NCBI GenBank assembly: GCA_049999805.1 | Contig: JBNGIO010004602.1 | Coordinates: 1 to 64,000 of the forward strand | Source: Folioceros fuciformis | Lineage: Eukaryota | Reading direction: 5' to 3' | Length of the DNA stretch: 64,000 nt | Shown: positions 1 to 64,000 of the stretch, piece after piece | Layout of the letters: each line of letters begins with the position of its first letter | Numbering within the stretch: the first letter of the stretch is position 1 | The notes under the pieces: generated by a model | Seen by the model: only the letters and a program-made list of their open reading frames with translations | Databases searched by the model: none | Told to the model about the DNA's origin: nothing | Position numbers and translations under genes: made by a program

Positions 1-2045
1 CGACTGGGCCCGGCTGGCTCCGCACCTTTCCGGCAGCCGAGAATTTGGACTCCGATTCGGAAACTCTACTCCACTGCACTGGCGTGCCCTGTCTGGCTGG
101 CGTGATTTCGAGCTGGCCCAATGCGCCGTGTCTGTGCACTCATACACGCATACATATGTACATATATTCTCCCGCGGCGCCCGGGTCTGCGCGCGCCAAG
201 CGAATCGCACCACGTGGCGCGTTATGAAGCTCCTGGGAGCGGCAGGTGGCGCCGCTCCTCCCGCTCTCACGTTTTCCTTGCACCGTTTTACCCCGCCAGC
301 CATTGACCCCGCGCCCTCTGCCCTCGCATATGCCTATTCTTGTTCTGTCTTGATACCCCAGTCCCAAATATACTAACATCGATTTACCACAGGTAAAAAA
401 ATGGAGCACATGTTATCGTCAATCAAATGGTACTCCCTCACTCTTCGACTATTTCTCTTATGTCTTTGACGATTTCTGCTATGCGTTAACCATATGTTAT
501 GTCTTAACTTCACTCATATATCATGAAATTATATATGATATCTGTAAAATAAATATAAATATAAATAATTGAACAAAAATTTATTTAAAAAAATTTATAA
601 AAAATTTATTTACTCTAAAAACAAAAGAAGATGATAAAAGTACTAGACCCTAAACGCAAAATACAAAATTACGTACAGTTCTCAAAAAATGATAAATTAT
701 ATTAATTTCAGTAGGTTAAATATTTTAAGAAAATATTTATTTATTTTAGTTTATTATATCATATATTATGTATTATAAATACAAGGTTATCTTGAAATGG
801 GATGTAACAAGAACTAAATAATCAGAAATTGTGTGATTAATATGTCATGAAGCTTGGTGTGAGTTAATTACTTAATTTTATATTAAAAATATAATAAAAA
901 GTTTATATGATACTAAATAATGATAATAATAGAGATATATATTTTCAAATAACTACATCATATTATCACGATGTGATGGTATTTGTATGTTTTGAATAAT
1001 GACGCATGTTTGCAGTATCCATACAACGTTACATTTATTGGAGATTGTTCTAGAAGCTTCTAAAGAGACTAATATTCTTAAGAATAACTTCGATTTGTCG
1101 TAACAATTCGTTACCTTGACAGAAGAATGTCGAAGACTCTGGCACAATGTTGACAAATTTGTGCAGTGTTTAAGAGAAGAAGGATGTTGGGAGGAAAGTC
1201 TGATGGATGGGATAACTTTTGTTTACCTGGAGAGAGAATATATAAACAGGTGTTGTGCAAAGAGGAGTGATTTTTCTTGGGAGGCTGAGCTCCGGGGAAG
1301 GCGCACACAGACAGTCGAGTGGACCAGAGGGGAGAAGGAGAGCTGGAGCAGGAGAAGGTGAGTGAAGGAGAAGGAGGCGAAGGAGGAGCAGGGGCAGGAG
1401 CTGCGTGCGCTTCTTGCCGTTCTCATCACGCCTTCCTGTGAGTGCCTCCTTCTTGAGCTCTTCTTTGTTTGCGCCTGCTGTCCCTCTGCCTCTTGTCACG
1501 CTTGCTGGGCTCGATTCTCTTCCTCGCCAGCTCGATCCTCCCGCGCTTGGCCGCATCGGATCCGCCTGCTCCCGAGCATTGCTCGCCCCATCTTGCCTCA
1601 TTGCCGCGACTGCAATGTGCGCAATTTTGCCTCGCTTTTTTCTGTCCGGATTGCGGTGCGGTGAGTGTTGAGCGGTGGCGCAGGCGCAGAGCGAGGAGGG
1701 GAGGAGGAGCGGGAGGGCGAGTGGAGGAGGAAGGGAAAGGGGAAGGGATAAGGGAAAGGGATAAGGGGAGGGTGGAATGTGGGGTGTGTTTTGTGTGTTT
1801 GTTGTTTGTGGCCGAGAGGTATACGGGATGTGGCGAGTGTGGAAGGAGTTGAGAATGGTGTGGCGGAAGGCTGAGGATGCAAGCAGTGACGGAGCTTGGT
1901 GCGTGTTGTTGTTGTCTGAGTTGTTCTGTGATCTCCTTGTGGCTGCAGGTGTGGCAGGGTGGTGCGTGGAGGAGGCCGTGGCTGCGCGCGTGTAGGGACT
2001 TGCATGGGTTGAAACGCGCGGTGCTGTTGCCACCGGACGCTCAGG

Positions 2046-5000
2046 ATGGGGGAAGCGGCAGAGGATACTGCTCCGCCTCAGGCGCTGCTGGAGCGGCTCA
2101 AGGATTTCGGCCAGGAACAGACGCTTGCGCACTGGCAAGAACTCAGCGACGAGGAGCGGGACTTGCTCGTCCGAGATCTCGAGGTGGCTGCCATTCTCTC
2201 GAAACCGCTGTCGTTGAGGTTGTGCGGGTCACCCACGCTGGCTGCTTGCTCCGTCCGTCCCAGCCGTCTGATGGCCCATGGACGGCCGAGGCAAAATTTG
2301 CGGTATCAGCTGTGTCATGGCCGCGGCGTCCTGACTTGATCGGAGTGGCGGTTTGTCCGGGGTTGGGTCGGGGGCGTCGGAAATTGAGCGTTACGTTTGT
2401 CTTCGTTTCCAGCTAGCCTTGCTTGTTGCGATGCGAGCTGCAGTTATGAGAGAGCTAATTGCAGCCGGAATGGCGTTTTCTGATACGAGTAGTTTTGGTG
2501 TACGCTATGTGGATGGGACCTTAATTCTGTGCATGGGGTGCAGGCGCTTGATCTGCCTCGAGTGGATCGTATTTTGAGGCAATCGTTGGTACCTTACGGT
2601 AAGACGGGCCCCCCATTTGCGTCGGGGGCTTTCAGATCCATGTTCCGTGCGGTTCCGCTGAGGACGGACGTTTCTGCAGATCTCATGTATGGCGAGCCAA
2701 CGGCTGTGGCCGGTGTGGCTACCATGGAAGATCGTACGCCCGAGGAGACTGAGAGGTGGTGGAAGACTGGGTTGAGGGCCATTGCAGAAGGAAAGTTGGC
2801 TGTTTTGCTTCTGTCTGGTGGCCAGGTACACGACAATCGCTGTCACTTTAATACGTGCTGCCCATTTGCTTGAAGCCTGTTCTCAAATCCCTTGATGCCG
2901 ATGCTCCACAGGGCACACGATTGGGGAGCTCGGATCCTAAAGGCTGTTACGGTATGCTACGTGCAAGAAGTTCTTGCTTTTGCGGATGTGTTGGAACATG
3001 GTTCTGATTCCCTGCTGTTTGGACGCCGACGAAACTTATGCGTGAAGTATGCACTCCTTATCAGTATTGACTGCGGACGTGGCCATGTCTGATCAGGCAT
3101 TGGGCTTCCCTCGGGAAAATCATTATTCCGACTGCAGGCAGAACGCATTCTCCGTGTACAGATGCTTGCAACACAGTTGTTTCCAAGTGGTAAAAGATAG
3201 AAAGCATGCTGTTGAGTCACACTCATGACTCCTTCTGGCTGTGGGGCGACTGAAACTCATCCTTAGAGATTGTTCATGTTGAAACATATTGATCCTGTTT
3301 GCAGGGAATCGTGTTCAAATCCCATGGTTCATTCTTACGAGCCCATTCACAGATCCCGCAACAAAAAAGTATTTTGACACGCACAAGTACTTTGGGCTGC
3401 AACCAGAACAGGCATGTTAAGTTTGAAGGTTTATGTGGGTTAGTGCTTGTCACGAACTGACGACATGGCTGAGTCTTCTTTCTCGGTTTGCCAGGTTTTC
3501 TTTTTCCAGCAAGCCACTTTACCGTGCCTGTCCAAGGAGGGTAGAGTCATTATGGAGAGTCCCTTCAAGGTGCTTTTTGTGCATATGTTTGTTAATTCTA
3601 CAGTGAGCAGCAAGGTTAAAGGTTTTTGAAGCTTCCTAGTTGCCATGGTAATAATTTGAAACCCAGGTTCCGGGTACCTGCATCTAACTGCTCTTGTCGG
3701 CTGGCAGGTTGCCAGGGCTCCTGATGGGAACGGAGGTGTGTATTCAGGTATAATGTTTCTTTTTATCATTATTTTGCACCCACAAGTTTGTTATTGACTT
3801 GAGCTAGGACTACGCAGGGCTTCTCGGACATAGATTTTCCCTTGTGTTCAGGCCAGCCGCTTAGTTGTTTTCATCAATTCTGATCAGTAGTTCCCATTGA
3901 AATTGCCTGTGCAGCACTTAAGCATTCAAAGGGTTTACAAGCTATGATCGGCAGGGGTGTGAAGTATGTGGACTGCTACAGCGTTGACAATGCACTGGTA
4001 GTTGCACAAAACTTTGAAGCTGTTTGTTCTTCCAAAGTCTCATAGTACGTTCGATTGTGATTCTGCACCTTACTTGCAGATGTTGATGCCAACTCTCCAT
4101 GCTTTTGTCTCAGGTGCGAGTAGCAGACCCGTTATTTTTGGGTTATGTCATCGACAAGGGCGTCTCATGTGCAGCGAAAGTGATTCAGAAGGTGGAGCCA
4201 GTAATCCAGTCATGGACCCTAAGGGTCTGAGTTCTCTTGCTTGCTCTGAGGAGTGCATAGTATGCCTGTGTGTCTTCTCATGCATCCAAACACGCAGGCA
4301 TATCCTCAAGAGAAAGTGGGGGTATTTGTTCAGCGTGGTAAAGGAGGCCCTGTAGCTGTAATGGAATACAGTGAACTTGACAGCAAAGCTCAGCATGCAA
4401 TCAATCAGGACACTGGACGTTTGTTGTACAAGTGGGCAAATGTATGCGATAACTCTTGGCTAGCAATCGTCTTCCATCAAGATTTGGATAATTTTGACTC
4501 TAGTCCTTGATAACCTGTGTATTGGTACTTGTAGATCTGCTTGCATATGTTCTCAATTGACTTCCTCAGCACTGTCATTGAAGAGCTCGAAAGGGACAGC
4601 ATGTCGGTAATCTCTCTCTGCAGTTGGTTCTTCTGTTGTATGTAGATTGTAGTCCGATTTCAATGCACTCAAAAGTTTTTGCAGTCTCTGAGGTCCGTCT
4701 GTGGCGGTCTGTTTATTTTGCCTTTGTTTGGACATCCAGATATCACTGTGCTCAAAAGAAGATCGCTTCTGTTGATGGCATAGTAGATGGCATCAAGTTG
4801 GAGCAGTTCATATTTGATGCGTTCCCTTATTCATCTTCTGTTGGCCTTTTTGAGGTTCTCCCATTCTATGCCACTGATGAATTTGAGTTCGTCTCTCTTT
4901 ATTCTGCAAGGTTCCCCGCGGCGTTGTCTCGTGGAAGGTTGACCACTTTAAAAATGATGGCTTCGTTATTGCCTGCAGGTATTGAGGGATGAGGAATTTG

Positions 5001-5317
5001 CGCCCGTAAAGAATGCTTCAGGTGCACAAGCAGATACTCCTGAAAGTGCTAGGCTTCTTCTTCTGAGGTTGCATATGCGCTGGGTCGTTGCTACGGGTGG
5101 TCTCGTGGCTCACACCGTACCTATCTCTTCAACTGGTATGCTTTTCTGAAATACTTTTCTTTCACCGAAAGGCTTTTTCTACTTGGCCTGGCGACTGAAA
5201 AATGTATAAATCCGTGCAGGACTCGAGGTGTCTCCGCTCCTCTCTTATGCTGGGGAAGGCTTAGAAGAAATTTGTCGGGGCAGGACGTTCCATGCCCCCA
5301 GCGAAATTACAGGTTAG
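2046..5317 (+). CDS. UAP1: UDP-N-acetylglucosamine pyrophosphorylase (UAP1/GlcNA.UT type), multi-exon
   Basis: Spliced exons give MGEAAEDT...LAVLLLSGGQ|GTRLGSSDPKGCY|IGLPSGKSLFRLQAERI...APDGNGGVYS...VDNAL|VRVADPLFLG...KLEQFIFDAFPY...EFAPVKNA...LEVSPLLSYAGEGLEEICRGRTFHAPSEITG*. ATG 2046, TAG 5315-5317. GT-AG introns plus one GC-AG intron (3412-3494). Confidence 0.95.
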
Positions 5318-5686
5318 GAGCCAGAGAAGCCATTGAAGTACAAACGCGGTAGCAAGGCACCTCTCAGGTGCCCCAGTTTTTCCTGTCCGTGACTGTTCGT
5401 GACAGATGTTCTCTCTGTCCCGTGGCCCGTGCCCTTGGCCATTCGAAGCAATGACGATGCTAGTAGCTCCCTGTAGTCGTGAAAATTGATCTAAATTAAC
5501 GTCAAAGTGAGGTCCACTGATGGACAGCTGAGAGAGCGAGGATTGAAGCACCAGCAAGATATCTAAGTTGACACAAAAAAAAAGTACTCTCAAACAGTAG
5601 CCCTTATTTATGCCATTGTTATCTGCCTGTTTGTACAGTTAGAGATGTCACAGGGAGAAGGCTTCTTGCAACCTTCAGGTATCCTG

Positions 5687-7386
5687 TCATCTACTAGACA
5701 GCTCTTGACAGAGATAGTCAGCGAACATCCTTCTTGCACTTTCGAAGTCTGATGGTGGAGGCGGTCCTGACAATCCAGATTGTCCAGCTAGCTTCAGAAA
5801 TGTTCTTCTGTGCCTGCGTAGTTCAGGTAATCCTACACTCCTATCCAAGCTGATGTGCAGCAGTCACACTAGTTAAGAGATTCTCAAAATCAAGTGCGGA
5901 AAACATCATCGTAAAAAAGTGTTTGAGCAGCGAATTTCGAAGGATATGATCGGAAGTCCTTTGCCCAAGCATAGAGTCTTGGCACCACCTCCCAAGCCCT
6001 CGGTCTGTGACTCGAAGAGAGTTGTTATGACTTCCTGAGGATACGCAACAAACAGTTGTCGAATGTTCTCAAGACGTGATACAGCCAGCCTGCAAGAGAG
6101 CACATGGTGAGGCTAAGCAAAACTGCACCTGAGTTGCTCGATTGAGTTCATAGAGGGAGTTGGTTTCCGAAACTCTCACCTGCAGTTCACACGGAGGACT
6201 GATCAAGCAGACGTGCTGGCCACAATCAAGTTTTACACCAACACGAAAGAAACACACTCAATATGCTCCACCATGGATGGAGAGAGCAGACACTACATAC
6301 ATTTTGCGTTGCTATTGTCGGTTGCAAGCGATGTCCACCTCGTGCACCATGGCCTCCCCTGCCTCTTAGAAATGACGAGATGTCCACTAACCCTTGAGAT
6401 GAGTCTTCAATTGGCGCTGTCAAAACAAGAGACGGGAGGCGTCATTGCTGAAAGATGAACCTGCGAGGAATGTTTGCAAGTTCATTCAACCAACAACGAA
6501 CCTAACTCCGGTTTCAATTCGAAAAGGGGAGAGTCCCAGCGGTTTCGATTGTCTGGCCTCTCAAACCGACAAACCAGGTCATCAAATCTGTGGCCATCAC
6601 ACCACAACAAAGGTTCACCAGGGAGGGCTGCAAGGCGGGCAACAAACTTCTACAACATCTCAGGAGATGCAAGAGCGTCATGGATGCCCTCATAAGGGAT
6701 CAGACACGAACATATGGTCCGAGTACGAAGGCTGATCAGCTTCCTGCCGGGCTTTGTTCCAAGCTCGGCAAACAACGTCTCCTGCATCACAATGCAGCTG
6801 AGAGCACCACAATTGGTGTTTGCAGGATTTTGAAATTTCGTCCGCATCCTAGTGATGTCACAGACTAACTTACAGCAGCCAAAACATAGCCCGTCTCCAG
6901 AACATTCAGACTTCTTACCACACAGTACTGCAATCCTGCTGCCCTTGCCAGGCACCACAGCTCATATCTGTAACCCTGTGACAGCACGCACATCCCAATT
7001 GCTCAATTGCAAACTTTGCCGTTGCCTTAGATCGTGTCATCCACTTGCTTTGTACCTTGATGTTGTTCAGAGAGTCCAGTATGACCACAGTGTCCTTGGA
7101 AAGAGCGCGATCCACAGCAGACCTGATCACTCCTCTCAAGTTCTTCTCACTTGGCATGTCTGCAAAATCCCCTTCCTCCTTAGCGTAAATCAGCGGTAAC
7201 CTATGGACCCCCTCACCTAGGCACAGCCCATAATCTACCTTTGTAGCTCTGGTTCCGATCCAGATTAAGGGAGGGCTCATCGATCACAGCCACGCACCGG
7301 CTATCCGTCTCCAGCGCGTTTGCAAGGCACCCAGAGGCTGTGCTCTTGCCGCTGCAGGGCTGCCCGCACACAACCACCAGCGCCAT
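5687..7386 (-). CDS. KTI12: KTI12/DRL1 Elongator-associated P-loop protein, multi-exon
   Basis: MALVVVCGQPCSGKS (P-loop), VILDSLNNIK|GYRYELWCLARA, RFERPDNRNRWDSPLF, LPELRRHRRTFLKL...MFADYL. ATG 7386, TGA 5687-5689. Confidence 0.93.
5855..5947 (-). other. U12-type (minor spliceosome) AT-AC intron in KTI12
   Basis: Minus-strand donor ATATCCTT at 5947-5940, branch-like TCTCTTAAC at 5880-5872, acceptor AC at 5856-5855. Removal joins ...KGLPI|ISLDRSVGLPELRR in frame. Confidence 0.88.
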
Positions 7387-7976
7387 GCCTTCTCTTAGCC
7401 CGAGAAATAACACTTCTCTATCTACGTATATACCCTCATTCCTGGTCCTCCTCCGACACTTGAAACTGGACCTGTGGGTCAATTCTTCTGGGGACACCAC
7501 GTGCATTCGCATGCATGTTGGGCATGCCACCACGCAAAATATCAATCATCCAGTGCCTTTCATCTTGAAAGCAAGACCTCATCCTTGGGGCAGCCGCTGT
7601 AGAACAAGGCAGGCCAGTAAGAGCACGTACCGTCAGGTGAATTGGTGCTGCAACAGACACTGTGCTGCACAACCTGGTGACGACTGTAAACAACGTTCGA
7701 CTAGGTGCCTGGAATATGCATCCAAACCAGTTCAAAACCTCAAAAGTTCCTGTTCAGCAGGCTCCAATGGTGGGGCTTTTTTTCTCCATAGACTGTCACG
7801 TTTGTGCTCAGAACTGACCTGCTACCTGAACATAGGTACAGTATGTTCAGGAAGGAAACATGTGTACAAGCTTAAATAGAATTCTTCTTCCTCCTTCTTT
7901 GGATGGCTTTGACTGACACTTGGCTGGAATGTGGGCAGTTATTTAACTATGCCATCTCCTGAGACTGTGGCAATCC

Positions 7977-10355
7977 ATGGATGCCGGGAGCTTTGCAACT
8001 GACTCACGAACAGGCCAACGTCCCGGTCATCTGGCTCTCAGGAAGCTGGCAAACAAGCGGAGGGAAGCCACGAGCTACCGGTGCAGCAGCTCATGTGGCA
8101 CAAAGCCAGCCCGTACGTTTGCAAGGGAACGCTTGGTAGTTGGATCGGGCAAAGGTAGTGGCCAACATCTCATATGGCTGCAACAGAACCAGAGCTCCCC
8201 TGTAATGCTGGACTTTGGTTTCCAGAGGGGCTTGTACGTGACGGCTGATACTGTGAGCAGGCAATGTGAACAGGGGCGTGTCTGGGAGGCTGTTGAGAGC
8301 TTGGGAGTTTTAGTGGAGACGGGCTGTGTTGTGTCAACAGGTCTGGTTTACGTTGTCCTTAAGAAATGTGTAGCTGACAAGGCTCTTCATCTGGGTCGGC
8401 GGGTCCATGCTTTAACCACGAAACTGGGGTATGAAGCGGATACCTTCCTGTGCAATCACATCCTGCGAATGTATGCATCTCATGGCAGGTTACAAGAAGC
8501 CATGGATGTCTTCACCATGGTTGCCCGACCGGATGCCTTCATGTGGTCGTCCATAATATCTGCCCATGTTAAAGAGGGGAGGGACAAGCAGGGCATACGA
8601 CTGTATTGGAGCATGCGCAGCACGTCATGTGTGGAGCCAGATGGGCATGTGTTTGTGGCCGTCCTCCAGGCCTGTGCAAGGGCAGCAGACTTGAAAGCTG
8701 GACAGCAGGTGCATGCTGATGTGTTGGCCGGTGGGGTTGAGCCTGATTCGTTCGTGTGTAATTCCTTGGTGGATATGTATGCAAAGTGCGGCAGCTTGGG
8801 AGACGCTCAGAAAGTATTTGACGACACTGCTAGAAAAGATGTAGTGACATGGAATACCATGATCGCTGGATATTCCCAGCAGGGCAGGGGAAAGGAAGCC
8901 CTTGGACTGTACGATGCTATGCAAGACCAAGGCATGGCTGCACCCGATTCTGTCACGTTTGTGTCCCTCCTGCAGGCTTGTGCAAGTTTGGGCAACTCGG
9001 CGTTGGAGAAGGGGAAGCAGCTTCACGCTCAACTCAGAGAACGTGGGGATGAGGCTGATCTGATTGTGGCAAACAGTCTGGTGAACATGTATGCAAAGTG
9101 TGGCAACTTGGATGCCGCTCAAAGAGTGTTTGATGGCCTCGAGCTGAAAGATGTGGTGACTTGGAGTGCTATGATGGCAGGGTATGCCCAGCAGGGACTG
9201 GGGCAGGATGCCCTTCGTCATTACAGCTCTATGCAAGAAGAAGGCATTGTTGCACCCAATTCCATGACTTTTGTGAGCCTCCTGCAGGCATGTGCAAGCA
9301 TGGGCACCACGGCTTTGGAGAAGGGGAAGCAAATTCATGCACAAATCAGAGAAGAAGGGCTTCAGGGCAATGTATTTGTAGCCAACAGCTTAGTAACCAT
9401 GTACGCCAAGTGCGGCAGCCTAGTGGAGGCTCAGGGCTTGTTTGACGGACTGTTGAAGAAAGACGTGGTGACATGGAATGCCATGATTGCAGGATATTCC
9501 CAGGAGGGCATGGGGCAGGAAGCTCTGTGTCTTTACCGGCAGATGAGAGAAGAGGGCATTGCATCTCCCAATTCTGTGACATTGGTGTGTCTCCTTCAGG
9601 CCTGTGCGAATGTGGGAGCGTTGCCTCTGGGAAGGCAGCTCCATGTACAGGTCAAAGAGCAAGGTCTTCAAGGTGAAACACTTGTGGCCATCAGTTTGAT
9701 CAACATGTATGCGAAGTGCGGGAGCATGGTTGAGGCGCACCAGGTGTTCGAGGACTTGTCTGAAAGAGACGTTGTTGCCTGGAATGCACTAATTGCCGGG
9801 TACACCCGCCGAGGAGACTGTGAAGTTGTCTTTAACTTGGTTCAAAGGATGCAGGAGGGGGGAACAAAGCCAAACGGTATCACCTTTCTCAGTGTTCTAA
9901 CAGCATGTAGTCATGCAGGTCTAGTGGAGAAGGGGAGGGAGTCCTTTTTGGCCATGAGCAAACAATGGGGCAGCCATCCCACGGTGGACCATTACAATTG
10001 CATGGTAGATCTACTGGGTCGTGCAGGACAATTGGTCGAGGCACTGACATTGGTCAGAACAATGCCTGTCTCGCCTAATGCTGCAATTTGGCACACTCTA
10101 CTGAGTGCTTGTTGTAAGTGGGTCAACGTGGAGGTGGGATGCCATGCTTTCATGGAAGCTGAGAAACTAGACGAGCAAGACGCCTCAGCTTATGTCTTGA
10201 TGTCCAACATATACACGGGTGCCAAGATGTGGCAGCAGGCAAAAGAGATGCAGGCACGTAGGAAAGGCATGAGGGCATGGAAACAGGCAGGCCAGAGCTG
10301 GTGGACAGACATTGATGGATCGGTGTACAGTTTCTTGGTTAGCATTCCCGACTAA
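7977..10355 (+). CDS. PLS-class PPR protein 1 (about 18 repeats, E1-E2, WW-type box, DYW absent); putative organellar RNA editing factor
   Basis: 792-aa intronless ORF with P (VVTWN..I.GY), L (.TFVSLLQAC) and S (..NSLVNMYAKCG) triplets, P2-L2-S2 (CSHAGLV; HYNCMVDLLGRAG), E1/E2 (AYVLMSNIY) and terminal QAGQSWWTD..G.VYSF. Confidence 0.93.
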   Translation: MDAGSFATDSRTGQRPGHLALRKLANKRREATSYRCSSSCGTKPARTFARERLVVGSGKGSGQHLIWLQQNQSSPVMLDFGFQRGLYVTADTVSRQCEQGRVWEAVESLGVLVETGCVVSTGLVYVVLKKCVADKALHLGRRVHALTTKLGYEADTFLCNHILRMYASHGRLQEAMDVFTMVARPDAFMWSSIISAHVKEGRDKQGIRLYWSMRSTSCVEPDGHVFVAVLQACARAADLKAGQQVHADVLAGGVEPDSFVCNSLVDMYAKCGSLGDAQKVFDDTARKDVVTWNTMIAGYSQQGRGKEALGLYDAMQDQGMAAPDSVTFVSLLQACASLGNSALEKGKQLHAQLRERGDEADLIVANSLVNMYAKCGNLDAAQRVFDGLELKDVVTWSAMMAGYAQQGLGQDALRHYSSMQEEGIVAPNSMTFVSLLQACASMGTTALEKGKQIHAQIREEGLQGNVFVANSLVTMYAKCGSLVEAQGLFDGLLKKDVVTWNAMIAGYSQEGMGQEALCLYRQMREEGIASPNSVTLVCLLQACANVGALPLGRQLHVQVKEQGLQGETLVAISLINMYAKCGSMVEAHQVFEDLSERDVVAWNALIAGYTRRGDCEVVFNLVQRMQEGGTKPNGITFLSVLTACSHAGLVEKGRESFLAMSKQWGSHPTVDHYNCMVDLLGRAGQLVEALTLVRTMPVSPNAAIWHTLLSACCKWVNVEVGCHAFMEAEKLDEQDASAYVLMSNIYTGAKMWQQAKEMQARRKGMRAWKQAGQSWWTDIDGSVYSFLVSIPD

Positions 10356-10518
10356 GCCCCAAACCCAAACTGCTTATTGCTTCAAAGAGGCATTTAGGGA
10401 GGATATGCGCTAGCTAGATCTGGGTTCGTTACCGGCTAGACTAAAGATTTTTGTGGGCATTCAATTATATGTACAGACTCTTCCTTCCGTCCAAACATCT
10501 TTACATCTGCAGGTTCCA

Positions 10519-10718
10519 GATTTGCAGACTTTGCTGGTTGCTTGTCAAAAGTGGAGAATTGTGGAGATGGGATGCCATGCTTTTGACGAAGCTCCGAAGC
10601 TGGAGCAGGCAGGCCAGAGATGCGTGCTAATGTCAAACATATACATCGGTGCTTAAATGTGTGAACAGACAGGCACAAGGCCTGAAAGCAAGCCGGCGGC
10701 CTAAGCTGGTGGACGTCA
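10519..10718 (+). pseudogene. Degenerate PPR E1-E2-WW box fragment
   Basis: LQTLLVACQKWRIVEMGCHAFDEAPKLE...VLMSNIYIGA*, followed by frameshifted KQAG/SWWT. Similar to the C-termini of the intact PPRs. Confidence 0.8.
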
Positions 10719-10787
10719 TGGCGGTTCAAATTGAATGAATCTTCATTAGATGGTAATAAGTATATACAATTATTTAACATTTATATA

Positions 10788-12832
10788 CTAAACTATATAA
10801 TAGTATTCATCTTGCAAAGGAGGTGCGTAGTAGCTGGACGTATGGTTCCAACGAGCTAAGGATTCTTTCACTAATTTGGATATATTAATTTCCATTTGAA
10901 TTACATTTTTTATGCAAGGAAATAAATTTTGTTGCGGAGACTATTGCGTTAACCACACATAAATAAGAGCTTCTTTGTACATATCTTCTAAATCACTTAG
11001 GTGTATTGAATCATGCTCTATGGCATTCGGTAGCCATATTCCAAGCTCCACCGAGACTCCATCGTTGTATGCCTGGGCAAAACAATGAAGAATCTTCATG
11101 GATTTGCATCTTCAACTCTGACAAACATGCTTTAGAGAGACACAACAAAATGTGTACGCATCCCTTACAGAGAGGGAATAATTTTTAATATTTTCTTCTA
11201 CGAATATTGCAATCTCCATCATATTCGTAATACTATTGTCGATTTTGTACGTGCAATTATTCATTTTAAAGTAACATAAGAATTCCTTCAACACTAAACC
11301 TAAATTTATGTTAGGAAAGTTCCCAAGATCATGGCGAGTAGCAAAAGCTTGGATATCTTGCAATGTAGGTTGCAACCTCGCATGTGTGGCGGGAGGCAAT
11401 TCTTTCTCTAAGCATTCGGTGATATAATTCATGTAGTCTTTTGTACTATGCATTGCCGTCATTACAAAACCCTTTTCAAACGAGCTGCTCCAACACTCTG
11501 CTCTTCCGGCAATTTGCTTTAATAAAGACATGTTAATTCTTTTGAATCCTTTTTCGTTAGTGACCAAAATATAATCCTATTGATATTCAAGTTCAACCCC
11601 ATACCAATAGCATCCGTTGCCACAAGAATGTTATATGTATTATTAGGGTCGTTGAATAGCGTTGCTTGTTCTATTCGAACTTGTGGTGGGAGAGCTCCAT
11701 AAATAACGCAACATTTGTAGTTAGTATTTGTTTCAATCATACGTTTCACTGCAAAAATATCTTTTTTTGAAAAGACTATGAAACAATTCCCTATTTGCAC
11801 ATGTTCTAGTGAACAAAGGGGCTCACAAACTTCTAGAGGTTTCATCCTCTCATACTGCTTGATAACAAAATCATCTCCTGTACTTTCACAAAGAGATTGA
11901 ATTACTTCAATTGAGGTTGCATCTCCACATAAATGTATCTCCTCGGATGGCAAACCTAGAAATGCTCTTGTCCATGCCCCACCTTGCTCATTGTTGCTAA
12001 TCATTTGAATTTCGTCTATGACAACCACCTCCCAATCTTGCTCTAAGCGAGCAATCTCGATAGTGCAAGAAAGATGACAAGCCATAGAATTGTCTCTATG
12101 CTCTTGACCAGTGTGCAAAATACAAGGAATTTCTTTCGCATTCATCATTTCAAACACTTCCATAGCGAGAAGGCGTAAGGGGCTGCAATAAATACCGTTG
12201 CTCGCTTGCATTAAGCTTTGCAATGCATTGTATGTTTTTCCGCTATTAGTTGGCCCACAATGGTATATTACCTTTCACTTTATCATTTTGGCTTTAGGAT
12301 ACCAGTTTTGTGGTTGTGTTAAGTTCATTGCTTCATGTAGGAAAATGATTTTTCTCTTTTCATCACTATTTGCACTTTGGTCTTTATAATATTGTATAAA
12401 GATGGAGTATAAATATTCATTGCTTGAAAGTTGGACATGCACATCAAGTTCCTTAGACTCTCGACATGAGTCGATAGAATAACACTCTTCCAATGTACCC
12501 AAGTATTTATTTAACGCCAACCATGATCTTCGAATGAACCACTTGCAAAATATCTCCCATATACAAAATGCAGATTTATATCAAAGTATCCAACTTTCCC
12601 TGCAAGCACAAACGTTCCAACCATCCCTGCAAGAACATAAACAAGGAGTTATCATAAATAGCTCAATGATTTGCACAAACACGTTTATGGTTTTATAGCC
12701 AAACCTATGACAGAAGAAGTTGTCTAAGTAACTTTGGAGGCACTCAATTTTGTAAGAAGATAATTTTTTGTGTTTTCTTGCCTTCAACTTTGCATATGCC
12801 GCCTCCTCCGGAATATATTTTAAAAATTCCAT
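10788..12832 (-). pseudogene. SUV3: Intronless AT-rich SUV3-like RNA helicase pseudogene (essentially full length)
   Basis: One frame from 12832 to 11519 with in-frame TGA at 12581 and 12275: IYHCGPTNSGKTYNAL, YCSPLRLLAMEVF, VIDEIQM, IYGALPP, ATDAIGMGLNLNI. Frameshift near 11525 to KQIAGRA, TGA at 11112, then LHCFAQAY...DLE, another frameshift, then YVWL...LVKESL. Confidence 0.9.
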
Positions 12833-13106
12833 ACGTTAAATTTCACACGTAGATGAGTGTATATCTTACAAAAAAAAGGTTTCCTCAATCGAGTTGCAAG
12901 TGTTTCTTTGATCAAGTTGAAAGTGTTTACTTAATCAAGGAAACATCTACAAATCTTGATGTAATAGCTCTACTTCCAAACGTTTAAGTTTGCAAAGGTT
13001 ACGTAGAAGAGTCCTTCTTACGATAAGAAGGACTCTTCTTTCCAACAAGAGTAACCGTAAACTCATACCTAGTTAGAAAAATAAAATGACAAATCAATCT
13101 ATCGCT

Positions 13107-13231
13107 GAAGGTCAAGGTGTGGAAGGAGGAAGAGTCAACCAACAAGAGCTTTGCGAACGTAGAATGCAGAAGGTCAAGGTGTGGAAGGAGGATGGGTCAA
13201 CCAACAAGAGCTTTGCTAACGTAGAATACAG
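13107..13231. repeat. 62-bp direct tandem duplication
   Basis: gaaggtcaaggtgtggaaggagga...aacgtagaat begins at 13107 and again at 13169. Confidence 0.9.
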
Positions 13232-13732
13232 GTCTTGGTAGTACTATGTTGGATATTGCGAGATTTGCTAGTATTTATTGCTAGTATTTATACTCTTGTG
13301 GGCACTCCCAAACCTAAACCCTAAAATATATTACTAGTAGTAACTACTTAATTTTTATATTTACTATGATATTTTCTTAGTTTTAGTACCATTATAATAT
13401 ACCATTAAAAAAGATGAAATAAAACATAGAAAAAAGTGGGGGGGGCTTAGTATTGGTTCTTTGCAACATTTTTTAGTAGTTTTGTAACCTCTTTTGTTTT
13501 TTTTTATTGCTTTATAACACTTCGAGTTTAAACACCAAACCAATGGAAAGTGTTTATTGTGCTACAAGAAATCTTGCCTCCCTCTAAGCATCTGAACCTC
13601 TTGTCCTAAGACTGTACAACCCTAGTACACATTATACATATATAAATATGCACCCATGAATTCACGCACATATGAGGTGGCCAGCCTCTATGTTGATATA
13701 CACGTATTTTCTTGCAATATTGAACACCGATG

Positions 13733-13973
13733 CTGCCCCTTGGGTGCTTCCTCCCCGTCATGCACACCAAGGCTGTTGGTCATCTTTCCACTCTTTGGTG
13801 GCTCACTTCACATGAGATCGATGAAAGGAGCAGCTTCTCTACTCCTTCTCCCTCGATGTGAGCGAGTACTCACAATAAAACACAAATGCCTCCCCTTGAG
13901 TGCTTCCTCCCCATCGTGCACATCAAGGCTGTTGATCATCTTTCCACTCTTTGGTGGCTCACTTCACATGAGA
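13733..13973. repeat. ~80-bp direct repeat pair
   Basis: ccccttg(g/a)gtgcttcctcccc...ctttggtggctcacttcacatgaga at ~13736 and ~13892. Confidence 0.85.
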
Positions 13974-14099
13974 CACTTCACTCGAAACATAATATATCTT
14001 ATCACCTAACAAGTTTCCTGCTGTCAATCCGACTGTCTTTCGAGTCACAACATCACAACTCCCTTACTTATAAAACAACATCGAGATGCAAGGTCGCAA

Positions 14100-14360
14100 C
14101 ACAAAAACCTTGATTCAATTGTTTAGCTCGTTGTTGATTTTATGATCCAAATTCTTCATCAAAATTACTCTGATTCTCAACAAACTATCAAAAGAATACT
14201 CGTTCATTCTTCCTAGACCTTCATATCCTCGCAACATACCGTTGCCAACTACCTGGCTGAACATCCTCAACCCGGTACACACTATTCGAAAAGTTAACTA
14301 CCAACATAACTGCTTATCAATTGCTCTTCCATGATAACTTTTCATCTACTAATCACCTCA
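14100..14360 (+). mobile_element. Possible highly degenerate Ty3/gypsy integrase C-terminal remnant
   Basis: Frameshifted pieces ILHQNYSDSQQTIKR and TNITAYQLL resemble the post-core/GPY-F region. Weak. Confidence 0.25.
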
Positions 14361-14669
14361 CTGATCGAAACGCACCGACGTTCTCCTCTTCTCGCACTTG
14401 TATTCTCGGGTCCATCAACTTGTACGAAATTATTTTGCATAACAAGTTCACATAGACGCAACGTTATAGCAGACTTTTTAAGTCATGACATGTTACTATC
14501 AACATGTTTTAATCCCATGGATATTGTACTTTTGCTTTGGAGGTAGGTATCATATTAGCTTCGGTGAGCCATTCTTGTCAAGTAAGTAGGCACTTTATCA
14601 GTTTCCGACGGCTAGGCTTATTAAAGAAGTAGGCATTATATTGGCATCTATTGTTGGTTGCACTATACG

Positions 14670-17080
14670 TGATGGCTGATCTTGAGAGCAGGCTATGTGA
14701 ATAGGGGCATGTCTGGAAGGCTGTTGAGAGCATGGGAGTCGTGATGTGTTAGGCTGTGTTGTGCCAAAAGCTCTATCATTGTCCTTACGAAATGTGCAGC
14801 TGAGAAGACAGCCTCTTGATCCAGAATGGTGGGTCCATGCTTTCATCACAAAATTAGGGTACGAAGCATATAAGCTCCTCTACATTCACATGCTTATATT
14901 GGCATCCAAGAGCTAGGCTTGTGGAGGAAGCATGCATTATGTTGGCTTTGATGAGCTAGGCTTGTGAAGGATTATTGTGACAATATAAGACATAAGTGAC
15001 CCATGAAGAAGATATTATGACAATCATGTTGGGTTGATAGAAATCAAGGACTATTATCTAGCCTCTTTTTTCCTTTTTTTTGGTGTATTCACGCTTCAAC
15101 TAGTGGCACTATTAGTGAGGATTGTTGTTTTTTCCATGTTTTTACCCTTTCTTTTGGTACAATTGGGCATTGCTATTTGGTCTTGTTTTATTGTGTGCTT
15201 CTGCTTCCATTTGAAAGGTTTATTATAATATTACATCATTATTTACAAAAGATATTCTACTTCAACTTTGTATCAGCAAATAGGGTCTAGAGAAAGAGGG
15301 GTATGTATGCAAAGTGCAGCAGCTTGGGAGACACCCAAAAAGTATTTGATGGCACTGCTAGAAAAGATAAAGTGCGAAGGGCGAAAGGTAAGATGCTTTT
15401 CGCCTTTGCAGCTCTATGCAAGAAGAAGGCATTGTTGCACCTAATTCCATGACTTTTTGTGAGCCTCCTGCAGGCGTGCCCAAGTATGGGCACCCCGGCT
15501 TTAGAGAAGAGGAAGCAAGTTCATGCACAAATCATAGAGCCCTGCATGCGTGACGAGCTTGCCATGCCGTCATGGGTTGTGAAATAGCTTTGCATACAAA
15601 AGGCCGGTTAAGGGTGTGCGTGGAGGCGAGACAGATGGGTGCACATAAGATAGAACGGTGAAAGGTGAAAGGCAAGGTGTCCGCTCTGAACCTTGCATGT
15701 AGAGGATGGATGCTGAACCATAATTCCTAACCCTAATAAAAAATAAAAATAAATAAATAACTATGAGTGAGAGATGATCCGAACCGGTGAGGGTTTGTCC
15801 TGATTGGGACGCGTAGATGGCGCCCTACGACCAAAGAGCTAGATGTATTACTGGCAAAAGTTTGGACGTATATTGGTGCCCAAAACTTGGTGTGAAAGTC
15901 AACGTGATGGTATTGTGTATTCCATACACATGCAATCCCTCGACGGGAATCTGTGGTAGATTCTACCGTATATTCTCATATAAAATACGTATAGCAGAAA
16001 AAAAAAACTTCAAGTGTCTCGGGCGTGTCCGAAATACCGGCAGCTTGAGAGACACCCAGAAAGTGTTTGATGGCACTGCTGGAAAAGATGTAGTGCGAAG
16101 GGCGAAGGGCCGGATGCTTCTCGCCTTTACAGCTCTATGCAAAAGGAAGGCATTGTTGCACCCAATTCCATGACTTTTGGAAGCCTCTGCAGGCGGGCGC
16201 AAGTATGGGCACCCCGGCTTTGGAGAAGAGGAGGCAAGTTCTTGTCTGAAAGGGACGTTGTTGCCTGGAACGGCTGATCCTTTGAGCAGGCTATGTGAAC
16301 AGGGGTATGTCTGAGAGGGTGTTGAGAGTTTGGGAGTTCTGGTGAAGACCGGCTGTGCTGTGCCAAAAGCTCTGTCGTTGTCCTTACGAATGTGCAGCTG
16401 AGAAGGCAACCTCTTGATCGGGATCGGCGGGTCCATGCTTTCATCACGAAACTGGGGTATGAAGCGGGTACGTTCCTGTGCAATCACATGCTGCGAATGG
16501 GTGCATCTCATGGCAGGTTACAAGCAGGCATGGATGTCTTCACCATGGTTGCCCAACCGGATGCCTTCGGATGGTATGGCGAGACCGAGACATGGCTGCA
16601 CCCGATTCTGTGGCGTTCGTGTCCCTCTTCAAGGCTTGTGCAAGTGTGGGCAACCTGACGTTGGAGAAGGTGAAGCAGCTTCATGCTCAACTCAGAGAAC
16701 GTGGGGGTGAAGCTGAATCAGATGTGACTGTGGCCAACAGTCTGGTGAAAACGTATGCAAAGTGTGGCAACTTGGATGCGGCTCAAATAGTGTTTGATGC
16801 CCTTAAGCAGAAAGATGTAGTGACTTGGGGTGCTAGTTCTCTTCGTCTTCACAGCTTTCTGCAAGCAGACGGCACTGTTGCACTCAATTCCACAGTCTCT
16901 TGGTTAGCATCCCCGGCCAAGGCCTGAACTGCTTATTGCTTCAATGAGGAAGTTAGGAAGGCTATGTGCTAGCTAGATATGGGTTCGTTACCGGCTGGAC
17001 TAAAAATGGCAGGGGCTGATCTTTGTGTGCATTTAATTGTACAGACTCGTTCGTCGAAACATCTTCAGATCTGCAGGGTC
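14670..17080 (+). pseudogene. Scrambled PPR pseudogene fragments related to PPR1
   Basis: Blocks at ~14670-14890, ~15300-15540, ~16040-16270, ~16271-16570, ~16590-16890 and ~16892-17080 match separate parts of 8240-10520, with deletions and frameshifts. Confidence 0.85.
15735..15848 (-). mobile_element. tRNA-derived SINE-like / Pol III promoter element
   Basis: Minus strand has A-box-like TAGCTCTTTGG (15841-15831) and B-box-like GGTTCGGATC (15785-15776), followed by a T-rich tract. No acceptor-stem pairing, so not a true tRNA. Confidence 0.45.
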
Positions 17081-17619
17081 CCATCCTGAAGCTCGGTATC
17101 CATCCTGGACGATCTCTCGAGCAGCACAATGATTTCCTTGGGAGCAACAACCCCCGACCTTAGATGCTGCTGGGAGCAAAGCAGTTGTACAGCAAATTTT
17201 GGAAAAGTAGGATGATCTAGACTAGTGTTGGCTGTTGGTACCAGCTGTCGACATTCTGTGACACCTCCCTGAAATTCGTGACATCATGTCGTCTTTGATC
17301 AAGCAATCTTCGATTGTAGCCCATCCCACAAGGTGCTAGGATCCCCGTGTAAGCCCATTGTCGATGACCATCCACGGTGGCCCGTAACAAAGTTGTCGGT
17401 CGTCCTCGACAAAAGGCGCATGCTTTTGTAAAGGTTCGAGGTTATGGCGTGCTCTAGACACTGGGAGTTGGACACAAGCGAAGCACAGAGACTGTGTGGC
17501 AACCCGTTGTTGTTTTGCATGTGGTGATCAGGCTCTGCCGGTGGCTGTAGTCCGTATTTTCACTCTTGCGCTCTCTGAATGACCTATAGTAGGTGGATGC
17601 AAAGCGTCCTTCCCTAGAT

Positions 17620-20043
17620 ATGCAGATGGGAACCTGCAACTGGAGCGTGCCGGAAACGTGTAAGCCTCACAGGCCTGCAGGATATGCAACGGGCGTAAAC
17701 CTGATCAAGCTTTGCGAAAAAGGCCTTTTGACGGAGGCTGTGGAGGCTTTGGGAGTGCTAGTGCAGACACACGCACGTGTATCCAAATCTCAGCTTTATA
17801 GTGTCCTCAAGAGTTCTGTTGCCCGGAAGGATCTTGTCCTGTGTCGCCGTATCCATGCCCTCATGGTGCGAAAGGGGTGCGAGTCGGACACGTTCTTGTG
17901 CAACCACATCCTGAGAATGTATGCGTCTCACGGCAGGTTACAGGAAGCCATAGATGTTTTTACCATGGTTCCCAAACCAGATGCCTTCATGTGGTCTTCC
18001 TTGATTTCTGCCCATGTCAAACAAGGAAATGACAAGCAGGCCATAGAGCTGTATCATCGAATGCGGAGGTCAAGCGTGCAACCAGATGGCTACGTATTTG
18101 TGGCAGCCCTCCAGGCTTGTGCAAGGGGCGCAGACCTGGAATCTGGGCAGCAGGTGCACACTGATGTCATAGCCTGTGACGCTGAGCCTGATTTATTCGT
18201 GTGTAGTTCGTTGGTGGACATGTATGCAAAGTGTGGCAGCGTGGAAGACGCTCAGAGAGTATTTGACGGACTTGGTCACAAAGATGTGGTTACATGGAAT
18301 GCCATGATAGCAGGGTTTTCCCAGCGGGGCATGGGCGAAGAAGCCCTCAGACTCTACAGCGATATGCAAGAAGAAGGCGTGGCATCACCCGATTCTGTAA
18401 CGTTTGTGTCTCTCCTGCAGGCTTGTGCAAGCGTGGGTACCTCGGCTTTGCAGAAAGGAAGGCAGCTTCATGAACAACTTAGAGAAAGCGGACATGAAGG
18501 TGATGTGATTTTGGCCAACAGTCTCATAAACATGTACGCCAAGTGTGGCAGCCTGGAAGACGCTGAACGAGTGTTTGACGGAGTTGATCACAAGGATGTG
18601 GTGACGTGGAGTGCTATGATAGCCGCGTATGCCCAGCAGGGCATGGGGCACGAAATCCTTCGTCTCTGCAGTACTATGGAAGCCGCAAGAATTGTTGCAC
18701 TTGACTCTGCGACATTCGTTTGCCTCCTGCGGGCATGTGCATGGTTGGGCTCCCCGGCTTTGGAGAAGGGAAAGAAGCTTCATGCACAAGTCAGAGAACG
18801 AGGACATCACGCGGATGTGCCTGTAGCCAACGCGTTAGTGTACATGTATGCAAAGTGTGGTAGCTTGGAAGATGCCCAAAGGGTTTTTGACAGCATGGAT
18901 TCCCCTGATTCCCTGGCATTTGTGTGCCTCCTGCAGGCATATGCAAACTCGGGCGCCATGGCTTTGGAGAAGGGGAGACACCTACATGCACGAATCAAGC
19001 AACGAGGGCTTGAAGGCGATGCATTTCTGGCTAGCAGCCTTGTGAACGCGTATGCAAAGTGTGGCAGCTTGGAGGATGCGCAGAGGGTATTTGATGCACT
19101 TGGTGAGAAAGATGTGGTGACATGGAATGCCATGATAGCTGGGTATTGTCAGCACGGCATGGGTCAGGAAGCCCTTAATGTTTATGCTGCAATGGTTGAA
19201 GAGGTGTGTGCTCTACCTACTTCAGTGACATTCGTGTGCCTCTTGCAAGCATGTGCAGATGTGGCAGCTCTGCAGGTTGGAAAGCACCTACACGCACAGA
19301 TTCAAGAACAAGGGCTCCAAGCTGATTTGCTTGTAGCCGGCAGTCTGATAAACATGTACGGGAAGTCCGGGAGCATGGTCGAGGCACGTCAGGTGTTCGA
19401 GGCATTGCCGGCAAGAGATATCGTCGCATGGAATGCGCTGCTTGCAGGATACACTCGCCAAGGAGACAGCGCAATGGTCTTTGGCTTGGTTGAGCACATG
19501 AGGCAGGATGGCATACACCCAGATGGCATCACATTCATTTCTGTTCTGACAGTATGCAGTCATGCGGGTCTGGTGAACAAGGGCAAAGACTACTTCGAGG
19601 CTATGAGCAGACACTATGGCATCACCGCCACAGTCGACCACTACACATGCATGGTGGATCTCCTGGGTCGTGCAGGCCGATTGGACGAGGCAGTTACTCT
19701 TGTAAGGACAATGTCTGAACTGCCAAATGCTGCAGTTTGGCATACTCTATTGGGAGCTTGTAGAAAATGGAGCAATGTGGAGGTTGCTCGTGATGCTTTC
19801 GATGAAGCTCTGAAGCTAGAGAGTAGAGATGCTGCAGCATATGCGTTGATGTCAAACATATACATTGGTGCCCAGATGTGGGAGCAGGCTCAGGGGTTGC
19901 AGCTGAGGAGACTGAGCATTAGGGTACGGAAGCAGCCAGGCCAGAGCTGGTGGACAGATATGCACGGGCTGGTGCATAGTTTCCTGGTTGGCGAAGCATC
20001 CAGCACGGTTGAAAGAAACAGGACCTGGTGTTCTCCACCATGA
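17620..20043 (+). CDS. PLS-class PPR protein 2 (about 20 repeats, one P motif missing; WW box, DYW absent)
   Basis: Open frame 17593-20043, first in-frame ATG at 17620. PLS array, E1-E2, KQPGQSWWTDMHGLVHSFLVG. True N-terminus uncertain. Confidence 0.9.
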   Translation: MQMGTCNWSVPETCKPHRPAGYATGVNLIKLCEKGLLTEAVEALGVLVQTHARVSKSQLYSVLKSSVARKDLVLCRRIHALMVRKGCESDTFLCNHILRMYASHGRLQEAIDVFTMVPKPDAFMWSSLISAHVKQGNDKQAIELYHRMRRSSVQPDGYVFVAALQACARGADLESGQQVHTDVIACDAEPDLFVCSSLVDMYAKCGSVEDAQRVFDGLGHKDVVTWNAMIAGFSQRGMGEEALRLYSDMQEEGVASPDSVTFVSLLQACASVGTSALQKGRQLHEQLRESGHEGDVILANSLINMYAKCGSLEDAERVFDGVDHKDVVTWSAMIAAYAQQGMGHEILRLCSTMEAARIVALDSATFVCLLRACAWLGSPALEKGKKLHAQVRERGHHADVPVANALVYMYAKCGSLEDAQRVFDSMDSPDSLAFVCLLQAYANSGAMALEKGRHLHARIKQRGLEGDAFLASSLVNAYAKCGSLEDAQRVFDALGEKDVVTWNAMIAGYCQHGMGQEALNVYAAMVEEVCALPTSVTFVCLLQACADVAALQVGKHLHAQIQEQGLQADLLVAGSLINMYGKSGSMVEARQVFEALPARDIVAWNALLAGYTRQGDSAMVFGLVEHMRQDGIHPDGITFISVLTVCSHAGLVNKGKDYFEAMSRHYGITATVDHYTCMVDLLGRAGRLDEAVTLVRTMSELPNAAVWHTLLGACRKWSNVEVARDAFDEALKLESRDAAAYALMSNIYIGAQMWEQAQGLQLRRLSIRVRKQPGQSWWTDMHGLVHSFLVGEASSTVERNRTWCSPP

Positions 20044-20204
20044 ACGAGAACGAGGGATATAGAAGTAAAACGAGAAAGTTTGCTGCGCCAGACACGTTGC
20101 CGACATTTGACACACGTTACCCAATGAAGGGTGAGGACGATGGACAGGTGATGTGATCATTGCTGCATGAGGCCTGCCTAGTTTCAGGTGTCCTCCTGCA
20201 AGCC

Positions 20205-23200
20205 ATGCGTGTCTTGAGGTGGATAGATGTTCTGGGAAGAGCGGGCGCTCACCTGACTGGCAGGACCAAACCGTCAGGCACCAGGTGCAGCGGTTTTGCG
20301 TGCCGGTCGCCTGACAGCCAGGTGTACAAGCCAACTTGGGTGGATTCTCCGGTGGCTTCTTTGGATATCCAGATGGGTTGTGCCGTCCCTGCATCAAACT
20401 GGAGCGCACTGGAGGATGGTGACCTTGCTATGCCTGCAGGCAACGAAAGAGTTGTTACGGCTGACACCGTGAGCGAGCTATGTGGTGAGGGGCGGCTCAC
20501 GGAGGCTGTTGAGGCTTTGGGAGTTCTGGTGCAGACGGACCGTTGGATTTCTACATCTCTGGTTTACACGGTCCTGAAGAAATGTGTAGTGAACAAGGCT
20601 CTTGTTCTGGGCCGCTGTGTACATGCCTGCACGGTGAAAACAGGGTATGAATCGGATACGTTCTTGTGCAACCACGTTCTGCGAATGTACGTTGCCCATG
20701 GCAGATTACGAGAAGCGATGGATGTGTTCACCATAGTTGCGGAACCAGATGCTTTCATGTGGTCTTCCATCATTTCTGCACATGTTCATCACGGTGAAGC
20801 CAGGGAAGCCATAGAACTGTATCATCGGATGCGGAAGTCAAGTGTGAAGCCAGATGGACATGTGTTTGTGGCCGCCCTGCAAGCCTGTTCGAGGGAAGCA
20901 GACTTGCAAGCGGGCAAGCAGGTGCACGGTGATGTGCTGGCCACTGGAGTAGAGCCTGATTTGTATGTTTGTAGCTCGTTGGTGGACATGTATGCCAAGT
21001 GTGGCAGCTTGGAAGACGCCAAGCACGTGTTTGACGGACTTGGTAAGAAAACTGTGGTGACATGGAATGCTATGATAGGAGGGTGCTCTCAGCAGGGCAT
21101 GTCCCAGGAAGCGTTTGATCTTTACAACGCCATGCGAGAAGAAGGCATGGCTGTGCCAGATTCTGTAACATTTGCGTGCCTCCTGCAAGCATGTGCAAAT
21201 CTGGGCCGCCCAGCCATAGGGAAAGGGCGGCAGCTTCACGCGCGCATAAGAGAATGTGGATATGTTGACGATGTGGTTGTAGCCAACAGTTTGGTGAACA
21301 TGTACGCAAAGTGTGGTAGCTTGGAAGATGCTCAACGAGTGTTCGACGGACTCGGGGAAAAAAGTGTGGTGACATGGAATGCTATGATAGGAGGGTATTC
21401 CCTGCAAGGCATGGGACTGGAAGCCCTTCGCCTTTACAGTGCTATGGAAGAGGAAGGCTTGGTTGAAGATTCCGTGACATATGTGATACTTCTGCGAGCA
21501 TGTACAAGTTTCAGCACCCCGTCTTTGGAGATGGGAAAGCGACTTCATGCACGAATTAGAGAAGCAGGAGTAAGCGCTGACGAGTTCGTAGCTAGCAGTT
21601 TGGTACACATGTATGCTGAGTGTGGGAGCCTAGAAGATGCTCGGGACGTGTTTGATGCACTCGGTACGAAAAATGTTGTGACATGGAGTTCCATGATAGC
21701 AGGATATTCCCGCCAGGGCATGGGCCAGGAAGCCCTGAATCTTTACAGGGCTATGCAAGAAGACGGCCTGGCAGCACCGGATTCTGTGACGTTTGTGTCC
21801 CTTCTACAGGCGTGTGTCTGTGTAGGCGCCTCGGCCTTGGAGATGGGGAAACACATTCATACACAAATCAGAAAACGAGAGCTTCAGACTCATTTGTTCG
21901 TGGCCAACAGCTTGGTGAACATGTATGCAAAGTGTGGCAGCTTGGAAGATGCTCAAAGCGTTTTTGACGGACTTCCCACAAAGGATGTGGTGACTTGGAA
22001 TGCCGTTATAGGAGGCTATTCCCAGCAGGGCATGGGCCGAGAAGCACTTCGTCTCTACGACAAAATGCGGAAAGAAGGCACAGTTACACCTGATGCTGTG
22101 ACATTTGTGTGTATGTTTCAGGCATGTGCAAGTATGGGCACCCCAGCTTTGGAGAAGGGCAAAGATCTTCATGCACAGATTAGAGAACAAGGGCTTCAGT
22201 GGGATGTGTCTGTAGCCAATAGCGTGGTAAACATGTATGCCAAGTGCGGAAGCCTGGATTGTGCTCAGGCCGTGTTTGACAGACTTCCTCAGAAAGATGT
22301 GGTGACGTGGAATGCCCTTATTGCAGGATACTCTCAGCAGGGGATGGGGCAAGATGCCCTCGGTCTTTACAGTGCTATGCAACGGGAAAGCATGGCCACA
22401 CCCAATGCTTTGACATTTGTGTCTCTCCTGCAGTCATGTGCAAATCTTGCAGCTCTACATCTAGGAAGGCAGCTTCACGTCCAGATTAAGCAGCAGGGCC
22501 TCCAGGCTGATGCGCTTGTAGCTGGCAGTTTAATGGACATGTATGGAAAGTGTGGTAGCATGGTTGATGCACAGCAAGTCTTTGGAGCCTTACCTCAAAG
22601 AGACACGGTGGCCTGGAATGCACTGATAGCGGGCCACAGTCGTCTAGGAGACAGCGAAGCGGTCTTCGATCTGCTTCGGAGAATGAGAGAAAATTGTGTA
22701 CAGCCAGACGGCATCACATTTCTTCATGTGCTCACCGTATGCAGTCATGCAGGTCTGGTTACTCAGGGCCGAGAGTACTTTGAGTCTATGAGCATTAACT
22801 ATGGCATCGCTCCCACCTCGGACCATTACACTTGTATGGTGGATCTCCTGGGTCGTGCAGGCCGACTGGACGAGGCACTAGCTTTAGGGACGATTGTGCC
22901 TGGAATGCACGATTGCGCAGTTTGGCACACACTTCTGGCTGCATGTCAAAAGTGGAACAATGTGGAGATGGGACGCCATGCTTTTGACCAAGCCGTGAAG
23001 CTAGACCAGGCAGATGCTGCAGCATACGTGTTGATGTCAAACATCTACACCGGTGCCCAGATGTGGGAACAGGCACAGGAGATGCAGACCCAGAGAAAAA
23101 GAATCGGAGCATGGAAGCAAGCGGGCCAAAGCTGGTGGACAGACGCAGAGGGACTGGTGCACAGTTTCACCGTTGGGCACACGATGAGAAGACCGCTCAA

Positions 23201-23285
23201 AGAAAAGGGCGGGGTAGTAGAAAGTGCCCAGCCAAATATCACCTTGTCCAAACAAAAAGCAGCCTCCGAAGATCGCCTCCTCTAA
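20205..23285 (+). CDS. PLS-class PPR protein 3 (about 24 repeats; WW box, DYW absent)
   Basis: Open frame 20160-23285, first ATG at 20205 (MRVLRW...). Six internal PLS triplets, P2L2S2, E1-E2, KQAGQSWWTDAEGLVHSFTVG, then an unrelated tail. Confidence 0.93.
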   Translation: MRVLRWIDVLGRAGAHLTGRTKPSGTRCSGFACRSPDSQVYKPTWVDSPVASLDIQMGCAVPASNWSALEDGDLAMPAGNERVVTADTVSELCGEGRLTEAVEALGVLVQTDRWISTSLVYTVLKKCVVNKALVLGRCVHACTVKTGYESDTFLCNHVLRMYVAHGRLREAMDVFTIVAEPDAFMWSSIISAHVHHGEAREAIELYHRMRKSSVKPDGHVFVAALQACSREADLQAGKQVHGDVLATGVEPDLYVCSSLVDMYAKCGSLEDAKHVFDGLGKKTVVTWNAMIGGCSQQGMSQEAFDLYNAMREEGMAVPDSVTFACLLQACANLGRPAIGKGRQLHARIRECGYVDDVVVANSLVNMYAKCGSLEDAQRVFDGLGEKSVVTWNAMIGGYSLQGMGLEALRLYSAMEEEGLVEDSVTYVILLRACTSFSTPSLEMGKRLHARIREAGVSADEFVASSLVHMYAECGSLEDARDVFDALGTKNVVTWSSMIAGYSRQGMGQEALNLYRAMQEDGLAAPDSVTFVSLLQACVCVGASALEMGKHIHTQIRKRELQTHLFVANSLVNMYAKCGSLEDAQSVFDGLPTKDVVTWNAVIGGYSQQGMGREALRLYDKMRKEGTVTPDAVTFVCMFQACASMGTPALEKGKDLHAQIREQGLQWDVSVANSVVNMYAKCGSLDCAQAVFDRLPQKDVVTWNALIAGYSQQGMGQDALGLYSAMQRESMATPNALTFVSLLQSCANLAALHLGRQLHVQIKQQGLQADALVAGSLMDMYGKCGSMVDAQQVFGALPQRDTVAWNALIAGHSRLGDSEAVFDLLRRMRENCVQPDGITFLHVLTVCSHAGLVTQGREYFESMSINYGIAPTSDHYTCMVDLLGRAGRLDEALALGTIVPGMHDCAVWHTLLAACQKWNNVEMGRHAFDQAVKLDQADAAAYVLMSNIYTGAQMWEQAQEMQTQRKRIGAWKQAGQSWWTDAEGLVHSFTVGHTMRRPLKEKGGVVESAQPNITLSKQKAASEDRLL

Positions 23286-23760
23286 AGATGGACGTAGTCC
23301 TGAATGTTCTGCGAAATGGAAGTCCTCGATCTGGCAGAAAGGTCACGAAGAATCATGATGTCTCCTTGAAAACAAGCGCCACTGGTTGCAAGATTTTGCA
23401 AGTCCGACCCAATGGAACAGGCACAGGAGATGCAGACCCAGAGAAAAAGAATCGGAGCATGGAAGCAAGCGGGCCAAAGCTGGTGGACAGACGCAGAGGG
23501 ACTGTCGCACAGTTTCGCCGTTGGGCACACGATGAGAAGACCGCTCAAAGAAAAGGGCGGGGTAGTAGAAAGTGCCCAGCCAAATATCACCGTGTCCAAA
23601 CAAAAAGCAGCCTCCGAAGATCGCCTCCTCTAAAGATGGACGTAGTCCTGAATGTTCTGCGAAATGGAAGTCCTCGATCTGGCAGAAAGGACACGAAGAA
23701 TCATGATGTCTCCTTCAAACGAGCGCCACTGGTTGCAAGATTTTGCAAGTCCGACCCAAT
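23066..23760. repeat. 348-bp near-identical tandem duplication of the PPR3 3' end
   Basis: aggcacaggagatgcagacc at 23071 and 23419. Both copies end ...aagtccgacccaat. They differ by a few SNPs and one indel. Confidence 0.95.
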
Positions 23761-24811
23761 AAAAGGCACATCTCTTCAGATGCCCTTCAACGGGGTCCAG
23801 GCAAACGTATCCACTTTAGCAGAACGTAACCTAGATCTCGCCTCATAGCTTGCATCCTATTGTAAGCCCTCTCAACTCCTTCCCTAGAGCATTGAAGGCA
23901 CCACGGTCCATAACGATCCATCAAGGGGAGCCTGACGTAGGTGCTCCAAGGGAAGGGCGGGAGATAAGTAAGGCGGACATCATCTTGTACGTGCCTTGGA
24001 AGGCGTGGAAAAAATTCATGGTCCGAGAAGGCCGAGGCGAGGAGTTGATCACCCTCCTTGCACAATGATTGCCAAGACTAAAGCAGGAGCCCATGAGCTG
24101 CATTCAAACCCGGAAGGGCAGCATTGAGACAAGTAGATGTGCAAGTCGTAGTTAGAGCTCCCGAGTAGTTAGCTCCAAAACCCTTATGAATCGAAGCAAT
24201 ATGGCTCTTCGCCCCTTGAGGCTTTAAAAATTTTCCCTTGGTTACAAAAGCTATCCTAACGCTTACCACGGGGTAAGGAGTACCGCTACGTCATTGTATC
24301 TCTGCGCGGATCAAAATATCTTTGGTTTCCCTTGCTTGTGGAAGAAGGGAGCTTCAGCAGTGGAGAGGCGAGGTCGGGTCTTCACCGAAGAAAACGTTGC
24401 TGCCTGTGGGGAATTCAGTCTAACCAAGCTGCGCATCCAGGCGAAGGTAGGGTTTCACTTAGTGGATACAGCAATCTTTCTTCATCCGCACCGTTGTCAG
24501 GTGAGGCAGTGGCTCTGGCTCTGGAAGGAGGCTGCAGCTCTGCTCGGAGCTTCTTGCAATTGCGTTCTCAGAGTCGACATGGTTAGGGTCATTTCACGAG
24601 AGTTGAAGTTGGTGTGTTGCTTGGAATCCGTGACGGTGTAGCTCCAAAGTAGCTGTTTGTGGGTGACAATCTGAGACGGGAGCTGCGAAGAGGTGTCAGG
24701 AGAACGGGGAGGTGGGGGGATGCGAGTGGCAGGGTTGGTGTAGGTTGTGCTCCTCTTGGTGTTGTGACTTTATTCTAAGTGTGGTCTGTTTGGTGTTCGC
24801 AGCTTGCAGGA

Positions 24812-25834
24812 ATGGCGTTGTTGCAAAGCAAAGCAATTGCTCAGCCCTTCTCCATCTCCACGGCGGGGAGTCGATCACATTCAAGTCCCGGCACAGCAGT
24901 CTGTGCGGTTGCACGGGGTTGGAACAGCGGTTTTCCCATCCGAAGCCATGAGGGCAATGGTCTCCTGCTGCAGCAAGAGTGGGAGAGCGGGGTTGGAACA
25001 TATGCCATGAACACGGCTGTGGAGGGATTTGGCGTGCCTGGTAAGTCTCTGCCTTTGCGTTGCTTCCAGTGCAGGCTCGGGATTCCATCTGAGAAACGTG
25101 AGCTGCCTGCAGACAATGAGGATGAGGCCCCTGAATCTTCCCCAGAGACGGAACCCGTGGAGGGTTTGATCCTCTCATTAGCCGCACCCCAGAGGTTCGA
25201 GACCTTGTCCAAGGTGAGGTGCGGATGCTGTCTTCCTTTCTGCACACCTGGCCTGCGTCATCGAATGTGCTGACTCTGGATTGCCTGCGTGGGTGGTGCC
25301 GGACATCCAGGATGCAGCAATGGGTTTGGTTCTGCACGCAGCTGCTGGCAAGGGGTGGACAACAGGATCTGGTTTGGAAGGCCCAGCTGTTCCTGACAGT
25401 GCTCAATCGAAGGGGGGCGATCGCGAAGACAACCAGTGGCCTTCGCTGAGCAGATCCCCTCGCCGTCGTATGCGTGTTGCCTTCACATGTAACGTTTGCG
25501 GCCACCGAACTACCCGTGCCATCAACCCTCACGCCTACACCGATGGCACAGTTTTCGTCCAGGTCCAGACTACTTTGTCTCTTCTTCGAGAACCACCCAA
25601 TTCAATTGTCCTCTTCCATCGTTTCTCTGTTTGCCGATCCATCACGCTCTCTTGCCTGCCGTTTTGCAGTGTGGTGGCTGCAACGTGTTCCACAAGCTCG
25701 TGGACAACCTCAACCTCTTCCACGAACTGCAGGGTAGGGTTTTTGGAGGCTACCAGGAGCCTGGCTTCGCATACCACGAGTCCTACGACTACCTCGCAAG
25801 TTCGACCATCACCTGGGATGAGAACCACCAGTGA
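24812..25834 (+). CDS. zf-DNL (Zim17/Hep1-type zinc ribbon) Hsp70 escort-like protein, 3 exons, probably organelle-targeted
   Basis: Exons ~24812-25213, 25311-25562, 25670-25834: RRRMRVAFTCNVCGHRTTRAINPHAYTDGTVFVQ|CGGCNVFHKLVDNLNLF. Ser-rich N-terminus. Confidence 0.9.
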
Positions 25835-28033
25835 CCCAGACTCCCACATCTCTCGTAGCTGCAGGCCTTATGCAGTCCTGCCTTCCTCCCATGTATGCAT
25901 GATTGATGCCAGTGTACATAAGCCATGAATGTTTCATCATCAGGTCGGTTAGACTTCCCAATCCCTCACCCTGCAAGCCCAGTTCGTACATAGGTTCCGG
26001 TAACTGTAAGGTGCAGGTGGTGAGCACAGCAGGAGGTATCTCAGGTAGGCACATGTCGGGCTTCCTTCGTACACCTCGGGCTATTTGATCAGCTCTTACT
26101 CGATTCCACACACTTCTCGCCTTCTTTCGCAGAGTGAATGCCCAACCTGGAACAGAGTAATTGCAGAAGATGGAGCGCAGTGACTGCAAGTGATGAAGCT
26201 CGGCCAGAAGAAGGTGAAACCGTGAAGGTGGGCCAGCAGCGTAGGCCCCACCCTGCACTGTACTGGGATGCTGTCACACGTCTGTGCACTGTACTCCGTG
26301 CCATGGAACATGGGGCAGATTGTGAGAGAGCTGTTGGCTGTTGTTGGTGAGTCTCCAGACGACCAGTAGTACTCTGACTCGCACTCCAGGAGTCCCAGTC
26401 GCGCTGGACCTACAACTACCTTGCTCATTTATCCCATATCGCCTCCTCTGTCTTACTTCCTCTAGCGTAAAACACTCTCAGCAGCTAACGTTGGCTATAC
26501 GGTTTCTTTCTTTGTCTAATTCAAGATTGGACGTCGTTTCTCTTGATGGACTGTTACCGGTTACTTTACTTTACGTTATGGTAAACGGCCAACCCCTACC
26601 TTGCAATGTTGAAGTCCTGGGACATTACCCTCGGACTTAACCGGGCCGTAGAGGATGGGGCCTAATTTAGGGTTCAGAGGAAAGCACTCGTCCGACACGT
26701 TATGGATGGGGCTCTGGCGGCAGGAGATGTCAGCTGAAGTTGTCCGGGCGCTTGGCAGGTCTCTCCCCTTCTTTCCACTGCAAAAGTCTCACCAGGGGCG
26801 GTGAGTGGGCAGAGGGCATGACCCACCATGGCCCCATGCGGTGTGGTTGTGCCATAGTTGTGTGTGATCTGGGAGGCCTGTTTCGCTCGTTCCCGCGCAT
26901 TACGGTGCAACTGGCAAGCGAACAGGCCAGGATGGGGGGCACAGTGTTGGCACCCGCCTCGCCGGCAGTGATGCCAGCACGTTGTGCCTGCTGTTGAGGG
27001 GCCCGGCCCGTCTGCCATGGCTGCGACGTGAGCAGCCAGCCAGCCCAGCCACAGCCGCTGCCGCTGCCTCTGCCTAAGGAGAAGGCTTGAGAGGAGGAAG
27101 AGTCCAGGATTGATGTCCTCCTGCTGCCCTGCCCCCTCCAGAGGCAGGCGCCGCAGCATCAACCGAGAGCATCGTCACATCCGCATCGCATCGGAGCACT
27201 CCTAGATTGCGGAGATGGCCACCACGTCCACAGAAAGCTAGAGCGAGAGAGAGGCGAGGTCATGACAGCCGGCGAGCGTTCGCACAGGCAGCAGCTTGTG
27301 TATATGGCCCCGAGCCGAGACGCTGCTTCTGGCCTCTGGCCCCCCCGAGCAGCTGCATCTCCGTCTCCCTGCCTGCGCGTCTGACGGATCCGGGGGACGG
27401 CAGAACGTGCCGGCCGGCTGTGGCGTGGAATCAAGCTGTGCAATCGGCGAGGGCTCGCGCGCAGGTCACATACGCACAGCTAGCTGCCTGCACGGGCTCC
27501 CTGCCTTGTCTGCTGTTTTCTCCTCTGCCCGATTTGCGCCATCGGGATGGGAGATGAGGCAATTCAGTTGCTGTCCCGGCCAAGTGTCGCATCGCATGGC
27601 ATTGTACTGCATTGAGTTGTGCTGCATTCCGCTCGCAATTTCGTGTGAGCCTGCTTGCTGCCTGGGATTCTGTGCCGCATTTCCGGACTGGGAGCTGAGG
27701 CAAATGTCGGCGGGGTGCTGTGAATGTGCGCAGTCCAGGGGTCGGGGGGTGCTAGGTATGGCACATTGTGGGCTCTGGGATCGGAGGTAGATCTCGGGAC
27801 GAGCATGGAGTGAGGACCAGCCGCACGGGCTTGGGATTTTCCAGAGACATTGTAGCAGGGCGTGGCCGGCGATCGGAGAGCTGGCTGCTGTACAGTTGGG
27901 TTGGTAGTTCAGGCGACGCGTGTGCGGAGACTGGGGCGATCTGCCCTGGAGCTGGGGAGTAAGCAAAGGCAGGTCTCCGGGCCGCAGGATTTGTGGAAAA
28001 GGGAATGAAGTGAATTCTTGTGTGCTGGCTGCC

Positions 28034-31000
28034 ATGGAGTCCAGAATGGAGCAGTATGAAATAATGGAGCAAGTGGGGCGGGGCGCATTTGGCTCTGCCA
28101 TCCTTGTCAACCACAAAATTGAAAAGAAGAAGTGAGATCAGGACCCTTTTACCCTCTTATGTGAAGCAGAAATGTTGGTGTAGGTAGCATATCTGCATCA
28201 TCGGCTAGGCATATTCGGATGTTGTAGGAATCCCGTTCTGTGTGTGTCGGTCACAGCCCTTCCACCTTCCCGACCCGGTCAGATCCCCACCCAGCATGTC
28301 TTGCCTTTCCTGGTCTGTGATTTGGTCTCGTAGGTCTGGGATTGTGGCTCCTGCTCAGGTGACCCTGCCTGTGTCATTTTCTTCCTCTTTGTCGCGTGTC
28401 CAGTTAGAGAATGCCTGATGAAGAAAAGCTGTAGAGGTAAGGTGTGCACCCCTTCTGTGACATGGAAGGGACCCTGTGAGCTCACTGCCCGCTGCAGTCC
28501 ACCCCACCTCTTCTTTCATGCAAAAATTTGTGTGGATCATGATATGGACTTCGATCCATATCATGATATGGGTCCTGGTTCGGATCATGATACGGCCTAC
28601 ATCTCTTCTGTATAAACTTGCCTTAGCAACTGTCTGGAGACTGTGGACACACAAAGGACATAGCAGGTTAGAAAGCATAATTCAAGCCATCCTCGACCTA
28701 GCAAGAGGATCCAATTTTGCCCTCTTCAGTTGTGGGCTTTCTTACCCCTTGCTTTTTTGTCGGGTGTTTTCTGCCGCCTGCAGATATGTGCTCAAGAAGA
28801 TTCGTCTGGCTCGCCAGACTGATAGATGCAGGAGGTCAGCTCACCAAGAGGTAGTGGGAAGCATATCATCCTGGGCTCGTGACTGTGATTCGATGAGGCT
28901 CGCAGCAGGAGGAGACCAGTCTCACTCATTCCAGCCTTTCGTATTGCAGATGGCCCTTGTTTCACGAGTCCAACACCCTTTCATTGTGGAGTACAAGGAA
29001 TCTTGGGTGGAGAAGGTGCAGTCTCGGATGGAGTTGTTGGCTTTCCTAATCTCTAGTCTTGGGGTGCTGACTGTGTGTTTCTCTGGCAGGGGTGCTATGT
29101 GTGCATTGTCACCGGGTACTGTGAAGGCGGTGACATGTAAGTTGCTCTTCTGGATGCATTTCCTGGAAACCTTCAGCTGACAGGAGGCAACTGAGTGATG
29201 TAAAGAGCTCACGTTCGTGTGCTTTATAACCACAGGGCCGAGCTGGTCAGGAAGTCGAGCGGCATTTTCTTTCCTGAAGAGGTTAAAAGCCTGTATGCCT
29301 GTTGCTTCCTGCCCCCCTTTCCATCTCTCTCCCAACGTTCCACTTGCATCCGCCACACGATTCCTGCACGCTAATCTAATCAGCTCTCTTCCTCTACCAG
29401 CGTCTATGCAAGTGGTTTGCCCAGCTCTTACTTGCCGTGGACTACTTGCACTCAAATCATGTTCTGCATCGGGACCTGAAGGTATGTCCCTTTCGTTGTC
29501 GTCTCCCTGGATTGCAGCTGTTGGTCATGGCATCCTCCTAGCCATTCGTAGCATGCTGTTAACACGTCCTTGTATTTCTCAGTGTTCCAACATCTTTCTG
29601 ACGAAAGAGCACGATATACGTCTTGGTGATTTTGGTTTGGCGAAATTGCTCAAGCAGGATGACCTGGCTTCATCGGTAACCGATTTCCTGACACTCTTGA
29701 GTTCACTGCTCGCTATGTTCTATAGCCCTTTGAATTGCACAATCTTGTTGGCCTCAGTTTTGTTACTTCATCGCAGGTGGTGGGAACCCCCAATTATATG
29801 TGTCCTGAACTCCTTGCGGATATTCCTTACGGCTTCAAATCGGACATCTGGTCTCTAGGTGAACGTCTTTCCTTCTTTCCCGTGCCTGGTAGTCATCATG
29901 TGCAGAATGAACGCAGCAGCCTTAACTAACCCGGTCAAATTCGTTATGCTCGTGCAGGCTGTTGTATGTATGAAATCACAGCCCATAGGCCAGCCTTCAA
30001 AGCATTCGTAAGTGGATTGCTTGCTTGCCTTGATGAAGCAAGAGTATCTGCATTCCTTCGTACTGGGTGGTTGTTCGGTGACGACTCACTTCGTATCCTT
30101 TCTCTGGCGCGGCGCAGGACATGCAAGGGCTTATAAGCAAGATCAATAAGTCCACCATCGGCCCGCTCCCGAGCAACTACAGTAGTGCATTGTGAGTCCT
30201 CTTCCTTGTGCTCCAGTCTGAAAAAAATAAGCCAGGCTTGCTTCTGTGTGGACCGCCTTCTTACTCGAGACGGTTATGCTACCCACATGCAGGAAAGGCG
30301 TGATACGGAGTATGCTGAGAAAGAATCCTGAGCATCGGCCGACTGTAAGCTACTACTACTGTTCGAAGTTTCCGGGTTACGTGAAAGGTTGCAGGTGAAG
30401 TCTACAAGAGAGACGAGGACTGACCACATTATTGTGTCCAGGCTGGAGAACTGCTCAGGCACCCTCACCTGCAGCCCTTTGTGCTCCAGTGCCAAATTCA
30501 GTCGGGAATGGTATGTCCCTCACCCGAACGCGTGTTTGCAAAGATACGCGTGCCACATCAGGACAGCCCCTGCAGCAGCCCCGTCAGCAGCGACGGGGAA
30601 AGTTTCACGACCAGCGTGAACAGCCCGAGCCATTTCGAGTTTGGCATTCCCAGTCGTCCTGCACGGACAGAAGATTGTCTGGAGAGAACCATCGAAGATG
30701 AGATGTGGAACTTCGACAACCAGGGCAGGAAGGCCAACCTGTCCAGATCCTCCAGCAATGGTCATCTCCCTGCTACAAGTGCACGCCTGGAGGAACTGGA
30801 CACCCCACCCCTTGCGTGGGCTGATGACGAGGAGCAGGTGTTGATGGATCTTCTTAGAGACGAGAACGATTTAGCAGCAGCAAGAGATCGGCATCAAGAC
30901 GAGAAGGTGAGATCGAGAAAGTCTCCAGCAAAGTTACATCGAGTCAGGTCCTCGGGGAGCCCGAAAACTCCCCACTTGGATAGCCAGAAACCCAGTGCTG

Positions 31001-32524
31001 TCAGAACCAGGGTGGACAGCGCGAGGAAATCCGTTCCTCCACCTCTGCACATCAGATACCCGGTGAGTGTCCTGCCCCTCCACCATCCATATCTTCGCCT
31101 TTTCTGTTTTGTCTTTCACGTGATTTTGACCCGTGTCCCTTCCTCTCTGTCAATTTCCGTTTTTTCCACAGCTTCCAGTTGAAGACACCTCTCCCAGACC
31201 CACCAGATCCAAAACGGAGCTGCCCCCTCCTGCGATATCAAATCGCTCGGGCTCAGATGAGAGGAAGCATAAGACTAGATCCAATGCCGGCACCTCCAGC
31301 GCCCCTCGCCGAGCTTCGCTTCCTCTTCCATCCAAGCCCAGCCACCTCAAGAGAAGCTCGTCACCGACAGGAGAGCGCCCAGCAGGAGGACGCCAATCCT
31401 TAAGCAATGCCAGCCCAAAGACCAGGATTCCAGCTCCAAGCATCAGTCTGGGAGACCACGCTGCAACAGCCCGATCTTCAGAGCAGACCAGGTCCCCTCT
31501 TGGATCCAGATCTAACTCCACGGGATTGAGGTCGTATGCAGCTCCAGAATCAAGAGTGATCCCGGAAGACATCGCCCCCGTGCCTCTCCCGCACCTTCCA
31601 CCCAAGCAAGAGCACGACGCCAACATGCACGAAGGCGCCCCTCTAGCAAGGCTCAGAGATCAGTCTCCCGACGTGTCTGTGAACGCACCTCGCCTGGATC
31701 TGATCCCAGAGTTCACCCTGAACGGGCAGATCGATGAGACGTTCCCTCAGCACCGAAGACCCGGCATGTACAGCCAGAGGGAGCCGGGAAGAGGAAGCCG
31801 GCAAGCCTCAACGGCGGAAGCGTCTGCGTCTTCCACTCCGGCGTTCAGGAAGGATGTGGATGCTCTGAGGAGGCAGGACATGGTGCCAATGCAGGGACCC
31901 GTGATGTCCTCTCTCCCGGCCCCCCCCAAGCTGCCATCAACGCACGACGCCGAGGGGGAAGGAGGCGACAGGTCCCAGGAGAAAGCAACGATCCAGATCA
32001 ACGACAAGGTGGAGAAGGCGGCGCCGACCCCGGTCCGCGCAGCTTACAACGATGTGATCCACGTCATCCGACACAGCACGTTCCGGCTTGGATCTACCCA
32101 TACCGAGCCGGAGCAGGTGGTGAATGATCTGGATCTGCGACAGAAAGTGGATATCGGGTCGTTGCTGGACATGCAGCCGACTGCGGATGTCGATGTTCTC
32201 TCCGTTTCCAACAACAGCAGCAGCACCATCAGCCATCCGCAGTCGAGCCATGCAGCCGCCGCGCCCAGCAAGGAGATCGTGGATCCTGGGCCTGGGCGGG
32301 GAGGTTCGCAGGGAGTCGATGTCACTTCTTTCAGGCAGCGGGCGGACGCGCTAGAGGGATTGCTGGAGCTCAGCGCGCAGCTGCTGTCGCAGCATCGCCT
32401 GGAGGAGCTCGCTATCGTGTTGAAGCCCTTCGGCCGAGGGAAGGTGTCTCCCAGAGAGACAGCAATCTGGCTCACCAAGAGCTTGAAGGGAATGCTGGGG
32501 GAAGACCCTGCCATGTCCAAGTGA
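28034..32524 (+). CDS. NEK: NIMA-related serine/threonine kinase (plant NEK), multi-exon
   Basis: [86 protein letters not shown], and the plant NEK C-terminal motif [17 protein letters not shown]...[10 protein letters not shown]. Confidence 0.95.
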
Positions 32525-32978
32525 CGGAGGCTTAGAATGTGCAGCTCTGGTTTTTTTCCCAATAAAGGGAGCATGCGGCTCGCATTCCCCAGTGCCCTCA
32601 TGGTTTGTATACATTTTTTTTTCACATTCGTAGGACGAGGTGTAGTTGGTACGTCTATCAGGCTTGATGTCCGGGTTCTTTCAGGCTTGATGTCCAAGTT
32701 CTTTCAGGCTCGATGTCGAAGTTCCTGCCTGTACATAAAATTAAACAAACGAGGAAATTGACAACTTCCACCAAGTCCTACAAAATTGGAGTCGCAGTGG
32801 GAGCCTTGATCTACCATCTGTGTGCAACATTAGGGACATTTCCATGCCCCGCTAGGTTACATACAGTCTCAGCACCCCCTTCTCCCGAAACCTCGAAGTC
32901 ACTTCTGGAGAGGTTGCTCACTCGTGAAACTGCAACGGCAGACAGGAGATCGAGAGCAAAAATTAGAAACTGCGGCAC

Positions 32979-35900
32979 TCAAGGAGAGGGGCAGTCACCC
33001 CTGTGCACACAGCTTTTGCAGTGCAGATAATACGCTGATGTCTTGTACTGGTAGTCCCTCTGGCAACCCAAATTTTTGAACCTGCAGGGCACTCGTGCAT
33101 GATCGCTTTCAGCTGCCGCTTTTCTGTCGGACTTCTCCCTCTCCCTCCGCTTCCGTGTGGTTCCTGGTGTGCTCCTCTCATCATTCGGCGTAGCTGGGTC
33201 GTAATCAGCGTCTGTGAGCTCATCATCCAACGCCTTGTTCCCATTTTCTGTTTCCTTGCTCTTGCTGGGCTCTTTCTTCTTCCTCTTCCCACTTGCCCTC
33301 TTTTTCTTCTTCTTCACTTCTAGAATAGCACCATGAGAAGACAAAACGATCGGTTCGTCCGACTGTGCAACAGTGGCGGTCGCAGCGCCCTCGCCAGTCC
33401 TGGCCTTACGAGACGAGCTCCTCGTCTGGTTCCCACTTGGGAGCTGTCCTTCAACCTGCTCCGTCTCAGGATTTTCATGAGGCTCTAGGATGGATGTGCC
33501 AGTTCTGGGAGCAACATGTTTAGTCAATTTCTCCAACTTTTTCCTGGGCGAGGACCTTGGCCCCTCTCCCACTATCGCATGAAATGCAGTCCTTACTCTC
33601 TCTGGGCAGATAACAGCTGCTCCTTGCGAACCTGTGGCAGCATGTACATTTGCCTCCTGAGGGTTGCTGTCTTCATCTCGATTAGACCCTTCCACCCCCT
33701 GTCCATCTGGGTTCTGCGGGCTGCTATGGCTTCCTGGTTCTTCGACTCCATTGGCAATCGTCTCACCCTGTCCACGCACCTCTTGCTGACTGCCCTGCTC
33801 TGCTTCACCTCGCGTTGCTTTCACAAGCTTTCTCCTCCTTTTTGAAGGACGTGTTTCAGTACGTCCTCCAGTTTTTCTTTCAGCCACTGGTTCCCTTCCA
33901 CCTATGGATGGTTCCCGTATCAGAACCTCTTCTGGCTGACGTTCGTCACCACTCCTGTTTGGTGGGGAGCTCAAGTCATTGGGCTCCTTATCATGATCTG
34001 CTACAGAGACTGCCTCGTCAGGTACAGGAGCGGGAGGACCCTCATTCTCATCAACTGGTAGGTACTCATCACGGTTTCTGTTAGCTTTTCGCTTAGCGCG
34101 AGCCCTTCCAGAGTTCTTGATGGCAGTTACTTGAGATGAGGTGCCAAGATCTGGCATAACAGGACTTCCTTCTGCAGCTGGGTCCACCCTGTCACCAGTT
34201 TTCGCGCCATTGGCTTCCACTCTACTGTCTCCTTCTACCCCATTGGGTTCCACTCTACTGTCCCCTTCTACACCATTGGCTTCCACTCTATTGTCCCCTT
34301 CTATACCATTGGCTTCCACTCTACTGTCCCTTTCTACATCATTGGCTTCCACTCTACTGTCCCCTTCTACACCATTGGCTCCCACCCTGTTGCCAACTTC
34401 CGCGCTATTCAACACCACTCTACTAGCATCTTCTACACCATTGGCTTCCACACTCTTGCCAATTACCACGCCGTTGGCTTCTACCCTACTGCCTTTCACT
34501 CCGCCGGTTTCCACGTCATTGCCAATTTCTACGCCATCGGCTCCCTCCCTGTGGCAATTTTCAAACCGTTAGCAAGTCTATGGGAAGACAAAAAGCAAGA
34601 TTTGTGAAATAGCACCCAGCTAGCTGAATAGTTGATGCAGGAAGAGAAGAGTGAAACATTGATGGTTTCAGTTGCATCCTGCACTTCAAGGCTAAAAGCA
34701 TGCTTGAGCACCCTGGTTTCTACCAATTAAGTTCGACAAAAACCAGCTCACAGGCGCTCCAGGATTTGCTGCGGCAACTAGCCTCGGTTCAAATCAATGG
34801 CTGGAGCTTACTTCATCCCACTTTGTACTTGGCTTGTTGCTCGTTTATGTGACTTCTTCCTCGTTGAAAGAGAATCTTTGCCAGAGCCACCATTTTCACC
34901 ATGCCTTCTTGAACCTGAAATCCAGTGTTTGTTTGTTAGGGCACTGACCACGTGCTACAACGCTAGCCTTCCCTTGAGTCAGAAAGTTCGCATCCACTAG
35001 AAACAACAAGCAAATGCCTCACCCTTGACAAATAGAGGGTGTAAATGCATCGCAACAGAGGAACAAACATAGACATCCTATCCTCGACTTGTGAAGCATT
35101 CTCTTCATCTACAGGACCAAAACGAGAAGCTGCTGAATGTGTACCATGTCTACTTCTAGAAGGCCTTGTGTAAGGTTCACTCGCTGTTTCACAAGATTCA
35201 TTTGTCTCCTGAGTTCCCAGAACCGCTTCACTTTGGTCCACAGCCACAGCTGTCTGATGATCTGTGTAAACAGCATAGAGCAGTTAGCTGCTCCCCTTTA
35301 AATCAGTGATGAAAAGAATCAAATGGCCGCAAACAAGCTCTAAGCAACCACGAAGGCTGGGTTGAATCCATCCAACCTACCTCCATTCTCTCTGTGTCGA
35401 AGATCATGGCTCTCAAATCTCTCTCTCTCTTCCTGCTGACCATTCGCATCATTTCCTTGTTGCCCTGCATTGCTCTGCAGAGGGCCCTCCAATACAATTT
35501 CCCTTGCACTTTCCCTTTGAACTCCTGGCGGTGGAATCTCCATGACATCGTCATCCCCATCTGCACTAGATGTCTCATCAGCTCCGTGCTGTCCTTGACG
35601 ATGAACACTGGCAGGCACCACAACTCCACCCCTACCCTGCTGCCCTGCGTCCTGCTGCTGAGGAGTGTCCACGATAGGCTCCCTTGAAATTGAAACCTGC
35701 GTAGAATTACCAGCCTCATTTGGACGAGCTGAAACAACAGTCCCACGCTGCCGTTGCCATCGAGGACTGAAACGCACCACATTTCCATCCTTGCCCTGTT
35801 GCCCTGAATCCTGCTGCTGAGGAACGTCCAGGACAGGCCCACTCAAACTTCCGTCAGCTACTACTTCTGGATCCTCCGTAACATTGTCACCCTCATTTAC

Positions 35901-37032
35901 ACTTGCTGAAACGACATTCGCCCGCTGTTGTCGACGCCGGGGACTGGAACGCACGGCGTTTCCACCCTTGCTCTGTTGCCCCGCTACGAGCAGAGGACCC
36001 TTCAAGACTGGCTCCCTCCGATTTTCGCCTCCTAGTCCAGGGCGTGAAATCTCCGTGACATTTTCATCCACATCTTGAGTAGCTAAAGCAGCAGCCATGC
36101 ACTGTCCTTCACGATGGGGACTAGCATTCAGCACATCGCTCAACTCAACTGCCGGTGAACCCATCATTGCATCCATGCTCTGAAAAGAAGGCGACACAAC
36201 AGGGATCGTGGCCGGCTCATCCATATGCGTTTCCCTTCCTGCCGTATGGAGTGCGTCCAGATCCATAGAATTCTCCGCGAGTGCTCCATGAGCTTCTCGC
36301 AGCTCTTCTGCGTCCGCCGCGTGTTCGCCAGTTTCATGAATCTTGACCCCGGGTGCATGCTCAGGAAGAACACGAACGTCCGATGGCTCAGAACTTTTAA
36401 TCACCTCAGCATCTTCTGCAAACTCATTCTGCAAAAAAGGCTTGTCTTTTCCATCGCTTGCTTTCAGGTCCGCCTTCGCTGGGGATGCAGGAACCGGCTT
36501 GTCAGACACCTTTCGGTTCTGACCTCCCGAAGACTGCGAAACCGGCAAAGCTGCCCTGTCCCCTTGACAGACGCCGACTTTCACCTTCAGCTTAGCAGTC
36601 TCCGCACCAAAAATGTCCCTAACCCGGAGGAGATCGGTCAGCACATAGTCATCCCCTTCATACTCATACTGCGAACAATTTGCAAACCAGGAAGGTCAGT
36701 ACCTCACCAAAACATTCAAAACACAAGCCTCCACAACAAACAGCACCAAACACGGCTGGCCACGTTGTCTTACCTCTATAGACGTGATATTCAAATCTTG
36801 AGGAAAGTCAGGAAGCGACTTCAAAGCCCGCAGCAACGTCTCTGTCACCAGAGCAAACACAAGAAAGCGTGAAAACGAGAACTTCGACGAAGCAGAACCC
36901 ACCCTGAGATTGCATGCAAATTGCACACCGCGCAAGGCACTAACTAGGACAAGACCTTCACCTCAAACCTGAATTGAGCTCACACTTACCAGAGAGCAAG
37001 AAACTGGAGCTGAGACATCCTACCTCTGACAT
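32979..37032 (-). CDS. Uncharacterised multi-exon, largely disordered repeat protein with C-terminal C-x6-C-x13-H-x3-C (TRAF/SIAH-like) motif
   Basis: ATG 37032 MSEVGCLSSSFLLS|ETLLRALKS...SIE|YEYEGDDYVLTDLL links by canonical splice sites into the 434-aa ORF. Probable further exons lead into the 511-aa ORF ending VPCRFKNLGC...HCKSC. Middle exon joins are uncertain. Confidence 0.6.
34200..34500 (-). repeat. 33-bp coding tandem repeat (ANGVEGDSRVE)n
   Basis: Recurring ccattggcttccactctactgtccccttcta units, about 8 copies including degenerate ones. Confidence 0.9.
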
Positions 37033-37899
37033 CGCCGATGCTGTCGCCACCGTGCACACACACAGCAAACCGGCGACAATCCGCGTCTCTGGTGCTCACG
37101 AACAACCGTACGGTCTCCTGGGACCGTGAGGTCATCTCCATGCTGACAGCCAAGCCCGTGAGGAGAGCGAAACCCCAGCAGCTGCAGGGGAGGACGGGGA
37201 ACTACATAGCGTTGCGTTCCAACTTCGAGAGCAGCGAGCGAGAGCGCATAATCCCCCTCATGCTACGACATCGGTTGTTCACACCTCCAACCCCCCGGGG
37301 GGCGGTAACCCAAGGGGTGGACGTAATGCACGAGTGGCTTTCTCCAAACATGTTGAGTCTTCTGCCAGTGTCGTCCAAGACTGAAACGGTAGGCTCACTT
37401 CATTCCATTACAGTATACGTACGCACTCACCCAAGCCGGTGACGGATTGGTCAGCATACATACACTACATGATCAATCGGGGTTTTAATTTCAGAAAAAG
37501 ACGGGAATCTATTTTTTGAAGTATCATATCATGAATAATTCTTGCATCATAATAAATAAATTTAAATATTCACAGAGCACAGTCTCCCTGATGACGTAGC
37601 CCTAAAGGCGGCGACGGCCCCATTAATGGACTTGGCGTATAAGAGGGCGTCCATAACAGTCCCAATGACCCGAGAGTACTCTTGGCTCCAGTTCGTTTAC
37701 TTCACGTTACATGGGAAGACGAAAAAAACAAAATAGCATGGAAACATAAATATTCCAGGGCACACACAATCAGACAGTCCAGAGATGGCAGGTTCGTCCG
37801 ACCAATTGGTTACCATCGGGAAGGTGTTCAATCTGTTTGCCAAACCACTTGAAACCCGTCGCCGCGCTCTGGCTTGCCTTCATCTATGTTACCGTCCAT

Positions 37900-39616
37900 T
37901 CAGCATACCTTGCAGCTCTTCCTGCACGACCCTGGCCAATCCGGAGTGCCCACCATATAGGCTGGGTTCTTCCTGCACTCTCCATAAGCTGCCCACTCCC
38001 CACATTTCTCGTTTTCGTCTTCACAAACCCCATCCTTCGGTTTGGGCTTCTCAAAAGAGGCAACATGGATCCATTTTGTGGCAGACCACTTCTCACCCTC
38101 AATGACAGGACATCCGCAATGAAGGCTAGATTCATCGGGGTTGGCATCTGGGAATAGGCTGAAAAACAGCAGGGCGTCACCTTTGAAGGGTTTAACTGCC
38201 ATAGACGACACATACAGACGTTGGTGAACTGCAACAGCAATGTATCACATGTGTGACTTCAGAAGGATTTGAATGTACCGGCTTTTCCCCGCTTCCCGCA
38301 CTCTGACCAGGTGTCATCCTTAACCTCGGTATCCTCCTGTACAGACAGATGAATGAGTTCCGAGGTGAATGCGAGCGATGCGAATGGAAACTGCACAATG
38401 CCAGGCCACGAAGTGCTGACCTTGAAAACCGAATCCACAACACTACCTACCTCAGAATTGGGAAAAACTGTCTCTCCACCTTTTGTCACATTGGACAAGT
38501 ACATCAGCACTGTTGCAACACGATGACCTCCGAGGGCTTGGTTGTTCTTGTCACGAAAATAGTCATAGTGGGGCTCGTACTTCTCTCCAAGCTCATACTT
38601 CAGCACTTGGATCGCCTCCCCATTTTCTGCACGGCCAACGGGTTAAGCGGCTTACACAATTCACCAGCTCAAATGGAAAATCCTCAGCGTTTCGGGTTCA
38701 CGGCAGCGGGCCACATTTTCGACTGCCTTACAGGCCATCATTCATTACCGATAGGTAAAAACGTCCACGCTGCTATCCTTTCCTCAATCCTGGCCACAAT
38801 CTTGTCCTGGAAGAAAACCAGATGGCATATACTTCATTCATGTGACCACCTAGTAAGCCCCCGCGGACAGACCCGATACTGGCAGCCCAAAATTTCGAAT
38901 CACTCACCTGGCCCTTCATTAAGAACATCCCAGAGCTTGTCCGGATGTCACTCAACAAACTCTTTCCAGATTCGTTGTCTGCCACCATGGACTTCTGTAG
39001 CTTGTCTTTAGCCTGGGCCATAACCAGTCAATCAGAGATGACACTCCACTCAGCATGGAACAGGTCGCACAATTAGGCAAAACAAATTCCTACCACGTTA
39101 ACCAAGTGGTCACACTCCTCATCGCTTAGGAAGCCTTTATAAACAAATGCTCTGCTCCATCACAGATATTTTCCCTCAGACGTCAGTCAGAAGGCACAAC
39201 ACGGAAGAAAACAAACCCAAACAATAGTCCGACAGATGCAGACCCCACAAAGCGAAAAGCTTATCCCAACGTCGCAACGCCTTACCGAGGTTTCCACGAG
39301 AGCTGAGTGATCTTAGAAGGGTCGATGCGAGGCCCTTCTTTCCGCTCACTGGGCAGCTTGAGGCCAACTTTGTGCCTACCACAGAGATCAAAGGATGCTC
39401 CAAGTAAGTACAGAACAACCAACGTACCTTTCATGCGCGAAAGGAGAAACACTACATCCAAGGTGCGATTCGGCACAACCATGATGCCAGAAACGATACT
39501 CACGTTTCACCCTTCCATCCAGGCAAATCATCGTAACCTGCATGCACAGGACCAAGCACCAGCAGCAGCAACAGCGCCGCGGTCACCAGCTTTACAAACG
39601 CCTCTACCCTTGTCAT
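37900..39616 (-). CDS. P4H: Prolyl 4-hydroxylase (2OG-Fe(II)) with signal anchor and C-terminal ShKT domain
   Basis: MTRVEAFVKLVTAALLLLL..., ITQLSWKPR|AFVYKGFLSDEECDHL, RTSSGMFL, YEPHYDYF, HRVATVLMYL, SLHCGCPVIEGEKWSATKWIH, CEDENEKCGEWAAYGEC...CRKSCKVC*. Confidence 0.95.
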
Positions 39617-40112
39617 CTCCCACAAATCATACGGATCCGGTGTCGATTCTTTGACAAGGCTGAAGAACACCACCAAACTCTTTCAGAAGGCTGGAAAACA
39701 GCAACCGATCAATTCCGAGCTCTGCACAAAATCTCCATTCCTGCTCTTCCGAGAGCGCAGGCTGGAGAACCCTTCCCATCAAGCAAGAATCGTCAGACCT
39801 AACGGCTCCGCGGCCCTCAATAATACTTACACAGCAAGTCGCAACACGGAGCTGGTGCAAAACGGACTGCGCGGGTGCTTCGGCGGAAACCGCTGGGGTG
39901 CAGCTCCCCGGGCCTCGGGTCAGTTGTTGAACTCACTGAAAGACGTCAACGTTCTTACAAATCCGCGTGTTTACATGCCGACTGCAAACTCACTTCTCCG
40001 CAGTCAAGAGATATAACCCATCATTTATGTATGTCCGTGCCGAGAGTCCAAAAAGGCCAGAAACTTCGGACTTCTAAAATGAGGGAAGCGTATGTAGGCG
40101 TTGAAGAATCGA

Positions 40113-43100
40113 CTAAGTTCTCCTGGACTTCTTGTTCTTCCTCTTCTTCATTCCGACATCAAGCCGCTCCTCACCGAAATCCATATCGTCCCGAGAAGAG
40201 ACTCCGCTGTCGGAAACGATGCTCCCGATCAGGCCGAGGTTTTTCTTCGAGGCTGCTTCTCTTCTGTTTATCTTGGCCGGGGAGTATGGGATGATGACGC
40301 GCTGAGGTTCCACCACTTCAGTGCTGGTGTCCTTCAATGTTGTTCTTCTGTTTCGGTGCAATTTCTCTGGACGGGATCCTGGAACCGCGGGTCCGGGCCA
40401 CTCCGGGCTCATATAACTTCTCCAGATGCTGTCCAATGTCATCTCTTCCCTCCCTTCCTCCTCCTCACTCCCCTTCTCATTGTCAGGTAGCGCACGCGCG
40501 GATCCATGCGCTCCGTCCATGGATTTCTTCACTTTTCTGAATCCTGATAAGTTGTCTCTAGTTGCGAATTCGGGCTCACTTGGGCCATGCGGATTATTTC
40601 CACCTAGCTCCGTGTGCTCTGCAACACCAGAGGCAACCCCTGACGCTGCATGCGAGAAAGAAGCCTTTGTCTGCCGAGACTTCACCTTCTTCCCTCTCGG
40701 CTTCTTAACAAAAGAACTAGCCCCTACTTCATGATCAGCAACATCATCATCTTGTTGCTTCTTGGCGCTGATTTCAAGCGGCAACTCCGATTCAAGGTCT
40801 ACGCCAGACGGTTCCAATAGAGCAAGGTGTTCTGAATTTTTTTGGTTTTCTGCTCCCGTCGTCACGCCTGAGACGAGAAATCCATCATCCGGTATTCCCA
40901 GCTCCGCAGATCCATACAGCCCTATTGCCTTGGGTTTCTTCGGGCGAGCCTTCTTTTTCCTCCTGACGGCATCGTCTGAGAATTCCTGGGCCCTGAGAGG
41001 CAACTGTTCCTTCTCAAATCCGGACACAGCGTCGGCGTGCACTTCCTCCGTGCCTACATCTAAGGTGGCAAGGGTGCCCGGATGTTCACGCACTAGCTTC
41101 TTCCGTTTCGCATGTTTCCTCTTCGGTTTTCCGTGAAGGAAGACTGCTGAACCCTCACCATCACAATTATCGGACCTCTCTTTCCGCTTCGTCTTGCGAA
41201 GCTTCCCTGTGCGTGTCTCCCCTGTAGCTGTTTCACCAACTGCTGCTGGATCTCCGTTCCTTGCATGATTCTCAGGTGAGGTCTTGTCACGATCTGCATC
41301 GATTTCGACCTCGCTTGGTTGTCCCTCCTGGCCCAGTTCCCTACTCCTCCGTACCTTCGATCTGAAATCGCACTGAATCTTGGTCACCCTCTCGGATACC
41401 AACCGCTCACCATCTGAAGGAACGGTGCCATCATACTGCTTTGCATTTGTTTTCCTCTTCTTCTTTCTCTCTGGGCCTCTGATCTCATCCTTCTCCACAG
41501 CCCTCTCATCACCCTCGCCAACCCTTTCATCATTCTTCCCGTCACTCTCACCATCCCTATCGTCTCTCTTAGCCTGCACTTCTCCCTCCGTCACCGCTAA
41601 CTCAGGGTCCATTTCATTCTGCCGTCCACCTGCCAGTTCTGCCTCGTCATCAGATGTTAAATCGCAACACATACGGGGTTCCAACGGCTTGCTCTGAGCT
41701 TGAGTTCTTTTGCCTTTCTTCCACTTAGTGAGACGGTCCATTGCTAAACCTTTTCCCTCAGCTGGTAGTGTAATGTCACACTCACCAGCACCCCGACTGA
41801 TCTCATTGTCATCCGATTCAGATTCGACGATTTGAACTCTCCTAATCCGCTTCTTTCTCTTAAAGAATTCTGCAAGATCCTTTGGTTCTAGGATCTCCTC
41901 AACGGGGACTGGAGGAGGAAGCATACTGTCCTGTTTGTCCTTCACTTTCGCCCTCCTTTTCTTGTTCACAGTCCCTCCAATTTCACTCTGTTTCTGTGCA
42001 AAATCAACTACATCCTGCTCCGATTCAGGTTGCACACTCTGCACAGTGACGTCCTCACTGTTCACCCCAGGACCCTTTTGGTCATCCTCCTCCTCCACAC
42101 CTGCCTCATTAGGAACAGTGGTTCCATCAGTGCTGTCNNNNNNNNNNTCCTCCACACCTGCCTCATTAGGAACAGTGGTTCCATCAGTGCTGTCTGGTCG
42201 TATCTGCGGGAAGTCTGTCTGTACACTTGCGTCCACCATTGTGGAACGACAGTTATTTCTTAAAAGGTCAGCGTCATCTGCGGTAATTGCTTCAGAGCTC
42301 AAAAGACGACTGATCAGCGAGTGAAGTCGTCTCTCATGGTCAAAGATAGCTTGCACGTCCTGCTCCATGGCAAAAGCATCCTCCAGGGGTGCTTGAGTTA
42401 ATGCGGTCTGCTCCTGAGCTTTCCGATCATCCAGTCTGTCAACCCTGGCTGTTGCAGCTTCCACTTGTTGCAACGGCGATTCTACAGGCGCTTCAACATC
42501 CCTTTGATCATCGTCTTCCATCTCTCTCGATGTCTGCACTTCAGCAGAATCCTCATGCATGGCATCTGTGTCTCCTACATCCTCCTCGTCCTGGGAAGAT
42601 CTATCCGTTTCTCTGTTAAAATCTTCTGTGGGCTCTTCCTCATTACTATCAGAGTCTCCAAAGCTCTCCTCTGCCTCATCATCTATGAAGTCTTCCATAA
42701 GATCAACGCCTTCATCCTCTGAATCCGTGTCACGCGGCTTGTCACAGTCACTGGAAAATTCATCATCATCGCCAAAATGCGGGTCACTCTCTTCAGCTTC
42801 AGAATCGATGAACCTAGTCAGCTTCTCAGCTTCAGAACAAGAGTCCCCAGTCAGCTCCTCAGCTTCAGAACCAGAGTCCCCAGTCAGCTCCTCAGCTTCA
42901 TGCTCAGAGCACCTGACTGTCTCTGACGAATGTTCCGATCCATCCTGATCAGCAGATGTCTTTTCCTCATCATCAGACTGCAAAACTAGCACAGCTCTAT
43001 TTGCTGTCCGCTTCAAGGTCCTTCGCAGAATTATAGGTGCATGGTCCGAGTCAGAGTCATTCCTGGCAACTACTTCAGGCTTGAGCGAAACTGGGAGAGG

Positions 43101-43982
43101 GTCACTCATGGCACACGCTTCAGGCTTGGACAAAACTGGGGGATGGTCACTCAAGGCAGACACTTCAGCCTTGAGCAAAACTGGGGGAGGGTCGCTTACG
43201 GCAGCTACTTCAGGCTTGAGCAAAACCGAGGGAGCGACCTCCCCACCCTTGCACTCTTCCACCTTGGCCTCCCCGCCCTCGCACTCTTTCTCCTTGCCAT
43301 CTATTACAGGATTGGACAAATCCACTTCAGCTTCAACTGAAAAAATGTTGGCCCTTTGCAACTCGTCCTTCAAACCCTGTAGTTCGTCACACCGGGCAAT
43401 ATGCCCGGCGCGCAGCTCTTCCTCCCCACTGATACCTGCTTTCGCAGGAGAAGGATCTGCAACAACATCCCCTAACGTCACTGGCTCTAATAGGTCCGCG
43501 CTACATTCCTCACCTCCTCCTCCTCCCTCCCCCCCTTCTCCGTCCCCTGAGGCCAAAACAGGGCGTTCATCGGCCCCCACCTTTCCATCGCTCCCATACA
43601 CTTGCTCACGGCTTCTATCTGTGCTTTCACAAACGGGTAGCAGAACCGCAGGAAGATCCGCAGCCTCACTCTGCCCAGGCCCATCCTTGTCTACCGACTT
43701 TGACATTACCTCGATGGAAACTTTCACAGCCCCATCCTCGCAAGCTGTGACAACAGCAAGCCTAGGCGGCTCAGAATCATCCCCGTCCAGCTTCTCCTTC
43801 ACAACACCACCCTCCCCGGCCGAACCTGCATCATCTGCTGCTGCTGCAGGTGCCCCGGAGCCATCTTCCCTGGCCCGTCCATCCTTCACCTCCTCCAGCT
43901 CCTTGTTACTCTTCGAACCTGGGGTATCTACATCCATATCCACATCCACCGACCCGTGCTGCTCCATAGTCCCGTCCCGCAT
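40113..43982 (-). CDS. Large intronless acidic/low-complexity protein with several basic NLS-like clusters; unknown function
   Basis: Open frame of 1299 codons (first ATG at 43982) spanning an N gap at 42138-42148. D/E-rich tract, KKRKR-type clusters and internal repeats. Confidence 0.75.
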   Translation of the reverse strand: MRDGTMEQHGSVDVDMDVDTPGSKSNKELEEVKDGRAREDGSGAPAAAADDAGSAGEGGVVKEKLDGDDSEPPRLAVVTACEDGAVKVSIEVMSKSVDKDGPGQSEAADLPAVLLPVCESTDRSREQVYGSDGKVGADERPVLASGDGEGGEGGGGGEECSADLLEPVTLGDVVADPSPAKAGISGEEELRAGHIARCDELQGLKDELQRANIFSVEAEVDLSNPVIDGKEKECEGGEAKVEECKGGEVAPSVLLKPEVAAVSDPPPVLLKAEVSALSDHPPVLSKPEACAMSDPLPVSLKPEVVARNDSDSDHAPIILRRTLKRTANRAVLVLQSDDEEKTSADQDGSEHSSETVRCSEHEAEELTGDSGSEAEELTGDSCSEAEKLTRFIDSEAEESDPHFGDDDEFSSDCDKPRDTDSEDEGVDLMEDFIDDEAEESFGDSDSNEEEPTEDFNRETDRSSQDEEDVGDTDAMHEDSAEVQTSREMEDDDQRDVEAPVESPLQQVEAATARVDRLDDRKAQEQTALTQAPLEDAFAMEQDVQAIFDHERRLHSLISRLLSSEAITADDADLLRNNCRSTMVDASVQTDFPQIRPDSTDGTTVPNEAGVEXXXXDSTDGTTVPNEAGVEEEDDQKGPGVNSEDVTVQSVQPESEQDVVDFAQKQSEIGGTVNKKRRAKVKDKQDSMLPPPVPVEEILEPKDLAEFFKRKKRIRRVQIVESESDDNEISRGAGECDITLPAEGKGLAMDRLTKWKKGKRTQAQSKPLEPRMCCDLTSDDEAELAGGRQNEMDPELAVTEGEVQAKRDDRDGESDGKNDERVGEGDERAVEKDEIRGPERKKKRKTNAKQYDGTVPSDGERLVSERVTKIQCDFRSKVRRSRELGQEGQPSEVEIDADRDKTSPENHARNGDPAAVGETATGETRTGKLRKTKRKERSDNCDGEGSAVFLHGKPKRKHAKRKKLVREHPGTLATLDVGTEEVHADAVSGFEKEQLPLRAQEFSDDAVRRKKKARPKKPKAIGLYGSAELGIPDDGFLVSGVTTGAENQKNSEHLALLEPSGVDLESELPLEISAKKQQDDDVADHEVGASSFVKKPRGKKVKSRQTKASFSHAASGVASGVAEHTELGGNNPHGPSEPEFATRDNLSGFRKVKKSMDGAHGSARALPDNEKGSEEEEGREEMTLDSIWRSYMSPEWPGPAVPGSRPEKLHRNRRTTLKDTSTEVVEPQRVIIPYSPAKINRREAASKKNLGLIGSIVSDSGVSSRDDMDFGEERLDVGMKKRKNKKSRRT
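42790..43230 (-). repeat. Internal coding repeats: 33-bp (SEAEELTGDS.) and 45-bp (PVLLKPEV..SD.P)
   Basis: gagtccccagtcagctcctcagcttca recurs at 33-bp spacing; cttcaggcttgagc recurs at ~45-bp spacing. Confidence 0.8.
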
Positions 43983-45043
43983 TGCCACATCCCGACTCCC
44001 ACTGCATCCCACTCACCCTACAATAGTCAGCTTCATCCAGAATTGCCCTGAAAGCAGAGCCTGCCGGCTCGGGATCTAAATTCCTCAGCTGTAGCCCGAA
44101 CTGGCCAGCATCAGTTCGGGCACCTAAACAGGGGCCATCAGAATGGCTACCTTTCAGCGTCAACCGACCCGTCCAAATCATTCCGAGGCTTGAGAACAAA
44201 ATTCAATCTGCATTTGCAATGGAGGCCCAGGCAAGCCAGAAAATCACCAACACAAATCCAATCCACCATGCACTTCCGTTCACCAGCCACCGCACATCCT
44301 CGACTGTAAAAACAACCAGATCAAGCATGATGCAAGTAAAATCTAAGCAGGGAGCAGCTGAACTAGCTCACATCGATCGCAAACTCATAGTGTTCAATCG
44401 GGCTTCAGGCCGTAGCTAAGTTAGAGCCGTTCCAGGATCCCAAGCGCACTCTCCGCCCCTTCCTCCTCAACACCCCTTCCTACTTCGTCCGAACAATTTC
44501 CTGGAATCCTGCCTGCCTGTCAGCTCTGTCAGCGTCATGCAAAAGACGGGAGCTCGGCGCGCGCTGGAGAGTTCGGAGGACGCGTGGATGCTGCCATGCG
44601 AGGCTCAACCTCATGCAAAGGGGCAGCCATAATCGGACAGGCAGAAGCCGGCTCGTGAAGCTCTCGGTCGATGAGAAAATGGCGCGCAATCCACACGACA
44701 GTTTAGAGAGAGAAAGAGAGTTTGTTTTGGTCAATCATTAATTTGTTATCTTGCTTAACGAACCACAAACACCTACAAACCCAGGCGAGACACACATGCT
44801 GGTAGCGGCACGGAGCCCTGGCCGCGGCGACTTAGGGTGCGCCAAGTTTAGGGTGAGTGTCTCACCGTCATTTGCAACTTGATCTCACCAAACGCTATAA
44901 AAATTCCAGCGCCATGTGAAGTCCATACAAACAACTTCTTCCACACTTCTTCTCAATGTCCTTTCCCTCCGTAAGGCTTCTCAGCAATGCGGCGCCAACA
45001 TGTCGAATCGCCACACGGTCCACAGTCCCCTAGCAGGTTCTGG

Positions 45044-45241
45044 ATTTGAAGAAGACAATCATCAACCATAAATTCGAAGAAGACGATCATCAACCCTAAA
45101 TGTGAAAAAGAGGATCATCAACCACACATCTGAAGAAGAGGATCATCAACCATAAATCTGAAAAAGAGGATCAACAACCATAAATCTGAAGAAGAAGAAG
45201 ATCATCAACCGTAATTTTGAAGAAGAAGATCATCAACCATA
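45044..45241. repeat. 28-bp minisatellite, 7 units
   Basis: Units gaagaagaNgatcatcaaccataaatct end at 45067, 45095, 45123, 45151, 45179, 45210 and 45238. Confidence 0.9.
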
Positions 45242-45670
45242 GAATCCAAAGTAAACCAGCGAGGTTGAGAAGACTGAACTTGGAGAAACAAAAGTGAGTC
45301 AGGTTCTGAGACCTGGACTTGTTTCATAGCAAAAAAAAAATGGAGTCCATGGCCAAAAGAGTAGTTTGCCTGCAAACGACCGACACAACATACACCTCGA
45401 TCAGAAGCAAGATTGGGGCTAGTCTTCCCTTCCTCGTGTTACTGCATTTCAAAACGTCCATGAGCCGAAAAAATGGAACTTGAATGGACTTTCTGGTGCC
45501 CTGGCTTCCCTTTTGGTAGATGGTTTTCGTTTTTATACAGTCTCGACATCACTATATGGAAGCAAACCAATACCCTGTAGTAAAATCCACTCGCCTTTGA
45601 CTTAAAAAGCTTCTACGCGGCCGTATCAGCTGGTCACCTGATGTTTACAGGCATACAGGCTCGTGTACAT

Positions 45671-45686
45671 AAACCCTAAACCCTAG
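45671..45686 (+). promoter_or_regulatory. Telo-box (AAACCCTA x2) upstream of PESCADILLO
   Basis: aaaccctaaaccctag lies 65-80 bp before the ATG. Telo-boxes are typical of plant ribosome-biogenesis genes. Confidence 0.65.
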
Positions 45687-45750
45687 AATTGGGCGTTGAT
45701 GTTGCAGCTGAGCCCGCTGCGCGAGGATCGTCTTGCTAGTGGAAATCGCA

Positions 45751-48700
45751 ATGCCGAAGCATTACCGTCCTCCGGTGAGTGATTTGAAGTTGGTTGAAGT
45801 TGCGCCACACGTGTGCTTCGCGGGGTTGGGTGGAATTGCGATGGAACTCGAGGGTGACGGAAACGTGGTGTTGGTCTGGGTCGCTCTAACTGGAATTCGA
45901 TTGCTCCTGATGAGCAGGGGAAGAGGAAGGAGGGAAACGTCGCCAAGTACATCACTAGGAATAAAGCGATCAATAAGCTGCAGCTTAAGCTGCCGGATTT
46001 CAGGTGAATTGATCGTGGATTGGGTTTCCCGTTTTCCCGAGTATTTGCTGTCGTGATTCTGGTTGGGAAGGTTGAGAGGTTTGTGGTTCTGGCAGGCGGC
46101 TATGTATTCTGAAGGGAATTCATCCTCGAGAACCTAAGAAGAAGTTTGAGGGTCACAGCAAGACCTACTATCATGTTAAGGATATTAATTTTCTGCTACA
46201 CGAGCCCTTGCTCGAGAAAGGAAGGTGAGAATTTGCACGATTCTGATGAAGAAGCGTATTGGCGTGACGACTACTGGAATATCGTTTAGGTGTCCTCCCC
46301 TTGTGTCCTGGATTTCTGATGCATTTTGTCATCGTACAGGGCTCTGAAGGCTTATGAGAAGAAGGTGAGGAAAGCAAAGGCGAAGAAGAACCAAAGCTTG
46401 GCTGAGCGCCTGGTATCCCGCAGGCCCGAATATTCCTTGGATCATCTGGTGAAGGAAAGGTCCGTGCTGAGCTGCCATGTGACACCTGGATGAGAGTCAG
46501 AGCTTGGGTACGTGTCGTGGTGCAGCATCCTCAGGGATCTCAACGCTGGTTGGTTTTGTTCAGATACCCTTCATTTATCGATGCTCTTCGGGACATGGAT
46601 GACCCGTTGTCGCTGTTGCATCTCTTTGCGGTGCTGCCTGCTGACAAAACACACAAGATTCCAGTTAAAGTTGTGCAGTCTGCAAGGCGGTATGTCCGAA
46701 CCGGCAGTCACTTCCTTTTTGGTGTTAATATCCCATCAGTTCCGTTTAGCTCATGGTATGCATGAAGGGCCTCGGCTTTCCTCACGGTGTTAGCTTGCCT
46801 TCAGGCTTACACTTGAGTTCCAAGCCTTCATCATAAGGTCGTATGCGTTGCGCAAAGTTTTTGTAGCTGTGAAAGGCATTTATTACCAGGTGAGGATTAG
46901 CCTGGTAGAGCATTTTTTATTTCTTCCTCTACCGCCAAGGGTGTCATCTGATTCTCACCGTGGCTAACTGTGAAACGCTGACCTGAATGCAGGCGGAAGT
47001 AGCCGGTCAAAAAATCACATGGCTTACCCCACATGTGCTGAGCCAGGTCCTTCCAGATGATGTCGACTTTCGTGTGATGCTTACATTTGTCGAGTTTTAT
47101 GAGGTATGAGCATATATATGTTTCATGGGGCAGTGCTCTCAGTTGTAATAGTTGCGTGGTTGGCAGCACTGGATGTCGTCCTCTTTACTGAAACCCTGCT
47201 ACGGCATGCAGACTCTTGTTGGTTTTGTCAACTTTAAGTTGTACCATGATTTGGGTCTGCAATATCCTCCCCTCCTCAACAATCAACTAGAGGCTGAAGC
47301 TGCTGGTAATGTTGTGGGATCTTTCTTTCCTTCTGGGCTTTAGCTATCTATGTGTGGCTGGTCTCTCAGAGTTGAGTTGTTTGTTGCAGAACTTTATGGA
47401 GTAATGAAAGATCTAGCTACAGATTTGCCCTCACCACCAGTTCCTGGGGAAGAGAGTGTTACTGCTGTTGTGCCAGAATCCCAAGCAGAGCAAACAGAAC
47501 AAAAGATTCTGGAGTCGCAGGAGAGGCTTGCTTCTTTGCAGAGCAAGCTGTTGGCTGGCGCCATGGCATCTAACTCAGAGAATGGAGTGAATGGTGAACT
47601 AGTAAGGGGTGCTGATGAAGCCAAGTCAAATGAAGACGAGGATTTGGAGGATTCTGAGACCCGGACTTGCCGCAAACTGTTCAAGGGACTGAAGTTTTTC
47701 CTTGGTCGAGAGGTAACTTCAATGCATAGGCTGCGTTCACAAGCTGCAGACAACTGTTCATATACTAAGGACTGTGCACTCATCCTTGATGGTGGTCTGA
47801 ACAGGTTCCCAGGGAGTCATTGCTATTTGTTATCCGATCTTTTGGAGGGGATGTCTCCTGGGATGGCCGTGCTGCACCTTTCCCTGAATCTGATGAAGAC
47901 ATTGATTATCAGGCAAGGAATTCTGATGGTTGTTACTTCTTTCTCATCTTCCATGTGAAAGTTGCTGCCATCTCAGCGCGATTTTTTTGTACAGGTCGTT
48001 GATCGCCCAGTCTTAGGGCACAAGTTTCTGTCAAGAGTTTATATTCAGCCGCAATGGGTGTATGACTCAGCAAATTTTCGGCTGCTGGTACCTACTGATG
48101 ACTACCTCCTTGGCAAGTGAGTGTACCAAGCTACGAACTCATCGTTCAGCTGAGCCATAACTGGGAGTATTATCTCAATTTCTGGACTTACAAGCTCACT
48201 GCATCTGGACTGCAGGATTCCTCCTCCCCATCTTTCTCCTTTTGTTGACAACGAAGCTGAAGGTTACATGCCTGAGTACGCAGAAACTATCAAGCGGATG
48301 AAGGCCGGATCAAATCACATTTTGCCACTTCCAGGATTGGAAGATGTCGATCACATTGAAGTAGCAGCGGCATTGCACCGGAGTGAGCTGAATGAAGCAG
48401 CAAAGCAGCTAGAGGTTTGCCTTTCTGTTTGCACATCCTTCCTGACTAACCAAGGGAGCTTCTGGTCGCTTTTTTCCCTCTCAGCATTACCTGGTGTCAA
48501 GCATAGCACTGACGTGGGGTGCTTTGCTGGAGCAGGCTGCTGCAGCAGAAACAGCCCACCTCGAGGACCTGAAGAAAGAGATAGCTGGGGTGCCTTATTC
48601 TGAGTCACTCCGAGTTCGCGAAGAGGAACGCAACGGCAGCCCCGGAGAAGAGGACGATGCGCCTGTGAAGCCCCAAGCTGGTGCCACAGCGCCACCACCC

Positions 48701-48945
48701 GTCAATGAAGAGCTGTCTATGGCTCAGGTCATGATGCCTCGGAAGAAGCGGAAGCTTTATGAGGCTATGCAGGTACTTTCGTCAATCCGCTGCTTCTGTG
48801 TGTAACTTACAGTTGTTGTCCTCTTCCGCGTCTAACCTAACCCGAATGCACGTGTCCACAGATGGGTAAAGCTAAGAAGAAAGCAACAGTTGATATCCTG
48901 AAGGAACGGAGAAGGAAAGCGGAAGAAACGAAGCAGGCAAAGTAG
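45751..48945 (+). CDS. PES: PESCADILLO (PES1/Nop7) ribosome biogenesis protein with BRCT domain, multi-exon
   Basis: [15 protein letters not shown]...[15 protein letters not shown]...[71 protein letters not shown] 48943-48945. Confidence 0.96.
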
Positions 48946-49264
48946 ACTGGACAAGGTTGTATCAAAGATTCACATTTGTCCTGAGGCGAATCCCACCTCA
49001 GAAAAGCCCAATTTTGTACTTACCCATGAGAGTCGTGTTGTAAATAGTACTCCGAGAGTGTGCCGGCTCACCGCGACCGCCTGGTACGTTGGTCCTCAGC
49101 ATCCCTTCATTCTGGTTTCCGTGTACCTTTAGCTGATTGATCTTGCAAGAAAAAATATTCTGTTCTTCGAGGAGTTCGCACCACGCGCGTCACACTCGCA
49201 GGAAGAAAGCCGACTTCGTCAGCGTGATTCTCGCGGTGGTAGTCCCCTCTACCAGGCGGGACAG

Positions 49265-50024
49265 GTCGGACTTTTTCACAACTAGCCTTCCATGTTGGAA
49301 TCCAGCAGCGCGATGCTTGGCTTAATGTTCTGGACCCATCTAGTCGTAGTCTTCACCAACTTCTGATACCTTAGTTAGAAACTCAAAATCAACTACAATG
49401 TCACAACATTAGTGTTGTCCACAAGAGTGCAATAATTGTTTTTTGAAATGATTTATTACAGTATGAATAAACTTGAAATGAGTAAGTATGTATAAAGTTA
49501 TGTTATGAAAATAATTTCACATAAAATTAAATTATAATTAAAAATTCATAAAAATCACTTTCTTAGTTTAAGATATTCTTTATCTTAAACTAAGTGGACT
49601 TTATGACACATCCTTCTGGTTAATTAATAGGAAAGAACCCTTGATGAGATGATGCAAGATTTTGGCTTTTTTTTCAAGGTTTTATTTTTTTTAGTCTCTA
49701 AAGTAACATCATCAAGATTAGTGTCCTCGAACAAGGATGCTCTTGTTCTACTAACCAAGGATGCTTCAACATGCCTTGGGCTGTTATATGCTGCCTACTA
49801 TCTTGAACGAATCTTTTAAGCAGTAAATGAGAATCTGATTTAGGAAATATTTCTCTAACAAATCTTAATTTCGAGGGGGGTAGGGTAGAGCTTTCCATGG
49901 CTTCTTCATAAGTGTCAAAAGGAGTGCTCACATACCCACAACAATTCATACAACATCACACCCAAAGCAAAAACATCAATACTACTACCATGGTTACAGT
50001 TTGACAACCCTTTATCCCAAGCTC
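49265..50024 (-). pseudogene. Truncated duplicate of the 3' part and downstream flank of the AT-rich kinase gene
   Basis: Aligns to ~52350-53114 (GYV.TPFDTYEEA..., ITAQGMLKHPWL) with a frameshift. Homology stops abruptly at 50024. Confidence 0.9.
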
Positions 50025-50990
50025 TCAAAAGTTTAGGCTGAACGCGGTGAACGCGGTGACCAGGAAGGAGGTTGCGGGTACGGCAACAGCGGCCATCCCC
50101 TGATAGGCTTGAGGAAACACAAGGCTGTAAGAAGCGGGCTTAGGCAGTGGAGGCGGCACGCAAGCAAACCCTAGAGCAGCGACAAATGGCGGAAGCGGCA
50201 GTTGAGCTGACGACAGTTGATTCTTGCAGGAACACAACATCTAGGCCTATGGCGCAAGTTGAGATTGCTCTTTGGCCCAACATGGACCACTGAAGGGACC
50301 CTAAGCTGGGTCTCGGGTTCATGGCAAAACGCTAGAACTATGCGAACTCAGGCTTGGTGTAGAAGTGTGCATAGCAGCTGTGGGCCAAGGCATCGATAGA
50401 AAGAATCAGGGACAGGCCGTAGGATTGGGACTTGGACCTGGTCAAGGCGGTGTATGGGCGCAGTGAGAAGGAAGCTGGAGGGATCGTAATCGAGTCCCTT
50501 CGAAAGCGGAGCATTGTGGCAGTAGCAACAGTGTTGTTTAAGGCGGGCATAGGATGGGAGCCCAATGGCTGGTTGACACGCGAGATGGGTCTACTCAGTT
50601 CATGGGCCTAGCCAAATGGCTCCTTTGCTTCCTATAGCACAAGGAGCAGGATTATCTGTTTGACCACATGTTGTTGTTCTTGCATGAGGTGGTCAAGGGA
50701 AGTAGGATCGACTGGGGAAAAATTATCTTCAACAGGCTGAGTGTGAACGATCTGATGACTAGGAACTCCCTGCTAAGGTGTGCGTTGGAGTGATTTGTTG
50801 TTTTGTTTTTTTTTGCTAAGTTTGGTGTGAAATCAAATTAGGTTAGAAGAAGGCTGAGGTATTTATACTCAAAGGCTCCTTGGCCTATGAGTTTAGTTTT
50901 GAGTTTGGTTTGATCAATAACTGGTCCTTGGACCAAGGGGGCTTGATTGTTCCATGACCTTTGGCCTTTGAACAATTCGCAAAAACATAT
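50025..50990 (+). mobile_element. Degenerate transposon-like insertion interrupting the kinase duplicate
   Basis: Abrupt compositional shift, ORF remnant ...LLFLHEVVKGSRIDWGKIIFNRL, T-rich 3' region ending ttcgcaaaaac. Family not assignable. Confidence 0.3.
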
Positions 50991-51305
50991 ATAAGAGAGG
51001 AACCTCATAGACGTAGAGTCAACTTGTGATGGGGTCAGATCGGGAGTAGGGTGCCATAGTCTGTGGACTTAGTCTTAGAAGGAAGGTAGTTGAAGCTTGA
51101 CGACGATCGTGGAAGGTAGGAAGCAATCACAGAAGGGGCAACTGGTAGTGAAAGCCGATGGCGGTTGTGGAAGCAAGAAGGGTCAATAGTAGCATTAGCC
51201 CACGTTACTTGGCACAAATCATATGACTACAATGGCATAGAGGGTGAATGTGGACCTCACGGTGTCCCCGGACACAAGATTTCACTCCACACTTGCGCAA
51301 GGGAC

Positions 51306-51832
51306 TGTAGAATGACCATGACGTTCAAGGGTCAAAATAGGTAAGCCTTACTACAATGACTAGTTGGAAGCGGATCCCCGAGATAAGTTCCCAGACCAGA
51401 GTGTTCTTCTAAACCCTGCCGATTCGTGCTCTTATACCCCCCGTCATCTCGTGGACTAGAGTAGCCATAGAGTTGGGTAGAGGTTGAAGTTTGTGCACAT
51501 AAATTGTACGTTGAAAGATAATCTCGAATGCGTTTATGGGTGAGTTGAGTTGCAGGACGAGGGCACCAGCCAACCGACGACCACTCCTTGCAACTCAACT
51601 TCCTGTACACAAGAAACCTCTTGGTATTGTAGAGCAAGGGCGCTAGCTAGCCGGCGCCCTCTCCCTTGCAAGCAAATTGGTTTCCATTTAATCTATATTT
51701 CATGCTTTTTTTAGGCGAGGAAGAGGGTGTGTGATTAACAAGCACCATTCATTTTTCCTGTTTCAAGAAGGGTGACTTTTTTGTCAAGAGGGTCTACCCC
51801 CCTTCTAAGAGGGTCACAACATTCTACCCCTT
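51306..51832 (-). mobile_element. Possible LTR with upstream polypurine tract
   Basis: Minus strand AAGGGGTAGAA is immediately followed by TGTTGTGAC (51821). Candidate CA end at 51306 and an internal TATAAG. No second LTR seen. Confidence 0.35.
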
Positions 51833-52727
51833 GCAAATTTCTCATATTAATACGATAGGAGGCCAGAAGCTGAATACGATAAGAGAAATTCTAAGTCAAC
51901 AAAGTGAAGTCATAGAAGCAATCTACAGTGAGTAGAGGTCTTTTTCAAGTGTGGCTACAAGAGGAGGTAGTAGCTTGCATTAAGATGTTAGACAAAGGCA
52001 GAGTAGCCTACAACAATCGATATCGTAATTTGAAGTTAAGAAGGACACCAGACACGGCAATTTCATCACACTTATTTCTCTTCGTATGTAGCCTTAACAT
52101 GCGTTTGAAGTGAATCGAGACTCTTGGCCCATGCTTTTGGTTTCAAATGAAGATGCATACGTACAAGGACGCCATGGGTATATATAGATATATTTTCGTA
52201 TGTACACTTGCTCTATATTTTGTATATGAACCGGTGACTTGTGTGAGTGAAATTAGTAGGTTCACAGTGACTTGTACATGTTTGCACCTCCTCTAGCCTA
52301 TCGCACTACTTTTGTCAGTTCATGAAAACTTAGAAGTATTTAGAAGATGGGGACTTTCACAACCAACCTTCCAGGATGGAATCCAGAAACATGATGTTTT
52401 GCTTAATCTTGTGACCCATATAGTCTTAGTCTTTCACTAGCTTTGGACACCTTAGCTAGAAACTTAGAATCAAATATGGTGTCACAATATAGCATCTAAT
52501 ATTGTTGAAATAATCTAATTTGAAATAACTTATTATAGTATGATTAAATGTGATATGAGTAAGTATGTATAAAGCTATGTTATGAAAATAATTTCACACA
52601 AAATTAAATTATAATTGAAAACTCATGAAAATCACCCTCTTAGTTCAAGATATTCCTTTATCTTAAACTTGGTGGAGTTTATGACACATCTTTCACACCT
52701 GGTTAATAAGAAAGAATCCTTATCTCA

Positions 52728-53867
52728 TCATTCATGTATGATGCAAGATTTTGGTTTTTCTTTCAAGGTTTTATCTTTTTCAGTCTCTAAAGTAACATCA
52801 TCAAGATTAGTGTCCTTTAAAATTTCCTCTTGTTCTGCTAACCAAGGATGCTTCAACATACCTTGGGCGGTTATACGATGCCTACTATCTTGAACAAATA
52901 TTTTAAGTAGTAAATCAGAAGCTGATTTAGGAAATATTTCTCTAACAAATCTTAATTTCGAGAGGGGTATAGTAGAGCTTTCTATGGCTTCTTCATAAGT
53001 GTCAAAAGGAGTGTTCACATACCCACACAATAGTTCATACAACATTACACCCAAAGCCCAAACATCAATACTACTACTATAATTACAGTTTGACAACCCT
53101 TTATCCCGAGCTCTTAGAAGTTCTGGAGCCATATATTTCCTTGTACCCATAATATCCGTCATCACAAAGGTCTTGAGGGACCTTTTAGGATCGTAAGCAG
53201 CTAATCCAAAGTCGATAATTTTTATGGGAGATTCGTCAGAGTCTCTTACAAATAACACATTTTCCGGCTTCAAATCTCGATGCACAACCCCATGATTATG
53301 CAAAAACTGCACACCCTCTACTACTTGTCTAAACACTCTACGTGCATTTTGTTCGCTAAATTTAAAAGCGCGTTCAAACAGTTGCCCACCTTTGCATAGT
53401 TCCATTACAATGTGCACCTTTCTTTTATCTTCAAACAACCGATGCATACCAATTACATAGGGATGTGGGGGTAGAATTTCTTGCAAAATCTTGACCTCGA
53501 GTTGGAGACATCTTACAATATCCCAACTTGGCACAACTATAGACTTGTCAATTACCTTACAAGCTAGTTCTTGTTTATTGGATTTATCTACGCATTTAAA
53601 TACTAGAGAATAGCTACCTAGGCCTAGTGTGATATCTTTATACACATTATATCTCTTTTTGAAAGCTAATTTTGTTTTAAATACTTGTGGATTGTTGAGA
53701 AAGATGTGTTTATAAGCATATTGTAATAGTTCTTGATCTGATTTTACAGATCCTTTTGATGTCAGTAAAGTTTCATAAACTATACTTAAACTTTTTGAGA
53801 TAACAGTTTTTTTACTCTTTGAAAAAACGGATTGAATTCTCTCCCATGCCCCATGATTTGGACCCAT
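52728..53867 (-). CDS. Intronless AT-rich CDPK/CaMK-like Ser/Thr kinase lacking junction and EF-hand domains
   Basis: 379-aa ORF: LGLGSYSLV, LACK, MELCKGGQLF, HRDLKPEN, IIDFGLA, GTRKYMAPE, DVWALGV, RITAQGMLKHPW. Ends about 37 aa later. Confidence 0.88.
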   Translation of the reverse strand: MGPNHGAWERIQSVFSKSKKTVISKSLSIVYETLLTSKGSVKSDQELLQYAYKHIFLNNPQVFKTKLAFKKRYNVYKDITLGLGSYSLVFKCVDKSNKQELACKVIDKSIVVPSWDIVRCLQLEVKILQEILPPHPYVIGMHRLFEDKRKVHIVMELCKGGQLFERAFKFSEQNARRVFRQVVEGVQFLHNHGVVHRDLKPENVLFVRDSDESPIKIIDFGLAAYDPKRSLKTFVMTDIMGTRKYMAPELLRARDKGLSNCNYSSSIDVWALGVMLYELLCGYVNTPFDTYEEAIESSTIPLSKLRFVREIFPKSASDLLLKIFVQDSRHRITAQGMLKHPWLAEQEEILKDTNLDDVTLETEKDKTLKEKPKSCIIHE

Positions 53868-54156
53868 TTATACTTACCCACCATGTAGATGTTCTTTGCA
53901 TTATAAGAAGGAATAAATTCATTGAATTCTCTCCCATGCCCCATGATTTGGACCCATTTATACTTACCCACCATGTAGATGTTCTTTGNNNNNNNNNNNN
54001 NNNNNNNNNNNNNNNNNNNNNNNNNNNNNNNNNNNNNNNNNNNNNNNNNNNNNNNNNNNNNNNNNNNNNNNNNNNNNNNNNNNNNNNNGACCCATTTATA
54101 CTTACCCACCATGTAGATGCCCTTTGCATTATAAGAAGGAATAAATTCATTTGAAT
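53831..54156. repeat. 90-bp tandem repeat (at least 3 units, N gap inside) overlapping the kinase start
   Basis: attgaattctctcccatgccccatgatttggaccc at 53831 and 53921; the unit resumes after the gap at 54089. Confidence 0.9.
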
Positions 54157-54746
54157 TTTGACTACGTCTTCTAAATAGGAAGTATTGTCCTATCTAATTA
54201 ATATAATTTTATATATAAAAAAATGTGTATTTAATTTGAAATTATTTAATGTGATGTAACGTAAATAATTAATCAAGATGAGTATTAAGTTATATTGTAT
54301 AACAATACATGATCAATTGAGTTCCTTATTTCATTTGCTCCTTATCTAACATGTTAAAGGGAGCAAAGTTCTGACATTTCAATCTAACTAAATCTTCAAG
54401 AAAAAATTAAGTAGAATTTAATTTAATGATTTGAATCTTGAATATTAATAATCAAAACCTTTAAAACATGTAAAGTTGTTGTATGTTATAAGCATCTTTG
54501 CATGAGGTCAGAAGATGGTAGCATGTTGTCCAAGATTGTAATTGCATAATATAATAATCTCTTAATATTAACTTGTTGTATTAAGGGATTTGCTTTGTTT
54601 TGTTTTGTTTTATGACAGAGAAAATTGAAGAGTTAAAAATGTTGCATACAGTTGTTTTCACGACATTGAGCTTGATGGCGATGAGGATATCTTATCTGAA
54701 AAACAGATATTTGATTTAAAAGTAACCAGATTTTCCGAAATTGCAG

Positions 54747-57383
54747 TTAATTAATAACCAAGTTCACTCCGGCGCAAAAAGTATGTACAAGGCCATCCAT
54801 GTCTGTCCACCAGCTTTGGCCAGGCTGCTTCCTGGCCCTCATTCGCTTTCTCGTAGCCTGCATCTCCTGGGCTTGCTCCCACATATGGGCACTGGTGTAT
54901 ATGTTGGACATCAAAACGTAGGATGCAGCATGTTTCCTGTCTAGCTTCACTGCTTCATTGAAAGCATAGCGTCCTATCTCCACATTGCTCCACTTTTGAC
55001 AGGCACCCAACAGAGTGTCCCAAACTGCAGCATCAGGAGGCACTGACATTCTTTGTATTAATGCTAGAGCCTCATCCAGGTGCCCTGCACGGCCCAGGAT
55101 ATCCACCATGCAAGTGTAATGGTCTACGGTGGGAGTGATGCCATGCTGCTTCTTGCTCATAGCCTCGAACACCTGTTGGCCTTTGCTCACAAGGCCAGCA
55201 TGACTGCATACTGTTAGCACACTGAGAAACGTGATGTCGTCTGGCTGGGCTCCATCGTCTCCCATTTTGCCGAACAAGTTGAAGACTTGTTCACTGTCTC
55301 CTTGCCGAGTGTAGCCTGCTATTAGTGCGTTCCAAGCAGAAACATTTCGTTTGGGCAATGCGTCAAACACCTGCCGTGCATCAACCATGCTACCGCACTT
55401 CCCGAACATGTTTATCAAACTGCAGGCTACGAGCATGTCTGTTTGTAGCCCTTCTTCTTTGATCTGAGCGTGGAGATGCCTTCCGAGAGGCAAAGCTGCC
55501 ACGTTTGCGCATGCCTGTAGGAGAGACACGAATGTCACTGAATCGGGTGCAGCCATGCCTTCTTCTTGCATATCGTTGTATAGATTGAGGGCTTCCTGCC
55601 CCATGCCCTGCTGGGAGCACCCTGCTATCATAGCGTTCCATGTCACCACATCTTTGTGAGCAAGTCCGTTGAACACGGCCTTGGCATCCTCCAGGCTCGA
55701 GCACTTTGCATACATGCTTACCAAGCTGTTGGCTACGAAAACATCACTCTCCAGCCGTCGTTCTCTGATTTGTGCATGAAGCTGCTGTCCATCCTTCAAA
55801 CCCAGGGTGCCCAGACTTGCACAAGCCTGCAGAAGGGAGACAAATGTCATAGAATCGGGTGCAACCATGTCTTCTTGCATGGCGCTGTACAGACGAAGGG
55901 CTTCCTCTCCCTTGCCCTGCTGCGAATACCCTGCTATCATGGCATTCCATGTCACGACATCTCTCTTTCCAAGACTGTCAAACACTCCCTCAGCTTCTTC
56001 CAAGCTGCCACACTTCGCATACATGCTGACCAAACTGTTGGCTACAAACACATCAGCTTGAATCCCTTGTTCTCTAATTTGTGAGTGAATCTGCCTCCCC
56101 TTCTCCAAAGCTGGGCTGCCCACACTTGCGCATGCCTGCAGGAGGGATAAAAAGGTCACAGAATCGGGAATAGCTACCCCTTCCTCTTCCATAGCCGTGT
56201 ACAGATCAAGAGCTTCCAGCCCCTTCCCCTGTTGAGAATATCCTGCCACCATAGCACTCCATGTCACCACATTCTTCGACCTAAGTCCATCAAAAACTCT
56301 CCGAGCCTCCTGCAGGCTGCCACACTTCACATACATGTTCAACAAGCTGCTGGCCACATACACATCAGTATCAAGCCGTTGTTCTTCAATCCGTGCGTGC
56401 AGCTCCCTCCCAAGCTGTAACGCTGCCGCGTTTGCACATGCCTGCAAAAGGCATACAAATGTCACAGACGTAGGTACCTCCGTGCCCTCTTCCGTCATGG
56501 CACTGTAAAGACGAAGCGCTTCTTGGCCCAGGCCCTGCTGGGAATGCCCTGCTATCATCGCATTCCATGTCACCGCATCCTTCCGACTGAGTCCATTGAA
56601 CACCCTCCGAGCGTCTTCCAAGCTACCACACTTTGCATACATGTCCACCAAGGAACTAGAGACAAACAAATCAGGCTCCTCGCCAGTGGCCATTACATCA
56701 GCGTGCACCTGCTGCCCAGCTTCCAAGTCTGCTGCCTTTGCACAAGCCTGAAGGGCAGCCACAAAGACATGCCCATCTGGCTTCACACTTGACCCACGCA
56801 TCTCACGATACAGCTGTATAGCCTGCTTGTCTCGTCCATGTTTAACGTGTGCAGAAATGATGGAAGACCACATGAAGACATCTGGTTCTGCAACCATGGT
56901 GAACACATCCATCGCTTCCCGTAACCTGTCGTGCGAGGCATACATCCTCAGCATGTGGTTGCACAGGAACGTATCCGCCTCATACCCGACTTTCACCGTG
57001 AAAGCATGCACCCGGCGACCCAGAACCAGATCCCTCACCAAACATCTCCTGAGAACTGTATAGACATCAGTCTTGGACACACTAGCCTGTGTCTGCACCA
57101 GAACTCCCAAACCCTCAACAGCCTCAGCAACATTCCCCTGGTGACAAAGCTCTCTGACATCTTCAGTCGTCACGCCCCTGTAACATCCAGCTCCTTCTCC
57201 AGTCACACATCCTGGTGCACGTACCGGATTCCTCGCAAAGCTGGCGTACGTTGAATTCAAATTAGCGGGACTTCTTCCTACAACGCCTGTCAAACCACCA
57301 ATTTGCAGAGTACCAGAAAACTGGCCCCCCCACAGCTCCTGTTGCCCTTTGCCAGACTCGATTGCGAAGTTCCAAGCAGCCAT
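54747..57383 (-). CDS. PLS-class PPR protein 4 (about 21 repeats; WW box, DYW absent)
   Basis: Open frame 57440-54747, first in-frame ATG at 57383. Five internal PLS triplets, P2L2S2, E1-E2, KQPGQSWWTDMDGLVHTFCAG then VNLVIN*. Confidence 0.93.
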   Translation of the reverse strand: MAAWNFAIESGKGQQELWGGQFSGTLQIGGLTGVVGRSPANLNSTYASFARNPVRAPGCVTGEGAGCYRGVTTEDVRELCHQGNVAEAVEGLGVLVQTQASVSKTDVYTVLRRCLVRDLVLGRRVHAFTVKVGYEADTFLCNHMLRMYASHDRLREAMDVFTMVAEPDVFMWSSIISAHVKHGRDKQAIQLYREMRGSSVKPDGHVFVAALQACAKAADLEAGQQVHADVMATGEEPDLFVSSSLVDMYAKCGSLEDARRVFNGLSRKDAVTWNAMIAGHSQQGLGQEALRLYSAMTEEGTEVPTSVTFVCLLQACANAAALQLGRELHARIEEQRLDTDVYVASSLLNMYVKCGSLQEARRVFDGLRSKNVVTWSAMVAGYSQQGKGLEALDLYTAMEEEGVAIPDSVTFLSLLQACASVGSPALEKGRQIHSQIREQGIQADVFVANSLVSMYAKCGSLEEAEGVFDSLGKRDVVTWNAMIAGYSQQGKGEEALRLYSAMQEDMVAPDSMTFVSLLQACASLGTLGLKDGQQLHAQIRERRLESDVFVANSLVSMYAKCSSLEDAKAVFNGLAHKDVVTWNAMIAGCSQQGMGQEALNLYNDMQEEGMAAPDSVTFVSLLQACANVAALPLGRHLHAQIKEEGLQTDMLVACSLINMFGKCGSMVDARQVFDALPKRNVSAWNALIAGYTRQGDSEQVFNLFGKMGDDGAQPDDITFLSVLTVCSHAGLVSKGQQVFEAMSKKQHGITPTVDHYTCMVDILGRAGHLDEALALIQRMSVPPDAAVWDTLLGACQKWSNVEIGRYAFNEAVKLDRKHAASYVLMSNIYTSAHMWEQAQEMQATRKRMRARKQPGQSWWTDMDGLVHTFCAGVNLVIN

Positions 57384-57643
57384 GGGCTGACCTGAACCTA
57401 TGGTTGCAAGAAACAACAGCAGAAGCACCAGCCGCAACAAAATGCATTATACATTCATCTATCGAAACTTTCTGTGCTCCTTTCTCTCCTTCCCTTTCAT
57501 CTGTGACACGCCTTCCCGGTGCCACATCCATAGCACCCGGTTACTGTCCACCTTGCATGCTGTTCCTCCAGGCCGATTTGTAAACGAACTTGAACATTAA
57601 TTCTTGCTTTTCCTAAGCACACATCAGCCATCAGTTTGAGAGG

Positions 57644-57903
57644 ATTTCACTTAAGGAGGTTTCTCTTGAGGAGAGGAGATTTCCCTTGAGGAGAGAAGAT
57701 TTCTCTTGAGGAGAGGAGATTTCTCTTGAGGAGACTTCTCGTGAGAAGACTTCTCTTGAGGAGACTTCTCGTGAGGAAACTTCTCTTGAGGAGACTTCTC
57801 GTGAAAAGACTTCTCTTGAGGAGACTTCTCGTGAGGAAACTTCTCTTGAGGAGACTTCTCTTGAGTAGATTTCTCTTGAGGAGATTTCTCTTGAGGAAAT
57901 TTT
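57644..57903. repeat. 15/20-bp tandem repeat (ttctcttgaggagac)n
   Basis: About 16 copies of ttctc(t/g)tgagga. The first units are 20 bp and later units 15 bp. Confidence 0.92.
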
Positions 57904-58229
57904 TTTGTTAGTCAGCTCGGGCTGTGTCCCCTAGCGGATCCCGACTCTGACCTAGCTGTTGACTCTGGCGTGGCGGTCGAGAAGGGAGCCATCATCGACC
58001 CTTACATTGCGGCCATGGCAGATGGAATTATTTTCATGCGCTACAGCGAGGTAGTGTAGATTAGTGATTCGTTGTTGGAAAATGTTGGAGTGTGGTATGG
58101 AGGGAGGTGAGTGCAAATTCGGGCCCACAGGTGACCACGGGATCAGGAGGAAGAAGCCTATATCATTCCTTGAAGGGAAAGAGGCGAAGACTATAGACGA
58201 CCGTAGGAAAGGGACCAGGTCAGTAGTGG

Positions 58230-59092
58230 AGGGGACGGAGCATCGTGTAGTGGCCGACCTGCAAGCTGGTTCTAGGATCAAGGCTGCTTTCCAGAAAGCG
58301 CAAAGCCGTAAAGGGAAGAAATCAATAACAAAATGGGACGGAGACGGGATCAACTCGGACTTGCTCAACGCGTTTTAAAGGAGGATAATGTGGGTGTCGG
58401 CAGCGAAGCAGTAGCGAATTCGTGAGCTTGCCATGAAGAGAGGAAAGGCATCTTCGTTCTCTGCGACGACTTATGGCCCCGTCTTCATCAGATGACTCTT
58501 GCGCCTGATTCGTCTTTTCTGCTTATCACTGGAATTCGGAACGGGGCATCGTATAGTGGCCCCCTCTGTTTGCGGGTTCTGGGACCAGGGTTGCGTTTCA
58601 GAAAGGGCAACGCTGCAAAGGGAAGATACCATTAACAAAATGGGACGAAGACGGCATCAACTCGGACGCGTTGTGGAGGAGGATAATGTGGGTGTCAGCA
58701 ATGACGCTGTAGCGAATGCGTGAGCTTGCCATGAAGAGTGGAGAGGGATCTTCGTTCTCTGCATCGACCTATGGCCCTGTCTTCCATCATCTCTCTCTCC
58801 TGGTTCGTCTTTTCTACTTGATACTGGAATTAGCGACGGAGCATCTTGTAATGGCCCCCTCTGCATGGTGGCTCTAAGACTAGGGTTGCTTTTCGGAAAG
58901 GGGACTGCGTGAACACGAAGGAAACTCACAAAATGAGACGAAGACGGGATCAACTCGGACTTGTACAACGCGATTTGGAGGAGGATAATGTTGGGGTGTC
59001 AGCAGTGAAAGGGATCTTTGTTCTCTGCATCGACCTATGACCCTGTCTCATGTCTCTCGCCGACTTCGACTTCTCTACTTGTTAGTAGAATT
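58230..59092. repeat. ~300-bp diverged tandem triplication
   Basis: Anchor caactcggac at 58351, 58658 and 58951. Shared ggaggataatgt.ggtgtc and tcttcgttctctgc blocks. Confidence 0.85.
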
Positions 59093-60317
59093 CGCCAGCA
59101 AGGAAGAGTGGAGACTGGTTAGGCAGTCCATTCCCAGTTCCTACAATCCGGTCTGATTGCACCCAGACTGCGTCGTGAGAAGGACGGACAATTGTCACAA
59201 TAGATGTTCCGACATCAGGATGCACAACGGGCACTTTATGCTACGCCAAGTGGAGATCATTTAACAAAGATCGCACTGGTCTGTGCAATTCTTTAACATA
59301 TTTGGAAGAACAGCACCATCACCAGAAATTGAAACCCGAGGATGCGTGGGATGGCAAATCCTTGAAATAGAACACAGCGGGAGAAAGCGCCATTTCGGAA
59401 GATTGGTGATTGATCGGAGATTTACTACCCTAAACTGGGCACAAACATTTTTCTGACATTTTTCTCAACGTCTGAATCAGATCAAATCACATCCTTTTAC
59501 GGTGCTTGCATGACTTAAGACTTCGCTTCAGTACGACTGCGCTTATCCCAATCCGGAATCTTGGCGGAGAAGAGAGACCAACACATCTTCAGAGCCTGGT
59601 AACGCAAAATGTCGTAAGAAAATCTGGCTCAGAAGGCCAATCTCAATCAAAGAAAGCCAATCTCAATCAGTAGACCAAGACAGGTTTTTCAAGACAGTTT
59701 TCGCACAACTTTCTTCTGCTCGAGGGCAGAAACTTCTTGCAGGCGTTATTCAAGATGGAAAAACAAGAACATGAGTATGTCCAGAAGGTCCTAAAACTAT
59801 TCTCACTGGAGGTCGTATGAATGCAATTAATGGGCATGCTCAAGACTTCGAGTTCATCAAATTACTTACACAACTAAGTGTCTCTGTCGAATGGTATTAA
59901 AGAATGAATTATCAAGCCAATATGCACAGCCGTTCCCTGCCTTCCTCACCCACCTGTTTCCTACATTTGTAGATGCAAGGCTAATCTTGCATCTGATGAG
60001 ACTTCGAAAGTTCCAGTTCGACCTCAAATCCACAGATGTAAGGGTAGTACTGCATCTGGATGCCCCACATCCATACATGCTCTTGCGTATTTATACATCC
60101 GACCGGCCACCTTATTGCATCCGACCACCTTCCCAAATGGACTGGGTGCCGTGAATCAGAATGGTTCATATGGTTGTCCACTCTTTCCACGCCCTTCTGC
60201 AATGCCAGCCTGAAACTTGCCCATAGGTCATCCATTCCGGTAGCAGAAAAGATGTTGGAGCTTAGCTGAGGTCAACTGTACCACGGCTGGCCACCAGTGA
60301 ACTTTAGTGCAGTTGGA

Positions 60318-62746
60318 CTAGTAAGCCGTGTAACCGTTAAGGCTGTTCTCATTGCCGCTTCCTTCCGCATAGTATGTCAAGTACCACTTCACGAAATGCT
60401 TCAACCCAGTTTCCAGATCTGTTGTGGGGTGATATCTGCAGACAAAGAGGCAGAGTTAGATGAGAACACACATGTGCAAATGGAGGGAACATAGGCAGGT
60501 TTGGAAAAGGAGGCAAACACAAATTTCACACACCCAAGCGCCTTCTTTGCTCTCGTGATATTTGCGTGTGTGTACATCACATCGCCTGTGCTAGGCATCG
60601 GAACAATACTGCAAGACAGAAACGCACACGCGATCAGAAACAGTGACTGAGGTGTTTGAAGACACGAAAACATCACGTTGCATGGTGTTCAATGAAAACT
60701 CACTTCCGGATAGCCTTCTTCTTCAGATGCTTCTCAAGGATGCTCACAAAGTTTCCAACCGTGACAGGTTGTGTGTTCCCGAGGTTGAAAACTCTGAACT
60801 GAGCCTTCCCCTTCTTCTTTCCACCACTTCCAGTACTGGGCAAAGCTGTGTCCAATGATCCCACACAGCCTTTCACCACGTCGTCAATGAACGTGAAATC
60901 CCGAGCCAACTCCTCTCCGTTGTGTCCTTGAAAGATCTTAACAGGCTGCGGGAGGACAAAGACGAGTCAGCGCGAGGACAAAGACGAGTCAGTTGACAGA
61001 CAGAGCCAGCGTGACATCAGCACAACCATTGTCGCGAACATACCCTTCCTTCCTTGATGTTCCGCGTGAAGGAAAAATACGCCATGTCTGGTCGTCCCCA
61101 TGGACCATATACAGTGAAGAACCTGCCGGAAGACGCATTACAGTTGCTTAATACAAACATGAACTAGGAGAGTCAAACTAGAGGAGTCCGACATCCTGTA
61201 GTCTCAAGGCAGACATAATTCTCGACCAGCCTAGAGAAGAATGGTGACCTTAGGGCAGTGATGGAGAGACCATAGATGTGGTTGTAGGTGTGACCTATAG
61301 CTTCATCTGCTTTCTGCACGAGCTCAAGCAGAAGCATACATTGGCACATAAGCCGACAGCCAGTTCCGCGTTCAGTCAGCATTCACAATTGCCGAGATGC
61401 TTACCTTAGTTGCAGCGTAAAGGCTGGCAGGCTGATCAGTTCGATCGTCTTCAGAGAAAGGAATCTACAGGACACGGGCCGCCGTTCGTCAGGCAGGAGA
61501 CACTTGAAAATTGATGGAATCCAATGATGGGCCGAAGGACGTAGACGAAACATGACAGTCGGCATACCTTGCTATTAAGCCCATACACGCTGCTGGACGA
61601 CGCATAGACGATTGCAGGCTGCGGATTAGCTTTCTGCAGGAGAAAGTAAAGGGAGATGAGCTCGGGGTTCATCCCATGGAAGCACGAACCTCAACGGAAA
61701 GGCTGTTGGCCTCACCTTGCACTGTTCAAGAAGCGTGACAAACCCCGCGACATTGCTGGCAACATAGGCCATAGGGTTCTTCGTAGCATACCGTACTCCA
61801 GCCTGCGTGCCACACAGCATCGTCATGACGAGACACGCCAGAAAGCCCGGAAGGAGGAAAGGGAAGACTGCCTAGCACTCCTAACAGTACCTGGGCGGCC
61901 AGATGCAGAACATGTGTGAAGGTCACGACATCGAAGAGCCTGGCAAGCAGTTCCTCGTCATTCAGGTCGCCCTCCGCAATGAACCTGTTACCCGGACAGG
62001 AGGATGAGCGACAGCAGGACAAGGCCCAGGAATTGCAACAGAACCGCTGCACAGAAGTACGGTGCTCCTGAGACCAGGGAGCAGGACTCACACTCCGGCC
62101 TTTTCGAGATTCGCAGCGCGAGCTCTCTTGAGGGCAACAGGGTAGTAATCATTGAAGTTGTCCAAGCCCACAACACCATCGCCCCGCTTCTTGAGAGCCA
62201 GGGAGACATGCGACCCGACGAAACCTGCAGCCCCGGTAACGAGAACCACCAACTTGCCAGTCTCCTGCGGACAGAAACCATGAGCGAATCCCCACAATAG
62301 AAGGCAAACCGCCAGCTTCAAGCTAGCAAAGAGAGAGTAGCAGGGTGCGCAGCGCTGCGAACACACCTCACGTTGCGCAGACCTCCTCACATCCTTCTCC
62401 CAGGACAAGCTGTGACAGCTGCTGAGGTCCGAGAAGCTCCTGGTTGTGACACCACCCGGAGTTCGCAGCAGGAATCCCACAGCCCTGTCCCACAAGAAAC
62501 ATTCAATCAGCCTCGGCCCGAAACCAAGGACCATCCAGCGGGATGAAGCGACAGCACAGAGAGTGACAGAGATCCTCACGTGATGACCAGAAACGTGAAG
62601 AGGCAGCAGGTCCTAATCAGACCCATGTCTCGCCACACCGCCCTGCTGAAGTAGTAGTAGCTGCTGGCGCGCACCTTCTGGTTCCCGTCCGAGTCTAGCA
62701 GCTTCACCAGCTGCGTGGGCAGCACACCTGCCTTCCCCGACGCCAT
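60318..62746 (-). CDS. GAE: UDP-D-glucuronate 4-epimerase (GAE), 12 exons, N-terminal membrane anchor
   Basis: [103 protein letters not shown] 62746, TAG 60318-60320. Confidence 0.95.
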
Positions 62747-64000
62747 GCCTGCCCAGAACCTCCTAGTCTTCCGCACCGTCTTCCTGTCCAGCTGATCAGA
62801 CAGCAGCAGCCGCCTCCAACTAATTTCTTGGCGCGGGAAGCGATCCAGCGGGAACGGCAAAATGCCCGCCTCAGCGGCTCGCCATGCAGGCTACAGCTTC
62901 AGTGGATTCCTTCCTTCCAGCCCGCCGGCTGCTGCTCTCCATCCAGTCACAACAGCAGCAGCGTACTATCTCCCGTAAACTCCACTGCCATCACCTCCGT
63001 TCAGCACTCCTCCCGCTGTCCTTCCACAAATCCGCAGGAAAGCCGAGGCGATTTTCAGAGCTCTTAACACCTAGCACGTGGAGCTTATGTATGTATACAA
63101 ATCCACAAATCTCCAACCAAACAGTTCTTCTTGGGGCTACCTGCTGGTCCAGAGATTCCCAAACCGAAGCCAAGCACCCCACAAACCCACGACACGCAAG
63201 CTCTGTTTTAGTTCCTTTTTCACGGAGAAGTAGCAATGCAATGCGATGCAGCGCGCAGCAATGCAATGCAATACAACGCCCCCGCAGCAGCTCAGCCAAA
63301 GGCTGTCAACCCACCACGAGAAAAACCAGACCAGCACCACCCGCCAGGCAAGCAAGCACCCGGAATCCACAAACTCAGTTCGCCAACAAGCTACCAAGCA
63401 TCACCAAATGGCTTGGCTGGCGATGGGATAACGCGAAGGAGGCCTAAACTAGCTGATCTATGACACGACACAGCAGCAGCAGTGGGCAGGAAAGGCGAGG
63501 CAGACGCTCGGCTAATAGGTGCCGAGGTTTGGCAAGATGGGTCAGCGGCTCCCCTGCTTTCCCACCACCTGCAGCTGCTGGCTGCTCCTTGCTCTTTCAC
63601 CTCTTCGCTTGTCAACTGGCGGGCGACAGAAGGCAGGCAGGCTAAGGCAAAACCACCCGGCCGGCTGCCACCCCCCTTAAATCACACCCGCAGGGGCAGA
63701 GGCAGAGAGAGGCAGGCAAGCAGGCCAGACCAGGCCAGCCCAAAGGGCCAGATGCAGACTCAGAGAGAGACGGTCCAGGGCAGGGCGGCTCCCGCCCCGA
63801 GCCCCGAGCATTGCTCCAGCCTGCCAGCCCCGTCCCTCCTTCTCGGAACCTTCCTTCCCGCGGGATTAGCATTGTACCGTCCGGCCCGGGAGGCCCTCGG
63901 GCTCCTAATAATAACACCCCTCACATCACAGCCAGGCACACTATAATCCGTGTGACAGAAGCAGAAGCAGGAGCAGAATCCGCAGCCGCAGCCGCACTCG

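What the first reader, a model, noticed from the sequence alone, without database searches (positions are those of the whole stretch)
7977..57383. Four DYW:WW-lineage PPR editing factors have each lost the deaminase right after the WW box, apparently by different events: a candidate trans-DYW adaptor system
Seen: all four intact PPRs run (P/A)GQSWWTDxxGxV(H/Y)xFx(V/A)(G/S) and then switch to mutually unrelated tails of 3-35 aa, with no HxE or CxxC. The junction differs in each: frameshifting deletions with DYW remnants behind PPR1 and PPR2, unrelated ORF-like DNA behind PPR3, and an AT-rich island behind PPR4. Known: WW is a DYW subtype of seed-free plants, and angiosperm E+ proteins keep the PG box and recruit DYW2/DYW1-type deaminases in trans. 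Inference: independent breakage at the same boundary with intact arrays suggests selection to keep the box as a docking surface, i.e. a convergent E+-like system with a shared deaminase donor.
Basis: partly seen in the sequence, partly recalled or inferred. Interest (0 to 1): 0.8.

Follow-up and report, generated by a model that had tools for sequence, protein, structure and literature searches.

The report
Deaminase-less PPR gene family cluster
Four neighbouring plant genes for RNA-binding PPR proteins all stop just before the enzyme part that their relatives carry, most likely because one common ancestor lost it long ago, so they are ordinary members of a known helper-dependent class and not four separate accidents.

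Summary
The four intact PLS-type PPR ORFs are real. Each ends ...(P/A)GQSWWTDxxGxV(H/Y)xFxx(G/S) followed by an unrelated tail of 3, 16, 35 or 6 aa. No HxE/CxxC deaminase core is coded anywhere in the 64 kb. By definition they are E+-class PPR proteins (PLS array, E1, E2, PG/WW box, no catalytic DYW core) derived from the DYW:WW lineage.

The claim of four different events is not supported.
- The four form one clade (100/95 support) whose sister proteins are also truncated, so one ancestral loss is enough.
- The paralogues are old (pairwise dS 0.87-0.96). Unconstrained 3' sequence would be unalignable whatever the number of events.
- The shared edge therefore marks where purifying selection stops: the boundary between beta-strand 2 and the gating domain of the deaminase fold.
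- DYW remnants behind PPR2 are not detectable. Behind PPR1 there is only a faint trace (p = 0.02, 1 of 4 tests).

The genes are under selection (dN/dS 0.21-0.26 for the array, 0.11-0.24 for the box). Use of a deaminase supplied in trans is plausible by analogy with Arabidopsis E+/DYW1-like pairs but untested; no donor was found. Enrichment of E+ PPRs in hornworts is already in print. Verdict: new members of a known kind, modest interest.

The parts
7977..10355 (+). PPR1: intact PLS-PPR ORF, 792 aa, E+ type, tail IPD*
10287..10343 (+). PPR1 WW box AGQSWWTDIDGSVYSFLVS (beta-strands 1-2 of the deaminase fold); last conserved codon ends at 10343
   Evidence: structural assignment from PMC7611903 passages
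10525..10671 (+). Dead E1-E2 fragment of a family member (in-frame stop; a degenerate SWWT box follows in another frame)
14660..16918 (+). Dead 5' PPR fragments of the same family (stops and frameshifts; 139-nt direct repeat 15319/16040)
17593..20043 (+). PPR2: intact PLS-PPR ORF (first ATG 17620), E+ type, 16-aa tail
19936..19992 (+). PPR2 WW box PGQSWWTDMHGLVHSFLVG
20160..23285 (+). PPR3: intact PLS-PPR ORF (first ATG 20205), E+ type, 35-aa tail; ORF opens 117 nt after the PPR2 stop
23121..23177 (+). PPR3 WW box AGQSWWTDAEGLVHSFTVG
23066..23760 (+). Recent 348-bp tandem duplication (2.0 copies, 97%) of the PPR3 3' end: E2 end, WW box, tail, stop and about 110 nt beyond; second box at 23472
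54747..57440 (-). PPR4: intact PLS-PPR ORF (first ATG 57383), E+ type, 6-aa tail, abutted by an AT-rich stretch
54768..54824 (-). PPR4 WW box PGQSWWTDMDGLVHTFCAG

Best explanation
The four genes are old paralogues of one E+-class PLS PPR lineage inside the DYW:WW clade.

The catalytic part of the DYW deaminase (gating domain, HxE, CxxC, DYW end) was lost once, before the four copies arose and possibly earlier, because their sister proteins are truncated too. I put about 0.75 on a single loss.

[quoted passage not shown] Everything 3' of the last Gly/Ser drifts freely. That drift is why the tails and flanks now look unrelated and why homology stops at the same residue in all four. I put about 0.9 on selection maintaining these genes.

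Each protein probably binds its own organellar RNA site through its P and S motifs, whose specificity pairs differ between copies. If they are editing factors, the deaminase must come from a separate DYW protein. By analogy with Arabidopsis E+ PPRs, whose DYW1-like partners lack the PG box, the WW box would complete or dock the partner's deaminase fold. I put about 0.4-0.45 on this step.

Shown: anatomy, common descent among the sequences available, selection. Inferred: RNA binding, organellar role, trans deaminase.
For: Anatomy.

One clade: the window genes group at 100/95, in 100% of 200 bootstrap trees, inside a WW clade at 100/99. Their sister (96/81) is P0033 + P0103, both truncated 17 and 21 aa after the G.

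Public truncated members of the WW clade: 6 of 6 go on with recognisable D/N-x-x-(H/Y/R/N) after the G and end 17-79 aa later. Independent losses elsewhere therefore do not share one end point.

Age and selection: pairwise dS 0.87-0.96 and dN/dS 0.21-0.26 over 665-801 codons. E1-E2-box dN/dS 0.15-0.30. Box dN/dS 0.11-0.24 for the 3 pairs with a computable dS. Without selection, P(no stop) is below 1e-4 at only 0.1 substitutions per site. Dead family fragments in the same locus carry stops and frameshifts.

No cis DYW exon:
- No deaminase signature in six frames of the whole window, which covers 40-54 kb downstream of each gene.
- The PPR3 ORF opens 117 nt after the PPR2 stop.
- The junction codons share no GT (GTT AGC|ATT, GTT GGC|GAA, GTT GGG|CAC, GCC GGA|GTG).
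- Intact relatives are single continuous ORFs through this point.
- Contigs of runs X1 and X2 lie colinear on 9494-10656 and 19933-20531. A contig of run X3, from another sample and study, lies colinear on 9494-10571 with 0 differences, bridging the PPR1 junction and stop.

The break sits at a structural boundary: the PG box is beta-strands 1-2, and the gating-domain insertion starts at the His of GDxxHP (PMC7611903 passages).

S-motif 5th/last pairs are ND, SD, SN or NS in 15 of 20 motifs found and differ between copies. The code table itself is recalled, not from a call.
Against: No donor was found. The 120 listed short relatives of a PG-box-less DYW:WW query are mostly ORF pieces that start at an internal Met or at a contig end.

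The genome is not held. Unseen intact DYW:WW paralogues of this species could nest inside the window clade and split the single loss into several. The bootstrap had not fully settled (correlation 0.986).

A faint +1-frame trace of the first gating-helix residues behind PPR1 (p 0.02, 1 of 4 tests), and PPR3's tail against the sister tails (p 0.03, 8 tests uncorrected), would fit later, separate erosion of a short ancestral tail. So part of 'different events' may hold for the last few codons.

Pairwise dN/dS cannot by itself separate time before and after the loss. Whether run X3 is RNA is only a guess of the tool. Expression, targeting and editing were not tested.
Confidence: 0.55

Rival explanations
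1. One reading: four independent truncations that each hit the same boundary, kept there by selection for the box as a docking surface (convergent E+-like adaptors).
For: The tails and 300-nt flanks share no detectable homology (z at most 2.6, none above the null maximum). A faint frameshifted remnant lies behind PPR1 only. An AT-rich stretch abuts PPR4 directly. Loss of the deaminase happened repeatedly elsewhere in the WW clade (truncated label needs 4 changes).
Against: The four are one clade with truncated sisters. At dS about 0.9, flanks would be unalignable after a single event as well, so the flank test cannot support it. Selection for the box sets only a 5' limit for breaks. It does not explain four breaks at the same codon, and 6 of 6 public truncated WW-clade relatives end 17-79 aa further on.
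Confidence: 0.1
2. Functional RNA-binding proteins that do not take part in editing (transcript stabilisation, processing, splicing or translation). The box is kept only because it caps or stabilises the E2 helix pair or touches RNA, and no deaminase is recruited.
For: Purifying selection is shown, editing is not. No donor was found. The lysine just before the PG box, conserved here as KQ(P/A)G in 4 of 4, is proposed to contact the RNA backbone or sugar (PMC7611903 passages).
Against: The E1-E2-PG box module is otherwise known from editing factors. In Arabidopsis nearly all E+-associated sites depend on DYW2 (PMC7076377 passages and abstract start). The box residues stay as conserved as in intact DYW:WW relatives.
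Confidence: 0.25
3. The deaminase is still made in cis: an intron follows the box and a DYW exon lies elsewhere, or the assembly is wrong at the junctions.
For: The break falls at the same residue in all four, as a conserved intron would. Only PPR4 has GT right after the Gly codon.
Against: No deaminase signature in any frame of the 64 kb, and no profile match in the flanks. There is no room behind PPR2. The other three genes have no GT right after the last box codon. Intact relatives have no intron here. Contigs of three runs from two samples are colinear across the PPR1 junction, and contigs of X1 and X2 across the PPR2 junction.
Confidence: 0.03
4. Decaying pseudogenes that merely have not yet acquired stops.
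For: They sit in a cluster with dead fragments and partial duplications. PPR2 lacks one P motif and has a very short N-terminus before the array.
Against: dN/dS is 0.21-0.26. P(open ORF) is below 1e-4 at d = 0.1 without selection. Indels between the copies are in frame and span whole motifs.
Confidence: 0.04

Closest known systems
Angiosperm E+ subgroup PLS PPR editing factors (e.g. CRR4, CLB19, SLO2) with DYW1-like donors (DYW1, DYW2, MEF8, MEF8S, DYW3, DYW4)
   Same: PLS array + E1 + E2 + the N-terminal piece of the DYW domain, without HxE/CxxC. In Arabidopsis the donors have very few PPRs and no PG box, the complement of what the E+ proteins keep (PMC7076377 passages).
   Different: The stub here is minimal: only beta-strands 1-2, 19 aa from P/A-G to G. 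It is of the WW type, not the PG type. The lineage is a seed-free plant (probably a hornwort; inferred). No donor, MORF-type helper or interaction is known here. Any likeness in mechanism is inferred.
DYW:WW domain (consensus used for RECODE-WW)
   Same: The same SWW box. The window proteins fall in one clade (100/99) with intact PGQSWWTD...DYW proteins P0013, P0022, P0078 and P0119. The paper describes DYW:WW as a subclade found in hornworts, 137 aa, active in C-to-U editing (PMC12684383 passages).
   Different: The window proteins lack about 115 aa of that domain, including all catalytic residues.
E+ subgroup reported as 'exclusively enriched in hornworts' in a 364-genome survey
   Same: The same class by domain content, and probably the same lineage (PMC13386178 passages).
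   Different: That paper gives a census. Its editosome model for hornworts lists PPR and ORRM proteins only. I saw no statement on a trans deaminase, on the break position or on the WW type. Its Fig. S12 and tables could not be read (supplements closed).
Unnamed truncated WW proteins P0033 and P0103 (public assemblies)
   Same: Sister group of the window clade (96/81). Same box, no deaminase core.
   Different: They keep 17 and 21 aa past the Gly that still resemble the start of the gating domain (D-x-x-x-x-E-S-x-G...). The window genes have lost that too. Their organisms are not known to me.

Membership tests
PLS-class PPR proteins, E+ subgroup | Array of P, L and S type pentatricopeptide repeats | tested here: met
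   Pfam PPR_2, PPR, PPR_1 and PPR_3 with E 1e-38 to 1e-113 in 4 of 4. P/L/S triplet periodicity is visible in the alignment. S motifs were parsed.
PLS-class PPR proteins, E+ subgroup | E1 and E2 motifs after the array | tested here: met
   Pfam E_motif PF20431: E 9.9e-09, 3.3e-10, 5e-12 and 1.1e-13, all above the curated cut-off of 27.3 bits.
PLS-class PPR proteins, E+ subgroup | N-terminal piece of the DYW domain (PG box) present, catalytic core absent | tested here: met
   The box (P/A)GQSWWTD..G.V(H/Y).F..(G/S) is present in 4 of 4. There is no PF14432 hit and no HxE/CxxC.
PLS-class PPR proteins, E+ subgroup | Acts as site-recognition factor for organellar C-to-U editing with a deaminase supplied in trans | not testable with these tools
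   No genome, no organelle editome, no assay. The donor search was inconclusive.
DYW:WW subclade of PPR-DYW editing factors | WW variant of the PG box and phylogenetic placement with WW-type proteins | tested here: met
   SWW is present in 4 of 4. The WW clade has 100/99 support and includes 4 intact DYW:WW proteins.
DYW:WW subclade of PPR-DYW editing factors | Complete DYW deaminase domain of about 137 aa with HxE, CxxC and a DYW-type end | tested here: not met
   Absent from the ORFs and from the flanks. In the tblastn rows printed, none lay behind a PPR stop. They descend from this lineage but are not DYW proteins.
DYW1-like trans deaminases | Few or no PPRs, no PG box, complete catalytic DYW core | tested here: not met
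   No deaminase signature in any frame of the window; the printed tblastn rows showed none either. Outside the window this could not be tested.

The most novel reading that the evidence does not exclude
A seed-free plant lineage (probably hornworts) evolved its own split editosome. A family of E+ PPRs is pared down to just the two N-terminal beta-strands of the DYW:WW fold, and these complete, in trans, a shared PG-box-less DYW:WW deaminase. This would be an origin of 'recognition and catalysis on separate proteins' independent of seed plants, and a natural two-piece version of the WW editor now used as a tool.
Probability: 0.3. Interest if true: 0.6.

Novelty: new member of a known kind. Interest (0 to 1): 0.3.

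Why it matters
Separating RNA recognition from catalysis is usually described as a feature of angiosperm editosomes, with one-protein factors typical of early-diverging plants (PMC10482289 passages). This is a selection-maintained E+ family in the WW lineage, cut exactly at the beta-2 | gating-domain boundary. It gives a clean natural test of whether the two-strand stub is enough to recruit or complete a deaminase. It could also guide split versions of the DYW:WW editing tool.

As it stands, the locus adds members to a class whose abundance in hornworts has already been reported. It also corrects the idea that the shared edge needs four separate events.

Tried and rejected
- Whole-genome census and donor search in the same genome: no genome is held.

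- RNA evidence: no RNA holder is listed. X3 is only guessed to be RNA. X3 gave no cover over 10902-16004, where X1 and X2 had cover. I do not count this as evidence either way. Only contigs, not raw reads, were available, so transcript ends and levels cannot be read. 40 further joints and 250 further loose ends were not shown.

- Stand-alone search with the C-terminal 208 aa among proteins of 114-364 aa: 173 hits with E <= 1e-10 among 350 candidates, best identity 52%. This species' own fragments are not in that collection, so no family census came from it.

- Donor search with the 117 aa that follow the Gly in P0078: 149 hits with E <= 1e-15 among 162 candidates, 120 listed. Of the four closest (66-81% identity), two still carry the WW box, and two start at a Met 28 or 15 residues before HSE. 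Nothing is recognisable as a true PG-box-less gene.

- Flank DNA homology: nothing except PPR3 against its own tandem copy (score 453). The test is uninformative at dS 0.9.

- Gating-domain N-terminus profiles: PPR1 p 0.049 and PPR3 p 0.03, out of 8 tests and uncorrected. Not significant after correction. My impression by eye that the PPR2 +1 frame (KHPARLKETG) matches PPR3's tail did not survive testing (p 0.24 and 0.26).

- Bacterial promoter/terminator scan of the PPR2-PPR3 spacer: not meaningful for a eukaryote.

- AT-rich stretches as transposon insertions: no long terminal or inverted repeats were found. The one behind PPR1 holds a Suv3-type helicase fragment and the one behind PPR4 a protein kinase ORF.

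- Papers: Gerke et al. 2020 is not held. Gutmann et al. 2020 I know only from reference lists and recall. Ichinose et al. 2022 (PMC9478123) had no passage on a WW class for my terms.

- I did not run complex prediction, structure prediction or the search of protein representatives. A split-domain pair would tend to pass by likeness to solved DYW structures, and no same-species donor was at hand.
Full report
WHAT IS THERE

The window holds four long open PPR reading frames: PPR1 at 7977-10355 (+), PPR2 at 17593-20043 (+), PPR3 at 20160-23285 (+) and PPR4 at 54747-57440 (-). Their first ATGs are at 7977, 17620, 20205 and 57383.

Pfam finds strong PPR matches and the E motif (E 1e-8 to 1e-13) in all four, and the DYW deaminase family PF14432 in none. 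All four end with (P/A)GQSWWTDxxGxV(H/Y)xFxx(G/S). They then run into tails of 3, 16, 35 and 6 residues that do not align with one another.

A motif scan of all six frames of the 64 kb found no HxE...CxxC, no CxxCH..K, no HSEK-type motif and no terminal DYW. It found five GQSWW boxes: the four genes and one extra copy at 23472.

- DYW remnants. A profile built from 64 intact DYW tails scores at best -1.4 bits on any frame of the 456-nt flanks. 300 random window segments give a 95th percentile of 0.3 bits and a maximum of 3.7 bits.
- In the tblastn rows that I printed (two full queries of seven and part of a third), the best E was 0.13 and no hit lay behind a PPR stop.
- Two finer tests looked at the first 40 codons after the break. 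Only PPR1 gave a nominal signal: +1 frame PQTQTAYCFKEAFREDMR against a real PQTEQLYSFVETLSKRMR, p 0.02, one of four tests. PPR3's tail weakly matched the tails of its sister proteins (p 0.03, eight tests, uncorrected). PPR2 gave nothing (p 0.24-0.47).
- The 'ORF-like DNA' behind PPR3 is its own tail followed by a 348-bp tandem duplication of its own 3' end (23066-23760, 2.0 copies, 97% matches).
- The locus also holds dead pieces of the same family with stops and frameshifts, at 10525-10671 and 14660-16918.
- The AT-rich stretch behind PPR4 is real (GC 0.34-0.36 against 0.52 in the gene).

IS THE DEAMINASE MADE IN CIS AFTER ALL?

A break at one residue in four genes is what a conserved intron would give, so I tested that first. 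The evidence is against it.

- No deaminase signature occurs in any frame of the window, which covers 40 to 54 kb downstream of each gene.
- The PPR3 frame opens 117 nt after the PPR2 stop.
- The junction codons are GTT AGC|ATT, GTT GGC|GAA, GTT GGG|CAC and GCC GGA|GTG. Only PPR4 has a GT directly after the last box codon.
- Intact relatives are single continuous ORFs through this point.
- Contigs of two DNA runs lie colinear on 9494-10656 and 19933-20531. A contig of a third run, from another sample and study, lies colinear on 9494-10571 with no differences, across the PPR1 junction and stop. The tool only guesses that this third run is RNA. If it is, the PPR1 transcript is unspliced there.

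ONE EVENT OR FOUR?

The four proteins are 65-69% identical over the array and differ by in-frame indels of whole motifs. Pairwise dS is 0.87-0.96 for all six pairs, so the copies are old and about equally distant.

At that depth, unconstrained DNA cannot be aligned. The 300-nt flanks indeed show no homology for any pair (z at most 2.6, none above the null maximum), except PPR3 and its own tandem copy. Unrelated tails are therefore expected after a single ancestral loss as well, and cannot count as evidence for separate events.

I built a maximum-likelihood tree of the C-terminal module (209 columns) from 79 sequences: the four window genes and 75 public relatives that had a recognisable box.

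- The four window genes form one clade with 100/95 support, present in 100% of 200 bootstrap trees.
- That clade sits inside a WW clade (100/99) containing 4 intact DYW:WW proteins and 6 other truncated ones.
- The sister of the window clade (96/81) is P0033 + P0103, both truncated (quick version). The bootstrap had not fully settled (correlation 0.986).
- All 6 public truncated members of the WW clade still read D/N-x-x-(H/Y/R/N) after the Gly and stop 17 to 79 residues later. Independent losses elsewhere therefore do not share one end point.

The simplest account is one loss before the four copies arose. The ancestor may have kept a short, already useless tail like the sisters', and that tail has since eroded differently in each copy.

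The common edge then marks where selection ends, not where four breaks fell. The caveat is sampling: the genome is not held, and this species' other paralogues are absent from the protein collections (best identity 52%). Intact paralogues nested in the clade cannot be excluded.

ARE THE GENES ALIVE?

- dN/dS is 0.21-0.26 over 665-801 aligned codons. It is 0.15-0.30 over E1-E2-box, and 0.11-0.24 over the 21 box codons for the three pairs where dS could be computed.
- From the genes' own codon content, about 4% of single-base changes make a stop. An unselected ORF of this length would stay open with P below 1e-4 at only 0.1 substitutions per site, and below 1e-19 at 0.45.
- Dead family fragments in the same locus show what decay looks like here.
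- If the loss is ancestral, as the tree suggests, all of this selection acted on the truncated form.

WHERE THE EDGE LIES IN THE FOLD

[quoted passage not shown] A roughly 55-residue gating domain is inserted after strand 2, starting at the His of the GDxxHP motif (passages of PMC7611903). The window proteins end at the Gly just before that Asp. They keep exactly strands 1-2 and nothing else.

The same paper notes two further points. DYW1 and DYW2 have a poorly conserved start of the gating domain, which E+ partners may restore. A lysine just before the PG box matters for editing; here it is conserved as KQ(P/A)G in 4 of 4.

HOW IT MOST LIKELY WORKS

Each protein should bind a specific organellar RNA. 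The 5th/last residue pairs of the S motifs are ND, SD, SN or NS in 15 of 20 motifs found, and they differ between copies. The code table is recalled, not from a call.

In Arabidopsis, E+ PPRs carry E1, E2 and E+ and lack the DYW core. They depend on DYW1-like proteins, which have very few PPRs and no PG box (passages of PMC7076377). By analogy, the WW stub would dock or complete a separate DYW:WW core. This step is inference only. My search for short PG-box-less DYW:WW proteins returned ORF pieces, not genes.

A non-editing RNA-binding role is the main rival.

COMPARISON WITH WHAT IS KNOWN, AND NOVELTY

- DYW:WW is described as a subclade found in hornworts, 137 aa, active in C-to-U editing (passages of PMC12684383).
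- The window is therefore probably from a hornwort. This is inferred, not verified.
- The class and its abundance are in print. In the passages and listings I saw (searches; passages) I found no proposal of a trans deaminase for hornwort E+ PPRs. The usual view places the separation of recognition and catalysis in angiosperms (PMC10482289 passages). Gerke et al. 2020 and Gutmann et al. 2020, which may treat this, were not available.

VERDICT

These are new members of a known kind (E+ PPRs of the WW lineage). They have an unusually clean cut at a structural boundary and clear evidence of selection. The 'four different events' reading is not supported. The trans-deaminase idea remains an open, testable analogy.

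Noticed in passing
window 52728-53867 (-), with 53821-54151: An intronless 379-aa Ser/Thr protein kinase ORF (Pkinase, E 5.4e-62) lies in a very AT-rich stretch (GC about 0.34-0.36) directly behind PPR4. Its 5' end sits in 90-bp tandem repeats that re-encode the N-terminus (MGPNHGAWERIQ...) around a 100-N assembly gap at 53989-54088. The Atlas look-up gave only generic eukaryotic kinase clusters.
   Followed up: partly
window 11112-12835 (-): The AT-rich stretch behind PPR1 (GC 0.36-0.39) carries pieces of a Suv3-type RNA helicase gene (DEXQc_Suv3, E 1.2e-59, plus Helicase_C) split over several frames. Contigs of DNA runs X1 and X2 differ from the window at many places between 10762 and 13217, so this stretch looks polymorphic or repeated.
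   Followed up: partly
window 14660-16918 (+): Dead 5' fragments of the same PPR family, with in-frame stops and frameshifts and a 139-nt direct repeat (15319 and 16040, 89%). A contig of run X3 (753 nt) lies on 16150-16902, so this dead piece may also be represented in that run.
   Followed up: partly
window 19959 and other PPR positions (loose ends and joints): Many contigs of runs X1-X3 share words with these genes up to the SWWTD box and then run on differently; for example, the reads go on with other letters after 19959. There are also many 'joints' between PPR1, PPR2 and PPR3. The organism therefore holds many more paralogues with the same box, and these could not be collected here.
   Followed up: no
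window 23731-24446 (-): A 1927-nt contig of run X3 with much higher depth (278) than its neighbours ends here, just downstream of the PPR3 duplication. The long ORF nearby (24696-25532, -) has no Pfam match.
   Followed up: no
window 31133-32524 (+), 32979-34514 (-), 35340-36644 (-), 40113-44012 (-): Large low-complexity, Ser/Glu/Lys-rich ORFs. The first three have no Pfam family at E <= 0.001. The 1299-aa one spans a 10-N gap at 42138-42147 with a duplicated peptide on either side, and was not scanned.
   Followed up: partly
window 17593-17620 and alignment: PPR2 has almost no sequence before its first PPR-like helix pair (first ATG 17620) and lacks one P motif through an in-frame deletion. 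It may lack a targeting peptide or have an upstream exon. A contig of run X3 lies on 17044-17414.
   Followed up: no
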